From IMG/VR virus record IMGVR_UViG_3300048591_000469, positions 1-55,601 of that record: 55,601 nt of DNA; one strand, written 5' to 3'. Below, one piece after another: positions 1 through 55,601 of the stretch (within the stretch, counting starts at the first letter, position 1; each line of letters opens with the position of its first letter). The notes below the pieces were generated by a model. That model was not told where the DNA came from, searched no databases, and saw only the letters and a program-made list of their open reading frames with translations. Both the position numbers and the translations under genes were made by a program. Source of the stretch: a virus. Its lineage: Duplodnaviria > Caudoviricetes.

Positions 1-127
1 CACTTTTTCAACCGTAGGAGACAAAGCAATGAATCCCGAAGAGCTTCAACGCATGATCGCCGACGGCGTCGCTGCTGCGCTAAACCAACAGCGTGAGCAG
101 GATGCCGCCGCCGCCGCCGCCCAAGCC
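1..127. repeat. Direct terminal repeat, left copy (identical to 55475-55601)
   Basis: Sequence 1-127 recurs exactly at 55475-55601. The 127-nt length matches a common assembler k-mer, indicating a circular contig. Confidence 0.95.
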
Positions 128-1474
128 GCCTTTGACGCCGCCGTCAAGACCGAAGTCGACAAGCGCCTTGCGGGCAACCCCGCTGATCGCCGCTTGCCCT
201 CCTTCGAAGCGCCGAACGTCGCCCAATTCGGCAACATCTGGAAATACGACAACCTCGACGAAACGGACCTCGCCATCGCCATCGGCGTCCTCAAAGCCGC
301 CCGGTTGACCAACCGCTCGGAAGGTCCGAGCGAGAACTTGTTGCGGGCATTGGCCGTTCGCTTGGCCGACATGCCCGACCCGGACGGGCAATACATCGCC
401 TCGAAGATGGCGATGAAAGCCGCCGGGATGCCCGTCAAAGCCAACGAATTGAACCAGTCGACCCTCGCCTCTTACGGCGACGAATGGGTCGGCGTCACCT
501 ATTCGACGCAGATCTGGGACAAGATTCGCTTCGAAGCGCCGATTGTATCGAAGCTCCCGACCGTCGTCATCCCGCAGGGCAGCGAGTCGATTATCATTCC
601 GCTGAACTCGGCGTCCCCGACCTTCTACAAGGTCGCTCAAGCGTCGGCGATGGGGTCGAACCCGGGTCAATTGACGAACGTCGTCACCACCTCGAAGATG
701 TCGACCGACAAGGTCACGTTGACCGCCGGGAAGATGGGCGCGGCGGTCGCCTACACCGGCGAACTCGAAGAGGATTCGCTCTTGCCCTGGGCAAGCGAAC
801 TGCGCCGGGACTTGACCGCCGAAGCCGCTGAGGTCCTCGAACATTTGGTCATCGACGGCGACGTCGCCCCGGGCGCAACGACCAACATCAACCATATCGG
901 CGGCACACCGGGCGCGACCGACGTCTATACGCTGTTCGACGGCTTCCGCAAGCTGGCCCTTGTGACCAACACCGCCAACTCCCGCGACGGCGGCGTCCTG
1001 GACGTCTCCGACTTCCTGGAAACCGTCAAGCTCATGGGCGTTTCGGGCATCAACGCCATCGACCGCAGCAAGGTCAGCCTCCTGATCGACGTCAATACGC
1101 ATTGGTGGACTCTCGAACTGCCCGAAGTGTTGACGAAGGACGTCTTTGCGATGCCTACCATCGAAAGCGGGGCGCTCAAGTCTATCTGGGGCTACGAGGT
1201 CATCCCGACCGCCAACATGCATCGCGCCAGTGCGGTCCGCTTCGCCAATACGGCGGGCAAGGTCGACCAGACCACACCCGGCAATAACACAAAGGGCAGC
1301 ATCGTGGCGGTTCGTTGGGACCGCTGGCGCTTGGGCTACAAGCGCCGTGTAACCTTTGAGGTTGAACGGTCGGCGATGGCGGACGCCTCGACCATTGTCC
1401 TCATGATGCGCTGTGGCTTGCTGGCCCGCGACAACGAAGCCTCGGCGGTCAGCTACAACATCTCGAAGGTCTAG
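29..1474 (+). CDS. Major capsid protein (HK97 fold); also the C-terminal part of a protease-capsid ORF starting at 54879
   Basis: 481 aa with an Ala-rich scaffold-like N-terminus followed by capsid-like motifs (GKMGAAVAYTGELEEDS; EHLVIDGD; FDGFRKLA; IWGYEVI). GTAGGAG Shine-Dalgarno (SD) before ATG 29; lies ahead of the neck genes. Confidence 0.9.
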   Translation: MNPEELQRMIADGVAAALNQQREQDAAAAAAQAAFDAAVKTEVDKRLAGNPADRRLPSFEAPNVAQFGNIWKYDNLDETDLAIAIGVLKAARLTNRSEGPSENLLRALAVRLADMPDPDGQYIASKMAMKAAGMPVKANELNQSTLASYGDEWVGVTYSTQIWDKIRFEAPIVSKLPTVVIPQGSESIIIPLNSASPTFYKVAQASAMGSNPGQLTNVVTTSKMSTDKVTLTAGKMGAAVAYTGELEEDSLLPWASELRRDLTAEAAEVLEHLVIDGDVAPGATTNINHIGGTPGATDVYTLFDGFRKLALVTNTANSRDGGVLDVSDFLETVKLMGVSGINAIDRSKVSLLIDVNTHWWTLELPEVLTKDVFAMPTIESGALKSIWGYEVIPTANMHRASAVRFANTAGKVDQTTPGNNTKGSIVAVRWDRWRLGYKRRVTFEVERSAMADASTIVLMMRCGLLARDNEASAVSYNISKV

Positions 1475-1496
1475 TCCAGGTCAAACCGTGAACCGA

Positions 1497-1532
1497 CCCG
1501 CCCCGCCGTTTAAGCATCGACGGCGGGGCGGG
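1497..1532 (+). terminator. Strong hairpin after the capsid gene
   Basis: CCCGCCCCGCCGT-loop-ACGGCGGGGCGGG, a 13-bp perfect stem with no clear U-tract. Confidence 0.55.
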
Positions 1533-1553
1533 CTACGCCACAGGGGAACATAT

Positions 1554-1901
1554 ATGCGAATTCGCTTCCTGCAAGACTACCGGGGACACCTGACCGGCGA
1601 AATGTTTTTCAACCGAAATGACGAGGTCGACGACACGACCCTGCCGACCGCCGCCGCGCTGGTCGCCGAGGGACGGGCGGAAGACATCACGCCGGAAAGC
1701 CCCGCACAAGGCGACGACGGCGAAGGGTCCGACCCGCCCGCTGACCCGCCCGCCCAGAATGGCGCTGACGGGCAAGGGACGCCCACAGCGACGCCCGAGA
1801 CGCCCGAGGCGGGTTCCACTACCAGCGACGCCCTGCCGTCGCCCGCTGCCCCTGAGACGGACCTTTCCGGCGAAGTGCAAGTCAAGCGGTCCCGCAAGTA
1901 A
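1554..1901 (+). CDS. Small head-associated hypothetical protein
   Basis: MRIRFLQDY...AAALVAEGRAE followed by an acidic/Pro tail, typical of small genes after capsid genes. Start reassigned to ATG 1554 after GGGGA. Confidence 0.7.
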   Translation: MRIRFLQDYRGHLTGEMFFNRNDEVDDTTLPTAAALVAEGRAEDITPESPAQGDDGEGSDPPADPPAQNGADGQGTPTATPETPEAGSTTSDALPSPAAPETDLSGEVQVKRSRK

Positions 1902-1904
1902 AAC

Positions 1905-1929
1905 GCCCCGAGCAAGTCGGGCTTTGTTC
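1905..1929 (+). terminator. Intrinsic terminator-like hairpin
   Basis: GCCCCGA-GCAAG-TCGGGGC followed by TTTGTT. Confidence 0.55.
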
Positions 1930-1946
1930 TAGGGAGACAACGAACG

Positions 1947-2297
1947 ATGCCACTTTACAATAAAAAGAACAGCAAGAGCGTTATCCGTCAGGGGCTGGTC
2001 GCCGCCGCCGCCAATGGGGCGGTCCCGATCATGGCGGGGACCGTCCTCATCACCAAAGGCTCCATCTGCGCCCTGACCCTGGCCGCGCCGACGACCGAAG
2101 AGGACGGCACGCAACTGACCATTGTCTCGACAACGGCTTACGCCCACACCGTCACTCAAGCCAGCCCGGGGTTCAACGGGGCGGGCGGAAGCGGCGATGT
2201 GGCGACCTTTGCTGCTGCAGCGGGCGGGTCTTTGACCGTGATCGCCTACGGCGGCAAATGGTACGTCGCCAATCTCCAGGGCGTCACCCTGGCGTAA
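1947..2297 (+). CDS. Putative capsid decoration/head-fibre-like protein
   Basis: 116 aa, rich in Ala/Gly/Thr and likely beta-strand; located between capsid and adaptor; AGGGAG SD. Confidence 0.55.
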   Translation: MPLYNKKNSKSVIRQGLVAAAANGAVPIMAGTVLITKGSICALTLAAPTTEEDGTQLTIVSTTAYAHTVTQASPGFNGAGGSGDVATFAAAAGGSLTVIAYGGKWYVANLQGVTLA

Positions 2298-2310
2298 GGA
2301 ACCGCCGATC

Positions 2311-2913
2311 ATGGCTTACTGCACCGCCGCCCAAATTGCCGCATATTTAGGAATGGAAGCCCTGACGCCCGGGTCGGCGCTTGAAACGGCGTTGACGGGC
2401 TACGCCGCAGCGGCGCAGGGAGTCATCGAGCAATACACCGGGCGCACCTTCGAAGCCGCGACGGCAACCCGCTATTTTCAACCGGACCAGGTCATCTTCG
2501 CCGGGTCGATCCATCTGGAGACTGACCTGGCCGAACTGACCAGCATTACGGGCGGGGACGGCGTCGTCGTCGCCGCCATAAACTTCGTGGGCGAACCGTT
2601 CCACCACAGAAAGCCCTGGCGCACGTTGCGCTGGACCCACGACGCCGGATGGGGTCAGCGTCAAATCGACCTCTATCGGCAGTCACTTGCCCTCAATAGC
2701 ATGCTCCAGATCGCCGGGAAGTGGGGTTATTCGCTCACGCCGCCCGCCGACGTCTTTCAAGCGTGCCAACGGCTGGCAAGTTACTTCTATCGGCAGCGCG
2801 ACACCGGCGGCGACCTCGACTCGCCCCGGGTCGTCGACGGCGTCACGTTGATGCCGTCGGTTATCCCGTCCGACGTGAACCGCATCCTGCGCGCGTACGT
2901 GAGCCGGTTATAG
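2311..2913 (+). CDS. Head-tail adaptor (connector) protein
   Basis: MAYCT start, IEQYTGRTF and GKWGY...PPADVFQACQRLA pattern characteristic of adaptor proteins; synteny. Confidence 0.8.
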   Translation: MAYCTAAQIAAYLGMEALTPGSALETALTGYAAAAQGVIEQYTGRTFEAATATRYFQPDQVIFAGSIHLETDLAELTSITGGDGVVVAAINFVGEPFHHRKPWRTLRWTHDAGWGQRQIDLYRQSLALNSMLQIAGKWGYSLTPPADVFQACQRLASYFYRQRDTGGDLDSPRVVDGVTLMPSVIPSDVNRILRAYVSRL

Positions 2914-2915
2914 CC

Positions 2916-3326
2916 ATGTGGACTACCCTGGGCGAACTCATGCAAGACCTGGCGGACCTGCAGGTCGACGGCGTCAACCGCAGTCTGCCGCACCCGCCCG
3001 AGCAAATCAACACCGACGAACTGCCGATGCTCTACGTGCGCCTTCCGCAAAACGACACGGCGCAAATGCTCTCGTTCCAGGGCAACTTCGGCATCCGGTC
3101 GGTGACGCTGGACCTGGTCATCCTGGTGACGCCCCTCAACCTGGGAAGCGCCGCCAAGACAACGCTGGCGGTCGCAGGGCTACTCGACGCCCTACACAAC
3201 GCCTTCGTCGGGGAGGTCGACGCCCTCGGGCTGATCAGCTACCAGATGCGGGTCGTCGAAGCCGACTCGGGCGGTTCGACCCTGTATTGGGGAATCATCT
3301 GCACCGTGACCTGTTCCGCAAGTTAG
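2916..3326 (+). CDS. Putative tail terminator/completion protein
   Basis: 136 aa from ATG 2916, with PEQINTDELPMLYV; lies between the adaptor and tube genes. Confidence 0.6.
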   Translation: MWTTLGELMQDLADLQVDGVNRSLPHPPEQINTDELPMLYVRLPQNDTAQMLSFQGNFGIRSVTLDLVILVTPLNLGSAAKTTLAVAGLLDALHNAFVGEVDALGLISYQMRVVEADSGGSTLYWGIICTVTCSAS

Positions 3327-3353
3327 GGATTTTCAAGCGAAAGAAGAAGCGCC

Positions 3354-4082
3354 ATGCCGGTTAAGTCCTACGCCGTCCGCCTACTGATCGACGAATTCGA
3401 CTTCAGCACCGATAGCAATTCCCTGGGCATGTCCTTCGCCGCCGAGGAATTGCCCGCGTCCTCGTTCCAGGTCCCGGCCAAGCAGTCGATTCCGACGGCG
3501 GGGCAGAATAGCCTGAATCACGGCGGTTACTATACGGGCGGGACGGCGGGCAACATGGCGGAGGAACTCCGCACCCGCCTCGCCTCGGGCATCGCCGCAT
3601 GGGTCATCGTCCTCTTTGGCACGGTGACGATCCCGTCGGTCGCCTACGTTCGCAAGGGCGCTTGGATGGGGCAACTCACGATGGAAGCGCCCATTCGGGA
3701 ACTCCTGACCGTGCAAGGGTCCTGGCTATCCATCCCGACTTGGCGCGGGCTTGCCATCGTCGATCACGACCTCGAGGAGAATCACGCCGGGGCATTCGTC
3801 GACTTCAAAGCCAGCGGTCCCGACGGCGGCAAGATTGTCATTCAAACATCTGTTCTGAGCGGCGGGAACGTGACCGTTACCGTGAAGTCATCCGCCGCAT
3901 CGAACGGGTCCGGGGCGGTCCCGCTTGACCCGATCATCATCGACGAAATCGGCGTCGTGGAGGTCGACATCGACGAAGCGGTCGCCCGCTACATCGCCGC
4001 CGACGTCACCTTCGAACCCGGCGCAACCGCCGCTCGCATTTCGGTCATCGTCGTCGTTGACGGCGTCACTAGTACGTTATAG
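3354..4082 (+). CDS. Tail structural protein (tube-like N-terminal half)
   Basis: N-terminus resembles the adjacent tube protein pattern (..DFS..SL....E...SSF.......GGYY); synteny. Confidence 0.5.
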   Translation: MPVKSYAVRLLIDEFDFSTDSNSLGMSFAAEELPASSFQVPAKQSIPTAGQNSLNHGGYYTGGTAGNMAEELRTRLASGIAAWVIVLFGTVTIPSVAYVRKGAWMGQLTMEAPIRELLTVQGSWLSIPTWRGLAIVDHDLEENHAGAFVDFKASGPDGGKIVIQTSVLSGGNVTVTVKSSAASNGSGAVPLDPIIIDEIGVVEVDIDEAVARYIAADVTFEPGATAARISVIVVVDGVTSTL

Positions 4083-4091
4083 GAGGGCTTC

Positions 4092-4511
4092 ATGCCACAT
4101 AAGACACTGCAAAATGTCGGGGTTACGTACAACGCTCTGAACCTGATCCCGTATTTGAACCAGGCGTCCCTGCAGGCGACCGTGCAAGCGGTCGACACCA
4201 CGAACCTGGGTTCAACCGGGCAAGAGCAGTCGCCGGGAGCGCCTTCGTTCTCGGTCCCGGTCGGCGGTTATTGGGCGAAGGAACTCGACGACGTCCTCGG
4301 CCCGGACGCCATCAGCCCGCCCACGACCCAACGGACCCTGGTCGTCTCGTTCGGCCCGTCGGGCAGCAAGGTTATTTTCACTTGGACCGGCGGAACTTAT
4401 ACCGGGGCGTTCATCTCGGACTACCAAATTCAAGCGTCGGACCCGCTCGGTCAATTGACCTGGTCGGGAACCCTCACCTGCTCGGGCGCACCCGCCCGCA
4501 CAACGGGCTAG
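4092..4511 (+). CDS. Major tail tube protein
   Basis: 139 aa with AVDTTNLGS and C-terminal LTWSGTLTCSG; strong AGGAGG SD; directly upstream of the chaperone and tape measure genes. Confidence 0.7.
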   Translation: MPHKTLQNVGVTYNALNLIPYLNQASLQATVQAVDTTNLGSTGQEQSPGAPSFSVPVGGYWAKELDDVLGPDAISPPTTQRTLVVSFGPSGSKVIFTWTGGTYTGAFISDYQIQASDPLGQLTWSGTLTCSGAPARTTG

Positions 4512-4524
4512 ACACGGACCTTTT

Positions 4525-4914
4525 ATGGCGATCATGCGACACGAATGCCCCGTCGAGGGGCATGCCGACAACTTCGTAGAAATCTCGGATTCCTGGTCCC
4601 GGCGTGACTTCCGCACGTTCTGGGAAAGCAATGACCCGGTTCAACTCGTCGACCTTTATCAACGCAAGACCGCCGCATGCAACCTGACGCCGGTCGACCC
4701 GGGCGTTCCACCCATCACCAAAGGGGCGCAGATCGTCGAGGAAACGCTCGACACCCTCGACATGCGGGTCTTTATGTGGTTTCAAGCCGCATTCCTGGTC
4801 GCGGCGAACGAGGTCCAGAACCTGGGAAAAGCCGAACAGCGGCGCTTGTACTCGCCCTCCGCAACGAAGGCGGACGAGGAAAGCACGATGACGCCTACAT
4901 CGATGCCATCCTGA
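4525..4914 (+). CDS. Tail assembly chaperone (gpG-like)
   Basis: Lies between tube and tape measure; contains slippery G GGA AAA at 4824-4830. Confidence 0.75.
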   Translation: MAIMRHECPVEGHADNFVEISDSWSRRDFRTFWESNDPVQLVDLYQRKTAACNLTPVDPGVPPITKGAQIVEETLDTLDMRVFMWFQAAFLVAANEVQNLGKAEQRRLYSPSATKADEESTMTPTSMPS

Positions 4915-5138
4915 TGCGCTTGTTCCCCGGGCGAACCCCGGAGGAACTCGACGACATCGACATGGCTCGGTTGTCCCGGGCGTTAGACGCACGGCGAATC
5001 GAAGGGCTGGAGAATAAGCGCCGCCTCTGGCTCGACAAGGAAATCAAGACGATTGACCCGGACGATTGGCTGGCGATTCAAGAATACGAAGGCTGGTTAG
5101 ATGGCGAACGAAACCGAACGGATGCAGTTGATCATTGA
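4824..5138 (+). CDS. -1 frameshift extension of the tail chaperone (gpGT-like)
   Basis: GGGAAAA heptamer in the correct phase (CTG GGA AAA). The -1 frame stays open to 5138 (LFPGRTPEELDDIDMARL). Confidence 0.75.
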   Translation, partial: GKSRTAALVLALRNEGGRGKHDDAYIDAILMRLFPGRTPEELDDIDMARLSRALDARRIEGLENKRRLWLDKEIKTIDPDDWLAIQEYEGWLDGERNRTDAVDH

Positions 5139-7293
5139 CGCCCGCAATCAGGCTCGAGGACCCGTCGAGCAGGTGCGGGCGTCGTTGCGCGGGTTGCGCG
5201 ACGACGCCAATCAGACGTCCGACACCCTCTCCAAAGTGTTGACCGGCGGCTTGGTCGGCGGGTTGACGCTGATCGGCATCGGCCAAATCGCACAGTTGGG
5301 CGGGGCGCTCGTACAGTTTGGCGAGAAGGCGGACAGCGCCCGGATTGTCAAACAAGTGTTTCAGGACATGGCGTCCAGCATCGGCGAGTCGGGCGACTCG
5401 TTGCTGAAGAAGCTGCAGGAAGTAAGCCAGGGGACGATCTCGAACCAGGGTCTATTGGCAAGCGCCAGCCGAGCGTTCATCCTGGGCGTCGCCAAAGACG
5501 GCGACGAACTGGCGAAGATTCTCGAGGTCGCTGTGGCACGCGGCCAATCCCTCGGGGTGAGCGCCGAACAAGCGTTCAGTGACATCGTCCTCGGTATCGG
5601 GCGCATGTCGCCGGAAATTCTCGACAACCTGGGCATCGTGACCGACGGGCAAGCGACCTTCAAGGCCTACGCCGAAGCCATCGGCAAGACGACCGAGGAA
5701 CTGACCGAAGCCGAGAAGAAACAAGCCCTCATCAACAAGGTCATCAACGAAGGGGCGAGTGCGACGACGTTCTCGGCGTCAGCGTGGGAACAATTGACCG
5801 CCGCAATGGCGAACGCGTCCGACGTCCTGGCGGCGAAGGCGGGTCCAAGCCTGACCAAGTACGCCCAACAAGCCGCCGACATTATCAACCAAGCCATCGC
5901 CGCCCAGGAGGAATACGACCGTTCTCTGGCGGACGCTGACCTGTGGCAACGGGGCGCACAAATCACCTTCGAGACGGGTCAACTCGACCTATTGCGGGAA
6001 GCGTCGAAGGCGCTGCAGGTCGGGACGCCCGAATGGTTGCGGATGGAACGGGCGATCATCGACACGACCGACCGCATCGTCGCCTTCGGTGAGGAATACA
6101 ACGCCGCCGCCCAAATCACCGGCGCACCCATGATCGACCTGGACCATTTGCGCCAGGGCGTTGTCGGGTTCTACGAGGCGGGCGACGCCATGACGGAGGT
6201 CGGCAGCGATGCCGCCGCCGCCGCCGCCGAGGTCGAAACGCTGGTCAAAGAAATCCTCAAGGTCGACGCGTCCAAAAAGAGCATCAGCGACGTGGTCCAG
6301 GGTCGGCTCTTCGACCTGTCCCTCAAGCGGGCGGGCGGTGACTACGTCAAAGCCATCGGGTCGAACGAGCAGCAGTCGATGGACATCATCCGCCAAGCCA
6401 ACCTTTTGATGTTGCAGGGCGGCAAGGACCTGGAATACCGGGACCAAGTCATCATCCCGTCGTTGATCAACAAAGAGCAGGATTATCAACGTTCCATCGA
6501 AAAGACGTCAACGGCGGTTACAAAGGTCAACGAGGAATACCGCAAGCTCGAAAGCTCTGTCTCGTCGGTCCTAAGCAACGCCCTCGACCCGGGCGTCGGC
6601 GTCGACCCCGACAAGCTACTCGAGGAAAAATTCGCCTTCCGGGAAAGCGCCATCAACGAGAACGCCCGCCGCTTGGCGGATCTGGCGGTCAACGGCTTCA
6701 AGGACCAGGGCTGGCTCGACGAATTCAAAGCCCAAGCGCCGAACATCTGGGAAGCCCTACGCTTGGCCCAGAACCCGCAGGAAGAAGCGGCGTTTATGTT
6801 GCGTGAATTCCAGGACGGGCTACGCCCCGAGCTAATTGACAAGGACCGGGCGAAAGACCTGGTGCGGCGCATGCTTTTGGGCGATCAGAACATGGCGGAA
6901 CTCGCCAAAGAAATCGCCCTCGAACTCGCCGGGGAGATGGGCATTTCCGTCGACGAAGCCCTCGGCGTCGCCAAGAGCGCCCTGGGCGTCAAGGGCGGCG
7001 GCGGGCTAGACATCGCCGGGGCGGACGCCGGGACCGCCATTATTGGCGGGGCGGAAGCCGAAGCCCTGGCGTCGGGCGACAAAATTGCGGGCGGGCTGAT
7101 CGAAGCCCTGAGTAAAACATTTGAGCGACTCACCCAAGCGGGGCGGGACGCCGGAAACGCCTGGGGTGACGGGTTCCTGGAGAAGGTCGGCGAAGGGGTT
7201 CCTGCCGCCCTGATTACCATTCTCACCAACCTGATCACACCTGGCGTCGAAGCGAAACTCGCCGCAGCGTCGACGTTGACGGGAGCAGAATAA
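5101..7293 (+). CDS. Tape measure protein
   Basis: 730 aa, Ala-rich and helical; GIGRMSPEILDNLGI motif; follows the chaperones. Confidence 0.9.
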   Translation: MANETERMQLIIDARNQARGPVEQVRASLRGLRDDANQTSDTLSKVLTGGLVGGLTLIGIGQIAQLGGALVQFGEKADSARIVKQVFQDMASSIGESGDSLLKKLQEVSQGTISNQGLLASASRAFILGVAKDGDELAKILEVAVARGQSLGVSAEQAFSDIVLGIGRMSPEILDNLGIVTDGQATFKAYAEAIGKTTEELTEAEKKQALINKVINEGASATTFSASAWEQLTAAMANASDVLAAKAGPSLTKYAQQAADIINQAIAAQEEYDRSLADADLWQRGAQITFETGQLDLLREASKALQVGTPEWLRMERAIIDTTDRIVAFGEEYNAAAQITGAPMIDLDHLRQGVVGFYEAGDAMTEVGSDAAAAAAEVETLVKEILKVDASKKSISDVVQGRLFDLSLKRAGGDYVKAIGSNEQQSMDIIRQANLLMLQGGKDLEYRDQVIIPSLINKEQDYQRSIEKTSTAVTKVNEEYRKLESSVSSVLSNALDPGVGVDPDKLLEEKFAFRESAINENARRLADLAVNGFKDQGWLDEFKAQAPNIWEALRLAQNPQEEAAFMLREFQDGLRPELIDKDRAKDLVRRMLLGDQNMAELAKEIALELAGEMGISVDEALGVAKSALGVKGGGGLDIAGADAGTAIIGGAEAEALASGDKIAGGLIEALSKTFERLTQAGRDAGNAWGDGFLEKVGEGVPAALITILTNLITPGVEAKLAAASTLTGAE

Positions 7294-7652
7294 TGGCCCT
7301 TGTTGCACCGACCCTGAATGGCGTCACCCTGCCGCACGTCTCCCGTTTCGACTACGTTCGCCTCAAGCGGGGCGGGCGCTTGACCCTCGCCAGTGGCAAG
7401 GTCGCAACGTCCTTGATCACCGGGTCAAAGCACGTCTTCACATTGTCATGGTTGGCGCTCACCGAAGCCAACATGACGACCATCGAGGGCGCAGTCGACG
7501 CCGCCGAAGGGGCTGACGTGACCTTTCGGTCGCCGCGTGATTTGACCTATACGGTCCGGGCGGCGGCGGACAGCGACGGGCTGCAAGTGCAAGCGGTCCG
7601 GGCGGCGGGCGGGCTACGGTTCAACGTGACGATTGTCCTGCGGGAGCAGTGA
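7293..7652 (+). CDS. Putative distal tail protein
   Basis: 119 aa directly after the tape measure with TAATG coupling; FTLSWLALT pattern. Confidence 0.6.
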   Translation: MALVAPTLNGVTLPHVSRFDYVRLKRGGRLTLASGKVATSLITGSKHVFTLSWLALTEANMTTIEGAVDAAEGADVTFRSPRDLTYTVRAAADSDGLQVQAVRAAGGLRFNVTIVLREQ

Positions 7653-7655
7653 CCT

Positions 7656-9131
7656 ATGCCTCTTGTGAACTGGCGCTTGTTGATTGATTGGACTGTCACC
7701 GGCGACTACGTCGACGAATCGGCGCGCCTCGTTTCGGCCAATGGCAGCGTGCGTTATGGCGCTCCCGGCAGCGGCTTCATCACGCCTCGGAATACGGTCG
7801 ACCAGATGACGTTGACCCTTCGCAACACCGACCAATACTTCAGCCCGTTCAACGTCAGCGGTCCCATGTACGCCGGTCAAGCCTACCATGCGCCGGTGGA
7901 ACTCGACATCCAACTCGACGGCGGGTCCTTTGTACGGGTCTTTACGGGCGTTCTGAAGACACCCCAATACACGGTCGCCAACGAATCCGCACCCGGCACG
8001 GTCGCCTTAGAAGTCCGCAGCAGGGACGAACTCCTGCTCAACAAACGGGTATCGACGGGCATCGGGCTATTCCGCAACCTCAACGACGACCTGGCGTCCG
8101 AACGGGAAATCATCGAAGAATTCCTGATCGACAGCGGCATGCTGGCGGGAACCGACTGGACCAGCGACACCCTGGACCCGGGGCTTTTTGTCATTCCCTG
8201 GGCTTGGATGGATGACGAAAGCCCGGTCGAGGAGGCTTGGCAGCTTGCGGCGGCATGCGGCGGGCAATTCTACTGCGACGTCGACGGTCTATTCACCTAC
8301 GAGAATTTGACCCACTGGTTGCGCCAAGACCTGGTGACGCCGGTCGAAACGCTGACGCCCGACACCTACGCCGCCCTGGCGTCCCAATACAACGACCGGG
8401 ACCTCTACGCCGAGGTCATCGTCGAAACCAGCCCGCGCAGCCTGGGACCCATCACCGATCTATGGTCCCTCGAAGCGCCGCTGACCATTGGGTCGGGCGA
8501 AACCCGCACGGTGACAGCCCGCTTCCGCCAACCCTCGCCGGTCGTGACCGGCTTCGAGGTCGGCGCAGCGACGTCGGGCGGCGTCAACATGTCCAGCGTC
8601 CTATTGGTCAACCCGACCTATTACGCGCAGCGCGCCGAATTCGAGATCACGAACCCTGACCCTGCCTACGCCGTCGACCTGCTGACCCTGATCGTCAACG
8701 GCATCGCCCTCATCGGACGCCCCTCCCAAGAGCGGCGAGCAACGTCGACGGACCCCTTCTGGGGCAAGGGCAACTTGCGCCCGGGGCGGACGAAACTCGT
8801 CCGGGGCAACCCCTACCTGCAGACGGATTTTCAAGCGGGCGTCACGGCGACCTTCCTGCTCGACCGGCTCCAACTCCCGGCGCTACATCATCGCTGTTCG
8901 GGGCTTTCCGGCGTCCCGACCCGACGCCTGGGGCAACATGTCGCCGTCAACGATAGCCAATTCACCGGCGGCGCACGGTCGGCGCTCATCACCGCCATCA
9001 CCTTCCGCTTAGACAAGGCGGGCTTTTGGCAGGACCTAGAACTGATCGACATCGAGGACTGGCCCCAAACCAATTACTTTAAACTCGGGTCCCACAACCT
9101 CGACACGGCGGGCTACAAATTGTTTTATTAG
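7656..9131 (+). CDS. Putative baseplate hub/tail tip protein
   Basis: 491 aa; LTLRNTDQYFSP and GGQFYCDVDGLFTY motifs; synteny. Confidence 0.65.
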   Translation: MPLVNWRLLIDWTVTGDYVDESARLVSANGSVRYGAPGSGFITPRNTVDQMTLTLRNTDQYFSPFNVSGPMYAGQAYHAPVELDIQLDGGSFVRVFTGVLKTPQYTVANESAPGTVALEVRSRDELLLNKRVSTGIGLFRNLNDDLASEREIIEEFLIDSGMLAGTDWTSDTLDPGLFVIPWAWMDDESPVEEAWQLAAACGGQFYCDVDGLFTYENLTHWLRQDLVTPVETLTPDTYAALASQYNDRDLYAEVIVETSPRSLGPITDLWSLEAPLTIGSGETRTVTARFRQPSPVVTGFEVGAATSGGVNMSSVLLVNPTYYAQRAEFEITNPDPAYAVDLLTLIVNGIALIGRPSQERRATSTDPFWGKGNLRPGRTKLVRGNPYLQTDFQAGVTATFLLDRLQLPALHHRCSGLSGVPTRRLGQHVAVNDSQFTGGARSALITAITFRLDKAGFWQDLELIDIEDWPQTNYFKLGSHNLDTAGYKLFY

Positions 9132-9149
9132 CGGGGAAGGAACGCACCA

Positions 9150-9581
9150 ATGCCATTTGAATCCATGACGACGTTAAGCGCCGGTCAAGTCTTGTCCGCC
9201 GAATGGCTAAATACCCTGGGGCGCAACAGCGAATATTTGCACGGTCTGATGAACCAGATCAACCCGCCCTTCGCCGGGGAATCCCAATCGGGCTTCACGT
9301 TCGACGCCAATGACTGGTTTATTCGTCACCGTCACCGTTACCTACACTGGCGCATCAAGGTCGAGCGTAGTGTTTCCCGTTGGCGAGTCTGGTATGACTC
9401 GACGCTGCTGGTCGACATTGACCCACCCTGGACGGCGGGAACCCATTCGGGCTACATCGACCTCAACTCTTTTTCATTCACTGAGAACCAGTGGTATCGG
9501 TTGCGGGTCGCCATCGACCTCGCCAGCGACGACACGACCGAACTGCGCGTAGAATACCTGTTCGAATCCGAGAAGGTCTAA
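9150..9581 (+). CDS. Minor tail protein
   Basis: N-terminal GQVLSAEWLN motif typical of tail/fibre anchors. Confidence 0.55.
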   Translation: MPFESMTTLSAGQVLSAEWLNTLGRNSEYLHGLMNQINPPFAGESQSGFTFDANDWFIRHRHRYLHWRIKVERSVSRWRVWYDSTLLVDIDPPWTAGTHSGYIDLNSFSFTENQWYRLRVAIDLASDDTTELRVEYLFESEKV

Positions 9582-9941
9582 ATGGCGTATACCGTCCCGC
9601 ATCGCTTCGCCCACCTTGAAGCGCCAAGCGCCGCCAACCTAAATGCCCTCAAGGCGAACCTCGAAGCCATCGACACGAGCATCGAGGATCGTGGGCGCAA
9701 CTATGCCGTCGGCGTGAACCGCACGACGACGCATGGCTTCTTCTTCGTTCACATTCACCGTTGGCTGCACATCTCCGGGTCCTACGAGATTCTGGACCCG
9801 TCGGGCGTCGGCGAGAACATCACCGGCGGCGTCGACGGGGAGCTTGCTGTGGTCGACCTGGACGGCATCGAATGGATGTCGCCGGGTAAAATCTACGCCG
9901 TCAAGGACGCCCTCTTCGCCGCCGAGGATTACGATGCCTAA
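9582..9941 (+). CDS. Minor tail protein
   Basis: N-terminal PSAANLN motif; shares the F..H.HR.LH motif with the upstream ORF. Confidence 0.55.
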   Translation: MAYTVPHRFAHLEAPSAANLNALKANLEAIDTSIEDRGRNYAVGVNRTTTHGFFFVHIHRWLHISGSYEILDPSGVGENITGGVDGELAVVDLDGIEWMSPGKIYAVKDALFAAEDYDA

Positions 9942-12900
9942 GAATCAATTCGAACGCAGCATCGACATTTCTGCGACCCGGGCGCGGGCTTCGGGCGGGT
10001 CCTCCATCGTGACCGCCCCGTCGGGCGGCGGCGGAACATACACGGCGGGCGACGGCATGCTGTTAACCGGGTCGGTCTTTTCGGTCAAGGCAACCGACCT
10101 GATCGGCGGGTCGCACGGCATCGAGGTCGTCAGTAATGATTTCCGCATCAAGCGGTCGACCGTTTCGGGATTGTCATTCGGCGGAACCGGCGGGCTGGAG
10201 ATCGCCGACAGCATCAAGGGCGACGGGCTAAACATCACCAGTAAAGTCCTGTCGGTCAAACTCAAGACACTGTCGGGCTTGGAGGTCAACGGCGACGGCA
10301 TCGCCATCGCCGATAGCATCAAGGGCGACGGGCTAAACTTCGCCAGCAAGGTCCTCTCGATCAAGCTCAAGACGCTGTCGGGCTTGGAAGTCGACACTAA
10401 CGGCTTGGCGGTCTGGGACGATCTGGCGGGCGAAGGGTTGACCATGAGCAGCAAGGTCCTCAACCTGACCCTCGCCGCCGTCGACCCGGGCTTAGTCATC
10501 GAGGACAGCGCCCTGCGCCTGGGGACGCCGGGTTCCTTGTCGGCGACGAGCGCCAACTCCCGAGCGGGCCTCACCCACTACCATGCGGTTACGGCAAGCG
10601 CCGACGTGCGGGCAGCGGTCGCCACGACCCTGCTCAAGGGCGACACTACGGGCAACCTGGGCCTCCGGGGCTTAGTTGTGGGCAACAACGACCTCCTGGT
10701 CGAATCCGACGTCATCGTCCCGCAGGGGCGGCTCTGGTTGAACCGGGGCGAAACCGTCGACAACCTGGCGACCCTGTTCGTCACCGCCCGCTCGGTAAGC
10801 TCGACCGAGTCGACCGTTCGCATTCGCCAACTGCCCGACCAGGAAGGGCGGATGCTTCGCATCGAGGACCAATACCAAAACGACCTGATCGTCGTCACCA
10901 ACCAGGGCGACCTCATGAGCGGCTACCCCGGATATGTCTCGGGGCAAACCGGCTGGATTGTCACCCATACCGGCTTCGCCGAATTCAACGACGTATTCGT
11001 CCGGGGCGAACTGCACGCTGTGACCTTCGTCGTGAACGAGGTGCATGCGATGGGCGGGTCGATGCTGGTGGCAACGGCGGGCATGCTCGACTCGGCGGTC
11101 GGGGCGGAATACGCCCTCGAAATCGAATCGGACGCGTCCCTCGAGGACCCGCAACTGCTCGAACTCGATGCCGACGTGAACCCGGTCGACGTCGGGGTCC
11201 TGGGCGTCGACGCCGACATTTATGCGTTCGACATCCGCAACCCGCCCTCGGGCAAAGCGCAGATCTTCTTCGAAGGCGAAATCATCCGGACGAAGTCGGT
11301 CTGGGAGCATGGCGTCAGCGACGGCTGGTTCGAGATTTACGAGGTCATCGACCAGGGCGACAAATTCCAGTATTGGGGAACGTTGCGACACGGCGGCGCA
11401 GGCTTTATGCCCGCCGGGGCGGCGGTCGTCTCCTACGGGTTCCCCGACGACGGGCGTATTTTCATGACGTCGGATTATCCCTATGCGCCCTACATCGACG
11501 TCTTCACGACCGGCGCAACGCCCTGGAATGGAACCGTCCCGCACCTGCGCCTGGGGCGGCTGGACGGCTTGGGCGCGTTGCCCGAGATCACGGTCGGCGT
11601 CAAAGAATACGGCATTGCGATGGGGTCGAACCTGTCCGACGACCAGGCTCCCTACGTCATCGTCTCGAACCGCCAAGCGATTTTCAACCGAGTCAACATC
11701 ACCAGCAAGGACGGCACATACAAGACGGGCTTCCTGGGTGCGGACGGCACATTTAAGCTCGGGACCAACATCGACGTCGCCGCGTCGACGGGCTTCGCGT
11801 TCGACCCGGCAACGGGCATCGTTCGCTTGGGCAAGGCGGGCGCGCAGCGGGTCGAGTGGAACCCGAACGTCGGCGGCGGAACCCTCACGCTGCAGGGCGA
11901 TTTCGTCATTGCGCCGGGAACCATCAATTACACAGATCTCAACGGCAAGCCGACCAGCCTGGACCAAATCCAGCCCGGGTCTAACGCCGAAATCGACAAC
12001 GCCCTCGACGAAGCCCTGGCGGGGCTTGCAGCTGCATCTGCAGCCCAGGCGACCGCCAATGCCGCGTCGTCGAGCGCCTCAACGGCCAATGACGGCGTCA
12101 CCACGATCAACGCAACCCTGGGACCCATCGCCTCCCGGGTCAACGCCCCGCCGTCGGGGCGGGGTCTGTTCCTCAACGCCGACCGCATGGGTTACTACGC
12201 CAACGGCGCATGGCGGACCTATATGGACGCCTACGGGAACTTCTACCTGAGCGGCGGCTATTCCGACAACTATCTGGAATGGGCGTCACCCAACCTGACC
12301 GACGCATTGTCACCCAAGCAACTCGAGATCAGCGGCGTCATTCAGGTCCTTTCGGGCAGCAACGTTTACAACAAAACCGAACTGACCAATGTCGACGGGA
12401 CGGGCATCGTCGACGTTGCGGTCGACGGGGCGCGCCAATTGGCGGGTCAATACGCCGACCGGCGCAGCCTGGTCGCCGTGCGCCAGTCGCCGGGTTTCGC
12501 CCTGGCGGGCAGCGACGGCAACACCCTCACCTGGACGGGGCTGACGGTTGTCCTGGGCGACGGGACGGTCATCACGGTTTCGGATTCGAGCGCCGGTCAC
12601 ATCCTCAACACCACGAACCGGACCCGGACCTCCTATTACATCACCGGCACGATCTACCTGGTCGTCGACGGCGCAAATGCCGATGGCGTCGTCACTACGC
12701 CTCAGAAGCTCCGCATCGTGACCAATACGGCGAACCTGACCGCCGGACGCATCGTCATTGCGGTCGCCGTCCCGAATACCGTCGACGAAGCCGCCAACCC
12801 CGACGCCCGGGCAAGTTTGCACATCATGGGCGGTCCGATTTTCATTGGCAACGGCTGGATTCGGGCGGGCGCAATTACGACCGCCAACCTGACCGCCGGG

Positions 12901-14025
12901 GCAGTCACCGCCAACAAGATCGCCGCCGGGGCGGTTGAAGCCGACAAGATTCTCGTCAACGGGGACATCACCTTCGCCAGCGGCGGCTATATCCGGGGCT
13001 ACACCGGCGCAGCCAAGACCTTTGGCAGCGGTGGGGCGGGTTTCTTCCTGGGGCATCACAGCGGCGCTTACAAGCTCGACGTCGGCGACAGCAATAACTA
13101 CCTGCGTTACAACGGCAGCGCCCTCACGCTCAAGGGGACCAATACCGCATTCGACCTGGTCGACACCGACCTGGTCCTGACCCAAACCAACGACAGCCAA
13201 GCGTTGATCACGCTCAAGACGACGACGCCGTCGACCCAGACCATGAATCTCAAGATGTTGGTCGGCAACCTCACCTATTACGAGGTCAACGCCTCGACCG
13301 GGGTCTGGAACGCAGCGGCGGCGATTTCCAATGCCAAGCAACTGCGGACCGACGGTCACATCGTCGCCAACTCCTGGGCGGGACAAAGCCCGGGCGGGAC
13401 CACCGGGCAGCGCATCGTCGGTTACGACGTTCACACTTACCTGGTGACGGCGAACATCGTCTCGGCCCAATTCGTGAGCGCCGAAACCTACCGGGTCCGC
13501 AAGAATCTCACGTTCCACCCGACCGCCGTCGTCACCGTCGAGGGCGTCAACGGGCTGCAGAACCTCAACCCCGAGAACATGTTCGGCGGCATCGAGCATG
13601 ACGTCACCGCCAACCTGAGCGGCAACTGGCAGACATTCAACGACACCCCGGTTAGTTACCTGCGCTACTATCGCATCGGGCGCTTGGTCCTGGTCTACGG
13701 TTGGGTCCAGACCAAGAATTCATCGCTGGGCTACAGCAACTTCCCGCGCACCCTGGCAACGGGTCTGCCGACCGCCGAACGGGACACCCGGGCGCTCGTG
13801 CGGGCGGCGCTCTACGATCCCGGCGTCCAATACCATACGGCGGTCGCGATGGCGTTTAACGTCTATATCCAGGGCGGCAGCGGGACCCTGCAAATCGAAC
13901 CGCCGCCCTTTACGTCGACGACCTGGGGAACGCAGGGCGGCAACCCGGCGACGCCCGGGTCCTGGGGCGGCAAGGTCGACTGCATGATCAACTTCTGCTA
14001 CATCACCGAAGCGGGCAACGTCTAA
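9934..14025 (+). CDS. Large tail fibre/central tail protein (~1363 aa)
   Basis: Start reassigned to ATG 9934. Contains TYTAGDGMLL, three ~33-aa repeats (IADSIKGDGLN..SKVLS.KLKTLSGLEV), AGAVTANKI repeats and a C-terminal YYRIGRLVLV fibre domain. Confidence 0.8.
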   Translation: MPKNQFERSIDISATRARASGGSSIVTAPSGGGGTYTAGDGMLLTGSVFSVKATDLIGGSHGIEVVSNDFRIKRSTVSGLSFGGTGGLEIADSIKGDGLNITSKVLSVKLKTLSGLEVNGDGIAIADSIKGDGLNFASKVLSIKLKTLSGLEVDTNGLAVWDDLAGEGLTMSSKVLNLTLAAVDPGLVIEDSALRLGTPGSLSATSANSRAGLTHYHAVTASADVRAAVATTLLKGDTTGNLGLRGLVVGNNDLLVESDVIVPQGRLWLNRGETVDNLATLFVTARSVSSTESTVRIRQLPDQEGRMLRIEDQYQNDLIVVTNQGDLMSGYPGYVSGQTGWIVTHTGFAEFNDVFVRGELHAVTFVVNEVHAMGGSMLVATAGMLDSAVGAEYALEIESDASLEDPQLLELDADVNPVDVGVLGVDADIYAFDIRNPPSGKAQIFFEGEIIRTKSVWEHGVSDGWFEIYEVIDQGDKFQYWGTLRHGGAGFMPAGAAVVSYGFPDDGRIFMTSDYPYAPYIDVFTTGATPWNGTVPHLRLGRLDGLGALPEITVGVKEYGIAMGSNLSDDQAPYVIVSNRQAIFNRVNITSKDGTYKTGFLGADGTFKLGTNIDVAASTGFAFDPATGIVRLGKAGAQRVEWNPNVGGGTLTLQGDFVIAPGTINYTDLNGKPTSLDQIQPGSNAEIDNALDEALAGLAAASAAQATANAASSSASTANDGVTTINATLGPIASRVNAPPSGRGLFLNADRMGYYANGAWRTYMDAYGNFYLSGGYSDNYLEWASPNLTDALSPKQLEISGVIQVLSGSNVYNKTELTNVDGTGIVDVAVDGARQLAGQYADRRSLVAVRQSPGFALAGSDGNTLTWTGLTVVLGDGTVITVSDSSAGHILNTTNRTRTSYYITGTIYLVVDGANADGVVTTPQKLRIVTNTANLTAGRIVIAVAVPNTVDEAANPDARASLHIMGGPIFIGNGWIRAGAITTANLTAGAVTANKIAAGAVEADKILVNGDITFASGGYIRGYTGAAKTFGSGGAGFFLGHHSGAYKLDVGDSNNYLRYNGSALTLKGTNTAFDLVDTDLVLTQTNDSQALITLKTTTPSTQTMNLKMLVGNLTYYEVNASTGVWNAAAAISNAKQLRTDGHIVANSWAGQSPGGTTGQRIVGYDVHTYLVTANIVSAQFVSAETYRVRKNLTFHPTAVVTVEGVNGLQNLNPENMFGGIEHDVTANLSGNWQTFNDTPVSYLRYYRIGRLVLVYGWVQTKNSSLGYSNFPRTLATGLPTAERDTRALVRAALYDPGVQYHTAVAMAFNVYIQGGSGTLQIEPPPFTSTTWGTQGGNPATPGSWGGKVDCMINFCYITEAGNV

Positions 14026-14183
14026 CGCCCGCCCCGGGTCCTTGTGCGGACCTTCTTCGGCAAAATGCAGGTCGCCGACATAAGAGCGATTGAACGGGAT
14101 CGTCGCCCCTGCTAACATTACCGGCAGGGTTAGTGACCCGCAGGATTGTCAAACGATATCAGCTATGCAAAAGGAGCAGTAAC

Positions 14184-14462
14184 ATGTCATCTCGCCGTCC
14201 TCCCACCAACAAGCCCGCTTCGACCCCGGCCCTGCCGAAGGTCGCCGCACCAGCCGCACCCCAAGCCGTCGACGCCAAAATGCGCCCGATTAAGTCGCTC
14301 GTCACCATCACCGGCGACGGTGAAATCGCCGCCGTCGGGCTGAACTCGGCGGCGTCGATTCTCAAGATGCTTGGGTATGTGAACCGCTTTTCGGCGGAAC
14401 TCCTCCAGGTCCTGGAAGTCGCCGAACCCGGCCAAAGCAACGGCGACGAACCGGCTCAGTAG
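14184..14462 (+). CDS. Hypothetical protein
   Basis: AAGGAG SD before ATG 14184; 92 aa. Confidence 0.6.
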   Translation: MSSRRPPTNKPASTPALPKVAAPAAPQAVDAKMRPIKSLVTITGDGEIAAVGLNSAASILKMLGYVNRFSAELLQVLEVAEPGQSNGDEPAQ

Positions 14463-14491
14463 TTATTCGCCCAGAAAGGGCGTGATGCGAC

Positions 14492-16765
14492 ATGGCGATT
14501 GTTACCCTAAAAATCACGGTACTCGACGAATTCACCGGGGCGATTGCGGCGGGCGATTGGATGTTTATCCACGACGCCGACGACCCGAACCCCAAGAATC
14601 GGTCCAAGCGTATCGATGCGACCCGTCTCGTTGTCCGCAGCGACGCTGATCGCCATGTCGAACTCTACCCGAGCGGGTCCGGGCTAGACACGACCGACCG
14701 CATGTCGGCGTTTCTGGTCTACGGCAACGAAGCCAGCCCGGGCGGGAACTATGGCTTAGATCAGGGCTACGCCAACAGTCGCCAGCGCACCCGTCTCTTC
14801 GCCCCGTCGGCGGGCGACGTGGTCCTGGCGACCCTCACCGGGACCACGCTGCAGAGCGGTTTCGCCGAACGCATCGTCGTGCGCGGCGACTCGGGCAAGG
14901 TCGGCATCGGGACCCACAGCCCGCCCGAACTCCTCAGCCTCAACGACACCACGCACCCCACGATTATCATTCAAGCGTCCGGCTCTGAACGCATCATGCT
15001 CGGCGCAGCGACCGCCGCCAACCGGCTCTTCACCGGGACCGCTTCGGGCGACTCGGTCCTGCGGGCGACCGGCGGCGCGCTGTGGCTCGGGTCCTATTCG
15101 ACCGACGAACTGGCGCTCCTGACCAACAGCATCCGGCGCATTCGCATTGACGGGTCAACGGGTTATGTCGGCATCGGTAACGCGCCGATTGCCAATCGTC
15201 AATTGGCGGTGCTTTTTCCGGGGGCGAGTATCCTCACCGTTCGTCCGACCGACGACACAACAAGCTCGGTCGCCATCTTTGAAGCGACGACCAACGGCAG
15301 CGATGTGATCGTCCAACTCTCCGCCCACGACACGACCCGCACGACGACCGTCTTCGGCCTCACGCTTGGCGGATGGGCTACGTTGAACGCCGGAGGAACC
15401 GGACTGCTCGGGCTGGCGCTTGGCACGTCAACCGCCGACCCGGTTGTCATTGCGACCAATAACCTCGAGCGTATCCGGGTCCTGAGTACGGGCGAAGTCG
15501 GCATCGGCATCACAAACCCCGCCCGCCTTCTCGTGGTCAACGGGGCGGCGAATCCCGCCATCTCCGTTGCGACCGGCGGCGCAGAAGTCGTCTCGTTGTC
15601 GGTCGCAACAGCCGCGACCAGTTGGTTCCCCGGCACAGTCATCGGCGATGGCGTCGTGCGCGCTATCACCGGCAACCTCTGGGTCGGGTCCTATGCCGCG
15701 TCGACCAAGCTCCATCTCGCCGCCGCCGCCAGCCCGGGAATCACGCTGGATGGGGCGACGGGCAACGTCGGCATTGGCACGACGACTCCCGCCAATCAGA
15801 TGCAGGTGAGAAGGGCGACGGGCAACGTCTCCCTTGCCATCGACGCCGACGAAGCGGCTAGTTTTGCCCAGTTGCTCGTCCGCAACGACCTGGGCGACTA
15901 TTTTCAATTTATCTCCTTCGGCAGCACAGATGCGGGCGCGACCCGCTTCGGGCTGGCTCGTCCGGCATTGGGCGAACTTTCAGGAAATGGCTTCCATACG
16001 ATGGTCGTCGGCACGCTTGATGCGTCGCCGCTCGTCCTCGGCACGAATAACGCCGAGCGTGTACGGATAACGTCGGACGGCGACGTCGGCATTGGCGTTG
16101 TGGCTCCGTCGGCAAAATTGCACGTTTCCGACGTCGGCGGGGCGACCATTCGGGTCGAACCGTCCGACAACACATCGGCCAGCACCGGGCAATTCCTCGC
16201 CGCAGCGAACGGCGGGGACAACAATGTCTATATGATCGCGCACGACACGACGCGCACACTCGCTCGGTCGGGCGTCACTTTGGGCGGCTGGACCGAAATC
16301 CTGGCGAACGGGGCAAATAATGCGGGCTTGCTGATCAACACTGCGGGCAACGACCCCATCGTCTTTGGCACAAATAACGCCGAGGAGATGCGTATTGCTG
16401 GCGACGGCAAGGTCGGCATTGGCACAAGCGCCCCGAAGACCATTCTGCACGTTTACGACGGCATCGGCGGGAAGATCTTCGGAACCCTCACGGCATTGGC
16501 GGGAACGGCGGCAACCATTCTTCCCAACGGGGCGGGCGACGTTACGAGTCATGTGATCGTGATCGCCCTCGTCAAGGACAGCAGCGGCAACACTGCCTGG
16601 AGCAACCAGTCGCTGATTGCGGTCAACGCCAACACAACAATCCATACCGTTTATTCGTCGCACGGCATCACGTTCACGGTCGGCTCGGACGGCGCATTCT
16701 CCATCTCACGCGTCGCGGGCAGCACCCGTACCTATAACGTCGTCTTTGAACTTTTATGGTTGTAG
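14492..16765 (+). CDS. Tail fibre with G(N/K/E/D)VGIG beta-repeats
   Basis: Repeated GKVGIGT/GEVGIG/GNVGIGT and TNN.ER.RI units over 757 aa. Confidence 0.75.
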   Translation: MAIVTLKITVLDEFTGAIAAGDWMFIHDADDPNPKNRSKRIDATRLVVRSDADRHVELYPSGSGLDTTDRMSAFLVYGNEASPGGNYGLDQGYANSRQRTRLFAPSAGDVVLATLTGTTLQSGFAERIVVRGDSGKVGIGTHSPPELLSLNDTTHPTIIIQASGSERIMLGAATAANRLFTGTASGDSVLRATGGALWLGSYSTDELALLTNSIRRIRIDGSTGYVGIGNAPIANRQLAVLFPGASILTVRPTDDTTSSVAIFEATTNGSDVIVQLSAHDTTRTTTVFGLTLGGWATLNAGGTGLLGLALGTSTADPVVIATNNLERIRVLSTGEVGIGITNPARLLVVNGAANPAISVATGGAEVVSLSVATAATSWFPGTVIGDGVVRAITGNLWVGSYAASTKLHLAAAASPGITLDGATGNVGIGTTTPANQMQVRRATGNVSLAIDADEAASFAQLLVRNDLGDYFQFISFGSTDAGATRFGLARPALGELSGNGFHTMVVGTLDASPLVLGTNNAERVRITSDGDVGIGVVAPSAKLHVSDVGGATIRVEPSDNTSASTGQFLAAANGGDNNVYMIAHDTTRTLARSGVTLGGWTEILANGANNAGLLINTAGNDPIVFGTNNAEEMRIAGDGKVGIGTSAPKTILHVYDGIGGKIFGTLTALAGTAATILPNGAGDVTSHVIVIALVKDSSGNTAWSNQSLIAVNANTTIHTVYSSHGITFTVGSDGAFSISRVAGSTRTYNVVFELLWL

Positions 16766-16777
16766 AAGGGCCTTACT

Positions 16778-17062
16778 ATGGGAAGTATTGTCATTGACAT
16801 CGGGCAGTCGACTACGCCCGACCCGGTGAATAACGCGAAGCTCCAGACCTGGGTTGACCTCGCCGTCACTGCCTGGGGCTGGCCTCCGCCGCCCAATGAG
16901 GACGGGACCCCGTCGGTCGCCGACACCCCGGAAGCGCGGCAAGAATTCGCCACAAAGGAACTTACGTCTTACCTGCGCGAGACGGCGAAGCAGGTCCGGC
17001 GTCGCCAGCTAAACGCGGACCGGGAAAATGCCATCACGGAACAAATCAATCAACTGGAATAG
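16778..17062 (+). CDS. Hypothetical protein (possible fibre chaperone)
   Basis: 94-aa ORF immediately after the fibre gene. Confidence 0.55.
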   Translation: MGSIVIDIGQSTTPDPVNNAKLQTWVDLAVTAWGWPPPPNEDGTPSVADTPEARQEFATKELTSYLRETAKQVRRRQLNADRENAITEQINQLE

Positions 17063-17082
17063 ACCGGACGGGTCCCCCCACG

Positions 17083-17271
17083 ATGAACGAAACCGAACAG
17101 GATGCGACCCTCCGGGACCACGAAACCCGCATCGTCCGCCTCGAAACTAAGCAACAATACGCAGAAGCTGCCGCCGCTCGCGTCCCGACCCTCTGGATCA
17201 TGGCGGTTTCCGCCGCGACCGGAATCATCGGGATGCTGGTCAGTTGGGTTCTGCAATGGAGAACGCCGTGA
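17083..17271 (+). CDS. Small membrane protein (XhlA/holin-like)
   Basis: DHETRIVRLE coiled coil plus one C-terminal hydrophobic helix. Confidence 0.6.
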   Translation: MNETEQDATLRDHETRIVRLETKQQYAEAAAARVPTLWIMAVSAATGIIGMLVSWVLQWRTP

Positions 17272-17672
17272 CCCACATCGCAAGTAGTGTATCCATCGAA
17301 CAAACCGCTTTTCTGTTCTGGTTCTGGGCGACGCTTTTCAGCTTTGCCCTAAGCGGGGCGGTCATGGGGCTATTGATCTACCACGTCACCGGCGACCTGC
17401 TCCCCGGGCTTCAGGGCGTCGCGTCCCTTTGGTTGGCGGTCGCTTTTTCAATGTTTATTTTGCTCCAGGTCCCTGTCCTGAACGGTTGGGTCGGTTGGAT
17501 TCTAGTCATCGAGCGCATCGCCTTCTTCGGGGCGACAACCGCCCACCTGCTGACCATCGACACCTATATGGCACGGTTGAACGGCAGGGTCGAACGTCTT
17601 CGAATTTGGTATTATTGGCTCAAGCTCAAGCGAGGATACGATGCAAGAGAAACGCCCAGAACCCGCTCTTAA
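17244..17672 (+). CDS. Membrane protein of the lysis cassette
   Basis: Three hydrophobic segments; start uncertain (possibly GTG 17268). Confidence 0.55.
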   Translation: MGSAMENAVTHIASSVSIEQTAFLFWFWATLFSFALSGAVMGLLIYHVTGDLLPGLQGVASLWLAVAFSMFILLQVPVLNGWVGWILVIERIAFFGATTAHLLTIDTYMARLNGRVERLRIWYYWLKLKRGYDARETPRTRS

Positions 17673-17937
17673 GGCGGGCGCAGTTACGGGTCTGATCGTC
17701 GCCGCCGTCGGTTCGGTCATCACGGCGATGGTCGCGTTAGGCGTGATTAGTTGGACCCCGCAGCAGCAGCAAGCGTTCGTTGCTGCCATGCTGGCGGTCG
17801 GGACAGCCATCGGGGCGGTCGCCCCATACGTCTCTGCCTGGTGGATTCGTTCCCGGGTGACGCCCGTCGACGACCCGAAGGATGACCTCGGTCGCCCGTT
17901 GCGCCCCGTCGTCGCGCCGGAAAGGTCCGCACCATGA
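17641..17937 (+). CDS. Holin
   Basis: Two transmembrane helices; WTPQQQ and IRSRVTPV motifs; overlaps the endolysin start. Confidence 0.75.
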   Translation: MQEKRPEPALKAGAVTGLIVAAVGSVITAMVALGVISWTPQQQQAFVAAMLAVGTAIGAVAPYVSAWWIRSRVTPVDDPKDDLGRPLRPVVAPERSAP

Positions 17938-19496
17938 CCGGCGTCGGAACCGTGAAGATTGGGTTGCACTATATCCCGATGCACGGTCGGCCCGAGGACA
18001 TGGATGCCGTCCGGGATTGTCCCGCCCCGAGCGTCAAGGTCGTCTATAGCAGCAGACCCGACGCAGACCATCTGCGCCGGGTTCACGACATGACCGGCGA
18101 CCGCTTGATTGTCATTCGTGACCATGCCATGAGCGAACAATACGACGACGTTCGCCGGGACCCCGCCGGGACGGGCAAGCGCCACGCGCAGGATTGGGCG
18201 AAGGTCCTCGACGCCATGCCCTGGTTGAACCGTCGGCGACTCATCCTCGAAGGCATCAACGAACCGCCGGTCTGGGAACCGCCCGGACCCGACCCCTGGG
18301 TCGAATACTACCTGGCCTTTGGCGACGAGAACCATCGCCTCGGCCAATATTGCGGGATTGGTGAATTGCCCGTCGGCTGGCCCGGGAATGGCGGCGTCCC
18401 GGACGCCCCGCAGGACTGGACGCCCTACCTCGCCTGGTTGACCTGGGTCCTGGACCATCCGGGCAACTTCCTGCACCTGCATGAGTATTGGGGTTATAAC
18501 CGGGGCGTTCGGTTCAACCTGGGCTGGTGGCTTGGCGGCTACCGCAGCATGCCCGTCAAGGTCCCGACCATGATCACCGAAATCGGCGGCTTGAAAGCGG
18601 TCCAGGACCGACTCGGCAATTGGGGACTAAACGCCCGGGACGGCTGGATGGGCGACACCGACGCTCACACTTACCTGGAGCAGGTCAAGGTCGCCAACGA
18701 GGAACTCGAGCGGGACCCCTACATTCACTCGGCCCATCTATTTTCAACCGATGGCGCTCACCCCTGGATCGAGGAATGCGACGCCGGTCCTATCAACGCA
18801 GCCTGGATCGATTACGCCCGGGCGCACGTCCCGGCCAAACCGTCAACGTTGCACCTGCCATCGCTCGTCGACGGACCCGCCAACCCGCCCGCCAACCCAG
18901 GAAACCCACCCATGACCTCGATCATCGAACCCGCCGCCGCCGCCGCCGTCTTGGACGTCGAATCCGGCGGCATCGGCTTTGACCGTGCGGGGCGACCCCG
19001 CATTCGCTTCGAAGCGCACATCTTCAGGACCGAACTTAAGAACCCCGCCTTGTTTGAGCAGCACTTCCGCCACAACGCCGAACGTCCCTGGACCCAACAG
19101 GAATGGCGGCGCAGCCCCAACGAACCCTGGCGGGCAGTCCACGTCACACTCGGCGACCTCACCGCCAATAACGAGGCGCAATGGGAAGTGTTCAACTTCG
19201 CCCGGTCGCTCAACGCCGAAGCTGCCGCCCGGTCCATTTCCGTCGGGGCGGGACAGATCATGGGCTTCAACGCCCAACGGGTCGGCTACGCATCCGCCCA
19301 ACACATGCTCGAAGCGTTCGGCGAGTCGATGGGGCATCAGATGATCGGCTTTTTCAACTATATCCTGTCGGACCCCAACCTCCTGACCGCCATGCGGAAC
19401 CGGGACTGGCTGACCATCGCCCGTCTCTACAACGGGACCGGCCAAGCGGAATACTACGCCGATCTCATCCGCAAGAAATACGACGAGCTAAACTAA
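17934..19496 (+). CDS. Endolysin: glycoside-hydrolase-like N-domain plus N-acetylmuramidase (DUF3380-type) C-domain
   Basis: C-domain VESGG, IRFEAHIF, SVGAGQIMGFN, ARLYNG; N-domain GINEP and LHEYW; Pro-rich linker. Confidence 0.85.
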   Translation: MTGVGTVKIGLHYIPMHGRPEDMDAVRDCPAPSVKVVYSSRPDADHLRRVHDMTGDRLIVIRDHAMSEQYDDVRRDPAGTGKRHAQDWAKVLDAMPWLNRRRLILEGINEPPVWEPPGPDPWVEYYLAFGDENHRLGQYCGIGELPVGWPGNGGVPDAPQDWTPYLAWLTWVLDHPGNFLHLHEYWGYNRGVRFNLGWWLGGYRSMPVKVPTMITEIGGLKAVQDRLGNWGLNARDGWMGDTDAHTYLEQVKVANEELERDPYIHSAHLFSTDGAHPWIEECDAGPINAAWIDYARAHVPAKPSTLHLPSLVDGPANPPANPGNPPMTSIIEPAAAAAVLDVESGGIGFDRAGRPRIRFEAHIFRTELKNPALFEQHFRHNAERPWTQQEWRRSPNEPWRAVHVTLGDLTANNEAQWEVFNFARSLNAEAAARSISVGAGQIMGFNAQRVGYASAQHMLEAFGESMGHQMIGFFNYILSDPNLLTAMRNRDWLTIARLYNGTGQAEYYADLIRKKYDELN

Positions 19497-19627
19497 CCGG
19501 CCACAAAACCCACAGAACGGCCCAGGACGGGCGTTCCACCCCGCCCAGGACGAAATACACACGGCACAACGCCAGCGGCGCTACGGACCCCGCTGGCGTT
19601 GTCGTGCCAGGGTCTATGTGCGGACCT

Positions 19628-19661
19628 TTTACGGCGACCCTGCGGGCGCTATAATAGGGGC
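19628..19661 (+). promoter_or_regulatory. Putative promoter for a leaderless transcript
   Basis: TTTACG-16 nt-TATAAT(19650-19655), with ATG 6 nt downstream. Confidence 0.5.
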
Positions 19662-20078
19662 ATGCCGCAAGCGTCAATTTTAGAAGCGATGTTCTACGTC
19701 TTTCTAGGCGTCGGGCTTGGCTACGTCCTCGCCCTCCGCAGACCCCCTGCAGACCCCTCTCGGCAACGGAGGCGGAAATTCGACCTGGGGAGCGTCGCTG
19801 TGCCTCCGACCCCGCCGACGTCGCCCGCCATAGACCCCTTGCAGCGCGAGTACGAGGACGCGTTGACGCTCTTGCGGCTGGCCTATGGCGGCGGCATATT
19901 TTCAAGGCGCACGGTCGACATGCCCGAACGTCGCTGGCGCGCCGCATACCGACTCCTTCGCAACGCCCGGGTCGTCGTCAACGGTGAAGTCGCCGATCTG
20001 ACCTACCTCGAAGCGGTCGACCAGTTGCAGGGCTATTGCCTGATGGCCCGCAACCCGCGCTTCGTGCGCCCCGGTTGA
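19662..20078 (+). CDS. Membrane-anchored hypothetical protein (moron-like)
   Basis: N-terminal transmembrane helix; has its own candidate promoter. Confidence 0.6.
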   Translation: MPQASILEAMFYVFLGVGLGYVLALRRPPADPSRQRRRKFDLGSVAVPPTPPTSPAIDPLQREYEDALTLLRLAYGGGIFSRRTVDMPERRWRAAYRLLRNARVVVNGEVADLTYLEAVDQLQGYCLMARNPRFVRPG

Positions 20079-20096
20079 CCCCTTCCCCACTGCCAC

Positions 20097-20130
20097 AAAA
20101 AACGGGGACGCGTCCCCACGCGTCCCCGCC
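20097..20130 (-). terminator. Intrinsic terminator of the leftward operon
   Basis: A6 followed by CGGGGACGCGT-CCCC-ACGCGTCCCCG at the convergence of + and - genes. Confidence 0.75.
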
Positions 20131-20177
20131 CTCTGGTGGATTGTCAACCGATTCACCCCGGAAAGTAGCAGGGGAGA

Positions 20178-20393
20178 TCAGGTCCCGCGCGCAAACATTA
20201 CAACGGCCCATGCCAGCCCCGCCAGCATCAGCCCGAACAGCATCAATTCGCACCCCAATCGGAACCCGGTCGACCGGGTCCGGTAGGGCTTCACCGCCGG
20301 ACGCCGGGACCAGACCCTGCCGGACCAGACCCCTATCCACATCAAGCCGACCAGGGCGACGGCTATTTCTAGGGGCGTTATTTGGGGCGTCAT
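20178..20393 (-). CDS. Small two-TM membrane protein
   Basis: GGAGG SD; two hydrophobic helices. Confidence 0.6.
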   Translation of the reverse strand: MTPQITPLEIAVALVGLMWIGVWSGRVWSRRPAVKPYRTRSTGFRLGCELMLFGLMLAGLAWAVVMFARGT

Positions 20394-20399
20394 GACGAG

Positions 20400-20795
20400 C
20401 TAACCTCCCGCCGCGTAGGGCCAGAATACTTGGCCCGACGTTCGCTCGGGTTTCTCGGACTCGGGATGGTCGTCGTCGCCCGCCCGCTCCCGGCAGATCT
20501 TCAGTTGGCGGTCGTGCGATGCAACGCAAGCCCGGACCTCGGCGACGTCGACGATCAGCGACTGAACAAGCGGGCGCAGGTCGTCGACGGCAGACTTCTC
20601 TGCTGTCTCTTTTTCAAACGATGCAACCAGCGGCTCGAGCGACTCGTCGGTCGCCATAAAGGTCCGCAGCAGGGTCAGTTGCTCGTCGAGCAGACTGTTG
20701 ATGAAACCCGGTAAGACCCGGACGGCGAAGGCGAAGGCGCTTAATAGCCCTACCAGCAACCCGACCGTAAACGTGAATGCCGTTCGAATTCGCAT
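20400..20795 (-). CDS. Membrane-anchored hypothetical protein
   Basis: Start reassigned to MRIRTAF; N-terminal TM plus coiled coil. Confidence 0.55.
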   Translation of the reverse strand: MRIRTAFTFTVGLLVGLLSAFAFAVRVLPGFINSLLDEQLTLLRTFMATDESLEPLVASFEKETAEKSAVDDLRPLVQSLIVDVAEVRACVASHDRQLKICRERAGDDDHPESEKPERTSGQVFWPYAAGG

Positions 20796-20939
20796 GCGAT
20801 GTTCCCTTCGTAATTGTGGATTATGTCGACTTCCAACCCGGCGACCGGAAGGTCGGGAAAGACGTCTTTCCCGACCAGGTCCGGTATTTCCGGCCAATCT
20901 GCCTCAAAGACCGCCCGTTCCTCGGGCGTCAACGGCGCA

Positions 20940-21476
20940 TCACTCGGGGCGTCCGCCGACACTAAATAACGGCTTGCTGCCGAGTAGTGTAAGCCGTTGG
21001 GCGACGTCCGCCGCACTATGCCCATCGTATTGTTCGTTCCTTTCGATGATCGGGACCCAGGCGAGGACCTCCCACCAGGGAGCGTCGGGCATGTGGTAAG
21101 TGATCTGCCCGACGGGCAGGTTGATTCCGGCGATGAACCAGCCCGGGATTTCGACCCCGGCGTCGTCGAAGCGGGTCCGAAAGACCGGGTATAACGTGAC
21201 CGCCATGAGCGCCGCCATCAACGCATGGCGATGCTCGTATAGCTCGGTGAAGTTGTGGAACCCGTCGGAGATCGAGGCGGGATTTTCAATCGGATGGCAG
21301 ATTCGCAACGGCGACAGGTCGACCTCGATCTCCGGGTTGCCCTTGCGCCGCTTGGGCATCAGGACCCGCAGCCGTCGCCCGCCCTGGTCGATGACGCAGG
21401 GACCGACCTTCCCGTTCGCCTTCAAATTGATGATCGTGCTTTGTTCCATCAGCCGTCCGTACTTTGCGCCAGTCAT
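20940..21476 (-). CDS. Conserved phage protein (WDGH-type motif family)
   Basis: SDGFHNFTELYEHR...GWFIAGI...GQITYH...YDGHS motif series; start uncertain. Confidence 0.65.
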   Translation of the reverse strand: MTGAKYGRLMEQSTIINLKANGKVGPCVIDQGGRRLRVLMPKRRKGNPEIEVDLSPLRICHPIENPASISDGFHNFTELYEHRHALMAALMAVTLYPVFRTRFDDAGVEIPGWFIAGINLPVGQITYHMPDAPWWEVLAWVPIIERNEQYDGHSAADVAQRLTLLGSKPLFSVGGRPE

Positions 21477-21858
21477 CCTGTTCCTCCGGTGTCAATTCCC
21501 GCAACGGGACACAAATGCAATCGCTGCCGATAGCCCCGCAGCCCGGGCATACGTGGTCGTGGTCGCCCCACACAAACCAGGGTAGACCGAATTCCCGAAT
21601 CAGGTCCAGCGTCGTGATCTCGAGGCGCAGCGCCTTCGTCGGTTCCTCACGACTGCACAACTCTAGGAGCAAGTGAGCGTCGTGGCGGGACTGCTCCGGG
21701 TCGTCGCCCATCGGGATAACGGGCAGGGACCGGGCGATGGTGAGCGCCCGATCTTCCCGTCCCGCCGTGCTAACGATGTACCAGTACAACTCCCCGAGCG
21801 TCCCCTCCTGCTTGGCACGCTCGAGGATTTTCATTTGCCAGCTACGGTTGACCGCCAT
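21286..21858 (-). CDS. Hypothetical protein with Cys cluster
   Basis: MAVNRSW start overlaps the upstream stop; CPGC...CIC. The 3' end overlaps the next ORF by ~190 bp. Confidence 0.45.
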   Translation of the reverse strand: MAVNRSWQMKILERAKQEGTLGELYWYIVSTAGREDRALTIARSLPVIPMGDDPEQSRHDAHLLLELCSREEPTKALRLEITTLDLIREFGLPWFVWGDHDHVCPGCGAIGSDCICVPLRELTPEEQDDWRKVRTADGTKHDHQFEGEREGRSLRHRPGRATAAGPDAQAAQGQPGDRGRPVAVANLPSD

Positions 21859-22154
21859 CAGCCCTCCGACACGGCGACCGGCGCTTGGCGCTTGGTCGCA
21901 TAATATGCGGCGACGTACTCGGGCGACTTGCCGAACATGTCGCCCGGGTCCGCACGGCGGGCATTGTCCCGTTCGGCTTTGTCCGCTGCCAGCATCTGGG
22001 CTTTCCACCACAACTCGACGACGTGGTCGAAGGTGACGCCCTGCAGCCAGCCGTTGACCGCCGCCCATTCGCTCTGGTTGTGCGCCCAGGTTTGCATCCA
22101 GCGGGTTAGGTCGACCGCCGGTTCGGGCGCTTTTTTAGTGGCTCTTTTCGCCAT
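21858..22154 (-). CDS. Hypothetical protein
   Basis: 98 aa, tightly coupled within the leftward operon. Confidence 0.55.
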   Translation of the reverse strand: MAKRATKKAPEPAVDLTRWMQTWAHNQSEWAAVNGWLQGVTFDHVVELWWKAQMLAADKAERDNARRADPGDMFGKSPEYVAAYYATKRQAPVAVSEG

Positions 22155-22572
22155 CGCCCTGCGCCTTCGCTTCCTCGGTAAGGTCCCACAACTTGACCTT
22201 GATCCTGGGTCGATCCAGCATCACGGTTCCCGCCGGGACGAAATTCGACCTGTAGACCCGCAACACTTGCTGGACCGCTTGGTAGCTGATGCCGACCACT
22301 TCCGCCATTTGGCGCATGGTCAACGGTCCTTTTTCCAAGATGGCGGATCGAATCCGCTTGTAGCCGACGCCCCGCGCTCGGTCGGGCAACGGTCCCGGGT
22401 CGACGCTCTTCAGGAACTCATCCGGGTCGGCGGGCTTGACGGGTTCCTGGCGACCCAGGTCGACCAGCGTCACCCATCGCCATTGACGGGTGCACCAGTC
22501 GTAAATTTGCCCGCGTCGGGTCTTGCCCGTCGTGCGGTTGTAGTCGGCGTCCGCTTCGGCGAGGTTGGTCAT
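22135..22572 (-). CDS. HTH DNA-binding protein
   Basis: LTMRQMAEVVGISYQAVQQVL helix-turn-helix. Confidence 0.65.
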   Translation of the reverse strand: MTNLAEADADYNRTTGKTRRGQIYDWCTRQWRWVTLVDLGRQEPVKPADPDEFLKSVDPGPLPDRARGVGYKRIRSAILEKGPLTMRQMAEVVGISYQAVQQVLRVYRSNFVPAGTVMLDRPRIKVKLWDLTEEAKAQGDGEKSH

Positions 22573-22985
22573 TTGCCCGCCTTCCGGATGGCGACGCCGG
22601 GTTCGCCTTCCTTGCGAAACGCAAATAACTCGGGATGGTGCATCGCGAAACCGCACAACCCCGAATCGTCCCAGGAGATGCGACCCTTCGTGTAAACGGC
22701 TTGAAGGCGGGACCCCTTCACGGTTTGACCATGTGTCGTGATGCCCACGCGAATCGCCGTTCCAACCTCCGCAATGCGGGACTGGACCTCGTCGATCTTC
22801 GGTGCGAACTCCAACTCGATGACGGCAAGCTCCGCCCGCACTTCGAGCGGGATCGCCTGGTCCCGGGTGGCTTCCTTGTGCATTATCAAAACGTCGAGGG
22901 CGCTTTGCAATTCAGCCAGTTGGTCGAGCAGGAAGCGTAGGGATTCCTCAAGTGAAACGGGCGCAGGTTGCGTTGGTGCAAACAT
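22569..22985 (-). CDS. Coiled-coil protein, Mu Gam/gp157-like architecture
   Basis: Coiled coil followed by a beta region GRISWD...L...HPEL..FRKEGEP; family assignment tentative. Confidence 0.5.
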   Translation of the reverse strand: MFAPTQPAPVSLEESLRFLLDQLAELQSALDVLIMHKEATRDQAIPLEVRAELAVIELEFAPKIDEVQSRIAEVGTAIRVGITTHGQTVKGSRLQAVYTKGRISWDDSGLCGFAMHHPELFAFRKEGEPGVAIRKAGK

Positions 22986-23040
22986 AAACTGCCTTTCTGT
23001 CCCGATACAACGCCTCGGGACCGGGCGAATTGAAAGCGGG

Positions 23041-23652
23041 TTACTTGATCGTCGGTGGCACGATGGGACCCCACCAGCGATCCCAGGTATTTCCCTCAAC
23101 CGGCAGGGGCGGCGAGAAGTCCGTTCGGCACAACTGCCCTTCGTACTTTCTGACCTCGCAGACCCGGGGTTCGGCGGGTTCGTAGCGGGTATCCTTGCGC
23201 CAATAGAAGCCCGGTTTCCAGGGCGCTTCCGCCTCGCCGTTGCGGTGCGAATAGGCGGGCGCAGGGGCGGGTTCGGCGATGGTGCGGCGCAATTCTACAT
23301 GGTGCGCCTTAACCGTGCGCCCGCCGCCCTTGTCGAGGATTCGCAAGACGACGGTCGGCGTCCGCCATGCTTTGGAGATGTATGCGACGGCTTCCCGTTC
23401 GCTGCACGGTTCCCAAGTCGACGCCCCGATGTAACGCTTCTGGTAGGGTTCGATGCGGGGCGTCCAGTCGTTGTCGGTCGGCTCGGTCGCCCGCACGGCA
23501 AAATTGATGCCCGGGGCGGTCTTGCCTTCGTCGACGAGCGCCATGATGCCGTCCGGGTCCCGGTAGGTTTCGGCCAAGATAGACATGACCTCTTCGCGCG
23601 TGGCAGAAATCCATTCGTCGGTCATCACAGGGCGAATTTCGTACTTAGGCAT
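23041..23652 (-). CDS. Hypothetical protein
   Basis: GGAGG SD; 203 aa with two weakly similar internal units (W...TREEV/W...SEREA). Confidence 0.6.
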   Translation of the reverse strand: MPKYEIRPVMTDEWISATREEVMSILAETYRDPDGIMALVDEGKTAPGINFAVRATEPTDNDWTPRIEPYQKRYIGASTWEPCSEREAVAYISKAWRTPTVVLRILDKGGGRTVKAHHVELRRTIAEPAPAPAYSHRNGEAEAPWKPGFYWRKDTRYEPAEPRVCEVRKYEGQLCRTDFSPPLPVEGNTWDRWWGPIVPPTIK

Positions 23653-24568
23653 GGGTTATTCCTCCGTTGTGGTAGCGTTCGATCTCACGGTCGGGCAATT
23701 GATAGACCTTCTTCGGTGCGGGCTGGTCGGCGTAGGCCAAGCCGCGCAGGTGTGACGTGACCCAAATGCGCCGCCCGTCCCGGATGCGCCGGAAATGGCC
23801 GCGCACGGCGAAACAATGGCTGACGTGACGCCCGGTCGGCGCATCGGGTCGGTATTCGGTCCCGTTGTGCGTTTTGCGGATGGTGCAGGTGTAGTATTCG
23901 GGCAACGGGCGCTTGCCCTTGCGGACCCGCTTCTCGTTGACCCGCCGGTCGGCTTCGTGGCGTTCCAGGTCGACGTTCTCGGCGTTGAGGAAGGCGATGA
24001 TCGCCAGCCCCAACCGCTGCAGCCGCTGCTTGTTGGCGTCGTCGCTGCCCTTGAGCTTGCGGGTCCCTGCGTGCCACGCGACCCGATTCACCGTCTTGGA
24101 CGTGAACCAGGCGATGACCGTGATCTGGCGGTCGTTGACCGCCGGGTCGTGATCCTCGGCCAGGAGCAGGGCGGCGACCTGGTCCTTGCCGATGTAGCGG
24201 GTCCCGTCGCCGGTGTAGGGTTCCTCGAACGCCATGACCTCGCCCTCGTCGATGGGGCGGGAAAATTGGATGCAAATGTCCGGGAACGGCAACCGGACCT
24301 CGACGTCAAGCCCGATGGTCTTGGCGGCGTTGACTAGCTGCAGCGCCGTCTCCGCCGCAACCAGGATGGTTTGCGATTGGTGCGCGATGGTTCCGGCGGC
24401 GTATACGTCCTTGAGGCGGGGCGGAATGTCCTCGCCCGGGCGGTCGGGAACGTTGCTGTAATAGGTCCCGTCCGGGCGGGCAAAGACTCGCCCGCCCCGG
24501 GTGACGATCTCTTCGGCGAGGTAGGTGTCAGCCGCCGCATGTTCGATGTCGCGTGATACTAGGTGCAT
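23645..24568 (-). CDS. Conserved phage protein with a C-terminal VRGHFR...W..SHLRG motif
   Basis: 307 aa; basic His-rich C-terminal motif. Confidence 0.65.
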   Translation of the reverse strand: MHLVSRDIEHAAADTYLAEEIVTRGGRVFARPDGTYYSNVPDRPGEDIPPRLKDVYAAGTIAHQSQTILVAAETALQLVNAAKTIGLDVEVRLPFPDICIQFSRPIDEGEVMAFEEPYTGDGTRYIGKDQVAALLLAEDHDPAVNDRQITVIAWFTSKTVNRVAWHAGTRKLKGSDDANKQRLQRLGLAIIAFLNAENVDLERHEADRRVNEKRVRKGKRPLPEYYTCTIRKTHNGTEYRPDAPTGRHVSHCFAVRGHFRRIRDGRRIWVTSHLRGLAYADQPAPKKVYQLPDREIERYHNGGITHA

Positions 24569-24580
24569 TGGTCGCTTTCC

Positions 24581-25831
24581 CTACGCGAAGGTTTGACGGT
24601 GGCGCTCTTGCTCGACCGCCAGCACGCTATACAGGACCGCCCGCATTTGGCGGGCATCCAGCCAATGTTCGGTGACGGGTCGCCCGTTGAGGGCGGAAAC
24701 CAGCGAATACACATAACGATTCTGGTTGCCGGTACGTACGGCGACGGCGCTGATCTTGAGCTTTGGCCCGCCCGTCATGGATGCGATGCCGTCGAGCATC
24801 GTAGCAAATTCGCGCATCTGCTTCTCGTTCACGTTCATCTCCCTGTGGTCTGTGGTGGCGACCTGACGGGCGTAGGAACCCGCAGGTCGCCGTAGAAGGT
24901 CCGTACTAGGCTCGGGCGTCGACGGCGGTCGCCGGGGCGTCCTGTGGGCTGGCGTCGAAGGGTGGAACGCCCCGCTCGACCATGCCGTCGTAAATCTTGA
25001 TCGCCGCCCGGATGGCTTCGGCGTCGGTGTTGACGTCGCGCAGGACCCATTCCTCGGTGCTATGTTCGCCGGTGAGGGTCCGACATACGTCGACCTGGAC
25101 CAGGTATAAACGGTTGCCGACGTTCGGCGATGGCAGGTAAACCCGGGTCAACGTAACCTGACCCCTGACGCCCCTCGCCAGCCAACACTTCTCGTTGTAG
25201 GCGATATGGGGCGCAATTGCCCGCCGCTCAGACAGGTTGTCGCTCATGGGTTCCCTCCGCTAAAAGATGCTTGGCGTAACAAAATGGGCAAAGGTCGAGA
25301 CGTCGTCTCTTTGGTCCCGGGACCCGATTCCAGCCGTACTTTTCGGCTTCGGCGCGTGCGCCTTTGACGGTCCCGCCGCCGCTCATGAAACGATGGCTGC
25401 AGCGGTCGCACTGGATGGAGTAAACTCCCGCTCGAATCGTCACTTAGCGCCCGCCCTTGCCGGTGTCGACATGCTCACGGCAAACTTCCTCGCCGCCGTC
25501 GAGACACATCCAACCCGTCTCGAGGGTCGCCCCGCAGATCGAGCAGGTCCCGGGTTCCTGGTCGGCGAAGGCGTCGACGTCGAACTCGACCCAAACCGCT
25601 TTGCTCCCGGCTTCCGTCCCATGCTTGCGGGCGATTCCGCCCACAGCGACCAGTTTAATTTTGTCGCCCACGACTAACCTCCTCTTGTTTGTTGGCTTCG
25701 AATTCGGCGTCGGCGTTACACGCTGCCCACCAGCCCCGACGCTCGTCCGGGTCGGTGACTTCGGCGACCGGAACTCGCAGGTCGTATTTGGTCATTCCCC
25801 GTAGATAAGCCGAGAACTTTTGTGCGGTCAT
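24581..25831 (-). CDS. Run of five small early genes (24581-24838, 24906-25247, 25228-25443, 25444-25671, 25655-25831)
   Basis: Closely packed ORFs with GGAG/GAGG SDs; two have CxxC pairs (zinc-binding). Confidence 0.55.
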
Positions 25832-25856
25832 GTCGCCCCTCCGTGCGCTTGGCGTA

Positions 25857-25904
25857 GTAAATACTTGCAAAGCCTAGTATATACCCGTATTTACAGGGCG
25901 TCAA
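25857..25904 (-). promoter_or_regulatory. Leftward early promoter with GTAWWTAC boxes
   Basis: TTGACG-17 nt-TATACT on the - strand; boxes at 25857, 25877 and 25887. Confidence 0.8.
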
Positions 25905-26024
25905 GTTTGCTTTGGGCGAATACGCGCACGGTCGGCGGGCGCGACGAAACCGCCGCCCGGGTCCTTGTGCGGACCTTCTTAGGCGCGGCGCGGCGTCACC
26001 GGCTCACGCCGATATGTACTTGTA

Positions 26025-26054
26025 TTGACACGGATGAGGGGAGTGTGATAGTCT
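26025..26054 (+). promoter_or_regulatory. Rightward promoter for the regulator gene
   Basis: TTGACA-18 nt-TAGTCT with a TGn extension. Confidence 0.6.
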
Positions 26055-26095
26055 AGGGGTGTAAGATTTTCAACCCAAGAAAGGGGGAGGGAACA

Positions 26096-26362
26096 TTGGC
26101 TACAGTTGCACCCAGGCGGTCGTTGTCGACGTATAGCTTGGAACCCGAGTATCAAGAGCTTTTCGAGCGCATCGTCGACTTGACCCGTCGGTCCAAGACC
26201 GACGAATTGCGGGTCATGCTCGACGCCCGGGCGTCGGCATTGGGTCTGGAACCCATCAGGAGTGTAGACCCAAAACATTCAGCCTCGGCTCCCATCGGAG
26301 TGATGCCGGTCTTGTCACCCATCGCGAGCGGCGCGTTGCCGCGGCGGGTGACGACTAACTAG
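26096..26362 (+). CDS. Putative ribbon-helix-helix regulator (candidate repressor)
   Basis: STYSLEPEYQELFERIVDLTRRSKTDELRVML fits an RHH pattern; TTG start after GGAGG; divergent from the early operon. Confidence 0.55.
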   Translation: MATVAPRRSLSTYSLEPEYQELFERIVDLTRRSKTDELRVMLDARASALGLEPIRSVDPKHSASAPIGVMPVLSPIASGALPRRVTTN

Positions 26363-26572
26363 GCATTGGAGTCGGGGCAAAACAAAGGGACCCCGACACG
26401 AAGCCGAAGTCCCTCTGGGGCGGTCACGGTTGGAAGGTGAGAGAGCTAACCGTGACCACGTATCAACTTAGATGATCTACCTGTTGGTTTCTCCTTGTGG
26501 TGAGTGAATGTTGGGTTGGGTGACGGGGATGAGCGTGCAGCCGCTTGTCCCCGTCGTCATTTTCAAACAGTG

Positions 26573-26645
26573 TACGCCCGAGAGGATTTGAACCTCTGAC
26601 CTCCACCTCCGCAGGGTGGCGTTCTATCCGCTGAACTACGGGCGC
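26573..26645 (-). tRNA. tRNA-Arg, anticodon GCG (no encoded CCA); candidate attP
   Basis: 73-nt cloverleaf: acceptor GCGCCCG/CGGGCGT, D-arm GTTC/GAAC, anticodon arm CCACC-CTGCGGA-GGTGG, T-arm AGAGG-TTCAAAT-CCTCT. Confidence 0.95.
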
Positions 26646-26750
26646 TTGATACCAGTTGGTCTTTGGGTCTGAGCGGTATTCCGCAGATAGCAGTCAAACG
26701 GTCACAAACCCGCCTGGGGAAGTGACCGTTCAACGGCGCAAGCGGGGTTA

Positions 26751-27746
26751 CTAGCCCAACCCGGGGACGAAGACGTCGTCTAACGGGGAAACGTAATGCT
26801 TCAGCAGGTCGTCGGTGTTCAGCACAACATAATGCTCGCGGGTGATCGTGCGGGCGCTATGCCCAAGTTGCATCTCCAGCAACGTTTCGGCCAGCCCGTC
26901 GTGCGCCTTGCAATGCCGCATCCAGTGGGTTGCGAACGTGCGGCGCAGGTCGTGGGCGGCAAACTCGATGCCGGTGATCTCCGACAACCTCGCCAGCATC
27001 TTGGCGATGCCGGTATTCGTGATGTCAAAGACCGGGCGGTCGTCGTCTACCGGGTTGATGACCCGCATCAACTGCAGGAGCTTGCCCGTCTTGGGTCCAA
27101 AGACGACCGAGCGCCGTTTATCAACCTCGAGGTAGCCCTTCACCCGGGGCAGCGAAGCGACCCCATACCAGTTGGGGTGCAGGTCGATGTCCCGCCAGCG
27201 AACATGGGCGCATTCGATACGGCGAACCCCGGTGTCGAGCAGGAACGCCAGGATCGCCATGTTCCTGACCTTGTTCCCGCCCTGGATTTTCAACATCAAC
27301 GACGTAAGGTCCTGCCCGGTCAACGTGCGCTGGCGAGGTCCGCCCCGTTGTGGAACGGGCAGCCAGTTGGACAGGTCGACGGGACTGCGCCCGGTCCGGT
27401 ACGCCCACCGAAACATCTGGCGGACCCGGCGGGCGTAGTCATGCTGCGTATTGAGCGCCAAGTCGGATTCCATCAAGTCGTTGGTGTAGTCCTCGAGCAA
27501 TTCGGCGGTGATCGACCAGCCGACGTCCGGCCCGGTATCCTCCCACCATTCGAAGAAGCGGCTCAGTTGAAACGTATAGGCGCGAATTGTTTCGGGCGAC
27601 CGACGACGAATCGCCAGGTCGGCCAAATAGACCTCCCGCAGTTTGGACAATACGGAAGCATCGACGGAATCCTGGCGACGCTCAAGCGTCATTTGCATCT
27701 CTTGCTCAATTCTATAGGGCGACAATGTAAGGGAGGCTGAAGCCAC
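26751..27746 (-). CDS. int: Tyrosine recombinase/integrase
   Basis: LLDTGVRRIE (R), HDLRRTFAT (HxxR), QLGH and HY catalytic motifs; adjacent to the tRNA. Confidence 0.92.
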   Translation of the reverse strand: MASASLTLSPYRIEQEMQMTLERRQDSVDASVLSKLREVYLADLAIRRRSPETIRAYTFQLSRFFEWWEDTGPDVGWSITAELLEDYTNDLMESDLALNTQHDYARRVRQMFRWAYRTGRSPVDLSNWLPVPQRGGPRQRTLTGQDLTSLMLKIQGGNKVRNMAILAFLLDTGVRRIECAHVRWRDIDLHPNWYGVASLPRVKGYLEVDKRRSVVFGPKTGKLLQLMRVINPVDDDRPVFDITNTGIAKMLARLSEITGIEFAAHDLRRTFATHWMRHCKAHDGLAETLLEMQLGHSARTITREHYVVLNTDDLLKHYVSPLDDVFVPGLG

Positions 27747-27941
27747 GATTTGACTCCTATTCTATGTACGTAAAATACCGCATCGCCGCTACGGGTCGGT
27801 CATCACTATTTTGTGGGACCTTCAACCCTACTTTGTTCACGTTGAGAGGGGATTTTTTGTATGACTGTGTCTAGTTTGCTCGTCCGACCGAGGAGCGTAT
27901 CTTGTGGTTATTACGCTACACGTCAAGAGGAAGGGAACGCA

Positions 27942-28169
27942 ATGGGCGACACAACACCTGAAGAGAAACTGAACAAGCGCCGTATCGCCGGGGCGTACAT
28001 TTGGCGGGAAAATACGGCAAACCTGCAACAGATCTGCGAGGAATTGGAAGAGCGCATCCTCGGGCTGATCGTCGGGTCGGGCGACGAGGCGCTGCGCCGT
28101 TCCCTACGTGAATGCCTGGACATGGCGAAAGCGGCGCAACGCCTCGCCGCACAACTGAAGGATTTTTAA
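27942..28169 (+). CDS. Small hypothetical protein
   Basis: GAGGAAGGG SD; 75 aa, helical; divergent from the integrase. Confidence 0.5.
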   Translation: MGDTTPEEKLNKRRIAGAYIWRENTANLQQICEELEERILGLIVGSGDEALRRSLRECLDMAKAAQRLAAQLKDF

Positions 28170-28245
28170 ACACCCACCGACGACTAACCTCAGCCCGTTC
28201 GTACGCGCGTCGACGGGTCGGGACCCCTCCCTGATCCGCCGACGC

Positions 28246-28839
28246 GCGAATGGTGAAATCGGGAATGAATGAAAGAATTTTAGACGCCATTTCACCATTC
28301 GTTTCGGCGATTTACACCTATAGACGAATGAACGAATGAATGAGTGAATGGGCATTATATATAGATATATATAGGGATTGGCCCGGGACCTAATGGGTTA
28401 CTAGACGGCGGGTCGGGCGAAGTGGTAGAATTCCTTCGCCGTTATTGAACCAATCAACCCTTTTCACATTCGGGGTTGCCTGGACGGTGAAACCAGTCGC
28501 AGCACAACTGAGAGAGTTTCTGACAAGGCGAGGGCGGGCGCGGAGGTATCTCCGACGTCCGCCCTTTGCGTTGATCGTGCGGGACCGACGACACGTCACT
28601 AGACTAGACTCGCGCTGCCCCGCAGGGCGGCGGCTACGCCGCCGGGGAGGGTACTAGCGTATTCATTCATTCATTCACTCGTTCGCTATAGGTGTAAATG
28701 GGCGATTTGAATGGTGAAATGACCCCGAAAATTCTTTCATTCGTTCGAGTTATCCCCAGATTCTAGCGAGTTATCCCCAGGTTATCCCCAATTTTGGCCC
28801 GAGTTATCCCCAATCGACGAAACCCATTTCACCATTCGC
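28246..28839. repeat. Symmetric inverted block array with iterons; candidate replication origin
   Basis: Arms 28267-28350 and 28660-28742 share exact inverted 15-, 13- and 14-bp blocks; GAAT runs; AT tract at 28354-28373; four TTATCCCCA copies. Confidence 0.8.
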
Positions 28840-29040
28840 CCGTTGCACCCCGAACCCCGCCGCAAAGGTCCGCACAAGGGACCCGTTGCGCCGGTCGCCG
28901 ACCCGCACCCGCCGACCCAGACACGGACCTTTACGGCGACCGGCGGGTCCCGTTTTTCAAACATGGGACCCTTGCGCCGACCCGCCCGACGGGCTAGACT
29001 GTACGTGTATGAACATGTGCCGATTCGAACATATTTGTAC

Positions 29041-29069
29041 TTGCGTGTATTTACAGACCGAGGTATAGT
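29041..29069 (+). promoter_or_regulatory. Promoter of the recombination operon
   Basis: TTGCGT-17 nt-TATAGT with GTATTTAC in the spacer. Confidence 0.75.
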
Positions 29070-29124
29070 GGGGTTGTAACAAAACGTTGCTTGGCCCGAC
29101 TACCAACTAAGAAAGGTTTTACAA

Positions 29125-30264
29125 ATGGGCGCTTTCGACTTCATGATCAAGGCTCCGGTCGCTGAGTTGCACTTCACCGAACCGGGCAATTCGACGACGG
29201 GCTTCGTCTCCGAATGGTCAGCCGCACCGATGCATCGGTTCTACACCGACATCGACCTCTCCGCCTTCGCCCTGCCGAAGGGTTCCTACGTTCGCCGCAC
29301 GACCAACAATGGCGCTTTTTACTACTTCACCTCATACGGGACGGCGCTCGAAGCCAGCCGCCTCGTCAATCGCAAATTCCCGCCCGACAACATCTGGCGA
29401 TGGGAGACGCCCGTCAGCCAAATCCTGAACCTGAGCGACGAGGTTCGCGCCCGGTTCGGGGACGTGATGTCGATGGAGGCGCAGATGACCGTCATGACCC
29501 ATCGCAAGCAGCGCCACGAGTTCAACATGCTCTTGCTGCCGTCGGCGGTCCAAGCCCTGGCGCTTTTGGCGGGTCACTTGGCGGAACCGATCTTCGACTA
29601 CACCTCGCTGCGGGTCGACGACGCCGCCATCGATGCCGCTTACCAGCATCGGGTCATCGGCGACGGCGAAACCTACGCCGGGAGTGAGTTGTGGCAAGCC
29701 CGGACCCGTCTCTGGTCCGCCCTGGGCGAAGCCGACCCCATCAAGTCCTTTAACGGTTCCAGCATCGACACGACCGCCCCGCGTCTCGCCGAATGTCTCG
29801 GCATCGTCATTTCCCAGGTCCAAACCTGGGCGCAGTTGACGTCCGTTCCCGACCCACGCGTCGATGCCGTCACCAAAGACGGGAAGCGCCTGACCCTGCC
29901 CGTCGTCTTGGGCATTTGGCCCAACAAGAATGCCGCCATCGCCGCCCTGGGGCTGGACCCCAAGCCGAGCAACGGGCATGCGCCCGCCGCCGTCAACGGT
30001 CACAGCAACGGGACCAACGGCCACAGTAACGGCCACAGCAACGGGCATGCGCCCGCCAACGGGACCAACGGGTCGCTGCCCGTCCCGGTCAGTTGGGGCG
30101 GTTACGTCAACGAATGGAAGCAGGAGGTCGTCTCCCTCAAGAATTCCTACGAGGGGCAACCGAAGCCCGTCGTGGTCGCCGCCCTGCGCCAACGGGAAGC
30201 CGAATTGGCGTCGACCTACTCCGCCAGCGTCGACGAGATTCTGGCTTGGTGGGATCAGGTCTAA
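29125..30264 (+). CDS. Hypothetical protein with NGH low-complexity linker
   Basis: 379 aa, first gene of the operon; GAAAGG SD. Confidence 0.7.
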   Translation: MGAFDFMIKAPVAELHFTEPGNSTTGFVSEWSAAPMHRFYTDIDLSAFALPKGSYVRRTTNNGAFYYFTSYGTALEASRLVNRKFPPDNIWRWETPVSQILNLSDEVRARFGDVMSMEAQMTVMTHRKQRHEFNMLLLPSAVQALALLAGHLAEPIFDYTSLRVDDAAIDAAYQHRVIGDGETYAGSELWQARTRLWSALGEADPIKSFNGSSIDTTAPRLAECLGIVISQVQTWAQLTSVPDPRVDAVTKDGKRLTLPVVLGIWPNKNAAIAALGLDPKPSNGHAPAAVNGHSNGTNGHSNGHSNGHAPANGTNGSLPVPVSWGGYVNEWKQEVVSLKNSYEGQPKPVVVAALRQREAELASTYSASVDEILAWWDQV

Positions 30265-30266
30265 CC

Positions 30267-31184
30267 ATGATCTATTACGACCCGACCGAATCACGGTCGA
30301 CGTCCCGACTCCCTGCGTCCGTGCAAGCTCAAGGTCGACCATTGGTCGGCCTTGAAGCCCGGACGGGCGCGGACCTGTTCATCGTCGACCTAGAGACGCC
30401 GCTGCCGGAAAGCATCGCGACGCCGCCCGGGTCCCTGATCTTCGGGCGCATCGCCGAGCGGGGCGTCTTGGTGCAACGCAAGACGGGCAACGACCTGCTG
30501 CAGTCCATCCCGCACCTGACGACGATCCAGGGCAAAATGCTGCGCCACAGTCGGCTCTGCTACCTCGCTTGTATCGGGCGCTTCGAACCCGACCACGACC
30601 ATCACGTTCTCGTCAACGGGAAGCGGTCGGGTTGGACCTACGCCTCGATGCAAGGGGCGCTCGACGCATGGCAGTTGCGGGGCGGGCAATTGGGCTGGTT
30701 CCCGACCGACCCCGCCTTCGAAGAATGGATTTCCCGATGGGACGCCCAAATCGGCAAGATCGCCGCCGAGGTCGCCGTCAACCCCATCCCGGACCCGCAC
30801 ACCCGCATCGCCAGTGGGCTATACGACCCGATCCCTTTCCGGTCGACGCTGGCGACCCTTCCGGGCGTCGGTCCTCGACTCGCCGAGGACATCGGCATGT
30901 ACTGTGGCAACCTGGCCGCGTCGTTGTGGTGGCTTTCGCTGCCCGACGCCGACGGCGTGAAGGGGTTCGGTCCGACGACCCGGGCGAAGGTCCGGGCATT
31001 CCTCGGGCTACAACCGGGTCAGGTCCTGCTGCCCGTCAACGGCGAAGATCTCGCCCAATTCGAAATTCCTGCGCCGCCCGTCAACGGGGAATGGCGCGCC
31101 GCTTCGGTCGCCGCTGCCATTGAGACGGCGAAGCGTCACAAAACACCTCAGCCCGACGTTCACTTCGAAGGAGCAACCCGATGA
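30267..31184 (+). CDS. ERCC4/XPF-like nuclease with tandem HhH motifs
   Basis: IYYDPTE, GADL, VQRKTGNDLLQS (ERKxxxD-like), LPGVGPRLA and VKGFGPTT. Confidence 0.75.
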   Translation: MIYYDPTESRSTSRLPASVQAQGRPLVGLEARTGADLFIVDLETPLPESIATPPGSLIFGRIAERGVLVQRKTGNDLLQSIPHLTTIQGKMLRHSRLCYLACIGRFEPDHDHHVLVNGKRSGWTYASMQGALDAWQLRGGQLGWFPTDPAFEEWISRWDAQIGKIAAEVAVNPIPDPHTRIASGLYDPIPFRSTLATLPGVGPRLAEDIGMYCGNLAASLWWLSLPDADGVKGFGPTTRAKVRAFLGLQPGQVLLPVNGEDLAQFEIPAPPVNGEWRAASVAAAIETAKRHKTPQPDVHFEGATR

Positions 31185-32248
31185 ACGAGTTGATCGTTTT
31201 GACCGGCCCCAAAGGCTGCGGGAAGTCGACCGCCGCTTTCACGGCGACGCCGCCGTCCGAGATCGACAAGCTGTGTATCGTCGACACGGAGATGTCAATG
31301 TCCGACCTGGTTCGCCAAGCGAAACCGGGCGCATACATCCCGGCTTACGAGCGACTACGCCTGACGCCCGGAACCCTCGACGCGATGGCGAAGGGTCAAT
31401 TGCCCTGGGTCAACCGGGACCAGAAGAATCAACTGGTCGCCTATTACGAATGGCTTGTCCAGACCCTGGCGACCCGTCTCGAGTCGGGCAAATTCACGAC
31501 CCTGGTCATTGACACCATCGAACCCATCGAAGCCGCCATGACCGCCGCCGTCCAAGCCGACAAGAACAAATTCGGCTGGTCCGGGTCGATGGCTTACGGT
31601 CGCCTGGAAACCGAAGGCATCCGCCCGCTCTACGAGAATTTGTTGCAGGCGATCTACGCCCGGGGCGTTCGGCGCATCGTCCTGACGACCCATCTCAAAA
31701 ATGTCTGGCTCGGGACGAACATCGTCCCCAACAAGGTAAAACCGGGCGGGCGCTTGACCGTCCTGGCCCGCTTGTCGACGGCGATGTTCTGGCTGGTTCC
31801 CGACGTCCGCAACGCCGACGGCGCACCCGCCGCCCTGGTCCTCAAGGCGCGCATGGGCGTCCTGTCGCCCGACCCCGTCACCAACACCTGGGCGATGCGC
31901 CGGGTCCTGCCGCGCCGCATCCCGCACTTCACCTGGGCGGATGTCAGCAGTTACTTCGTGCAACCCGCCGACCTGGCAAACCCGCACCCGTCCGAGGTCC
32001 CGACCCGGGCGGAGCAGGAAATGATGTCCGAGCTTTTGACCGACGAGCAAATGCGCCTCATGATCGCCGGGGCGGACGCCGAGCAAGCCGAAGCGACCAG
32101 CCTCCTGATCACGCCCAAGCCGACGCCCGAGCAGGTCCTGCAAATGGCGGGCGAAGGTCACGACGCCGACACCATCGCCCGCACCCTAGAAATGCCGCTG
32201 CCGGTCGTGCGGCGCTACTTGACCCAAGCCCTCGAGACGTCCGAGTAA
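31181..32248 (+). CDS. P-loop ATPase (AAA_24/Sak4-like)
   Basis: Walker A GPKGCGKS, IVDTE, Walker B LVIDT, VLTTH; C-terminal HTH-like segment. Confidence 0.75.
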   Translation: MNELIVLTGPKGCGKSTAAFTATPPSEIDKLCIVDTEMSMSDLVRQAKPGAYIPAYERLRLTPGTLDAMAKGQLPWVNRDQKNQLVAYYEWLVQTLATRLESGKFTTLVIDTIEPIEAAMTAAVQADKNKFGWSGSMAYGRLETEGIRPLYENLLQAIYARGVRRIVLTTHLKNVWLGTNIVPNKVKPGGRLTVLARLSTAMFWLVPDVRNADGAPAALVLKARMGVLSPDPVTNTWAMRRVLPRRIPHFTWADVSSYFVQPADLANPHPSEVPTRAEQEMMSELLTDEQMRLMIAGADAEQAEATSLLITPKPTPEQVLQMAGEGHDADTIARTLEMPLPVVRRYLTQALETSE

Positions 32249-32261
32249 TCTGACCCGACCG

Positions 32262-32298
32262 AAGCCCGCCGTCGTCACCCGCCGACGGTGGGCTTTTT
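32262..32298 (+). terminator. Intrinsic terminator
   Basis: AAGCCCGCCGTCG-loop-CGACGGTGGGCTTTTT. Confidence 0.8.
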
Positions 32299-32311
32299 GT
32301 CGCCTTTCGTT

Positions 32312-32369
32312 GTAAATACACGAATGTACATTTGCACGTTCGCCCATATTAGTATATGCTCGTATTTAC
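32312..32369 (+). promoter_or_regulatory. Promoter of the replication operon flanked by GTAAATAC/GTATTTAC boxes
   Basis: TTGCAC-17 nt-TATGCT; boxes at 32312 and 32362. Confidence 0.75.
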
Positions 32370-32409
32370 AAATACGTTTCGTTCGACGGTTCAACCAGGA
32401 GACACCCAG

Positions 32410-35169
32410 ATGACCATTGACCGCTTCACCCGCCAGCAGTTCGAAGCCGCCCTGCCGACCCACAAATTGACCCGCCAGCCGTTGTGGCAGGGGTTGGGGT
32501 TGATCGAGGGCGAGTACACCTACGCCATCCCGGTCAACGCCTACGCCCGCATCAAGATTCGGTCGAGTGTCAACGCAAGCGGCATCGCCGCCGACAGTGG
32601 CGACGACAGCATTCGCTTGTTCGTCGAGGTCATCGACGAGTTGGGTCGCTGGCATTGGATTGGCGGTTCCAAACCTGACGCCTATACGACCCGGGTCCCG
32701 GGTTGGGGCGGGCGCTTGACCGACAAGATGCGCGACGTATGGGCGAAAGCCGCCAAGATCGCCCGCCCGGTCCCGACCTGCACCTGTGGCGCTCCCAAGA
32801 TCGCCCGGGTCGTCAAGAAGCCCGGTTCCAACCAGGGGCGCATCTTCGCCAGCCATTGCATTCACGGAACCTGCCAGGATGACGCCTTTGTCTGGTTAGA
32901 CGAAGCCGTCCCGACCCGCAAGCCCGTCGCCGTCCCGCAGCCCGTCGCCGTCGTCGAGGAAGAAGAGAACATCCCGGTCAACCCGGTCTACACCGACGCC
33001 CCGACGGTCGCCCCGACGGTCGCCCAACCCGCTCCCGCCGTCCCTGTGCGGACCTTTACGGCGACCAGTGGGTTCGACCCGGGGCTGGTCAACGACGCGC
33101 AACGCAACGCCATCTTCGCACCCATCGACCTGCCCGTTCGCGTCCTGGCGGGTCCCGGGTCGGGCAAAACGCACACCATCGAGCGACGCTACGCCTACCT
33201 GCTGCATAACGGCGTTTTGCCTCGGGACATCCTGGTCGTCACGTTCAACAAGTCGATGGCGGGCGAGGTCTACGAGCGGATTTGTCGGTTCAACCCTGCC
33301 ATTCGTGGGACCGAAGCCGACAACCAGGTCTGCACGATTCACGCCGCTTGTTTCCGGGTCCTCAAGGCGGAAGGGCTGAAGGCGCAACCCGCAAAGGACT
33401 GGCAACTGAAGAAGTTCGCCAAAGAGATCTCCGCCGAAATTTGGCCGAATGTCCTCTACCGTCCCGGTCCCGACGAGTTGATCGCCGCCGTCGGCGCAGC
33501 CGAATACCGGGGTTGCCCGGTCGGGCAGGAAGGCGACCTGTTCGAATCCCTGTGTGAGGAGTCGCCCGTCACCGTCGCCCAATTGGTCGACTTCCGCCGC
33601 CAGTTTGACGCCAACCTGCGCGCCAATGGGCTGATCACGTTCGGCGGCATGTTGTACGAGGTTGACCGTCGACTCGCCATCGACCCCGACTTCAAAGCCC
33701 GCTGGCAGGGGCGGTTCAAGTACATCATCATCGACGAGGGCCAGGACACGACGGGTCAGGCGATGCGGGTCCTCACGACCCTGGGCGCACCCGAAGATCG
33801 CATGTTCATCGTCGGCGACACCGACCAATTGCTCTATCGGTTCGCCGGGGCAACGCCCGAGCAAAACCTCTACCAGGGGTTCGAGGAACGTTACCCATCG
33901 GGGTTGACCTTCAAGCTCACCGTTAACTACCGTTCCACCCGCGCCATCGTCGACGTGACCAGCAACCTGATCGCCCACAATTACACGGCGAAGGGCGGTC
34001 CTTACGCCGAGACTTACCGCAAGCTACTGACCGCCCGCCCGGACGCCCCAGAGGGCGTGAGTGTGGCGTTCACACAGTACGGCGACGTTGAGATCGAGGC
34101 GCTCGAGACGGTTCGCAAGGTCAAGGAAGCCATCGACGGCGGTCGCCGACCCCAAGACTTCTTCCTGGCGACCCGCACCCGGGCGCAGTTGGGCTACCTG
34201 GAGATTCCGTTGACCCTGGCGGGCATCCCCTTCGTGAACCTGACCGGCGGGTCCTTCTGGGAATCAAAGCACGTCAAGGACGCCATCGCCTACCTGCGCC
34301 TGTTGGTCAACCCGGGCGACACCGACGCCTTCGCCCGGGTCTACAACATCGCCAGCCGCTACATGGTCCAGCCCTGGGGCAAGGAGCAGGGGCAATATTG
34401 CCCGCATCGTTACCTGGGGCGGGCGTTCCTGGACGCCGTCGGCAGTTCCTACGCCAACCTGAGCAAGGTCGCCAGTGACCGCCGTTACAAGGCGGGCGTC
34501 AACGACCTGCGCGACTTCATGCAGGGGCTGACGGCGCTACACAATAGCCTGTCAATGGTCGACGCCGACGGGGACATCGCCAAGCCCGGGGCGCTCGTGC
34601 GCTACGTCCTGAACGAGTGTTATGCCGACTACCTCAAAACCGAAGAGGGGTTCGACCCGGCGAATGACACCGAGAACAGCAAGAGCGACGACCTGCTGAT
34701 CGTCGCCGGGATTGGCGACAAATACCCGACCCTGGAGAAGTTCCTGGAGTTCGTCAACGACGCCCAGGAAACCGCCAAGAAAGCCGCCGAGCGGGATTGG
34801 TCCGAATTGCTGGTCATCAGCACCATTCACCGGCTCAAAGGGCTAGAACGTCCCGTCGTCTTTGGGTTGGGCATCAGCGAGGGCGAGGACCTGACGACGG
34901 GCGAATTCCGAGGGTTGCTCCCGCACACCTTCTCGGTTGTCGCCGCCCCGAAGATGGGCGTCCTCAACTGGTCGGGCAAGGGACGCGTCGAGGATGAACG
35001 TTGCGCCTTCTTCGTCCTCATCTCCCGCCCGAAAGAGGAATTGCACCTGTCCTCGATCAGTTCCTACCGCAACGCCGAAATGCGCCCGTCCCGCTTCCTG
35101 GCCGAGGCGGGCATTGGTGACGACAGCTACACGCGCATCGCCGACCTGATCGCCGAGGTCGCCCTGTGA
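32410..35169 (+). CDS. UvrD/PcrA-family SF1 helicase with an extra N-terminal domain and GRF-like zinc finger
   Basis: LAGPGSGKT, IDEGQD, VGDTDQ.LYRFAGA, NYRST, STIHRLKGLE, EDER; CTCG...NQGRIF..HC. Confidence 0.92.
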   Translation: MTIDRFTRQQFEAALPTHKLTRQPLWQGLGLIEGEYTYAIPVNAYARIKIRSSVNASGIAADSGDDSIRLFVEVIDELGRWHWIGGSKPDAYTTRVPGWGGRLTDKMRDVWAKAAKIARPVPTCTCGAPKIARVVKKPGSNQGRIFASHCIHGTCQDDAFVWLDEAVPTRKPVAVPQPVAVVEEEENIPVNPVYTDAPTVAPTVAQPAPAVPVRTFTATSGFDPGLVNDAQRNAIFAPIDLPVRVLAGPGSGKTHTIERRYAYLLHNGVLPRDILVVTFNKSMAGEVYERICRFNPAIRGTEADNQVCTIHAACFRVLKAEGLKAQPAKDWQLKKFAKEISAEIWPNVLYRPGPDELIAAVGAAEYRGCPVGQEGDLFESLCEESPVTVAQLVDFRRQFDANLRANGLITFGGMLYEVDRRLAIDPDFKARWQGRFKYIIIDEGQDTTGQAMRVLTTLGAPEDRMFIVGDTDQLLYRFAGATPEQNLYQGFEERYPSGLTFKLTVNYRSTRAIVDVTSNLIAHNYTAKGGPYAETYRKLLTARPDAPEGVSVAFTQYGDVEIEALETVRKVKEAIDGGRRPQDFFLATRTRAQLGYLEIPLTLAGIPFVNLTGGSFWESKHVKDAIAYLRLLVNPGDTDAFARVYNIASRYMVQPWGKEQGQYCPHRYLGRAFLDAVGSSYANLSKVASDRRYKAGVNDLRDFMQGLTALHNSLSMVDADGDIAKPGALVRYVLNECYADYLKTEEGFDPANDTENSKSDDLLIVAGIGDKYPTLEKFLEFVNDAQETAKKAAERDWSELLVISTIHRLKGLERPVVFGLGISEGEDLTTGEFRGLLPHTFSVVAAPKMGVLNWSGKGRVEDERCAFFVLISRPKEELHLSSISSYRNAEMRPSRFLAEAGIGDDSYTRIADLIAEVAL

Positions 35170-36020
35170 CCGCCGTCGTCGACGCCGCCCTGTACTGGCT
35201 CGAGCAGGGGATCGTCCCGATCCCCTGCCGCTTCCGCACCAAGACGCCGGTCGTCAAGTGGGGCGAATGGACCCACAAGCTGCCGCCCGCCGCCCTGGTT
35301 CGCCGCTGGTTCGGCGGGCTATACAACATCGCCCTGATCACGAATGAGCATTACGTCGTGGTCGACTTCGACGACCTGGACGCCTACGATGCCTGGGTTG
35401 CCGACCATGCCAGGGTCGCCGTCACCCGAACCATACGGTCAAGGCGGGGCGTTCATCTCCATTACCGTGTCAACGCACCCGCGCACACCATCGCCTTCGC
35501 TGGCGGGGATCTGTTGGCTTCGGGGCATCTGGTGACGGTCCCGCCGTCAGTCCACGAAAGCGGGCATGTCTACACCGTCCTGCGCGACGTCGACCCCATC
35601 GCCATCCCGACGACCCGCATGCTGCATCTGCCGGTCCCGCCCGTCGACCCGGACGCCGCCCAAGCCCTTGTGCGGGGCTTTACGGCGACCGGACCGTCGC
35701 TCCCGGTCTACCTGATGCCGTCACCCGTTGACGTGAGCGGGTCCCTGATCGAACGCATCAAGCGGGCGGTCCCGCTGACCGACTACCTCGGGCGCTTGAC
35801 CCGACTCGTCCGCATGGGCAAGCGCCTCATGGCGCTTTGCCCGTTCCACCCCGACACCCACCCATCGATGGCAGTCTACGCCGACCAGGGCGCTTGCTAC
35901 TGCTACGCCAACCAATGCCCCGCGCATCGTCGTCTCGACGTCATCGACGTCGCCAGCCTAGTTTGGCACACATCGACTCGCGACGCCGCACGCTTACTCG
36001 CCCAGGAATACGGACTATGA
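35166..36020 (+). CDS. Bifunctional primase/polymerase (Prim-Pol) plus CHC2-type zinc finger
   Basis: KTP, NIAL, VVVDFD, RGVHLHY, VPPSVHESG; C-terminal CPFHPDTHPS...C....C. Confidence 0.85.
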   Translation: MTAVVDAALYWLEQGIVPIPCRFRTKTPVVKWGEWTHKLPPAALVRRWFGGLYNIALITNEHYVVVDFDDLDAYDAWVADHARVAVTRTIRSRRGVHLHYRVNAPAHTIAFAGGDLLASGHLVTVPPSVHESGHVYTVLRDVDPIAIPTTRMLHLPVPPVDPDAAQALVRGFTATGPSLPVYLMPSPVDVSGSLIERIKRAVPLTDYLGRLTRLVRMGKRLMALCPFHPDTHPSMAVYADQGACYCYANQCPAHRRLDVIDVASLVWHTSTRDAARLLAQEYGL

Positions 36021-36670
36021 GCAACCCGAGCAAAAGCAACGCCCGCATCACCATCTTCTTGTCGCCCGAGGATTTCGAGGAATGGGTCAAGCTGGCCGAA
36101 ACCGGGCAGCACGGCGGCAAACATGCGGGCGACGTCATCCTGCACTATGCCTATTTAGGGCTAGAGGCGACCGCCGCCCAAAACGAAGGCATGCTTCGCA
36201 ACACCTACCATCACGTCAACCGCTTGGCCCGGGAGGTCCGCCTACGCGCCGCCATGTTTAAGCAGTTGACGACCGTCGCCAAAGACGCCATCGACCGGGG
36301 CGACACAACCCTGCTCGAGGAGGTCAAGGCGCTTGCCGAGGGGCAAAACATCGCACCCGAGGACGTCATCCGGGCGACCCAATACCGGGTCAGCGTCACC
36401 GACCCCGACGAAGACACCGGGTTAGACGAGATCGAGTCGTGGGTCACGCGTGAGCTTGACCCGACCGAACCCCACGCAGCCAGCGACCTGGTCGACGTCG
36501 CCGAAAAGCGGGGCTGGATGTATTGGAAGGTCAAAGCCGCCCTGCGAAATGTAGGGTTCCACCCGACCAAGATCGCCGGGAAGGGGCGGGGTTACTGGTA
36601 TGTCTACCAGGACCCGTCACCGTCCAGCGTCATCGAGCAAGCCATCGAGGAGAATGAATTCGACCTATGA
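36017..36670 (+). CDS. Hypothetical DNA-binding protein (RHH-like N-terminus, possible winged-helix C-terminus)
   Basis: ARITIFLSPEDFEEWVKLAE; ATGA overlaps at both ends. Confidence 0.55.
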   Translation: MSNPSKSNARITIFLSPEDFEEWVKLAETGQHGGKHAGDVILHYAYLGLEATAAQNEGMLRNTYHHVNRLAREVRLRAAMFKQLTTVAKDAIDRGDTTLLEEVKALAEGQNIAPEDVIRATQYRVSVTDPDEDTGLDEIESWVTRELDPTEPHAASDLVDVAEKRGWMYWKVKAALRNVGFHPTKIAGKGRGYWYVYQDPSPSSVIEQAIEENEFDL

Positions 36671-38250
36671 ACCCGACGCCGCGAGAATTCGGACTACGTC
36701 ATTCGGAGTTCCGACCCTACCAGTTAGAAACCATCCAATGGGCGCTTGGCATCCGGGGACCCGGCATCCTGCAAGCCGCGACCGGGTTCGGCAAGACGAC
36801 CCTGCCCGCCGCTTTGGCGTCCAAAGGGCGCACAGTGGCACTGGTCCGCACCCGGGCGCTACAAAGCGCCAATTACCGGGATTCCTACGGGTTCAAGGCG
36901 CTCTTCGGGCGAGCGAATTACACCTGCGCCCACGACGACTTCGAACCCGGGACGGCGACCGCCGCCGACTGCCTTCACCCCGGGCAGATGGACGCTTGCG
37001 CGTTCGCGGGCGATTGCGCCTACCGCAAAGCCCGCATCGCTGCCCGGGCGTCGAGCAAGACGGCGCTCAACTACGCCTATTGGTTTCATGCCCGGGACCA
37101 ATGGCCCGCCTTCCGTTACCTGGTCCTCGACGAGGCGCATCAACTGTCGGACCTGACCCTGGAATGGGCGGGGTTGACCGTCACGCGCGACAACCTGATC
37201 GAGTTCGGTCTGCCCGCCCTGCCCGCTGTGGCGTCGTCGCGTGGGGCGTCCCTGCTGTTGACCCAACCGAACCCGGTCGCCAAAGTCCTCGACTGGATTC
37301 ACAAGGCGACCGCCGTCCTGACCCGCCGCGCCAGCCAGTTGGAACGCCCGACGACCAACAAGGAACGCCGCGACCTGCGCGCAACCGAACGCATGCTCGG
37401 CAAGGTTAGCGCAACCGGCGAAGCCATGACGGCGGTCGACGATCCCGATGTCTGGTTCATCCGCAGCCAAGCTCCGGCGGGCGGGCTGGTCTGTCGCCCG
37501 CTCACGGCGCGCTACCACTTCAAGAATTACTTTTTGCGACCCGACGAGATTCAAATTCTGATGTCGGCGACCATCGGCGACCCGGCGACCTTCGCCGCCG
37601 AGTTGGGGTTGAACCCGTATGACTACAAGCACATTCCCTCCCAATACCCGGTCGAACGTCGCCCGGTCTACGCCCTGGACGTCCCGCGCATGGGGCAGTC
37701 GGCGAAGCCCGCCGATTGGGACAAGCAAGCCGACGAGATCGCCCAGGTCCTCAAGGATTGCCCTGCCGACTGGCACGGCATCATTCACGTCAACGCCAAA
37801 GCGGAAGCCCGTCGCCTACACGACCGGCTGGCTCGTCACCGTTACCTGGCGGGGCGCTTGTGGGTCCCGAGCAACGAGGGCGGGACCGACGGGCAGGTCC
37901 GGGATTGGCGGGCGCACCGGGAACGGTCCCGCAACGGTCAAATCGCCATCACCTGGGCGCTACACGAGGGTTACGATGGCGTCGACGAGAAGATCTGCAT
38001 CAGCGCAAAGGTCCCGTACCCTTACCTGGGCGACGACTACGAGATCGCCCGTCGCAACTTCGACGGGAAATTGTTTCTGCAGCGCGCCGCGTGGTCGATG
38101 GAGCAGATGCTTGGGCGCACCCGGCGCAGCGAGGCGGACTACGATGCCGACGGCGATCAGCGGGGCTTGGTCGCCATCGCCGACGGGTCCTGGAAGTGGG
38201 TCCGCAAATACCTGACGCCCGACTTCGCCGAAGCAATTCGCACCGTCTAG
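36667..38250 (+). CDS. DinG/XPD-like SF2 helicase
   Basis: FRPYQ Q-motif, ATGFGKT, GRANYTC plus further Cys, DEAH, MSAT, EGYD, KVPYP, QMLGRTRRS..D. Confidence 0.88.
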   Translation: MNPTPREFGLRHSEFRPYQLETIQWALGIRGPGILQAATGFGKTTLPAALASKGRTVALVRTRALQSANYRDSYGFKALFGRANYTCAHDDFEPGTATAADCLHPGQMDACAFAGDCAYRKARIAARASSKTALNYAYWFHARDQWPAFRYLVLDEAHQLSDLTLEWAGLTVTRDNLIEFGLPALPAVASSRGASLLLTQPNPVAKVLDWIHKATAVLTRRASQLERPTTNKERRDLRATERMLGKVSATGEAMTAVDDPDVWFIRSQAPAGGLVCRPLTARYHFKNYFLRPDEIQILMSATIGDPATFAAELGLNPYDYKHIPSQYPVERRPVYALDVPRMGQSAKPADWDKQADEIAQVLKDCPADWHGIIHVNAKAEARRLHDRLARHRYLAGRLWVPSNEGGTDGQVRDWRAHRERSRNGQIAITWALHEGYDGVDEKICISAKVPYPYLGDDYEIARRNFDGKLFLQRAAWSMEQMLGRTRRSEADYDADGDQRGLVAIADGSWKWVRKYLTPDFAEAIRTV

Positions 38251-38321
38251 GGTTCCACCCGGGCGGGACCGCCGAGGTCCCGCCCGTCACCATCACCGTT
38301 TTTCAAACAAGAGGAGCATGT

Positions 38322-38702
38322 ATGCCTGACCAGCCGAAACAGCCGCCGACCCCGCCCGAGACGGCGTTCACGCTCGACGACTACCAGCAAGCAACCCGCT
38401 TCTGGTATAACCAGTCCCTCGCCACGCAGATGGCGCGCATCAACGCCATGATGGGCATCACCGGCGAGGCGGGCGAATTGGCCGACGCCCACAAGAAGAT
38501 GCTCTTTCACGGTCATCCGCTCAACCTAGAGATTGTCAAACTGGAGCTTGGCGACATCCTGTTCTACGTCTCCTGGTATGCCTGGACCTTCGGACTATCG
38601 CTCGACGACGTCGCCCGGGCAAACCTCACCAAGCTGACCATACGTTATCCGCATGGCTTCGACCCAGAACGCAGCCAGAACCGAAAGGACCGACACCCAT
38701 GA
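38322..38702 (+). CDS. MazG-like nucleotide pyrophosphohydrolase
   Basis: GITGEAGELADAHKK, ELGDILFY, NLTKLTIRYP; GAGGAG SD. Confidence 0.9.
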   Translation: MPDQPKQPPTPPETAFTLDDYQQATRFWYNQSLATQMARINAMMGITGEAGELADAHKKMLFHGHPLNLEIVKLELGDILFYVSWYAWTFGLSLDDVARANLTKLTIRYPHGFDPERSQNRKDRHP

Positions 38703-39169
38703 CGCCCGACTACCTCGAGATGGCCCGCGAAGCCGTCAAGCGCCACGACAACGACCGAGCAACCGCCCTGGCGGTCCTTGCCCTCGCTGAGGTCGCCCAC
38801 GCGGCGCTCAAGCCCGCCCAAGCCGACCCGGCGACCCACCACGCGCCCACCGTCGACCTGCGCCTGGGTCTGTCGGTCGCCGACCGGGAGACGGTCAAGC
38901 GCCACCTGGACGAAATCGCCGTCCTGGTGGAACCGCACATGCCCTGGTTCACGCTGGCGCGGCTCGGGACGCTGCTCAACGCCATCGGCGGGATTGTCAA
39001 ACAAGGGACCATTGGCGTCACCGCCCCGCATGCATCTGTCAGTCTTGCTGCAGCAGCGCCAGCCGCCCATTTGCACGTCGACCATGACGCCCTCGATCAG
39101 CGACCGGCGCAGCCCATTGTCCGACTCAGCCCGGTTGACCTGCAAGGATTGTCAAACCATGAAAGTTAA
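38699..39169 (+). CDS. Hypothetical protein
   Basis: 156 aa; ATGA-coupled to the MazG gene. Confidence 0.55.
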   Translation: MTPDYLEMAREAVKRHDNDRATALAVLALAEVAHAALKPAQADPATHHAPTVDLRLGLSVADRETVKRHLDEIAVLVEPHMPWFTLARLGTLLNAIGGIVKQGTIGVTAPHASVSLAAAAPAAHLHVDHDALDQRPAQPIVRLSPVDLQGLSNHES

Positions 39170-39794
39170 ACGCCCGCAACTGCTCGCCGCCAAAGCCGCC
39201 AAGTCCCTGATCGACGTCCTCGCCCGGTCGTGCCAACGCATCGAGGTCGCCGGGTCCCTGCGCCGCAAAGCGGTCATGGTCGGGGATATCGAATTGGTCG
39301 CCATCCCGACGCCGACCCTCAACCTACTCGACGAACCGACGAGAATCACCATGCTCGACCATGCCCTGACCGACCTGGCGGTCCCGTTCGACATCAACGG
39401 TCCCGCCCAGAAGCGCTTTTACTTCAACCCGGCGCACCTGGTCAACGGCGAAGGGCATCCCCTCCTCAGCGGCATGACCTTCGTCGTCGACCTATTCATC
39501 GTCACGCCCGAAACCTGGGGACCGCAATTCCTGATCCGCACCGGCAGCGCCGACTTCAGCCGCGCAATGGTGACGCCCCGGATGCACCGGGGTCTGTGTC
39601 CCGACTACCTACGCTTCAACAAGGGACGCATTATGCACGGCGACACGGCGCTCGACACCCCAGAGGAACGTGACGTCTTTGACATTTTCAACCTGCCCTA
39701 CATCCCGCCGACCGACCGGGACGCCGACCAAGCCGCGCATCTCTTTCGCACGACCTCGCCCAAGCCCTTAGTGCGGACCTTTGCGGCGACCTGA
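39159..39794 (+). CDS. Minimal family-X DNA polymerase/nucleotidyltransferase
   Basis: VAGSLRR, VGDIELV, VDLF, RTGS..F, EERDVF...LPYIPP..R; 211 aa. Confidence 0.85.
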   Translation: MKVKRPQLLAAKAAKSLIDVLARSCQRIEVAGSLRRKAVMVGDIELVAIPTPTLNLLDEPTRITMLDHALTDLAVPFDINGPAQKRFYFNPAHLVNGEGHPLLSGMTFVVDLFIVTPETWGPQFLIRTGSADFSRAMVTPRMHRGLCPDYLRFNKGRIMHGDTALDTPEERDVFDIFNLPYIPPTDRDADQAAHLFRTTSPKPLVRTFAAT

Positions 39795-39893
39795 CCGTCG
39801 CCGGTTGCCGCATGAGCAACGCCCCGCCCAAGCCCACAGAACGGCTCGAGCGGGGCGTTTTGCCCTCTACGCCTACAAACTATCACGCGGGCG

Positions 39894-40097
39894 CTACAAG
39901 CCCGCCATTTCGCCTTGCTTGCGGGCTTCGTCGACCAAGCGGCGGATCTGTTCGCTGGTCGTGCGCGCCCCGTCCCGGCGCAAGAATTCCAGGTCCGACT
40001 GGCGCAACGTCACCCGGACCTGAAAGGTCGGGTCGACGGCGTCCTCGGTCGGCAACGTTCCATCGAGGCGCGGGCGTCCGCGCGGCTTGCGGGTCAC
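39894..40097 (-). CDS. RHH DNA-binding protein with an RGRP hook
   Basis: PRGRPR then VRVTLRQSDLEFL...SEQIRRLVD; GTG start after AAGGAG. Confidence 0.7.
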   Translation of the reverse strand: MTRKPRGRPRLDGTLPTEDAVDPTFQVRVTLRQSDLEFLRRDGARTTSEQIRRLVDEARKQGEMAGL

Positions 40098-42355
40098 GAC
40101 GCTGCTCCTTCGGCGAGGCGCAAGCCCCAATGGTCGGCGACCCGAACGATGCCGTACAGGAACGCCCCTTCGGCGTCGGGACCCTGGACCGTGAACGTCT
40201 TATTGTTGGACGTGATGACCAGTTCCGTCTCCTCGGCGAGGACGATAGCTGTGATCGTGCAACTAATGCCCGCCGTCAACGGCAGCGGCTTCGTTTCGTG
40301 GCTGATGACCAAAATCACCGCCGCCCGCCCATTCGTTTCGAAGCCCCGGATGGCGAGACATTCATGCCCGGGTAGAATCTCGAACCTCACCGCCGCCGCC
40401 AGCAGCGGTTTCACCTGGGCGCACGCGCGCTCACTCCGGGCGCGCTTGTCGGCTTCGGCTTGGCGTTCCCGTTCCCGCTCTGCCTCGACCGCCGCCCGAT
40501 GGTCGGCGATTCGCTGTTCCACCGTCTCGCCGTCGGGGAACGCCGCAATGAGGCTCCGGCTAAATTGGCCGCGCGCCCGAAAGGTCTTGTGGGGTTCGCT
40601 GTAGTTAGGCCCGAACGTTTCGAGGTCGATTTGCACAATGCCATTCCTCCAGACCTTGCTGATCTGGGCGGGTTGCCACGCGACTCCATCCGGCGTCCCG
40701 AAGGGACGTGCGCCCCATCGGTAAAGGACCCATTCGCCCGTCTTGGCTTGGGTCAGGTCCCGGCAGGGGATTCGTTCGGGTTGCGGTTGATCGTTCACGA
40801 CGCTGCTCCTTTTGGGTTGCAATGCGAAGGGGCGACCAGGTCGGTCGCCCCGGGACGTTACGGGAAGCCTAGAACGGAATTTCTTCGGGCGGGTAAACCC
40901 GCTCGACTTCGGCGTCGACCTCGCGGGCGATGGCGTCCAGCGAGGCGAGCAAGCGCCGCACCTTGTCGCGGGCGACGGACAGGTAAATGCTCCGGTCCAT
41001 CCAGCCTTCGCTCTGCGCCAGGCCGGCCAGGTCGGCGGTCACGTTCGCCGACTGGCGAAGCCATTCCAGGGTCATGACCGGGAACGTCTCTTCGATGGGC
41101 GGTCCGACTTCCTGCGCCGGGTCGTAAACCTGGAATTCCTCGTAGCTCATGGCGTAGTTAGGCATCGATCTTCTCCGTCGTGGGTTGGGGTTCGAGTGCG
41201 TGCAAAATGGCGGCTGCGTCACCGAGGGCGACACCGAAGAGCGCCGCCGCGTCCTTGTTGAATTGCAGCCCTCGCCAGCTAATGGTATCGGGCGTCCGCA
41301 CGGCGACCCACAGATGCAGGTCGACGTCGCCCTCGACGCTGACCCGGGTCCTGTTCTCGTGGGCGTACAATTCGATAGTAATGAACGGGTTCTGGTTCCC
41401 GTATCGCCACGACCGAAAGACCGAACGGTCAAACTTGACGACCGGCTTCACCTCCCGGAAGGCGAAGATCTCCTCGACGACCGCCAGAACCTCAGCCTGG
41501 GCAGCGTCCATTTTTGCCGCTTGCTCGGCGTTTCGTGCAATCGTGCGGTCGATGTCCCGGGCGACTCCGTCGAGGGTGAAGCCCGTCGCGCCGTTGTCTG
41601 CCTCCCAACTATTCCCGCCGTTGCGGTAACTTCGGCGAATCGTGCAGCCGTTGTACGTATACTCGCCCGCCGCCGCTCGTTTCATGCCTGTCGGTAAACT
41701 TGCCACTTTGAAGCCCCTTTCGCTCTTGGCTGGTCACATCCCGGACTTTTACCGGGCGAGGGGCAAGCCCCTCACGGATACCGTTTAATTTCGCTGTTGA
41801 AGTAAGCCGCAAACCGGATGGCGTCGTGCAACGCCTTTGTATGCGCCTCGAGCTTGCTCAGGTCGGGCAACAGGTCCCGGGGTTCGCCCTCGCTGATGCC
41901 GCCCATGTTGATGAAATGCTCGGCGAAAGCTCGGCGGGCGAAGCAGCGAACGGCGACGTAATTCTTTGGGTCGGGCTGGCCGAACCCGAAGTCGACCCGC
42001 ACGCAATGCGGACCGCCCGCGCTGTCGGTTTCGGTCGAAACCGTGAACCCGCCCTCGGGAACAATTCTCGCCAAGACCTCGCGCACGAGCGTCTCCTGTT
42101 TGCAGCTAACGGTGACTTCACGGACCTGGGTATGTTGCTTGCGGGTCATGGTGCGGGTTCCTTTGTGGGTTAGAGGTTGGTCGGGATTTGGGTGACGGTG
42201 ACGGTTGCACGGGTCGCCGTGCCATTTGCCTTGTACAAAGTGACCTGGGCGTCGCAGGACCCGTCCGGGTTGGCTTCTTGCGCCCAAGCGTCGATCTGGG
42301 CGTCGCCGTCGTCAACCTTCGTCATCAGGGCTTTGTACGTCATCTTGCGGGTCAT
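40094..42355 (-). CDS. Second leftward operon of hypothetical genes (40094-40798, 40869-41165, 41158-41706, 41772-42149, 42170-42355)
   Basis: Packed ORFs with SDs and repeated translation-initiation regions. Confidence 0.6.
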
Positions 42356-42397
42356 GGTGCGGGTCCTTTCGGGTTCGGGTTCGGTTTCGTCCTACGT

Positions 42398-42479
42398 GTA
42401 TATAATAGCACATACAAATATGTACAGTCAAATGCGAGTATGTGCAAGCGTATACACAACGGCGGCGGCGCGCTATAAT
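42398..42479. promoter_or_regulatory. Divergent promoter pair
   Basis: - strand TTGACT-18 nt-TATTAT; + strand TATACA-17 nt-TATAAT(42474); inverted GCACATAC/GTATGTGC boxes. Confidence 0.65.
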
Positions 42480-42535
42480 GGAGGGCAAGCCAGATTGGCG
42501 GGGTTAGTGGAGGATTTTGGACAAGGAAGGTACAC

Positions 42536-43900
42536 ATGGCGGAAGCGCCGCAGAACCCGTTCGTCAACCGCATCGTCGGCTACGGGGTCAAACGGGCATC
42601 GGAGTTCATTAAGAACCCGCTGAATCACCGACGACATCCCCAGGTGCAACGGGACGCCATGCGGGCGTCGCTCGGGACCCTGGGCTGGATTGCCGCCGTC
42701 ATCGAGAACCAGCGCACCGGGCGCTTGATCGACGGTCACGAACGCATCGACCAAGCCCTCGACGGCGACCAGGAGGTTCCCTACCTGATCGTCGACCTGG
42801 ACGAGGACGAGGAGATGCTCGCCCTGGCGACGTTCGACTACATCACCTACCTGGCGCAAACCGACAAGGACGCCTACGCCGCCCTGATGGCCCGGGTCAC
42901 GACGACCGACGCCACTCTGCGCGACGTCCTCGACCGACAGGCGAAGTCGGTCGGGCTATTGCTCGACAAGCCCGACACCGACAAGGACGCCGACGCCAAG
43001 ATGGACGCCGCCGCCGAGTTGCGGGAGATCTGGCAGGTTGCGCCCGGGCAATTGTGGCATCTGGGACCGCACCGTCTCCTCTGTGGCGATGCGGGCATCC
43101 GCACCGACATGGAACGCCTGATGGGTGACGACCGCTTCGCCTGTGTCTGGACTGACCCGCCTTACGGCGTGAATTACGTCGGCAAGACGAAGGACGCCCT
43201 CACCATCCAAAACGACGCCTTCGAGAACCTCGACGCGCTCGGGGCGTTCCTTTTTCAAACATTCAAGCTGGCAGCATCCTTCGCCGTCCCGTCAGCGCCG
43301 TTCTACATGACCGCCCCGCCGGGACCGAACCTGTTCGCCTTCGGGGACGCCCTACGCCAAGCCCAATGGCGGGTCCAACAAATCCTGACCTGGGTCAAAG
43401 ACTCGATGGTCCTGGGGCATTCGGACTACCACTACCGACACGAAGCGATCCTTTACGGTTATCTGCCCGGTCCCAACTTCCCGGGACGCGGGCGCAGCCC
43501 CTCGTTCTGGTACGGCGACAACGCCCAAACCTCGATCTTCGAGGTCGACCGCCCCAAAGCCTCCGAACATCACCCCACGATGAAGCCCGTCGACCTGGTG
43601 ACGGCGATGCTTCGCAACAGCACCCGCCCCGGCGACATCGTCTTTGAACCGTTCTCGGGGTCCGGCACGACCCTGCTGGCTTGCGAACAGTTGAACCGCC
43701 AATGTCGGGCGATGGAGGTCGATGCCCGCTTCGTCGCCGTCGCCCTGCAACGCTACGCCGATGCGACCGGCGACCGCCCGGTCCTGGCGCAGCATTTTCA
43801 ACCATCGCCCGCCGCCGCCCCTCGCCCTGACACGGACCTTTCCGGCGACCTGCGGGTCCCGATGGGCGTCCTCGTTCCCGGACCCGAAAGGCTACACTAA
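42536..43900 (+). CDS. ParB-like N-domain fused to an N6/N4 DNA methyltransferase
   Basis: NPLNHRRH and LIDGHER; TDPPY, HPTMKP, FSGSGTT. Confidence 0.92.
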   Translation: MAEAPQNPFVNRIVGYGVKRASEFIKNPLNHRRHPQVQRDAMRASLGTLGWIAAVIENQRTGRLIDGHERIDQALDGDQEVPYLIVDLDEDEEMLALATFDYITYLAQTDKDAYAALMARVTTTDATLRDVLDRQAKSVGLLLDKPDTDKDADAKMDAAAELREIWQVAPGQLWHLGPHRLLCGDAGIRTDMERLMGDDRFACVWTDPPYGVNYVGKTKDALTIQNDAFENLDALGAFLFQTFKLAASFAVPSAPFYMTAPPGPNLFAFGDALRQAQWRVQQILTWVKDSMVLGHSDYHYRHEAILYGYLPGPNFPGRGRSPSFWYGDNAQTSIFEVDRPKASEHHPTMKPVDLVTAMLRNSTRPGDIVFEPFSGSGTTLLACEQLNRQCRAMEVDARFVAVALQRYADATGDRPVLAQHFQPSPAAAPRPDTDLSGDLRVPMGVLVPGPERLH

Positions 43901-44286
43901 TGGGACGGAAAGCGATCCTCGACGTCAACCCGGAAATCACCAAGCGACTCTGCGAGATTCTGTCCCTGGGTAACTACATCGAAGCCGCGTGCGCCTACGT
44001 CGGCATCTCGGAAACGTCCTACTATGCCTGGGTGCAACGGGGCGAGAAGGACCTCAAGGCGGGCAAGGAGTCGAGTTTTACGGAGTTCGTGAAGGCAACT
44101 AAAAAAGCACGCGCCGAAGCCGAGGTCGTCTCGGTCGCCCGCATTCGTGACGCCGCCTCCAGTGGCGAATGGCAAGCCGACGCCTGGTTTCTGGAACGTT
44201 CCTTCCCCGACCGATGGGGTCGCCGCCGCCAGGACCTGCACGTCGACAGCAACCAGCCCGCCGTGATTATCAACATCGATATATGA
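43900..44286 (+). CDS. terS: Terminase small subunit
   Basis: HTH (AACAYVGISETSYYAW), WQADAWFLER..P..WGR; directly upstream of the large subunit. Confidence 0.8.
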   Translation: MGRKAILDVNPEITKRLCEILSLGNYIEAACAYVGISETSYYAWVQRGEKDLKAGKESSFTEFVKATKKARAEAEVVSVARIRDAASSGEWQADAWFLERSFPDRWGRRRQDLHVDSNQPAVIINIDI

Positions 44287-45737
44287 GTCGACGCCGCAAG
44301 GCGGACGCCCCGGGAACCGTCACATACGACTTCTCGAAGCTCTGCGGTTTCACCGCCAAGCAGTTGACGGCGACCCAGGTCGCCGACCGCCATCGCTATA
44401 CCCTGTTCGGCGGGTCCCGAGGACCGGGCAAATCCTACTGGCTTCGCTGGTATATGTTGCGGTTGCTCTTCATCTATTTTCAACACAGGAAGCGCGAGAA
44501 CGTGCGCGTTATGTTGGGGTGCGAGGACTACCCGACTCTCTACGAGCGGCAGATCGTGAAGATCATCGCCGAGTTTCCGAGCGACGTCGGGACCTATTGG
44601 CCTTCCAAGACCGAGTTTCGCCTTGCGCCCCGCTTCGGCAGCGGGGTCCTGGCGCTACGTAACCTGTTGGAACCCGACCGTTACCAATCCGCCGAGTTCG
44701 CCGCCATCGGCATCGACGAGTTGACCAAGAACCCGGAAACGACCTTCAACACCCTGCGCGGGTCGTTGCGTTGGGCGGGCATCCCGGACACCCGCTTCGT
44801 CGCCGCAACCAATCCCGAGGCGAATTGGGTCCGACGTTACTGGATCGAGCGGGACTTTCCCGAGGCACTACGCCCGGACGCCGACCAGTTCGCCTTTGTC
44901 CCGGCGCTCCCGGACGATAACCCGCATCTGGACCCGTCCTATTGGCGCATGCTCGAAACGTTGCCCTCCGAGGCGATGCGCCAAGCATGGCGCTACGGGG
45001 ACTGGTACGCCGCCGCCGAAGGGCGGGTCTATGGCGAGTTCAACGCCGCCAACCTGACCGAGGATGAACCCGACCCGGACCTGCCCATCGAGGTCGCCAT
45101 CGATGACGGCTATTTCCCGGACCCACGCGCAACGCTCTTCATCCAAAAGCGGGCGGACGGGTCGGTCCTGGTCTTTGCCGAGCTATACGAGCGCCAGGTC
45201 CTGGAGGAGTCGACCATTGAACACATCAAGGACTACGTCGAAGCGTTGAACGCAACGCTTTATCAAACCTCCCTGATCGACCTGGTCGACGCCGTCGTCA
45301 AGCCCGAAGGCGAAAGCGTCCTGGACGTTCTGGACGTTGCGCCCGGGTTCTACCGGATGCCGCAGATGGCGATTGTGTCCCACGAGGCGATTCAATTGCG
45401 GCATCGGTTGACCGCCGCCGGGATTCCCGCCCGCAACTGGATGGGCGTCAAGCGTCCCGCCGGGACGAGCAGCATGCGCCTCGCCGCCATCAACTTGACC
45501 CGGCGCATGATCTGCGACGGAAAGGGCGTCCGCCGCATCTTCGTTCACACCCGCTGTCGCAACCTGCGCGACGAAATCACGGCGGGCTACAAATATCCGG
45601 ACGGCGAGAATTCGCCCTCGGCGATGCCTGCCGACGGCAATGATCACGCCTGCAACGCCCTGGAGTCGTGGGTCTGGTATCGGTTGGGAGGGGCAGCCAT
45701 GTCGGCGGAAAGCATGGTCGACTTCCCGGAAACATAG
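44283..45737 (+). CDS. terL: Terminase large subunit
   Basis: GGSRGPGKS, IGIDE, ATNP, DNPHL, IDDGY..P, NDHACNA. Confidence 0.92.
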   Translation: MSRRRKADAPGTVTYDFSKLCGFTAKQLTATQVADRHRYTLFGGSRGPGKSYWLRWYMLRLLFIYFQHRKRENVRVMLGCEDYPTLYERQIVKIIAEFPSDVGTYWPSKTEFRLAPRFGSGVLALRNLLEPDRYQSAEFAAIGIDELTKNPETTFNTLRGSLRWAGIPDTRFVAATNPEANWVRRYWIERDFPEALRPDADQFAFVPALPDDNPHLDPSYWRMLETLPSEAMRQAWRYGDWYAAAEGRVYGEFNAANLTEDEPDPDLPIEVAIDDGYFPDPRATLFIQKRADGSVLVFAELYERQVLEESTIEHIKDYVEALNATLYQTSLIDLVDAVVKPEGESVLDVLDVAPGFYRMPQMAIVSHEAIQLRHRLTAAGIPARNWMGVKRPAGTSSMRLAAINLTRRMICDGKGVRRIFVHTRCRNLRDEITAGYKYPDGENSPSAMPADGNDHACNALESWVWYRLGGAAMSAESMVDFPET

Positions 45738-45751
45738 GAGGGACTTTTTCA

Positions 45752-45958
45752 ATGTCTGCCCAGGAGTTGGTCACGTTCATCGCCCTGATCGACCCGGAAA
45801 CCCATCACAAGATCGGGCGCTATTGCCCGTCGACGGGCGACCTGGTCATTTTTAAGCGCCAGCGGGACGCCCGGTTCAACCTACACCGGCTCACCGCCGC
45901 CGTTAAAATTGACACGACCCCTTGCGACTCGCAAGGGGCTATGCTAGAATCCGAGTAA
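45752..45958 (+). CDS. Small hypothetical protein between terL and portal
   Basis: AGGAGG SD; 68 aa. Confidence 0.6.
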   Translation: MSAQELVTFIALIDPETHHKIGRYCPSTGDLVIFKRQRDARFNLHRLTAAVKIDTTPCDSQGAMLESE

Positions 45959-46025
45959 ACATCATCTTGTGGCGCAAACCGGCGCACCCTTTTTCCTGGG
46001 TGCGCCTTTTTTTTGTTCGTGGGGA
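45922..46025 (+). promoter_or_regulatory. Late promoter plus leader terminator (copy 1)
   Basis: TTGCGA-17 nt-TAGAAT with TGn; GGCGCACCC/GGGTGCGCC stem followed by T8. Confidence 0.75.
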
Positions 46026-46031
46026 TGACCG

Positions 46032-49000
46032 ATGACCCTAATTGACCGCATCGCCGCGATGCTTGGCTACACCAAAGCGCAGCGTAAGCCCCTGCCGCCG
46101 ACCTGGATGTCGCAGACCGCCGACTACCTGGACACCGAACCGCCCGCCGACCTGGAAGTTCACTATGACCTGTACGAAAAGCTCTCCTGGCTGCAGGTCG
46201 CCATTGGACGGGTCGCCGACACGGCGGCTTCGGCCAAGTTCGAGGTTTTCAAACATAGCAAGGAGAAGGAGTCGGCCATTCAAGCCCACGACTTCGAGAA
46301 ATTGCTTCAGAACCCGAACCCCGACACCGACCGTCACCAACTAATGCATGGGACGTTTCTCTACCTCAGCCTCGGGGCAGCGGCTTGGTGGCTCAACCGC
46401 AGCGGTCCCGACGTCCCGCCCGATGAGATTTGGCTCATCCCGCCGCACCAACTGCGCGCCGTTCCCGACGAACGCATGTCGGTCCGGGGCTACCTCTACA
46501 ACCCCGGCGACGGGCGGGAGATTCCCCTGGAACCCTGGGAGGTTGTCCACTTCCGCAAGTTCAACCCCAAATCCCGCTACATCGGCCTCCCAACCGCCCG
46601 CGCCGTCGACCAGATTTCCCAGGGCGACATTGCGATGCAACGGTGGAACCGGAACCTGTTCGCCAAAGACAACGCCAAGTTACCCGGCGCATTGGCGTTC
46701 TCGGACCCCATCGATGACGTCACCTGGCGAACCATCAAGCAGGACATCAACGATCAGCACGGCGGGACCAAGCGCAGCCTCATGATGCTTCGCAACGTCG
46801 GGCAGGGCGGCGTCCAGTGGCTCAACATGGCGCTTTCCCAGACCGAAATGCAATTCCTCGAAAGTCGGGTCGCCAACAAGGAGGAGATCTTCGCCTTGTT
46901 CGCCCCGGGCTTGGCGTCGGTCCTGGCGGTCAACGCAACCGAAGCGAACGCCGTCGCCGGGAAGCGCACCTTCATCGAGTTCGGAGTTTGGCCCACCATG
47001 ACGGCGGTCGCCGAACGCATCACCTCGCAAATCCTGCCCTCCTACGGTGACGACCTGGTCGGGCGCTTCGAAGATATCCGGGTCACGGACCGGGCGCTCA
47101 AGCTCCAGGAGATGAACGCCTACGCGATGGTTCACACCGTCGACGAGGTCCGCAAGGAGTTTTATCAAGCCAAGCCCATCGGCGACTACCGGGGCGACTT
47201 GCTGCTGGCCGAAATCCCGCAGGGCATCACGCCCGACCCCGATGCCGAGGAACCCGCGCCGCCGCCGCAAAGTCCCGCACAAAGCCCCTTCGACGAACAA
47301 GCGCCCGAGGACCCGTCAAGCCCACAGGAACCGCAGGACACGGCGATTGGACCCGATGCCGTCGGTCAGGACCTCGACAACCCCGACGCCCCGCCAGAGG
47401 ACCCGCAAATCGAAGCCAAGAGCGCCGAATTGCGCCGTTACCGGCGATGGGTCGCCAAGCGCATTTGGAAGGCATCGTTCGACCCTGACGCCTTCGAATC
47501 GCCGTTCCTCACGACCGCCGACCGCCAAGCCGTCTTGGCCGAGGCGGGTTGGCACACCTGGCCCGATCACGAATTCTTCGACGCCACGAAGGGCGGACCC
47601 GGCAGCGGCAATTGGGGACACGACGGGCGCAGAGGGCAACGGGGCGGCTCACGCCCGGGCGGCGGGCTGCACCTGCAGCGGCTGGACCCGGCGTCAACCG
47701 TTGACGAGCGTAAGCAAGCCTTCGGCGTCTATCGCCAGTTCGTCCCGACATTGTCATCCCCTGAGCGCGCCGCACGCGAAGCGCACGTCAACCGCATCGT
47801 CGCCAATTCCGGCACGGTCGGCACACAGGGGCAAATGCGCCCCTTCGTGGGCGAAGCGCAGACCGAGATGGCGAAGGCGCTCATGATGCACGACAGCCGC
47901 GTCCTGGAGCAGGTCAAACAGATCCGCGTCGCCCACAACGCCGCCGCATGGCAAGCCGAAGCGGTCGCCGCCGGAATGAAGCCCGCCAGTGCGCCGAACG
48001 TCCTGGGTTTCACCTACGCCATGAAGGGTCAAGCGGGCTACGGAACCATCTGGCTCCAGTCCTACGGCAACAGCCAGCGGGAACGCATGACCCTCCACCA
48101 CGAAATCGGACATACGGTCTACGGGGCGACGACGCAGCAGGGTCGCCAAGACTGGATCGACTTCTACAATGCGGGCGGCAACCATCACACTGCCTATTCG
48201 GGGACCAACCGGGCGGAGGGTTTCTCCGAATCCTACGCGGGCTGGTTGTGGGCGAAGGGAACGCAAGCGCCCGACGCCGTCACCCGGTCGAACCTGAGCG
48301 CCGTCCCGTCCCTCGCCGCTTACCGAGACACGTTTAATTCGGTCGCCAATGTCATCGCCGCCATCCCGGCGTCAACGCCCACCAAAGCCGCCCGCATCAC
48401 TCGTGCGGACCTTTTCGGCGACGTGAAGGCGCTCACCCGCACCAACCTCCTCGCCGCCCACGAGTCGACGATCAACGTCGATTGGCCCAAGTTGAGCGCC
48501 GCCGCCCAATCCCAATGGCAGGTACGCCACGAAAAGAGCGACCTTCCGGGCGTCCCGGGCGACGCCCGAGTCTGGTTCGCCGACGTGGTCGTCGCCCACG
48601 ATGCCGCTTGGCAGGGTGACGGCAACGGCAAGAGTCTATTCATCGAGGCGCTTGCGCCCTGGGTCGCCGCCCTCGAAACCGCACAGACGGCGCTTCGGGG
48701 CAAGGGTCCGCTCAAGGCAGGATTTTCAAACCCTCTCCGGGTCGCCTCGGCTCGTTGGGAGTCGCTTCCGCCCGACCGCCGTCGCCAGTGGGTTGACGGC
48801 TACGATGATCTGGATTGGGTCGGCAAACCGCCCCATCCCGTCGAGGGGTTCGCCGATGCCGTCGTTGCCCACCGGGCGCTCGACGGGGCGTCACCCGACG
48901 AGATGATGGACCTCGAGGGGTTCCAGCCCTACCGGGACCTATTCGGTCGCTTAGGGACGGTCCTGGACCCTAAGCCGGGGCAGTCCGCCGCCCCGACCAA

Positions 49001-49898
49001 AGGCGGACCCGGCAGCGGCAACTTCGGTCATAAGGGTCGCCCCGGGTTTCGGGGCGGCAGTGTTGCGGGCGGCGGGTTGGGCGCAATCGGCGTTGATCGC
49101 ACGGCAACGCCCGACGAGCGCCGCAACGCCGCAGCCGCATTCCGGCAGAAAGCGCCGGTGACGGTCCCGACCCAGGACCCGAAGCGGGCGAAACTACTCG
49201 CCTCGACGACCTTCGAAGCGTTCGGTTCCACCGACGCCGAGGTCGACACTGCATTGTCAAGCATTGGCTTGACCCGGGAGGATGTCACCTACATGATGGC
49301 GCTCGACGGGTTCAACGGCGAGGTCGCTTCTTTCTTGCAGGGCGGGAAGCTGTTCGTTGCGGGCGAATACACCCTGGAGAGCAATCCGAACGTGACGGCG
49401 ACTGTGATGCGTGGCTTTTACCAAGAAGGCGACGAATGGCACGTCGACCACATGAAATTCGGCATCGACGGCATCCATCACGGTCGGGGAACCGCCCAGG
49501 ACCTCTACGCCCGCCAGATCGAAACTTACAAAGCGGCGGGCATCGTCGCCGTTCACACCCATGCCGACATCGACGTCGGCAGGTACGCGTGGGCGAAGAT
49601 GGGCTTCGAATACGACGAAAGCGGCGGGAGCAACATCGCCCGCAAAACGAAGCAATTCGAGCATTGGGCGAAGAAGCTCGGCATCGACCCACCTGACGGC
49701 GGCTGGCCTACGTTCCAACGGCCCCATGATTTCGCAACCTACAAGCATCCCGACGGGCGCAAGGTCAACGCCAACGATATGGGCAACTGGCAGGGCAAAT
49801 TCCTCCCGGGCGATTACGACATCGGGAAGGCATTCATGCTCGACGACAACGGACACGGCGACTGGTACGGCGTTCTGCCGCTCAAGGGGCAACCATGA
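46032..49898 (+). CDS. Portal protein (HK97-type, ~aa 1-395) fused to zincin-protease and GNAT-like domains
   Basis: LLQNPNP, EVVHFR.FNP..RYIGL, MQFLESR portal motifs; HHEIGH plus NRAEGFSE; HGRGTA...GRYAWAKMGF. Confidence 0.9.
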   Translation: MTLIDRIAAMLGYTKAQRKPLPPTWMSQTADYLDTEPPADLEVHYDLYEKLSWLQVAIGRVADTAASAKFEVFKHSKEKESAIQAHDFEKLLQNPNPDTDRHQLMHGTFLYLSLGAAAWWLNRSGPDVPPDEIWLIPPHQLRAVPDERMSVRGYLYNPGDGREIPLEPWEVVHFRKFNPKSRYIGLPTARAVDQISQGDIAMQRWNRNLFAKDNAKLPGALAFSDPIDDVTWRTIKQDINDQHGGTKRSLMMLRNVGQGGVQWLNMALSQTEMQFLESRVANKEEIFALFAPGLASVLAVNATEANAVAGKRTFIEFGVWPTMTAVAERITSQILPSYGDDLVGRFEDIRVTDRALKLQEMNAYAMVHTVDEVRKEFYQAKPIGDYRGDLLLAEIPQGITPDPDAEEPAPPPQSPAQSPFDEQAPEDPSSPQEPQDTAIGPDAVGQDLDNPDAPPEDPQIEAKSAELRRYRRWVAKRIWKASFDPDAFESPFLTTADRQAVLAEAGWHTWPDHEFFDATKGGPGSGNWGHDGRRGQRGGSRPGGGLHLQRLDPASTVDERKQAFGVYRQFVPTLSSPERAAREAHVNRIVANSGTVGTQGQMRPFVGEAQTEMAKALMMHDSRVLEQVKQIRVAHNAAAWQAEAVAAGMKPASAPNVLGFTYAMKGQAGYGTIWLQSYGNSQRERMTLHHEIGHTVYGATTQQGRQDWIDFYNAGGNHHTAYSGTNRAEGFSESYAGWLWAKGTQAPDAVTRSNLSAVPSLAAYRDTFNSVANVIAAIPASTPTKAARITRADLFGDVKALTRTNLLAAHESTINVDWPKLSAAAQSQWQVRHEKSDLPGVPGDARVWFADVVVAHDAAWQGDGNGKSLFIEALAPWVAALETAQTALRGKGPLKAGFSNPLRVASARWESLPPDRRRQWVDGYDDLDWVGKPPHPVEGFADAVVAHRALDGASPDEMMDLEGFQPYRDLFGRLGTVLDPKPGQSAAPTKGGPGSGNFGHKGRPGFRGGSVAGGGLGAIGVDRTATPDERRNAAAAFRQKAPVTVPTQDPKRAKLLASTTFEAFGSTDAEVDTALSSIGLTREDVTYMMALDGFNGEVASFLQGGKLFVAGEYTLESNPNVTATVMRGFYQEGDEWHVDHMKFGIDGIHHGRGTAQDLYARQIETYKAAGIVAVHTHADIDVGRYAWAKMGFEYDESGGSNIARKTKQFEHWAKKLGIDPPDGGWPTFQRPHDFATYKHPDGRKVNANDMGNWQGKFLPGDYDIGKAFMLDDNGHGDWYGVLPLKGQP

Positions 49899-50737
49899 TC
49901 ATCGAAGCGGGACCGAAAGACCGCCCACCCGGGGACACCGACATCGAATTCTGGGGCGTCGGTCCCGGCGAGGACGGCATCCTCCCCTATTGGGAGATTT
50001 TCAACCTGCCCGCCCCGACCTGGGCGAAACCGCCGGTTAAGGGCGGACCCGGGTCAGGCAACTTCGGACATAGAGGTCGCCCTGGCTTTCGGGGCGGCAG
50101 CGTCGCGGGCGGGCGGGGCGGCGGGGCGGCGCTCAACGCCGAGCGAACGATTGGAACGCTGGTCAACGCCGCTCAGGGGCGCACCTTCGGCGACTTCGAC
50201 TTCGAGACGATTCCCGACGACTACACCGACTGGAACGCCAGCCTTAGCCCTGACGAGCGCAGCGCCATCACCTATTACGTCGGGGCGGGTTACGCCCTGA
50301 TCAACCGGCGCTTACGGGCGGAGGATACGTCTAACGCCAAAACCAATGACCGGGTCCGCTTGCTCGATGCGGCGCTTGCCCGCAGCGAAATACCCGCCGA
50401 CGGCATGCTCTATCGCGGCATCACAGGGCGACCCTTCCCCGAGGAACCCGGGGCGGTCTTTGCTGATCTCGGCTTTTCGTCGACGTCGGTCAACCCCGGC
50501 ATCGCCGACAACTTCAGCCAATCGGCCCGGGTCAACGACCCCAATAACGCCGGACCCGTCAAGGACTCCCAGGTCATGCGAATCAAGGTCATGAAGGGGC
50601 AACGGGGCGCATACGTGTCGAATTTAGGGATGGCGCTCGAGGACGAAATTCTCCTGCCGCGTGGGTCACTCTTCAAGGTCGAAGCGGTCACAAAAGATGC
50701 CAATCGAACCATCATAGACGTGATATACTTGGGGTAA
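49895..50737 (+). CDS. ADP-ribosyltransferase, R-S-E (VIP2/C3/Alt-like) class
   Basis: Y..INRRLR, LYRG, GFSSTS, EDEILLPRG. Confidence 0.9.
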   Translation: MIIEAGPKDRPPGDTDIEFWGVGPGEDGILPYWEIFNLPAPTWAKPPVKGGPGSGNFGHRGRPGFRGGSVAGGRGGGAALNAERTIGTLVNAAQGRTFGDFDFETIPDDYTDWNASLSPDERSAITYYVGAGYALINRRLRAEDTSNAKTNDRVRLLDAALARSEIPADGMLYRGITGRPFPEEPGAVFADLGFSSTSVNPGIADNFSQSARVNDPNNAGPVKDSQVMRIKVMKGQRGAYVSNLGMALEDEILLPRGSLFKVEAVTKDANRTIIDVIYLG

Positions 50738-50738
50738 T

Positions 50739-50921
50739 ATGAGCGACAAATTTTCAACCAACACCAGCGATCTAGTCTTTTTGCAGGACGATGCGGCCAT
50801 TGAGCGATTCCTCAAGGAACGAGGTCGCCCATTGACGTTGCCCGATTGGGCGCAACCCGTCGACCCCGCACCCACCGAACCCGACGCAGCTGAGGATGTC
50901 CCGGGAGGGCAACCGGCATGA
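50739..50921 (+). CDS. Small acidic protein after the ART gene
   Basis: 60 aa; starts 1 nt after the ART stop and overlaps the next start (ATGA). Confidence 0.6.
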   Translation: MSDKFSTNTSDLVFLQDDAAIERFLKERGRPLTLPDWAQPVDPAPTEPDAAEDVPGGQPA

Positions 50922-52537
50922 TCTTCGTGAATCCCTACACCGGCGAAGTGTACGAAGGGGAATTCCCCGCAACGGTTGAACTGCCCGAAGCCGAAGAAGG
51001 CGACAACGGGCTGATCGCAATGGTCCTGGCGACCTACGATGACGGCGATGTCGGCTACGCCGATGCCGTCGTGCGCTATATGTTCCTGCAAGGCTACGCC
51101 GCCCTCGAAGAGGACGATTTGTCCGACGAGGAACTGGCGGCGCTTGGGTTGGAACGGGACGAGGTCGACGACGTCGCCTTCGACGAGGACGAAGAGGGCG
51201 AGGACGAGGACGAAGAAGAGGACGAAGAGGACGAGGATTCTCAAACAAGACCGCCCGCCAAAGGCGGACCCGGGTCGGGCAACTGGGGACATCTGGGGCG
51301 ACGAGGCAACCGAGGCGGGTCCCGACCCGGCGGCGGACTGGCGCGCATCGGGACCGACCGGGCAGCGTCGCACAACCGGCGCGTCGAAGTCTCGTTCAGT
51401 TACCGCAACCGCCGCGCCGACGAGATGATCGCCGAGGGCGCAAACCCACCCGGCAACCGCATGCCGCGGGCGGGCAACTGGCATCCGACCACACCGAAGC
51501 CGCCCAAGCTCCCGGGGCAGGGCGGGCTACCAACGACGCCAAGACCGGGGACTGGTACGAATCGACCTCCCACCCCGCCAACGACGCCCACAGCCCCGCC
51601 CAAGCCGACGACGCCCAAGCCACCGGCCACACCCAAGCCACCGAAGCCGCCGGTCGCACCCAAGCCGCCCACACCGCCGCCCGCACCGCCGCCGCCGCCC
51701 AAGCGTCCCGGCCAAGATGCACCCGGCGAATTCGACGATCACTTCAAGAAATTTGGGAAGAGCGGCTACAAGCGGGACGGGCAAGAAATCGCCGACATCG
51801 TCGGGGCAAAAATCGACCCGAACGATGTTAACGGCTCGTACATGGCAGTTATACGGGGAGCGCAAGCATCCACTTCCCAGATGAAGGGCGTCGTCTCGCA
51901 AGACGACAACTTGGCGGTCATCATGGAGGCGCAGGGTTTTCATTCGAAGCCGAAGGTCGTCGACAAGGACGGCATGGACGAGATCATCCGGGACGGCGGC
52001 ATCGAGGTTTATCGTGGCGTTCGGGGCGGGTCCCTGCAGGGGACCGTCGACATGGTCCAAAGCTACGCCACCGGCGACCATTTCGTCGGGCAGGGCATTT
52101 ACGGCAACGGAACTTACACCGCCGAGGACTACTCGTTCGCGAAGGGTTACGCCAATCAGTACGCCAACGGCGTGATGCGTATCGCGCTCCACAAGGATGC
52201 GAAGGTCATCGACTACCCTGCCGCCAAAGCGGCAACCGATGCCCTCAGCCGCTCGAAAGCGAAGAAGACCGTTGCCGACCGTGCGGTCGTCGCCGACAAC
52301 GTCGGGCGATGGGCGGCGCTCAACGGCTACGATGCCATCCGGGTCAACGTGCAAGCCGAGAATTACGGCGGCGTCGGTCACTTCTTCGTCATCCTGAACC
52401 GGGGCGCAGTCGCTGTCCAGAACCCGAAGGACGGGGACGTCGCAGATCCGGGCTACCGACCGGCGGTCACGAATAAATACGTCCCGCAAAACACAATCCC
52501 AAACCCGAAGCCGCCCCTGCCAAAGGCGACCTCGTAA
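50918..52537 (+). CDS. Acidic leader, Gly-rich tag, Pro-rich linker and a second ART-like domain
   Basis: EVYRGV, GQGIYGNGTY......AKGYA, GYDAI, FVILNR resemble ART-fold strands; the terminal catalytic Glu is not evident. Confidence 0.7.
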   Translation: MIFVNPYTGEVYEGEFPATVELPEAEEGDNGLIAMVLATYDDGDVGYADAVVRYMFLQGYAALEEDDLSDEELAALGLERDEVDDVAFDEDEEGEDEDEEEDEEDEDSQTRPPAKGGPGSGNWGHLGRRGNRGGSRPGGGLARIGTDRAASHNRRVEVSFSYRNRRADEMIAEGANPPGNRMPRAGNWHPTTPKPPKLPGQGGLPTTPRPGTGTNRPPTPPTTPTAPPKPTTPKPPATPKPPKPPVAPKPPTPPPAPPPPPKRPGQDAPGEFDDHFKKFGKSGYKRDGQEIADIVGAKIDPNDVNGSYMAVIRGAQASTSQMKGVVSQDDNLAVIMEAQGFHSKPKVVDKDGMDEIIRDGGIEVYRGVRGGSLQGTVDMVQSYATGDHFVGQGIYGNGTYTAEDYSFAKGYANQYANGVMRIALHKDAKVIDYPAAKAATDALSRSKAKKTVADRAVVADNVGRWAALNGYDAIRVNVQAENYGGVGHFFVILNRGAVAVQNPKDGDVADPGYRPAVTNKYVPQNTIPNPKPPLPKATS

Positions 52538-52576
52538 ACGTCCAGGCGCACGAATCGCAAGCAAAGGAACAAGCAG

Positions 52577-52900
52577 ATGATTACACCCGACGACAGCCGG
52601 GAATTGGCTCGGATTTTCAACCTGATCGGCAACGGGCTGACCTCCGCCGACAAGGACGCGCTGCTCGACGCCGCCCTTGCCGCCGACTCCATCGCCAAGA
52701 TGCCCGCCCCGCTCAAGGCGAAGCTCGTAGCCGCCGCCCTGCGGGGCAAGACCCAAGAGGAATTCCTCGCCCTCGACGAAGCCGCCCAACGGGCGCTGCT
52801 TGGCCCGAGCGACGTCGGCGGTGACGGCGACGAAGAGGAGGACGAGGACGAGGACGAACCCGAACCCGTCGCCAAAACGGCCCGCCGCTACTATCCATGA
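52577..52900 (+). CDS. Small protein with acidic tail
   Basis: 107 aa; AAGGA SD; ends EEEDEDEDEPEPVAKT. Confidence 0.6.
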   Translation: MITPDDSRELARIFNLIGNGLTSADKDALLDAALAADSIAKMPAPLKAKLVAAALRGKTQEEFLALDEAAQRALLGPSDVGGDGDEEEDEDEDEPEPVAKTARRYYP

Positions 52901-54285
52901 TGTCCCTGCACCCCGACCCTGTCGGACGCAATGCTCCTTCCCTTGCTGGCGACCTGGCGGTTAAAACCCGCCAGGTCGTGCCACATCTGGACGGAAACGA
53001 CGTCGAACGGGAAGCCCTCGAAGCCCGTCATGCGACCGCCCTCGAGGGCGCTTTCCGCAAAATCATCCGGGCATTGGTCCCACCCGGCACGACCGCCGAG
53101 TCGCTGGCGGACCAGGGAGCCGTTGCGCGGACCTTTACGGCGTCCCTGCAGCCGCTCTATGACGCGTGCTACACCATGCTCCGGGACGCCGCCATGTTTG
53201 GCGCTTCGATTGGGCTGGAGCAGGTCGAAGCCCTGCAAATCGCCCCGGCGAAGGCGGACATTGTCATTGCCGACCTGACCGACTGGTCGATGGTCAACGA
53301 CGACGTCGTCGCATGGCTGACCAACCCGAACGCCAATTACACGCGCCAACTCGTCGAATCCATCGGCCAAAATTCGGCGAGCCAGGTCTACCGACTCGTC
53401 AATGCGTGGGTTCAGGACGGTCGCCCGTTGAACGCACTGGTCGCCGACCTGGAAACTATGCCCTTCTCGCCGCAGCGGGCGCGGCTGATCGCCACAACCG
53501 AAGTTACCCGGGCATTCGCCCAGGGCAAAAACATCGCTTGGCGCAGGACCGGCGTCGTCGAGCGCCGTCGCTGGCACACCGGCAACGACGAACTGGTCTG
53601 CGAGGTCTGTCAACGCCTTGACGGGCGGGAGGTTGGCTTGGACGAACCCTTCGATGACGTCGGGCGCATCATGTATCCGCCCGCACACCCGCGCTGCCGT
53701 TGCACCGTGCAACCCGTCATCCCGGTTTCGTCGCCGGTAAGCACCGACTACACGTCACCCGGCCTACGCGACCCGGTCATTACTTTTTCAAACCGTCGCA
53801 ACCAGGATGACGACCGCTTGAGTCTGAGCGGCATTCCCTTCCGTCAAGCTCCTGCTGCCGCATGGGGTAAAATCCCTGATCGGGCGTTGCCGTCCGAACC
53901 GTATGACCTGCCGCCCCTCACGCCGACCGCACGACGACGGGGCGTCGGCGTCCTCGTCGTGGAAGAGGACGGGCGGGTCTGGGTTGTAAAGACGGACGAT
54001 GATGACATGTACGAGATTCCGACCGTCGCCGTCCCGAAGGGGCTGACGTTGCAACAAACCGCCCTCTGGCACGCATACCAGGCAACGGGGTTGATCGTCG
54101 ATTTGGTCGACTACGTCGTCGACAGCCCGGTCGACGGCATCGTCACCCGCTACTATGTCGCCAAGCGCAGGGCGGGCGCTCCCTGGGGCGCACGCAGCAA
54201 GCGATGGGTTTCCCTGGCGACAACCCGTCACGCCGCCAGCTACGCCAACCGCATGGCGGACCGCAACATTCTGCGTCAATTCTAG
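52897..54285 (+). CDS. MuF/SPP1 gp7-like minor head protein with a C-terminal degenerate NUDIX-like domain
   Basis: RARLIATTE, W.T..DE.VC..C..LDG, PPAHPRCRC; C-terminal GVGVLVVEEDGRVWVV...P......TA......TGL. Confidence 0.85.
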   Translation: MMSLHPDPVGRNAPSLAGDLAVKTRQVVPHLDGNDVEREALEARHATALEGAFRKIIRALVPPGTTAESLADQGAVARTFTASLQPLYDACYTMLRDAAMFGASIGLEQVEALQIAPAKADIVIADLTDWSMVNDDVVAWLTNPNANYTRQLVESIGQNSASQVYRLVNAWVQDGRPLNALVADLETMPFSPQRARLIATTEVTRAFAQGKNIAWRRTGVVERRRWHTGNDELVCEVCQRLDGREVGLDEPFDDVGRIMYPPAHPRCRCTVQPVIPVSSPVSTDYTSPGLRDPVITFSNRRNQDDDRLSLSGIPFRQAPAAAWGKIPDRALPSEPYDLPPLTPTARRRGVGVLVVEEDGRVWVVKTDDDDMYEIPTVAVPKGLTLQQTALWHAYQATGLIVDLVDYVVDSPVDGIVTRYYVAKRRAGAPWGARSKRWVSLATTRHAASYANRMADRNILRQF

Positions 54286-54293
54286 GAGGTCCC

Positions 54294-54767
54294 ATGCCCA
54301 CCCTTCGCATCGAAGGCGTCGACCGGGTCGACAAGAAGCTCGGGCGCATCGCCGCCGGTCAATTCCTATCAATCCCGATGGAGCAATCCCTCGCCCTGCT
54401 CCAAGCCGACCTGACCCGTTACCCGCGCCGCAGCCAGAAGCCCGCCCACCTGCGCGGGCGTTTCGTCTCCGACCGCCAGCGGCGCTACGTCATGATGCTG
54501 GTCCGGCAGCGGGGCGTTCCCTACCGGCGCACCGTCTCGGCGGGTCTACAGGGCGCGTGGACTTACCGCATCACGCTCAACCCGGGCGGCGGGGTTCTAG
54601 GCGTCCTGGGCAATAACAAGGAATATGCGCGTTATGTGCAAGGCGACCAGGACCAGGCGCAGATTCACCGGGGAAATTGGCCCACCGACCGCCAGGTTTT
54701 CAACCATCGCGAGCGCCAGATCGTCGGCTTCTTCCGGCGGGCAATTCGAATGGCGCTTTCCGCTTGA
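54294..54767 (+). CDS. Virion morphogenesis/neck protein (HK97 gp10-like)
   Basis: LRIEGVDRV, YRRT..L..AW, GNNKEYARYVQG; AGGAGG SD. Confidence 0.7.
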   Translation: MPTLRIEGVDRVDKKLGRIAAGQFLSIPMEQSLALLQADLTRYPRRSQKPAHLRGRFVSDRQRRYVMMLVRQRGVPYRRTVSAGLQGAWTYRITLNPGGGVLGVLGNNKEYARYVQGDQDQAQIHRGNWPTDRQVFNHRERQIVGFFRRAIRMALSA

Positions 54768-54871
54768 CCCGGGGTTAATGCCCATGCTACAATCGACCTA
54801 ACACAGCCACATATTGAGGCGCAAAAGGCGCAAGGATTCCCGTCCTTGCGCCTTTTTTTTGTTCCCGGGGA
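54764..54871 (+). promoter_or_regulatory. Late promoter plus leader terminator (copy 2)
   Basis: TTGACC-18 nt-TACAAT with TGn; GGCGCAAGGA/TCCTTGCGCC stem followed by T8. Confidence 0.75.
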
Positions 54872-54878
54872 GAGAGCT

Positions 54879-55601
54879 ATGTTCCGTTCCATCATTGCAA
54901 TCAAGACCGCCAACGGCGAATGGACGCTCGACGTTCTCGGCAACCCCTATTTCGGCCCCAATAACGGGCGCGACGTCGACGGCGAGTATTTCAGCCCGTC
55001 GACCAAGTTTCACGAGGACAAATACCCGTTGCCGCCGGTCGTGTACTATCACGGATTCGGCGACGACAAGAAGCCCGTCGGCGAACCCGAATACATCGGT
55101 CGCACCGTGAAACGCTGGACAACCGAACAGGGAGTCTGGTATCGCGTCGTCCTCGATCAGGCGAGTAACCTCGCCCGCAAAGTTTGGAACGCCGCCCAAC
55201 AAGGCATCGCCCGGGCGTCGTCGGGTTCCAACCATCTCTCCCGGGTCGCCAAGACCGGCGAGATCGTGCATTGGCCCGTCACCGAACTTTCCCTCTTTGA
55301 GATGGCGGGCAAGAAACGCCCCGCCAATGGCTATGCCGTCGCCGTCCCGGTGACAGCAAAGGTCTGGAAAGCGGCGGGCTTGGACCTGCCGCTCGACTTC
55401 GTTTCTCAGCCGAAGGCAAAGCGTAAAGGCGCAGCAGCGCAGGACGCAAGCGAGGCTTTGAACCATACACCGATCACTTTTTCAACCGTAGGAGACAAAG
55501 CAATGAATCCCGAAGAGCTTCAACGCATGATCGCCGACGGCGTCGCTGCTGCGCTAAACCAACAGCGTGAGCAGGATGCCGCCGCCGCCGCCGCCCAAGC
55601 C
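54879..55601 (+). CDS. Putative prohead protease domain, in frame with the capsid (missing from the ORF track because it runs off the window end)
   Basis: My translation: MFRSIIAIKT...GRDVDGEYF...VVYYHG...GVW...ASSGS...WPVTELSL...PAN. No stop before ATG 55503 (equivalent to position 29), 208 codons downstream. Confidence 0.8.
   Translation, partial: MFRSIIAIKTANGEWTLDVLGNPYFGPNNGRDVDGEYFSPSTKFHEDKYPLPPVVYYHGFGDDKKPVGEPEYIGRTVKRWTTEQGVWYRVVLDQASNLARKVWNAAQQGIARASSGSNHLSRVAKTGEIVHWPVTELSLFEMAGKKRPANGYAVAVPVTAKVWKAAGLDLPLDFVSQPKAKRKGAAAQDASEALNHTPITFSTVGDKAMNPEELQRMIADGVAAALNQQREQDAAAAAAQA
55475..55601. repeat. Direct terminal repeat, right copy
   Basis: Identical to 1-127. Confidence 0.95.

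Follow-up and report, generated by a model that had tools for sequence, protein, structure and literature searches.

A strand-polar heptamer, TTTTCAA, in a temperate phage genome and its possible Chi-like role

Why should a phage genome carry one heptamer, TTTTCAA, again and again on one strand and never on the other? The window, that is, the whole 55,601-nt stretch of DNA that was analysed, is a free circular phage contig and not a prophage with host flanks. Its ends are identical (1-127 = 55475-55601, a 127-nt overlap), and the presence of an integrase gene indicates a temperate phage. An exact count over the whole window gave 31 copies on the + strand and 0 on the - strand. Because the end overlap makes 5 and 55479 one and the same site, these represent 30 unique sites per 55474-bp genome unit, a density of 1 per 1.85 kb. 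All 30 + strand positions listed in the initial annotation were confirmed, the extra copy at 55479 having been missed, and its failure to find TTGAAAA reflects a true absence. In 100 dinucleotide-preserving shuffles, the two strands together contained a mean of 4.49 copies (sd 2.40, largest 11), and 31 or more were reached in 0/100. The shuffle expectation of ~2.2 copies per strand is near the rough figure of one per strand given earlier from base composition, and the excess on the + strand is ~14-fold. TTTTCAA (+30/-0) ranks first among 7-mers in strand asymmetry, as does TTTTCA (+38/-0) among 6-mers.

On the + strand, T precedes TTTCAA in 30/32 occurrences and A follows TTTTCA in 30/38, and the flanking bases extend the heptamer to a wider consensus, W-TTTTCAA-M-C. 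Matches with at most one mismatch number 82 versus 85.5 expected from the shuffles, so that near-forms beyond the exact sites show no excess; TTATCAA and TTGTCAA are one-mismatch forms that are common on the + strand. The minimum spacing is 493 bp, and 14/30 gaps fall within 493-912 bp (counted by hand). Site density peaks in the 15 kb that follow the terminase genes, and no site falls in one 9.3-kb block or in four other gaps, each 3.6 to 5.5 kb long. The block, at 28961-38299, had been noticed before and is real by exact count. The terminase, portal and head genes are on the same strand as every one of the sites, so all copies point the same way with respect to the packaging genes. The TTTTCAA sites, the site-free block and the primase gene are as follows.

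5..11 (= 55479..55485 in the 127-nt overlap), +, intergenic; major head protein gene starts at 29, 24 nt downstream
1606..1612, +, 12 nt upstream of ATG 1618, coding status uncertain
2475..2481, +, head-tail adaptor gene 2311-2913, codon position 3 (TAT TTT CAA CCG = YFQP)
3330..3336, +, 24 nt upstream of the major tail protein start (3354)
8828..8834, +, gene 7656-9131, codon position 3 (frame by arithmetic)
11681..11687, +, 1430-aa tail gene 9733-14025, codon position 2 (frame by arithmetic)
15901..15907, +, tail fibre gene 14492-16765, codon position 3
17445..17451, +, overlaps an ATG (TTTTCAATG) at which a small hydrophobic ORF may start
18741..18747, +, endolysin gene 17934-19496, codon position 1
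19351..19357, +, endolysin gene 17934-19496, codon position 2
19899..19905, +, gene 19599-20078, codon position 1
20611..20617, +, antisense to the unsupported minus-strand ORF 20400-20897; last + gene ends 533 nt earlier
21283..21289, +, antisense within the minus-strand WDGH-domain gene 20940-21476
26067..26073, +, intergenic, 29 nt upstream of TTG 26096
26560..26566, +, intergenic, 6 nt off the 3' end of tRNA-Arg(GCG) (26572-26645, -)
27287..27293, +, antisense within the minus-strand integrase gene 26751-27746
28954..28960, +, intergenic, directly preceded by a copy of the 20-nt GTGCGGACCTTT element; replication module 171 nt on
28961..38299, no strand, 9.3-kb block without TTTTCAA: Sak4-like annealing protein, UvrD-like helicase, Prim-Pol primase, DinG/XPD-like helicase
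35166..36020, +, primase with Prim-Pol (AEP) and CHC2 DnaG-type zinc ribbon, candidate reader
38300..38306, +, intergenic, after a GC hairpin, 16 nt before ATG 38316, which we take as the start of a MazG-like gene
39685..39691, +, PolX-thumb gene 38778-39794, codon position 2
43252..43258, +, ParB-like/N6_N4 methyltransferase gene 42536-43900, codon position 3 (LFQ)
43795..43801, +, same methyltransferase gene, codon position 3 (HFQ); small terminase gene starts 105 nt on
44477..44483, +, large terminase gene, codon position 3 (TAT TTT CAA = YFQ)
45746..45752, +, directly past the terminase stop, overlaps a possible ATG (TTTTCAATG)
46246..46252, +, portal-fusion gene 46032-49898, codon position 2 (VFK)
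48723..48729, +, portal-fusion gene 46032-49898, codon position 1
49998..50004, +, ADP-ribosyltransferase-like gene 49895-50737, codon position 2
50751..50757, +, in the 50737-50918 gap between genes, where 50739 is a possible start of a short ORF
52614..52620, +, gene 52577-52900, codon position 2
53785..53791, +, MuF-like head morphogenesis gene 52897-54285, codon position 1
54697..54703, +, gene 54204-54767, codon position 2

Seventeen sites lie in confident + genes, where all three frames are used (4/7/6). The other 13 are outside + coding frames, 3 of them in minus-strand ORFs and 10 intergenic or uncertain. The frame xxT TTT CAA is made of three rare codons in this genome, whose GC3 is ~0.8, and frame 2 (xTT TTC AAy) uses the preferred codons TTC and AAC. 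At both alignable sites, TTTTCAA arose by a lineage-specific amino-acid change (insertion or replacements). Site 44477 is located in a terminase loop with a one-residue insertion relative to 6 relatives, and at the YFQP of site 2475 two relatives carry (R/Y)(F/Y)DA. Since all frames are used and these two sites stem from amino-acid change, the polarity is not explained by dicodon usage, which had been put forward as a possible refutation. Gene direction is not the cause either, as had been claimed, because the minus-strand genes (~10 kb) contain 0 copies co-oriented with them. Of the three sites placed inside minus-strand genes in that claim, 27287 (integrase) and 21283 (WDGH-domain) are in supported genes, and the ORF around 20611 is unsupported. 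TTTTCAA is a real polar signal at the DNA level, selected on one strand, and the pattern must be attributed to selection on DNA itself.

Relatives at 41-64% protein identity lack the pattern. Eleven terminase relatives (49-57% identity) contain 0-3 copies each on mixed strands, and 5 capsid-relative records, 165 kb in total, hold 7 forward and 9 reverse copies. Relatives, which differ from the phage in base composition, have no more TTTTCAA than chance predicts, and most of their copies are on the other, non-coding strand; the polarity, which the initial annotation had proposed to look for in related phages, is absent from them. The sole host lead is that the host is perhaps a member of Chloroflexota. 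Across 401 sampled Chloroflexota genomes, TTTTCAA is typically ~2x as frequent as its reversed control; none has a density comparable to that of the phage, and the GC-rich ones never exceed ~1 per 10 kb. The first 1.285 Mb of G399, which has the best usable excess among them, gave 67 versus 65 copies by orientation, hence no polarity, and contigs of G027 and G375 listed in full carry the word on mixed strands.

A directional signal for a host translocase in the prophage had been suggested. KOPS and SRS are likewise polar words, read by the translocases FtsK/SpoIIIE, and are G-rich host-chromosome words oriented to dif at ~one per 10 kb or more, a density far below that of the phage. This reading is unsupported, because TTTTCAA, unlike KOPS/SRS, sits on a free phage genome that is no prophage record, occurs at 1 per 1.85 kb and shows no host-side skew in G399. 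Among the other suggestions, recombination is still live in a Chi-like form, and nothing was found in support of packaging or ejection. Primase start sites and nick sites, which the earlier reading did not mention, fit at least as well as its options.

The top-ranked reading, above both of these, is a tentative one in which TTTTCAA may act as a Chi-like signal for an end-processing helicase-nuclease. The word, in its form W-TTTTCAA-M-C, would be read by an enzyme tracking DNA in one direction. A host helicase-nuclease of the RecBCD/AddAB type would enter DNA at a free double-strand end (that of the injected genome or of a terminase-cut concatemer), travel leftward and meet TTTTCAA from its 3' side on the terminase/head coding strand. 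At the site it would change from DNA degradation to recombinase loading, by which phage DNA would be protected and recombination-dependent concatemer formation fed. We infer the reader, the packaging direction and all steps after recognition.

As a whole, the pattern is closest to that of Chi-rich phages. In those described in one report (LLS, related lambdoid phages, P1 and MD8), as here, a short exact word is many-fold over-represented, lies wholly or almost wholly on the terminase/head strand, occurs about once per 1.9 kb and is missing around the recombination module (PMC12315714). The densities given there for 'Chi' are 1 per 1.86 kb in LLS and 1 per 1.90 kb in P1, and Pseudomonas phage MD8 has 32 'Chi' on the top strand and 0 on the bottom, top-strand copies being those active on an enzyme that comes in from the right end (PMC12315714). 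In the present genome, the sole long TTTTCAA-free block surrounds the gene for the Sak4-like annealing protein. Like the Chi-rich lambdoid phages of that report, the phage is temperate and has no recognised RecBCD inhibitor (PMC12315714): searches of 66 ORFs against PHROGs, and of subsets against Pfam and NCBIfam, revealed neither an exonuclease nor an anti-RecBCD protein, whether of Gam type or another, with roughly half the ORFs left unannotated. The absence of TTTTCAA from relatives of other base composition is expected if the word follows the host. Unlike all 8 tabulated Chi sequences, which are G-rich, TTTTCAA is AT-rich, with no G and one C (PMC5959072). In LLS the Chi sites are reported to cluster towards the right end (PMC12315714); TTTTCAA shows no such clustering at the presumed right end. 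A Chi sequence would be enriched and leading-strand skewed in the host chromosome; in the sampled Chloroflexota, to which the host perhaps belongs, no host-side excess or skew of the word was found.

Next comes a possible but doubtful alternative, that the phage's own Prim-Pol/zinc-ribbon primase can start a primer only where the template has TTTTCAA. This primer, predicted as 5'-GAAAA, would be copied from 3'-CTTTT-5', and the 3' AA would be read without being copied. Forks or a rolling circle would run with most transcription, the + strand would always be the lagging-strand template, seeded with Okazaki starts, and the primase would be expected to prefer templates with ATTTTCAACC. This reading has a candidate reader encoded in the genome, as the product of 35166-36020 combines Prim-Pol with a CHC2 zinc ribbon (PF09250, 1e-13; PF01807, 1.6e-10; TIGR01391, dnaG N-terminal part, 5.9e-11). 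Like phage primase words, TTTTCAA is short, asymmetric and T-rich; its primer would start with a purine, and it would sit on the lagging-strand template if forks follow transcription. The kb-scale spacing, with no two sites closer than 493 bp, agrees with each signal serving a segment of its own. However, known primase words are of 3-4 nt or flexible, and we know of no genome in which they form polar, selected genome-wide sets to the degree of TTTTCAA. The template word of T7 gp4 is 5'-GTC-3'. It is read by a zinc ribbon of the CHC2 DnaG type (cf. PMC2910064). For the Prim-Pol of phage NrS-1, an 8-nt recognition sequence, 5'-TTTGGTTA-3', was described, and its specificity later proved flexible (PMC8718748). 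No viral contig carries a primase more than 35% identical to that of the phage and the terminase and capsid relatives lack TTTTCAA, so that word and primase co-occur, in this one genome only. The 9.3-kb block and the four long gaps indicate that frequent priming is not essential. Single-stranded DNA folds of 15/30 sites revealed no shared structure.

It is rather unlikely that the + strand of packaged DNA is nicked by a phage enzyme at, or close to, every TTTTCAA, in the manner of T5, phiKMV-like phages and Pseudomonas phage tf. According to the report on tf, whose genome has two convergent transcription units, 14 sites of 5'-TACT/RTGMC-3' occur on the top strand and 0 on the bottom, the consensus with any single substitution gives 17 sites, all on the same strand, and sites of this type are common to its phage group (PMC3517423). 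TTTTCAA repeats this pattern of an exact word on one strand without one-mismatch excess, and, like the T5, phiKMV and tf nick consensus, keeps to one strand whatever the gene direction (21283 and 27287 are antisense), with strong excess and few near-variants. A word that is rare by composition would give the phage full control of nick placement, and a TTTTCAA is found 4 nt past the assembly breakpoint, a coincidence of ~1% by chance (a weak, post hoc estimate by hand). On the other hand, no nuclease or nickase was recognised in PHROGs, Pfam and NCBIfam scans of the phage ORFs, the phage is temperate and the density is ~2x that of tf. Unlike those of the tf group, the sites are not shared with relatives, which are far more distant here. 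Interruptions of the T5, phiKMV and tf type are physical nicks with 3'-OH/5'-P at the consensus in virion DNA, and the nicks predicted at TTTTCAA would be of the same kind.

A signal at the transcript level or coupled to transcription is unlikely. It would be, for example, an RNA processing site or a factor word on the non-template strand of late and other rightward transcripts, with no part in replication or recombination. Its attraction is that 27/30 sites are outside minus-strand ORFs, in + genes or between genes, that the three in minus-strand ORFs lie 533, 1205 and 925 nt past the end of a + gene, within possible read-through, and that no site falls in the central parts of the minus-strand clusters (21290-26066 and 39894-42355). 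Seven sites are also found 5-29 nt upstream of a start codon, against a chance expectation of <1 (by hand). However, the ~10 kb of minus-strand genes have no co-oriented copy, most sites are deep within long genes at varying distances from the start codon and two overlap an ATG. The + strand replication genes are also free of TTTTCAA, so the word does not simply follow transcription.

It is very improbable that the word results from codon or dicodon usage, from composition or from chance, or from mere avoidance of the inverse orientation (Type III/Type ISP restriction, head-to-head sites): frame 2 does use preferred codons, TTATCAA and TTGTCAA are common, and Type III avoidance, as in the case of T7 and EcoP15I, would account for zero copies on one strand, but no shuffle reaches the count, the frames used include one of three rare codons, 13 sites are outside + coding frames, two were made by amino-acid change, relatives stand at chance level mostly on the non-coding strand, and avoidance is unable to create a 14-fold excess.

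The stoperators of cluster A mycobacteriophages are 13 bp long and found mainly between genes, and their orientation changes with that of transcription. They resemble TTTTCAA as many copies of one asymmetric word across a temperate phage genome, but most TTTTCAA sites are inside genes and none flips.

TTTTCAA occurs 31 times on the + strand of the window and 0 times on the - strand, which bears out the one-strand distribution proposed in the initial annotation. Bases 1-127 are exactly repeated at 55475-55601, and because of this 127-nt overlap of its ends the contig is regarded as circularly assembled, with a unit of 55474 bp and 30 unique TTTTCAA sites. The record, classed as viral, comprises the window alone. 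The composition of the window (approximately 63% G+C) was taken into account by 100 dinucleotide-preserving shuffles, which contained 4.49 ± 2.40 copies on both strands together (largest 11); 0 of 100 reached 31. No other 7-mer of the genome is as strand-asymmetric as TTTTCAA, and the same holds for TTTTCA (38:0) among the 6-mers. On the + strand, T precedes TTTCAA in 30 of 32 occurrences and A follows TTTTCA in 30 of 38, and forms with at most one mismatch are not in excess (82 found against 85.5 expected). Flanking bases of the 30 sites, counted by hand, are A (18), T (10) or G (2) at position -1, with C in 15 and A in 8 at +1 and C at +2 in 23 of 30, suggesting that the selected unit is about W-TTTTCAA-M-C. 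The outer flanks are unrelated, so TTTTCAA is not a repeat element.

Family scans of the ORFs (PHROGs, plus Pfam/NCBIfam for subsets) indicate a gene map of the temperate siphovirus-like type.

Gene map of the window (assignments by family scans, except for the minus-strand blocks and the tRNA)
29-1474, +, major head protein
between the head protein and the endolysin, +, adaptor, tail tube, tape measure and fibres
17934-19496, +, endolysin
20.2-25.7 kb, -, minus-strand block
26572-26645, -, tRNA-Arg, anticodon GCG, full length, adjoining the integrase
26751-27746, -, integrase
29.1-39.8 kb, +, replication block, with genes for a Sak4-like AAA_24 protein, a UvrD-like helicase, a DinG/XPD-like helicase, MazG and a PolX-thumb protein
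35166-36020, +, primase, Prim-Pol plus CHC2 zinc ribbon
39.9-42.4 kb, -, second minus-strand block
after the second minus-strand block, +, ParB-like/N6_N4 methyltransferase
from 43900 and 44169, +, small terminase and large terminase, respectively
46032-49898, +, portal fusion, 1288 aa including a long C-terminal extension
after the portal fusion, +, ADP-ribosyltransferase-like ORF, then MuF-like ORF

The sites are spread along this map with a mean spacing of 1.85 kb. The closest pair is 493 bp apart, where random scatter would give approximately 7 shorter gaps, and 14 of the 30 gaps fall within 493-912 bp (all by hand). Sites are dense in the stretch that includes the methyltransferase and terminase genes and continues across the head genes (17 in 15.5 kb), and again around the lysis genes; the tail genes have few. 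The initial annotation saw no copy in 28961-38299, and this interval indeed corresponds to a replication and recombination block that lacks the word. The assembly breakpoint lies 4 nt before a TTTTCAA site, for which a post hoc hand calculation gives a chance of about 1%.

Dicodon usage had been named as an explanation that would remove the need for a signal, and it fails. The 17 sites in confident + strand genes occupy codon positions 1, 2 and 3 in 4, 7 and 6 cases, respectively, and those at position 3 read xxT TTT CAA, three rare codons in genes with a GC3 of approximately 0.8. Another 3 sites are antisense within minus-strand ORFs, 2 of these ORFs being supported as genes (for the integrase and for a protein with a WDGH domain), and 10 are intergenic or of doubtful coding status. 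All three antisense sites are close to the boundaries of minus-strand blocks. Since the block cores lack the word in either orientation, the + word does not flip with gene direction; to this extent the polarity reported inside minus-strand genes holds, while full independence from transcription rests on three sites. Seven sites lie 5-29 nt upstream of a start codon, probably because intergenic DNA is free to change, as the distance varies and two sites overlap the ATG itself.

Comparison with relatives indicates that proteins were altered to make the word in 2 of 2 alignable coding sites. At the large terminase site, which encodes YFQ, the loop reads IYFQH, one residue more than VW-AG and similar sequences in 6 relatives. 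At the adaptor site, the window has YFQP and two relatives have (R/Y)(F/Y)DA, so D-to-Q and A-to-P replacements created TTTTCAACC. For the methyltransferase and the portal, the aligned relatives were only 21-25% identical, a divergence that precluded such a comparison. Taken together, TTTTCAA is a real, selected, strand-specific DNA word that composition, codons and gene direction do not explain.

None of the collections searched yielded a close relative of this phage. Identity is no higher than 57% for terminase relatives (IMG/VR, GTDB genomes and metagenomes), 64% for capsid relatives and 35% for primase relatives in IMG/VR. Searches for relatives of the helicase and methyltransferase returned none, a search of the Atlas using the first ORF of the replication block (379 aa) yielded no usable match, megablast against cultured phages gave no match and the best tblastn identity was approximately 31%. 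Regions upstream of the capsid gene do not align with those of relatives. Polarity does not extend to related phages, in which copies are few, on mixed strands and at chance level. The 11 nearest terminase relatives contain 0-3 copies on mixed strands, with the non-coding strand predominating, in contrast to this phage; five capsid-relative records (165 kb in total) hold 7 forward and 9 reverse copies; and the relatives' records L012 and L020 hold 6 and 17 copies against 6.8 and 14.3 expected. Because terminase and capsid relatives hold only such few, mixed-strand copies, TTTTCAA is specific to this lineage.

There are weak hints that the host belongs to Chloroflexota: among genomes, the terminase is matched best by a 5.5-kb contig assigned to the MAG of an uncultured member of Chloroflexi, and the N-terminal domain of the endolysin has its structural neighbours among proteins of Chloroflexota. 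In 401 sampled Chloroflexota genomes, the endolysin N-terminal domain found no match at 1e-12 (0 of 401) and the tRNA-Arg no exact match (best 86-89% identical). Bacteria mostly use the anticodon ACG for this tRNA-Arg. In pooled tallies of these genomes, which include six unpublished ones, TTTTCAA usually occurs about twice as often as its reversed control, with at most about 1 per 10 kb in GC-rich genomes. In five GC-rich genomes picked by tRNA match, the density with both strands counted is about 1 per 25-55 kb. The GC-rich genome G399 has the clearest usable excess (337 against 63); copies in its first 1.285 Mb show no polarity (67 versus 65 for the two orientations), and part of the excess is due to many palindromic TTTTCAA/TTGAAAA pairs. 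In contig C1 of this genome, TTTTCAA faces TTGAAAA about 6-7 nt downstream, e.g., at 185759/185773, 523506/523520, 607196/607209 and 1266326/1266340. The excess in G013, another genome of the sample, is due in part to +/- pairs approximately 130-180 bp apart (5 pairs among 83 sites), and that in MAG G001 is only 1.6-fold. In 12 genomes the first 9 listed sites were all on the + strand; a control word showed that the listing order was the cause. Thus, no host-side excess or skew of TTTTCAA was found in sampled Chloroflexota, and the true host is perhaps unsampled. One GC-rich Chloroflexota contig (L115, G027:C24) carries 6 sites (5 on +, 1 on -) within 20 kb, where 1.6 would be expected; four lie on the same strand within 3.3 kb (14553-17848), and one overlaps an ATG as TTTTCAATG, like two sites of the window.

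A speculative possibility is that the word is a private phage signal, read by an enzyme of the phage and not of the host, either as a primase start word or as a Chi-like 'self' mark. In the first version, TTTTCAA would be the obligatory start word of the Prim-Pol/zinc-ribbon primase and would define Okazaki start sites on the lagging-strand template, which would make the direction of replication readable from sequence alone. In the second, it would be a phage-owned Chi-like mark that halts a phage helicase-nuclease. The contrast between 1 site per 1.85 kb in the phage and about 1 per 25-55 kb in the five Chloroflexota genomes means that such an enzyme could tell phage from host DNA without base modification. 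Patterns of this type are produced by three known kinds of signal, namely Chi sites in Chi-rich phages, nick sites and primase words; membership of TTTTCAA in any of these families is not established.

Among individual readers, a Chi-like signal as in Chi-rich phages ranks first, although it is only a possibility. According to one study, the 23 Chi sites of LLS (20 top, 3 bottom) amount to one per 1.86 kb and those of P1 to one per 1.90 kb; in Pseudomonas phage MD8, 32 sites are on the top strand and none on the bottom, and for RecBCD entering the right end the active orientation is that of the top strand (PMC12315714). The spacing of TTTTCAA, one per 1.85 kb, and its strand relation to the packaging genes are the same as in these phages. 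The study also describes several Chi-free kilobases around the module in phages with both Chi and a Rec module (PMC12315714), and the single large gap here is centred on the Sak4-like gene; family scans recognised no RecBCD inhibitor. However, all 8 tabulated Chi words are G-rich (PMC5959072), neither an excess nor a skew was found on the host side in the sampled Chloroflexota, and the right end shows no clustering of sites. A primase start site, with ATTTTCAACC on the template and the primer beginning opposite the C, is somewhat less probable. A candidate reader, the fusion of Prim-Pol and DnaG-type zinc ribbon, is encoded by the phage itself, the + strand would be the lagging-strand template if forks run with transcription, and kilobase-scale spacing without close pairs would fit; the long site-free gaps count against it. 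We know of no precedent for a genome seeded with primase words, which also weighs against this reading. An 8-nt recognition word has been described for the Prim-Pol of another phage (PMC8718748). Single-stranded folds of 15 of the 30 sites revealed no common hairpin or structure (z-scores -1.45 to +1.57). The primase at 35166-36020 joins an archaeo-eukaryotic Prim-Pol domain to a bacterial DnaG-type CHC2 zinc ribbon.

A nick site of the tf type is slightly less probable again. Phage tf carries 14 exact sites of unknown function, all on one strand, with two convergent transcription units (PMC3517423), and this pattern matches ours; but family scans recognised no nickase in the window and this phage is temperate. 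A literature search on the T5 nickase found nothing useful, and the DENT-seq report (PMC7849381) is without T5 data. A signal acting at the level of the transcript is improbable. We rejected an IHF site (the downstream TTR part is missing, judged by eye at one site), a T4-type late promoter (many of the sites are well inside long genes, and overlap with an ATG occurs at two), intrinsic terminators (hairpins precede only 2 sites), and a DarT-type ADP-ribosylation motif and Type III avoidance, neither of which would account for an excess.

Genome-wide polar words are rare, and each implies a machine that reads DNA one way. If Chi-like, TTTTCAA would be the first AT-rich Chi and would reveal which sequence is recognised by the end-processing nuclease of a host that is uncultured and probably belongs to Chloroflexota. 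If a phage primase or nickase reads it, the phage would be rewriting its own proteins to place enzyme sites, by the insertions and replacements in the terminase and adaptor, and the word would allow replication direction or virion DNA structure to be read from sequence alone. In both cases, the 30 exact sites provide a clean substrate for simple biochemistry.

Other repeats were observed in the window. A 73-nt inverted repeat (28251-28323/28686-28758, 79% complementary, 362 nt apart) sits between the integrase and the replication module, where the intergenic DNA is low in GC, and may be a regulatory or origin region. The 1430-aa tail gene contains a tandem 105-nt repeat (10188-10397; two copies, 82% identical) with weaker 34-nt core copies. 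An 85-nt segment occurs four times (47589-47673, 48999-49083, 50039-50123 and 51260-51344; 62-80% identity to the reference 48999-49083), in the portal-fusion gene, the ADP-ribosyltransferase-like gene and the next head-region ORF. By reading, it encodes the glycine-rich peptide KGGPGSGN[FW]GH.GR...RGG, and these segments may be linker or processing sites of head-internal proteins. A second element of approximately 20 nt (GYGCGGACCTTTNCGGCGAC) has 11 copies with at most 3 mismatches in 17913-53144 (7 on +, 4 on -; 0.18 expected), e.g., 33046-33065, 39771-39790 and 48403-48422, and weaker copies near 1856, 14045, 19618 and 25968. Its copies are both intragenic and intergenic; four in-gene copies share one frame, reading (V/A)R(T/G)F(T/A)A, and a divergent pair, 28856-28875(-)/28921-28940(+), lies just upstream of the replication module in an operator-like arrangement.

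Follow-up and report, generated by a model that had tools for sequence, protein, structure and literature searches.

What is the role of an asymmetric motif of about 20 bp that recurs 16 times in a phage genome, within genes as well as between them? The window, that is, the whole stretch of DNA analysed (55.6 kb), is the complete record of a temperate phage, which encodes an integrase and has a terminal repeat of 127 bp. The phage is without a close cultured relative; the closest match of its terminase covered 93% of the protein at 26% identity. The genome also contains a second strand-polar motif, GGATTKTCAA.

A dispersed and enriched motif

All 16 copies listed in the initial annotation were found, each within 3 bases of the position originally assigned (Table 1). 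A search with the 20-mer GTGCGGACCTTTNCGGCGAC, allowing up to 3 mismatches, gave 11 matches, compared with 0.06 ± 0.24 in dinucleotide shuffles, and none of 100 such shuffles reached that count. The core CGGACCTTTNCGGCG, with up to 2 mismatches, gave 15 matches against 1.55 ± 1.05 expected. Five of the 16 copies (4512, 14044, 19618, 24906, and 25967) possess one additional base in the T-run, and an ungapped search therefore misses them. The best-conserved part is a contiguous 15-mer, and a direct repeat (GCGGACC-N5-GGCGACC) lies inside the core. As part of the reading preferred below, the motif would be a sequence-specific recognition site with an asymmetric 20-bp core, GTGCGGACCTTT(N)CGGCGAC. 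Conservation exceeds the 20-mer, weaker conservation spanning about 40–60 bp around the core: the mean pairwise identity of the 25-nt flanks was 9.74 on the left and 8.26 on the right, compared with 6.74 ± 0.25 for random sense 25-mers. None of the relatives and public contigs examined carried the motif, so that the comparative support sought from related phages is absent.

Table 1. Positions and surroundings of the motif copies; the text cites copies by their range or by one end coordinate.
Position	Strand	Type	Location	Adjoining features
1855–1874	+	AGACGGACCTTTCCGGCGAA	reads TDLSGE in ORF 1551–1901	ends 27 nt before the stop of that ORF, 72 nt 5' of start 1947
4512–4532	+	extra base	occupies the 13-nt spacer past the stop at 4511	supplies the ATG start codon at 4525
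14044–14064	+	extra base	intergenic, 18 nt past the stop of the 1430-aa tail ORF	upstream GGGTCC arm able to pair with GGACC
17913–17932	-	anti-oriented	C-terminal tail of ORF 17641–17937	complement GGAAAGG at the expected ribosome-binding site of the muramidase gene (start 17934)
19618–19638	+	extra base	intergenic	overlaps the first hexamer of promoter-like site TTTACG-16-TATAAT (19628–19655)
20650–20669	-	in leftward block	reads LRTFMAT in ORF 20400–20795(-)	past the N-terminal hydrophobic stretch of that ORF
24886–24906	-	extra base	begins at the stop codon of ORF 24906–25247(-)	ends 48 nt 5' of the start at 24838
25967–25987	+	extra base	between divergent promoter-like sites	sites at 25904–25876(-) and 26025–26052(+)
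28856–28875	-		left half of divergent pair	adjoins origin-like region
28921–28940	+		right half of divergent pair	within a hairpin loop, with TTTTT after the hairpin; 5' of a promoter-like stretch near 29040–29070
33046–33065	+	exact consensus	UvrD-like helicase ORF, reads VRTFTAT	closes a hypervariable linker, immediately 5' of the conserved helicase core
35670–35689	+	GGGGC variant	primase-polymerase ORF	between Prim-Pol domain (aa 10–146) and zinc ribbon (aa 193–282)
39771–39790	+	exact consensus	ends 4 nt short of the stop codon of the final gene in the rightward replication block	faces convergent leftward block 39894–42287
43830–43849	+		C-terminal tail of DNA methylase ORF	50 nt 5' of the small-terminase-like ORF starting at 43900
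48403–48422	+	exact consensus	portal ORF (1288 aa), about residue 790	extension past the portal domain
53125–53144	+		about residue 76 of the MuF-like ORF	
47261–47280	-	weak, anti-oriented, 3 mismatches	portal ORF	
42357–42373	+	weak, anti-oriented look-alike GTGCGGGTCCTTTCGGG, from the printed sequence		complement immediately 5' of the ATG at 42355 of ORF 42170–42355(-)
8001–8020	-	weak		
1690–1704	-	weak		
8899–8913	+	weak		

The arrangement at 42357–42373 mirrors that at 17913–17932, the complement lying directly before a start codon in both.

Selection, orientation, and spacing

Within ORFs, 7 matches were found, whereas 300 shuffles of synonymous codons averaged 1.03 and gave at most 4, and the core gave 11 matches, compared with 3.26 ± 1.52 (maximum 9). 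This enrichment over a codon-shuffled background bears out the earlier proposal that selection acts on the nucleic acid rather than on the protein. The peptide readings quoted for the motif were also correct: one reading frame is common to VRTFTAT, VRGFTAT, VRTFAAT-stop, ARTFTAS, and LRTFMAT, a second to TDLSGE, TDLSGD, and ADLFGD, and the third is used by no copy. Copies in ORFs had been described as falling in linkers or C-terminal tails, and we found them in the helicase linker, the interdomain stretch of the primase, and the tails of the methylase and polymerase. The stretch of the MuF-like ORF that contains a copy aligns with relatives with a gap of a single residue, indicating that this copy is not an inserted cassette.

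Co-orientation with local transcription was observed for 14 of the 15 strong scorable copies (binomial p about 0.001), the exception being 17913–17932, as first annotated; the leftward block 20178–25671 has minus-strand copies exclusively. The gaps between copies are more even than expected by chance, with a coefficient of variation of 0.53 versus 0.92 for random placement (P 0.008). Noncoding DNA, which makes up at most about 17% of the genome, holds seven of the 16 copies (p 0.011), and the other nine lie within ORFs. A stop codon is present within about 50 nt upstream of six copies. Some copies do abut start codons (4525 and 17934) and promoter-like sites (19628–19655 and 26025–26052), as had been noted, and copies are located at module borders, namely between convergent genes (39771), at the origin-like region (28856–28875/28921–28940), and between divergent promoters (25967).

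Possible functions of the array

We tentatively favour the possibility that the motif copies form an array of protein-binding sites that affects transcription in a single direction, in the manner of mycobacteriophage stoperators. The sites would be recognised by a DNA-binding protein that is encoded by the phage and specific to its lineage, and the bound protein would stop or slow RNA polymerase moving in one direction. The array would thereby serve as a conditional roadblock or insulator against read-through over module borders and may contribute to prophage silence, and in long genes the sites may be placed where the protein tolerates them, namely in linkers and tails. Constitutive stops would be harmful at the mid-gene copies (helicase, primase, portal, and MuF), which argues for a factor-dependent block. 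Several features fit less well with a roadblock array. Nine of the 16 copies lie within ORFs, whereas the available part of one report (PMC5559632) places stoperators mainly between genes. The copies at 25967 and 28921 lie 5' of promoters, so that blocking read-through is the sole possible effect there; a rigid two-part contact with DNA is hard to reconcile with the extra base pair that five copies carry in mid-core; and pairs of copies are alike in their flanks far beyond the likely contact, hinting at copying or at a larger element.

The candidate binders named in the initial annotation found little backing. The three proposed ribbon-helix-helix proteins (26096, 36017, and 39894) had no match to such a family in Pfam, PHROGs, or NCBIfam, and no supporting family was obtained there for the small candidate ORFs. 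The putative HTH protein at 22135 (173 aa) gave only sub-threshold winged-helix matches and no relative in the PDB, and the suggested ParB domain was not seen in the methylase ORF at E ≤ 0.01. No homologue of the L5 repressor gp71 was detected in the window (best tblastn E value, 0.5). The three sigma-70-like early promoter regions have in common rare AT-rich words unrelated to the motif, and thus the motif is not visibly their operator, unlike in L5. If the immunity repressor binds these AT-rich words, a second protein would be needed for the motif, again unlike L5.

An unlikely alternative is that the motif is a promoter or activator site, at which transcription would be initiated either by an unrecognised phage polymerase or by the host enzyme, the latter aided by a special sigma factor or a phage activator. 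The co-orientation of copies with genes would be explained, and the copies at 1855, 14044, 19618, 24906, 25967, 28921, and 43830 lie 16–184 nt 5' of a start codon. The divergent pair 28856–28940, 46 bp apart, resembles back-to-back promoters, and the copy at 19618 shares bases with the first hexamer of a promoter-like site. GTC or GTT stands 17–19 nt after GGACC in 11 of 17 copies, a layout resembling the GGAAC...CGT of ECF-sigma promoters. However, the strongest conservation is in a contiguous 15-mer at the expected spacer, and the GG-N10-GC spacing of sigma-54 is matched only by the five extra-base copies. The copies at 4512 and 20669 include the next gene's start codon and cannot serve that gene, and co-oriented copies are missing upstream of the two leading genes of the leftward block and of the entire block 39894–42287. 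Early, late, and lysogeny-side modules all carry the motif, so that no temporal class is defined. Families of RNA polymerases and sigma factors were absent in 60 Pfam queries (58 distinct ORFs), 20 PHROGs queries, and 10 NCBIfam queries.

Equally doubtful is an RNA-level signal, in which single-stranded RNA would be bound by a protein or nuclease or would pair with complementary RNAs, with roles in processing, stability, or the loading of a termination factor. The strict dependence on the transcribed strand, the tolerance of a 1-nt insertion, the upstream stop codons of the six copies mentioned above, and a C-rich stretch (CGCCCGCC-like) 5' of 12 of 17 copies are consistent with such a signal. 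In addition, the anti-oriented copies 17913–17932 and 42357–42373 are exactly at expected ribosome-binding sites and are thus complementary to every sense copy. Pairing with the CGGCG half is also stronger for upstream segments than for random sense 37-mers (-16.5 versus -14.1 ± 0.86 kcal/mol), but the pairing energy was unchanged (-16.2) when the upstream arms were exchanged between copies. The consensus fold of the copies had 0 pairs, site-specific covariation was absent among them, their stability was within the range of GC-matched genome windows (z -1.2), and none of the copies matched Rfam, even with the threshold relaxed to E ≤ 5. The motif would act through its primary sequence and not through a shared RNA fold. 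A small-RNA gene that carries the complement and has both a promoter and a terminator was not found.

A site of DNA metabolism (a nick, priming or helicase-loading, Chi-like protective, condensation, or partition site) seems quite improbable. Site-specific single-strand nicks occur in T5-like and phiKMV-like phages, and the phage's own gene set includes a primase-polymerase and two helicase-like ORFs. The spacing of about 4 kb is even across much of the genome, and the orientation switches at the origin-like region (28856–28875 minus, 28921–28940 plus). The orientation, however, tracks the gene blocks and not a genome-wide or origin-centred polarity: 25967(+) is on the left side of the origin-like region, and 19618(+) is flanked by 17932(-) and 20669(-). 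Known Chi sites are only 5–8 nt long, parS-like symmetry is absent, and no ParB domain was detected at the threshold given above.

A repeat without a function of its own, selfish or neutral and dispersed through gene conversion or by a small mobile element, is very improbable. In its favour, 14044 and 25967 agree at 18 of 25 left-flank bases, 43830 and 24906 agree at 16 of 25 right-flank bases, and 35670 and 39771 are alike over about 50 nt, but the orientation bias and even spacing are unexpected for such a repeat, the MuF copy lies in relative-aligned sequence with no cassette-sized insertion, terminal inverted repeats and target duplications are absent, no transposase-like family was found in the Pfam queries, and the other genomes examined yielded no copy.

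Comparison with known systems

Promoters of T7-like single-subunit RNA polymerases have about 20 bp of contiguous conservation, occur in more than ten copies, and are co-oriented with genes, and the motif resembles them in these three respects. Unlike such promoters, it tolerates an internal insertion, several of its copies sit in the middle of genes or across start codons, and no phage RNA polymerase family was found.

The 21–22-bp direct repeats of T1-like phages (T1, TLS, and Stevie) are likewise asymmetric and transcription-oriented, with 16–20 copies of about 21 bp; the available parts of the reports propose them as stoperators, enhancers, or UP-elements and give their function as not known (PMC4319613, PMC11447400). 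As described there, however, they are AT-rich with another consensus, predominantly intergenic, and found in virulent phages, and the TLS repeats lie 5' of start codons, whereas more than half of the copies here are within ORFs of a temperate phage. An 18-bp intergenic motif in Cluster EC Microbacterium phages and the motifs repeated in the Nostoc phages A-1 and N-1 are also phage-specific and asymmetric, with 12–43 repeats (PMC7302621, PMC4916379). According to the portions of these reports available, the former differs in sitting 21–30 bp 5' of start codons in small intergenic gaps, and the latter in not being consistently gene-oriented.

Stoperator systems are described in Cluster A mycobacteriophages (L5, Bxb1, and TipsytheTRex) and R4-like Streptomyces phages; in the available text of these reports, they share with the motif its asymmetry, many copies, a temperate phage, mainly one orientation to transcription, and some intragenic copies (PMC6550527, PMC5559632, PMC9283540, PMC10276819). 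They differ in site length (13 bp, versus 20 bp or more here), and the motif has a majority of its copies in ORFs and a 1-bp length variant. The array is not a member of the mycobacteriophage stoperator family. An L5-type repressor homologue is lacking, and the AT-rich words at the early promoters differ from the motif. The analogy drawn in the initial annotation thus holds for the anatomy (asymmetric, dispersed, and in one orientation to transcription) but was not borne out by a gp71 homologue or by a visible operator role at early promoters. The likeness to stoperators is one of sequence anatomy, from which protein binding and a polar roadblock are predicted.

Copies, enrichment, and placement of the motif

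All 16 copies of the asymmetric ~20-bp motif reported in the initial annotation are present in the window, together with about five weak ones. A search with the 20-mer allowing up to three mismatches found 11 matches (0.06 expected), and its best-conserved 15-base core with up to two mismatches gave 15 matches (1.55 expected). The enrichment also held against a codon-aware background: inside the ORFs, 7 matches were observed, compared to an average of 1.03 and never more than 4 across 300 synonymous-codon shuffles, and this excess indicates a real signal at the DNA level. Conservation reaches past the 20-mer (MAFFT consensus, CCCCnGGCCCTnGTGCGGACCTTTnCGGCGACCnGnnGGTC), the identities of the 25-nt flanks being 9.74 and 8.26 versus 6.74 ± 0.25 for random sense 25-mers, and some pairs of copies have flanks in common. 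The core contains a direct repeat, and reading through it shows no obvious internal dyad. Five copies (those starting at 4512, 14044, 19618, 24906, and 25967) have a T-run that is longer by one base (TTTTA or TTCTN), and each of the five is either noncoding or located at the border of a gene. As an observation, the array is solid.

The co-orientation with local genes described in the same annotation was confirmed for 14 of the 15 strong copies that could be scored. The exception, 17913-17932(-), lies directly before the muramidase start, where its complement gives GGAAAGG at the expected ribosome-binding site. A weak look-alike, 42357-42373(+), has the same arrangement before the leftward ORF starting at 42355. 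The start regions 17913-17939 and 42350-42373 both carry GAAAGG(T/A)CCGCACCATGACC, the motif complement, as a putative ribosome-binding site and start. Spacing is more regular than random placement would give (CV of the gaps, 0.53 versus 0.92; P = 0.008), and six of the seven successive gaps from copy 28921 round to copy 1855 measure 4.06-4.72 kb.

Seven of the 16 copies are noncoding, though noncoding DNA makes up at most ~17% of the genome (p = 0.011), and the other nine are intragenic. Four copies are no more than 60 nt from an ORF end, four are found in mid-ORF (helicase residue ~230, primase-polymerase ~168, portal ORF ~790, and MuF ~76), and the remaining intragenic one comes after the hydrophobic N-terminal part of ORF 20400-20795(-). 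Two of the three reading frames are used, 5 and 3 times. The helicase copy occupies the end of a linker whose length and sequence are both hypervariable across 11 homologues. The stretch surrounding the MuF copy aligns with the relatives with a 1-residue gap, so this copy arose in place and not by cassette insertion. Copies also stand at module borders: 39771 before convergent genes, the divergent pair 28856-28875(-) and 28921-28940(+) adjoining the origin-like region, and 25967 between predicted divergent promoters.

Genome modules, promoter-like regions, and a second motif

The window, 55,601 bases long, comprises an entire IMG/VR virus record; its G+C content is ~63%, it carries a direct terminal repeat of 127 bp, and judging from the sequence it is a temperate tailed phage. 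Genes were called by third-position G+C, with Pfam and PHROGs. The tRNA-Arg gene near the integrase gene may mark the attachment site. No close cultured relative was found, megablast against cultured phages giving no match. The best-covering match of the terminase showed 26% identity over 93% of the protein, shorter matches reaching up to 32%, and Atlas returned viral clusters only. The helicase protein (32356-35169) and the orphan ORF 36017-36670 are identical letter for letter on six and seven contigs, respectively, this record included in both counts, indicating that near-identical copies of the phage recur in public assemblies.

Features of the phage genome and positions of the second motif
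Feature	Position	Strand	Remarks
Capsid	29-1474		
Tape-measure and tail-fibre ORFs	5101-16765		
Muramidase	17934-19496		
Leftward block	20178-25671		Genes without assigned function
tRNA-Arg	26572-26645	-	Full-length; anticodon GCG; 105 nt from the integrase gene end
Tyrosine integrase	26751-27746		
Origin-like region	27747-29124		Noncoding, 1.4 kb; four GTTATCCCCA words at 28750-28813; AT-rich stretch at 28353-28375; 73-nt inverted repeats 28251-28323 / 28686-28758, 79% complementary
Rightward replication block	29125-39794		AAA_24, UvrD-like helicase, primase-polymerase, DEAD-like ORF, Pol-beta-thumb ORF
Second leftward block	39894-42287		
Methylase, terminase, portal, ADP-ribosyltransferase, MuF	42536-55601		
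GGATTKTCAA copies	3327, 5342, 8825, 14143, 20138, 21280, 27284, 38991, 39146, 48720, 52611	+	

Some of the called genes deserve comment. In the region 46032-50737, the portal ORF encodes 1288 aa, of which the portal domain ends at about residue 375-520, in the relatives too; the remaining ~770 residues matched no family except a weak PHROG of unknown function. The next ORF, 49895-50737, separates the portal ORF from the MuF ORF and gave a match to the ADP-ribosyltransferase exoenzyme family (E = 2e-25). The ORF called at 38778-39794 is overlapped in another frame by ORF 38699-39169, and an ATG at 39158 precedes the segment of the long ORF (residues 254-314) that matches Pol-beta-thumb, so that the call probably merges two genes.

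The predicted promoter-like regions 25857-26052, 28994-29070, and 42393-42480 share rare AT-rich words (ATATGTAC, TGTACTTG, GTATTTACAG, TACGTGTAT, and ACATATTTGTA with its complement), each occurring only 2-4 times in the genome. These words are likely to be conventional operators of early or divergent promoters. Elsewhere, the promoter-like site TTTACG-16-TATAAT at 19628-19655 is followed 6 nt on by the ATG (19662) of an ORF that encodes 138 aa and begins with a hydrophobic N-terminal segment; the layout of 19628-19664 is as would be expected of a leaderless mRNA. The noncoding region 27747-29124 has a lower G+C content and resembles a replication origin. We take its GTTATCCCCA words to be DnaA-box-like (consensus TTATCCACA), and GAATGGTGAAAT and GAATGAATGAA repeats are also found there.

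Another asymmetric motif is also dispersed over the genome: GGATTKTCAA, with GGGATTGTCAAAC as its longer form, gave 11 exact matches versus 0.19 expected. All of them are on the + strand and two lie within leftward genes, indicating that the polarity of this motif follows the genome and not transcription. Four of its five best copies read as I-V-K, with rare codons. The motif has eleven bases (GGGATTGTCAA) in common with the stoperator consensus of Cluster A15, GGGGATTGTCAAG, as it stands in an excerpt of PMC5559632.

Possible functions of the motif

We tentatively propose that the copies are sites for a DNA-binding protein. The protein would occupy the sites and act on RNA polymerase passing in one direction, and the block would be conditional, operating only with the protein present. 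This proposal fits best because the primary sequence is conserved over 20-40 bp, the strand choice follows transcription, and the coverage is even, and because copies stand at module borders and are tolerated inside essential genes. A stoperator-like system is thus the best available reading, albeit an unproven one. It is weakened by four points: the fruitless search for a binder, the presence of ATATGTAC, ACATATTTGTA, and TACGTGTAT instead of the motif in the predicted early promoter regions, the 1-bp length variant in five copies, and the high intragenic share.

In the search for a binder, tblastn of the L5 repressor gp71 against the window detected no homologue (best E = 0.5), and membership of the L5 family was rejected on these grounds. 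ORF 22135-22656 gave nothing below E = 0.48 against the PDB. For the orphan ORF 36017-36670, a word-indexed search returned no relative but the ORF itself, and a full HMMER search found three weak relatives (E = 1.3e-10, 2.4e-4, and 7.7e-4) among 1.84 billion representatives; modelling it with AlphaFold from the single sequence gave a poor result (mean pLDDT, 58).

Of the other explanations, it is unlikely that the motif is a promoter or an activator site. Some transcription units have a copy upstream; the block 39894-42287 and the initial genes of the leftward block have none. A sigma-54 reading was rejected on account of the wrong spacing in 11 of the 16 copies. Searches with 60 queries against Pfam, 20 against PHROGs, and 10 against NCBIfam turned up neither an RNA polymerase nor a sigma family, though divergent factors could escape them.

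We consider it similarly improbable that the motif is a signal at the RNA level, including one that pairs with the two complementary copies at ribosome-binding sites. The upstream segments do pair more strongly with the CGGCG half of the motif than random sense DNA does (-16.5 versus -14.1 kcal/mol); there is no covariation, because swapping these segments among copies leaves the pairing at -16.2 kcal/mol. A shared RNA fold was rejected, RNAalifold giving 0 consensus pairs and the single-copy folds varying between copies. The fold stability (z = -1.2) is not beyond that of GC-matched windows of the same genome, and no Rfam match was obtained at the copies even at E <= 5. An intrinsic terminator was likewise rejected: hairpins were noted at 14044, 25967, and 28921 among the 16 folded copies, with a clear T-run (TTTTT) following at 28921 only and TTCTT after the other two. 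Pairing with tRNA-Arg (-18.6 kcal/mol) was discarded, as the reverse complement of the tRNA pairs at least as strongly (-19.6 kcal/mol).

A site for DNA metabolism is still less probable: a Chi-like or replication-polar word was rejected since the core spans 20 bp and its orientation tracks gene blocks. A neutral spreading repeat is the least probable explanation, and a REP/MITE-like mobile repeat in particular was rejected by the lack of a cassette-sized gap at the MuF copy relative to its relatives and of any transposase family.

The occurrence of the motif elsewhere was surveyed by exact-pattern scans, which returned 23 stretches in IMG/VR, at least 120 in genome contigs, and at least 120 in metagenome contigs, with one match per stretch among all the stretches listed. 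The flanks of the listed IMG/VR and genome matches were unrelated to those of the motif. The listed metagenome loci gave no blastn match to the window and only short, scattered tblastx fragments (27-36 bits), and none had more than one PWM match at the threshold used. A widespread repeat was therefore not seen, none of the matches listed in the three public collections looking related to the window; a motif-rich host genome may exist beyond the genome and metagenome matches listed. The array did not recur in the related phages surveyed, a comparison that the initial annotation had suggested. We gathered relatives by terminase (41 loci, <=57% identity), capsid (30, <=64%), and helicase profile (27, <=44%), and these three sets of relatives did not contain the motif. 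At 50-64% capsid/terminase and 40-44% helicase identity, no comparable array came to light in scans of four relative records (for two of them, the initial 40,000 bases) or of the seven best helicase loci. A full-text literature search for GCGGACCTTT retrieved unrelated papers only, among the matches listed.

Comparison with known dispersed repeats

Should a binder be found, the phage would offer an independent system in which to test polar roadblocks as a general means of silencing or insulation in temperate phages, and the motif could serve as a compact, orientation-dependent transcription insulator. It is a rather doubtful possibility that a lineage without cultured relatives independently built a stoperator-like, transcription-polar control layer, with a 20-40-bp site unlike any described, an orphan binder, and sites every ~4 kb genome-wide, extending into linkers of essential proteins whose residues bent to carry them. 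In a bolder version of this idea, the sense copies in mRNA might pair with the two complementary copies located where ribosome-binding sites are expected for the endolysin gene (17934) and the leftward ORF (42355). If true, such pairing would tie lysis, and a second function, to phage transcription as a whole.

According to excerpts of the source papers, dispersed, asymmetric, transcription-oriented repeats occur as stoperators in Cluster A and R4-like actinobacteriophages (PMC6550527, PMC5559632, PMC9283540, PMC10276819), where the binding protein, only while present, affects RNA polymerase that moves past in one direction (PMC9283540, PMC6550527, PMC5559632). The initial annotation had likened the motif to the stoperators of mycobacteriophage L5. 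The analogy stands with respect to the asymmetry, the many dispersed copies, and the mostly uniform orientation relative to transcription, but not with respect to a mainly intergenic location or a gp71 homologue. The Cluster A repressor combines an N-terminal HTH with a Stoperator domain, homologous to L5 gp71, and none matched here. Cluster A stoperators lie mainly in short intergenic gaps, whereas here 9 of the 16 copies are inside ORFs, noncoding DNA being still over-represented. The Cluster A motif is also the operator at the early lytic promoter. In this phage, the motif overlaps a single predicted promoter-like site (19628-19655), and the predicted promoter regions 26010-26052, 29000-29070, and 42395-42480 have other, AT-rich words in common.

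Repeated motifs are described in other groups too, again as far as the excerpted texts extend. T1-like phages have 16-20 copies of a 21-22-bp repeat (PMC4319613, PMC11447400), the function of which is an open question according to the TLS paper (PMC11447400). These repeats, whose consensus opens with ATAGCAC and closes with TAAAA (5' to 3'), are intergenic and upstream of start codons, and the motif studied here is unrelated to them and largely intragenic (9/16). Cluster EC Microbacterium phages contain 12 copies of an 18-bp motif (PMC7302621), and two Nostoc phages also possess repeated asymmetric motifs (PMC4916379). Among the phage groups compared, the excerpts describe a repressor-stoperator mechanism for actinobacteriophage systems only.

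The general phenomenon is therefore already known, and the present case is a clean, testable, and statistically strong new example. It differs from the described repeats in its new sequence, its longer site, its temperate phage, and the lack of a detected L5-type repressor. Two further properties are unusual in comparison: the spacing is more even than chance, and more than half of the sites lie in coding sequence, where the protein tolerates them, showing how strongly dispersed sites can shape protein linkers.

Follow-up and report, generated by a model that had tools for sequence, protein, structure and literature searches.

The head module of the phage genome analysed here raises the question of why a single glycine-rich tag should stand repeatedly in front of unrelated enzyme-like domains. 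The window, i.e. the whole 55,601-nucleotide stretch of DNA that was analysed, is a complete circular phage genome of 55.5 kb, and its tagged ORFs are flanked by genes for TerL, portal, MuF and capsid proteins, that is, they lie in a portal-terminase head module (Table 1). A first-pass annotation had proposed that the three tagged ORFs are capsid-cargo precursors, which would be cut at the Lys preceding the tag (hereafter also the header), and that the freed enzymes would carry it as a shared ejection or targeting tag; we regard the chances of this proposal as evenly balanced. On the evidence of sequence and gene context, the tag probably marks the point at which a head protease frees enzyme modules.

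Table 1. Features of the head module, with positions in the window; the slash in the tag rows marks the presumed cut
Feature	Position	Strand	Evidence
Small terminase-like ORF, 128 aa	43900..44286	+	weak Sf6_terminase match, E 0.0064
Large terminase	44169..45737	+	Terminase_6N, 1.8e-5
Portal domain of 1288-aa fusion ORF 46032-49898	46032..47471	+	Pfam Phage_portal aa 57-375, 1.2e-32; phrog_2662 aa 21-480
Tag copy 1 (ATK/GGPGSGNWGHDGRRGQRGGS...)	47589..47673	+	
HExxH zincin-like candidate module and ~190 aa without recognised fold	47674..48998	+	HEIGH at aa 690, nt 48099
Tag copy 2 (PTK/GGPGSGNFGHKGRPGFRGGS...)	48999..49083	+	
GNAT-fold acetyltransferase-like module and conserved C-terminal extension	49084..49898	+	AF2 model, PDB matches, homologues P0187-P0193
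48-aa leader of 280-aa ORF 49895-50737	49895..50038	+	
Tag copy 3 (PVK/GGPGSGNFGHRGRPGFRGGS...)	50039..50123	+	
R-S-E ADP-ribosyltransferase domain	50219..50719	+	ADPrib_exo_Tox aa 109-275, 2.2e-25
60-aa ORF, no family match	50739..50921	+	
114-aa leader of 539-aa ORF 50918-52537; acidic run at its end	50918..51259	+	acidic repeat family D1
Tag copy 4 (PAK/GGPGSGNWGHLGRRGNRGGS...)	51260..51344	+	
Probable ART-PolyVal (PF18760-like) domain behind Pro-rich spacer (aa 217-245)	51830..52459	+	Atlas features
107-aa ORF with acidic tail, no family match	52577..52900	+	
MuF (SPP1 gp7-like) protein, weak Nudix-like C-terminal part	52897..54285	+	Phage_Mu_F 3.5e-14; TIGR01641; NUDIX E 0.014
Candidate prohead protease domain, N-terminal in protease-scaffold-capsid fusion ORF	54879..55403	+	
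Protease-scaffold-capsid fusion ORF	54846 to 55474, then 1-1474 of circular genome	+	
HK97-type major capsid domain	440..1474	+	Phage_capsid 8e-7; TIGR01554

A regular-expression scan of the six-frame translation bore out the tag as first reported: K-GGPGSGN(W/F)GHxGRxGxRGGS occurs exactly four times, in three head-module ORFs, all on the plus strand and all between the portal and MuF genes, with the K codons at 47589, 48999, 50039 and 51260. The alignment of the four copies contains 19 invariant columns (K, GGPGSGN, GH, GR, G, RGGS and GG), and their second half reads GRRGxRGGS or GRPGFRGGS. The copies are only 62-80% identical in DNA to the reference copy (family D2) and are therefore no recent duplicates. 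A tag HMM trained on 381 tags taken from other proteins scored them at 32.9-39.1 bits and the next best six-frame stretch at 6.8 bits; neither this HMM nor the regular expression detected degenerate copies elsewhere in the six-frame translation of the genome. The motif matched nothing in Pfam, NCBIfam or PHROG and is absent from the literature searched, and this 20-residue glycine-rich tag has apparently not been described before.

Each copy had been said to precede a different enzyme-like domain, a claim that holds for the GNAT and the R-S-E ADP-ribosyltransferase (ART), is probably right for a second ART and is unverified for the HExxH region. The R-S-E ART matches PF03496 ADPrib_exo_Tox at 2.2e-25, with the YRG, SSTS and EDE motifs apparent in the translation. 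The GNAT module had no Pfam match at E<=1; its AF2 model (pLDDT 82) gave 56 PDB matches at E<=0.001, those listed being mostly GNAT-type acetyltransferases, and the R/Q-x-x-G-x-G/A motif is found as HGRGTAQ at aa 1150-1156. In P0189 and P0191 the GNAT-like module is preceded, according to the alignment, by a leader like that of ORF 49895-50737. The second ART, likewise without a Pfam match at E<=1, was tentatively labelled ART-PolyVal PF18760, at 0.92 in 24 of 30 matches, by the Atlas feature search, with structure rows aligned across aa 305-514. The zincin-like candidate displays HEIGH at residue 690 and a weak match to Peptidase_M78 (E=0.067), and had no match in PDB or PHROGs; MPTase-PolyVal was not matched in any of the tagged proteins of the window. 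Two unrelated effector modules, the candidate HExxH module and the GNAT fold, follow the portal domain in a single ORF. Searches of Pfam, PHROG and local sets assigned no family to the 60-aa and 107-aa ORFs.

The same tag architecture recurs in many other phages beside portal, MuF and terminase genes. A profile of the tag matched 3,924 protein clusters at E<=0.001; of these, 671 reach <=1e-10 and 59 reach <=1e-30. Many of the clusters are giant "polyvalent" proteins of phages, in which as many as 10 stretches match the tag. A strict regular expression, which itself demanded N6 and H9, recovered 381 tags in 117 of the 150 best profile matches, and the resulting 20-residue consensus, GGxGSGN(F/W)GHxGRPGxxGGS, is almost invariant. 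At 49 of 62 tag-bearing IMG/VR loci at least one of portal, MuF and terminase lies within 10 kb, and MuF is present in 40 of the 62. Each module has the tag at its N-terminal side, frequently with 4-30 residues between it and the start of the protein, and tags close to the C-terminus are very rare: the first tag has a median position of 63, with a quarter within 25 residues of the start, the spacing between tags has a median of 230, and the stretch after the last tag has a median of 292 and a 5th percentile of 134. A tag lies at most 30 aa from the start in 43 of the 117 proteins, with the shortest leaders being 4 aa long (MRIK/GG); the leaders listed all end in the usual pre-tag residue of the protein or a near equivalent, and no protein among the 117 starts with M-GG. 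The Pfam families in 29 long tagged proteins include ART-PolyVal (8), MuF (7), ADPrib_exo_Tox (6), 2H (4), portal (3) and Tad3 (1).

The Lys before the tag, by comparison, is not found throughout; the pre-tag residue falls into several protein-specific classes, of which Lys is one. Across the 117 proteins the pre-tag residue is K in 61, L/A in 33, N in 6, D in 5, E in 4, R in 3, H in 3, F in 1 and Q in 1, counts that are skewed to K, a residue built into both the profile and the IMG/VR scan pattern. Depending on the protein, the signature is K, [RK]x[LA], N, D, [LIV]xE or R; R or K occupies position -3 in 114 of 140 L/A tags versus 20 of 176 K tags, and [LIV] does so in 9 of 9 E tags as well as in all four tags of locus L095. 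The class is uniform in 91 of 99 multi-tag proteins. Identity within versus between proteins is 0.77 versus 0.26 at -1, 0.21 versus 0.10 at -2 and 0.09 versus 0.06 at -8, i.e. conservation comes to a sharp stop upstream of -1. Other variable positions of the tag are also more alike within proteins (0.53-0.66, versus 0.28-0.34 between them), so that part of the uniformity at -1 stems from common descent or concerted evolution. ART homologues stand behind different classes (L/A-type in P0064 and P0025, E-type in P0070); since the same cargo families occur behind different classes, the pre-tag residue follows the carrier protein and not the cargo domain. The class further appears to track the type of head module, the window-type portal being present at 22 of 48 K-type loci versus 0 of 14 non-K loci, a link that is confounded by phylogeny. 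Among untagged neighbours, Phage_portal_3 was found in 4 ORFs and DUF2213 in 1 ORF of 7 L/A loci, and in 2 ORFs and 1 ORF, respectively, of 4 D loci; 15 K-type loci contained Phage_capsid in 4 ORFs, Phage_portal in 2 and Peptidase_S78 in 2. A residue that is uniform within proteins and variable between them fits the P1 site of a protease joined to a universal header.

The HK97 prohead protease cuts after Lys, a specificity on which the first-pass annotation had drawn; the protease of the window is not a member of the family Pfam Peptidase_S78. The candidate domain is fused N-terminal to scaffold-like and Phage_capsid parts; the 241-aa N-terminal protease part matched no Pfam family at E<=1 and nothing in NCBIfam or PHROG. 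His (YYHG) and Ser (ASSGS) are conserved in its 34 homologues, H58 being invariant and S114/S115 nearly invariant in the 34 sequences. Its AF2 model (pLDDT 81) found herpesvirus assemblins as the best, albeit weak, PDB folds (Foldseek E 8.8e-3 and up, TM 0.2-0.3), in addition to a weak fold match to T4 gp21 (prob 0.60, TMt 0.41), and the modelled fold weakly suggests an assemblin-like protease. The one other locus with this protease family, L010, has two tags, both preceded by K. In five tag-bearing records, including a 93%-complete E-type record, neither Peptidase_S77 nor Peptidase_S78 was found by Pfam, and no protease family could be linked to a pre-tag class. Similar sites, with K followed by A, S or T, had been pointed out in the capsid, portal and MuF proteins; they are present at the places quoted, although their frequency is no more than that expected by chance (14 observed versus 12.4 expected in the portal ORF, 10 versus 9.7 in the protease-capsid fusion and 3 versus 2.1 in MuF). 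They include the proposed capsid maturation site PVK/ANEL (K codon 437-439), at which the capsid protein may be cut.

The repeated unit is comprised of, in order, an upstream domain or short leader, a protein-specific presumptive cut site, the 20-residue header and an enzyme domain, with (T/V/A)-K as the putative site in this phage. Under the cleavage model, events could proceed as follows: 1) Two units would enter the prohead as fusions to the C-terminus of portal. 2) The two free-standing ORFs would enter by means of their leaders and/or the header. 3) The phage's own head-maturation protease, presumably the assemblin-like part of the protease-scaffold-capsid fusion, would cut between K and GG, freeing four enzymes that start with GG, namely the HExxH protein, the GNAT and the two ADP-ribosyltransferases. 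4) Together with the DNA, the freed enzymes would exit the capsid, to act on host targets at an early stage. A difficulty for this model is that the header is invariant despite differing portal, capsid and protease families, which fast-evolving protease recognition does not explain. The MuF/Nudix-like junction of the same phage, in which the tag HMM found no tag, also speaks against it.

A broader reading, which we consider doubtful, is that tailed phages have in the header a universal and self-contained label for cargo, independent of the head-protein family and joined to an exchangeable site of one to three residues tuned in each lineage to its own head protease; such a label might act in threading or ejection, in self-processing or in tethering to DNA.

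Alternatively, the header could be an uncut docking or co-assembly peptide that loads cargo onto the procapsid interior, scaffold, portal or MuF, or sticks module to module. Encapsulins are HK97-fold shells with cargo-loading peptides that, like the tag, are short glycine-rich addresses for unrelated enzymes; they are, however, usually C-terminal, of another sequence and uncut, and capsid binding by the tag is putative. The conservation of the tag far exceeds the needs of a cut site, and free-standing ORFs with leaders of 4-12 residues have only the tag in common, so that it could bring them into the head; moreover, the multi-tag proteins are multivalent and the tags within a protein resemble one another at several positions, as expected of co-assembling copies. 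Yet a binder of structural proteins should co-vary with them, whereas the core stays the same where portal and capsid families differ, portal-fused modules would need no docking signal, and the class-specific residue with its upstream signature ([LIV]xE, [RK]x[LA]) exactly at the N-terminal edge of the tag is left unexplained. We accordingly hold docking to be unlikely.

Quite improbable is a header that binds nucleic acid, tethering the cargo to packaged DNA with which it would leave. The GRPG core is reminiscent of an AT-hook and the RGG boxes of the window copies of RGG motifs, R and P occupy core positions 12-13 in 343 and 326 of 381 tags, and DNA, as a partner that all these phages have, would account for a tag that does not vary with the head family; against this, Pro is absent from two of the four window copies and the invariant GSGN-x-GH half has no AT-hook counterpart. 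Known phages, according to a review (PMC9026906), load their cargo before DNA.

It is very improbable that the header cleaves itself without a protease, with the invariant Asn and the His three residues downstream (N-F/W-G-H) driving Asn-cyclisation. This type of cleavage occurs in the NPTH loop of FlhB/EscU. N6 and H9 are present in 381 of 381 tags, where the regular expression fixed them, and independently in the four window copies; flanking glycines would permit a strained turn, and invariance from one phage lineage to another would be expected of a chemical mechanism, but the residue before GG, its upstream signatures and the conserved GRPGxxGGS half have no place in it, and tags a few residues past the protein start would have nothing useful to release. 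An equally remote proposal, processing by a cargo-borne peptidase, here the HExxH module behind the first tag of the portal fusion, would accord with the autoproteolysis by MPTase domains predicted for polyvalent proteins by Iyer et al. (PMC5512222), but would require for a universal tag a peptidase missing from most carriers: among the 29 long tagged proteins, 3 have zincin-type Pfam families (SprT-like, Peptidase_M90 and ATLF, one each) and none has MPTase-PolyVal, and the HExxH module matched 3 other proteins in a local search of the 150 proteins and all locus ORFs.

If the header marks capsid cargo, the profile search lists thousands of phage enzymes delivered at infection, mostly from unculturable phages, and the tagged catalogue would include ADP-ribosyltransferases, acetyltransferases, 2H phosphoesterases, HD and nucleotidyl-transferase domains and a Tad3-like Thoeris inhibitor. 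If the universal-label reading were true, a single portable system would load, free and deliver arbitrary enzymes in thousands of uncultured phages, and the tagged modules would form a ready catalogue of injected host-takeover and anti-defence effectors. A class-specific pre-header residue would reveal the specificity of otherwise unrecognisable head proteases, and the header offers a tangible starting point for learning how polyvalent proteins are dismantled. Foreign proteins could also be packaged into phage capsids by means of the short portable label and a cut site, an application for which the T4 targeting sequence has already been used.

Among known systems, the MuF polymorphic toxins of temperate phages (Jamet et al. 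2017, PMC5576092) carry variable C-terminal toxin or enzyme domains on a head-module protein; unlike them, the tagged modules of the window are portal-fused or free-standing and its own MuF fusion is untagged. The text of PMC5576092 does not mention glycine, linker, cleav-, proteoly-, motif or pre-toxin. We considered and rejected the tagged ORFs as MuF polymorphic toxins, for they have no MuF domain and the tail of the MuF ORF is no more than weakly Nudix-like. In SPN3US (PMC10052503), many head-internal proteins, including ejection proteins, lose N-terminal propeptides to the prohead protease (gp245) at a defined P3-P1 motif, as proposed for the tagged ORFs; those propeptides are mostly of 111-254 residues, with two of 20-24, and no common header follows the cut. 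The phage-type polyvalent proteins of Iyer, Burroughs, Anand, de Souza and Aravind (2017, PMC5512222) are predicted to be packaged, injected and proteolytically released: they too combine unrelated effector domains (ART-PolyVal, ARTs, GNAT, 2H, zincins and MuF/portal fusions) in one polypeptide in portal-terminase head modules, and their repertoire is matched by the Pfam repertoire of the tagged proteins. That paper proposes autoproteolysis by MPTase and no common header with a class-specific cut site; its main text does not mention glycine, linker, spacer, interdomain or low-complexity, though the supplementary alignments might show the motif. In T4, according to the review (PMC9026906), gp21 processes IPI-III and Alt, removing propeptides of 7-10 residues from Alt and IPIII, which the short leaders of the tagged proteins resemble, and the capsid-targeting sequences are short N-terminal propeptides ending in the site of the head protease, with a packaged and ejected ADP-ribosyltransferase among their cargo. 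There conservation and function reside in the leader that is removed, whereas in the tagged ORFs the conserved stretch follows the presumed cut and would be retained by the enzyme; unlike the T4 leader, the header also repeats inside long polyproteins and is common to unrelated phage lineages. The tag system is apparently an undescribed variant of a known theme, that of packaged, protease-processed phage effectors.

The first and last 127 bases of the window are identical, and this, together with the record length of 55,601 bases, implies that the window is a complete phage genome, assembled as a circle of 55,474 bp, with a G+C content of ~63%.

Features of the window genome, with positions, strands (where recorded) and supporting observations
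Feature	Position	Strand	Remarks
tRNA-Arg (anticodon GCG)	26572-26645	-	single tRNA
454-aa ORF	42536-43900		just upstream of the terminase genes; its translation looks like a fusion of a DNA methyltransferase to a ParB-like N-terminal part
Small-terminase-like ORF, then large terminase			start of head module
1288-aa portal fusion ORF	46032-49898		first ~480 residues are the portal (Phage_portal 1.2e-32; phrog_2662)
280-aa ORF	49895-50737		first ORF after the portal ORF
60-aa ORF			after the 280-aa ORF
539-aa ORF	50918-52537		after the 60-aa ORF
107-aa ORF			after the 539-aa ORF
MuF	52897-54285		Phage_Mu_F 3.5e-14
187-aa ORF			after MuF
ORF across the circular junction	54846 to 1474		~175-residue N-terminal domain, helical scaffold-like stretch and HK97-type capsid (Phage_capsid 8e-7; TIGR01554)
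Candidate prohead protease domain	54879-55403		N-terminal part of the ORF across the junction
Tag copies (K codons)	47589, 48999, 50039, 51260		
19-base motif	17914, 20651, 28857	-	
19-base motif	28921, 33046, 35670, 39771, 43830, 48403, 53125	+	

A 19-base motif, GTGCGGACCTTT(A/T)CGGCGA, has 10 copies in the window at <=3 mismatches as against 0.14 expected, including a divergent pair (28857/28921) and two copies within coding sequence (portal fusion and MuF). It may serve as a phage-specific promoter, or as a site of some other kind at the DNA level.

The Gly-rich tag, or header, GGPGSGN(W/F)GHxGRxGxRGGS, is found in four copies between the portal and MuF genes, with Lys codons exactly where the first-pass annotation had placed them. 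An alignment of the four copies showed 19 invariant columns, and as their DNA is merely 62-80% identical to the reference copy, the peptide has been kept by selection and does not stem from recent duplication. An HMM built from the tags of other phages recovered the window copies at 33-39 bits, with no other six-frame stretch scoring above 6.8 bits, and when the tag region of the 280-aa ORF was used in a word-index search, only the self-match was returned. The enzyme-like domains originally guessed downstream of the tags largely held up: the ADP-ribosyltransferase (ART) of the 280-aa ORF has a firm Pfam match and displays the R, S-T-S and E-x-E motifs, and the last 274 residues of the portal ORF are modeled as a GNAT fold (pLDDT 82; 56 PDB matches at E<=0.001). 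Of the two others, the one at the C-terminus of the 539-aa ORF, for which no Pfam match was obtained, is probably an ART-PolyVal domain by language-model features alone (0.92; 24/30 hits), and the "zincin" module of the portal ORF is proposed from a HEIGH motif and a Peptidase_M78 match with an E-value of 0.067. Searched by sequence against PDB, the protease, ART-like, GNAT and HExxH parts had chance-level matches only. The C-terminal part of MuF is weakly Nudix-like (Pfam E 0.014; NCBIfam E 6.9e-4) and is joined without a tag, indicating that the header is not used by every fused cargo of this phage. Additional sites with Lys before Ala, Ser or Thr, earlier read as marks of domain boundaries, are present but at the frequency expected from amino-acid composition, and were discarded as such marks.

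A profile of the four copies, searched against 1.84 billion representative proteins, matched 3,924 at E<=0.001, 671 at <=1e-10 and 59 at <=1e-30. Among the best matches, protein length reaches 3,154 residues and the number of matched stretches per protein reaches 10. In the best 150 of the 3,924 proteins, on which the tag counts rest, a strict regular expression recovered 381 tags in 117 proteins; the remaining 33 contain tag variants missed by the expression and are excluded from every count. The core takes the form GG-x-GSGN-(F/W)-GH-x-G-R-P-G-x-x-GGS, with 13 positions identical in 380-381 of the 381 tags. The selecting expression itself fixes most of these but does not cover five of them (positions 11, 14 and 17-19); given this invariance a plain flexible linker was rejected. 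Every third of the 86 proteins exceeding 1,100 residues was sampled, and in these 29 the Pfam domains were ART-PolyVal (8), MuF (7), ADPrib_exo_Tox (6), 2H ligase-like (4), portal (3), PolyA_pol (2), DRAT (2), HD (2), Tad3 (1) and several GNATs, the same repertoire that Iyer et al. (2017, PMC5512222) describe for phage-type "polyvalent proteins".

Of 73 loci fetched from IMG/VR, 62 contain regex tags (216 tags in 137 ORFs), and the tagged ORFs are co-directional in every locus, with up to nine in succession and two or more in 41 loci. HMMs seeded from window proteins detected MuF in 40 of these 62 loci, the window-type portal in 22 and TerL in 12, with any of the three in 49; hence, the head-module setting of the tag is general. 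A first search for related loci in cellular genomes matched 582 stretches, none of which was confirmed. A stringent/degenerate DNA pattern run over 185,579 species genomes recovered no more than 19 stretches; almost all of these come from metagenome-assembled genomes, and 13 of them have MuF, portal or TerL close by. In 50,697 phage records, tblastn with a 34-aa tag gave no match, an outcome probably due to the low-complexity filter and therefore no sign that cultured phages lack the tag.

Position statistics on the 117 regex-tagged proteins show that the tag precedes modules and does not trail them: the first tag lies at a median position of 63, and in one quarter within 25 residues of the start, tags follow each other at a median spacing of 230 residues (approximately one domain), and the stretch past the last tag has a median length of 292 residues with a 5th percentile of 134. 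A tag occurs within 30 residues of the predicted start in 43 of the 117, the shortest leaders before GG being MRIK and MTSLK, and no protein begins directly with GG. An amphipathic ARLL..A.LR.L pattern is common to leaders of the L/A type, so named for the residue that precedes the tag. The window 280-aa ORF has a 48-residue leader that also stands before a GNAT-like module in two proteins from the database searches (P0189 and P0191); leaders, too, are modular.

Lys directly before the tag is not universal and proved to be one of several classes at this position (-1): K in 61 of the 117 proteins, L/A in 33, N in 6, D in 5, E in 4, R in 3, H in 3, F in 1 and Q in 1, frequencies that are biased since both the profile and the IMG/VR scan pattern contained K. 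The class is uniform within the protein in 91 of 99 multi-tag proteins, and also between different ORFs of one phage. Identity within versus between proteins is 0.77/0.26 at -1, 0.21/0.10 at -2 and 0.33/0.14 at -3, and drops to background further upstream. An upstream signature of its own goes with each class: R or K occupies -3 in 114 of 140 L/A tags as against 20 of 176 K tags. Tags of the same protein are also more alike at the other variable positions (0.53-0.66 versus 0.28-0.34 between proteins), and shared descent thus explains part of the class uniformity. Given that homologous cargo domains stand behind tags of different classes, the class is a trait of the carrier protein and not of the cargo. 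The cleavage consensus of T4 gp21 is L/I-x-E. In all 9 E tags, and likewise in the 4 tags of an E-type locus (L095), L, I or V occurs at -3, giving an [LIV]-x-E pattern similar to the LIE site that a review cites for this protease (PMC9026906).

The class further tracks the type of head module, with the window-type portal present in 22 of 48 K-type loci versus 0 of 14 others (Fisher p 0.001, ignoring relatedness). The untagged neighbors include Phage_portal_3 (4 ORFs) and DUF2213 (1 ORF) in 7 L/A loci, the same two families (2 ORFs and 1 ORF) in 4 D loci and, among the matches listed (25 of 96 families) for 15 sampled K-type loci, Phage_capsid (4 ORFs), Phage_portal (2) and Peptidase_S78 (2). 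On the cellular contigs (L076-L094) the class follows the host taxon: those of Clostridia and Lachnospiraceae (prophages) and of Oscillibacter are all D-type, those of Dehalococcoidia and Omnitrophota K-type, those of Terriglobus and Sulfuricaulis RA[AL]-type, and that of a Methanomassiliicoccales archaeon R-type.

The candidate protease belongs to a family in which a His (YYHG) is invariant, a pair of Ser residues (ASSGS) nearly so, and a Glu conserved. Its model (pLDDT 81) has herpesvirus assemblins and T4 gp21 as best, albeit weak, PDB folds (E from 8.8e-3, TM 0.2-0.4), and it lacks Pfam S78 membership; we assign it with moderate confidence to the assemblin superfamily of head proteases. 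An HMM search recovered it in just one other locus, L010, whose two tags are both K-type. In L010 (15490-17370) and in the protein P0169 the domain is fused not to the capsid but to a 2H (LigT-like) phosphoesterase; hence, in some phages the head protease itself carries an effector, which fits with co-packaging of protease and effectors. Pfam Peptidase_S77/S78 was detected in none of 5 tag-bearing records, including a 93%-complete E-type record (the S77 search was silent on control genomes too), and these records yielded no link between pre-tag classes and protease families. BLAST clustering of 819 untagged neighboring ORFs resulted in 575 clusters, too fragmented for protease annotation.

The first-pass annotation had interpreted the tagged ORFs as head-packaged precursors cut after Lys at the tag. 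The unit anatomy, the head-module context and a constrained, class-specific pre-tag site are all observed and support this proposal; the restriction to Lys and the supplementary Lys sites did not stand. We give an even chance to a generalized version, in which the proteins are modular units that are packaged, cut by a protease and ejected. Each unit would comprise an upstream domain or leader, a class-specific protease site, the universal header and an enzyme, and would reach the prohead interior either as a portal fusion or by means of its leader or header. The head protease would then cut directly before GG, and the freed enzymes would be ejected with the DNA. We infer packaging, cutting, ejection and a role of the header's own by analogy with what is described of T4 Alt and internal proteins (PMC9026906) and of the SPN3US ejection proteins (PMC10052503).

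The main weakness of the protease reading is the invariance of the header between phages whose head proteins differ, which recognition by a protease leaves unexplained; the header must have a more general role. It could instead be a docking or co-assembly peptide that is never cleaved, which we consider unlikely, the constrained pre-tag site favoring cleavage. That the header tethers cargo to DNA through its GRP/RGG core appears distinctly improbable. Self-cleavage of the header through Asn-His and processing of the tags by the cargo-borne zincin are both very improbable.

Homologues of the cargo also occur without the tag, namely those of the ART in Streptomyces phage Araceli and one Caudoviricetes record. 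In P0190, P0191 and P0192, homologues of the window GNAT-like module, the header is degenerate (e.g. PAGDPQGGQW...), indicating that decay of the tag need not affect conservation of the cargo domain. The cultured Herelleviridae Bacillus phages Shanette (L096, NC_028983.1, 7251-11796), JL and CP-51 encode a GNAT-like homologue of the same module (27-28% identity, E 3e-5) that lacks the GGPGSGN tag and adjoins a 1087-aa HExxH protein, with the portal and head protease genes ~1-4 kb downstream. These GNAT-like and HExxH proteins share an N-terminal header unlike the tag (..SKA.V..TG..KLVKRAVQVKG..GRTFTRMQW..P), which may be a label of analogous kind in phages that can be cultured.

The tag motif, in several spellings, was not found in any of 8.4 million papers and preprints, and a further literature search gave nothing relevant at the level of titles and abstracts. 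Iyer et al. (2017, PMC5512222) do not mention glycine, linker, spacer, interdomain or low-complexity in their main text, though their supplementary alignments may show the motif unnamed; the text of Jamet et al. (2017, PMC5576092) likewise does not mention glycine, linker, cleav-, proteoly-, motif or pre-toxin. In the window proteins and in two multi-tag proteins, P0016 and P0027, the tag was not covered by any Pfam, NCBIfam or PHROG match. The tag system belongs to a known kind, the packaged, protease-processed phage effectors and polyvalent proteins, and is set apart within it by an apparently undescribed feature, a widespread header peptide joined to a class-specific site.
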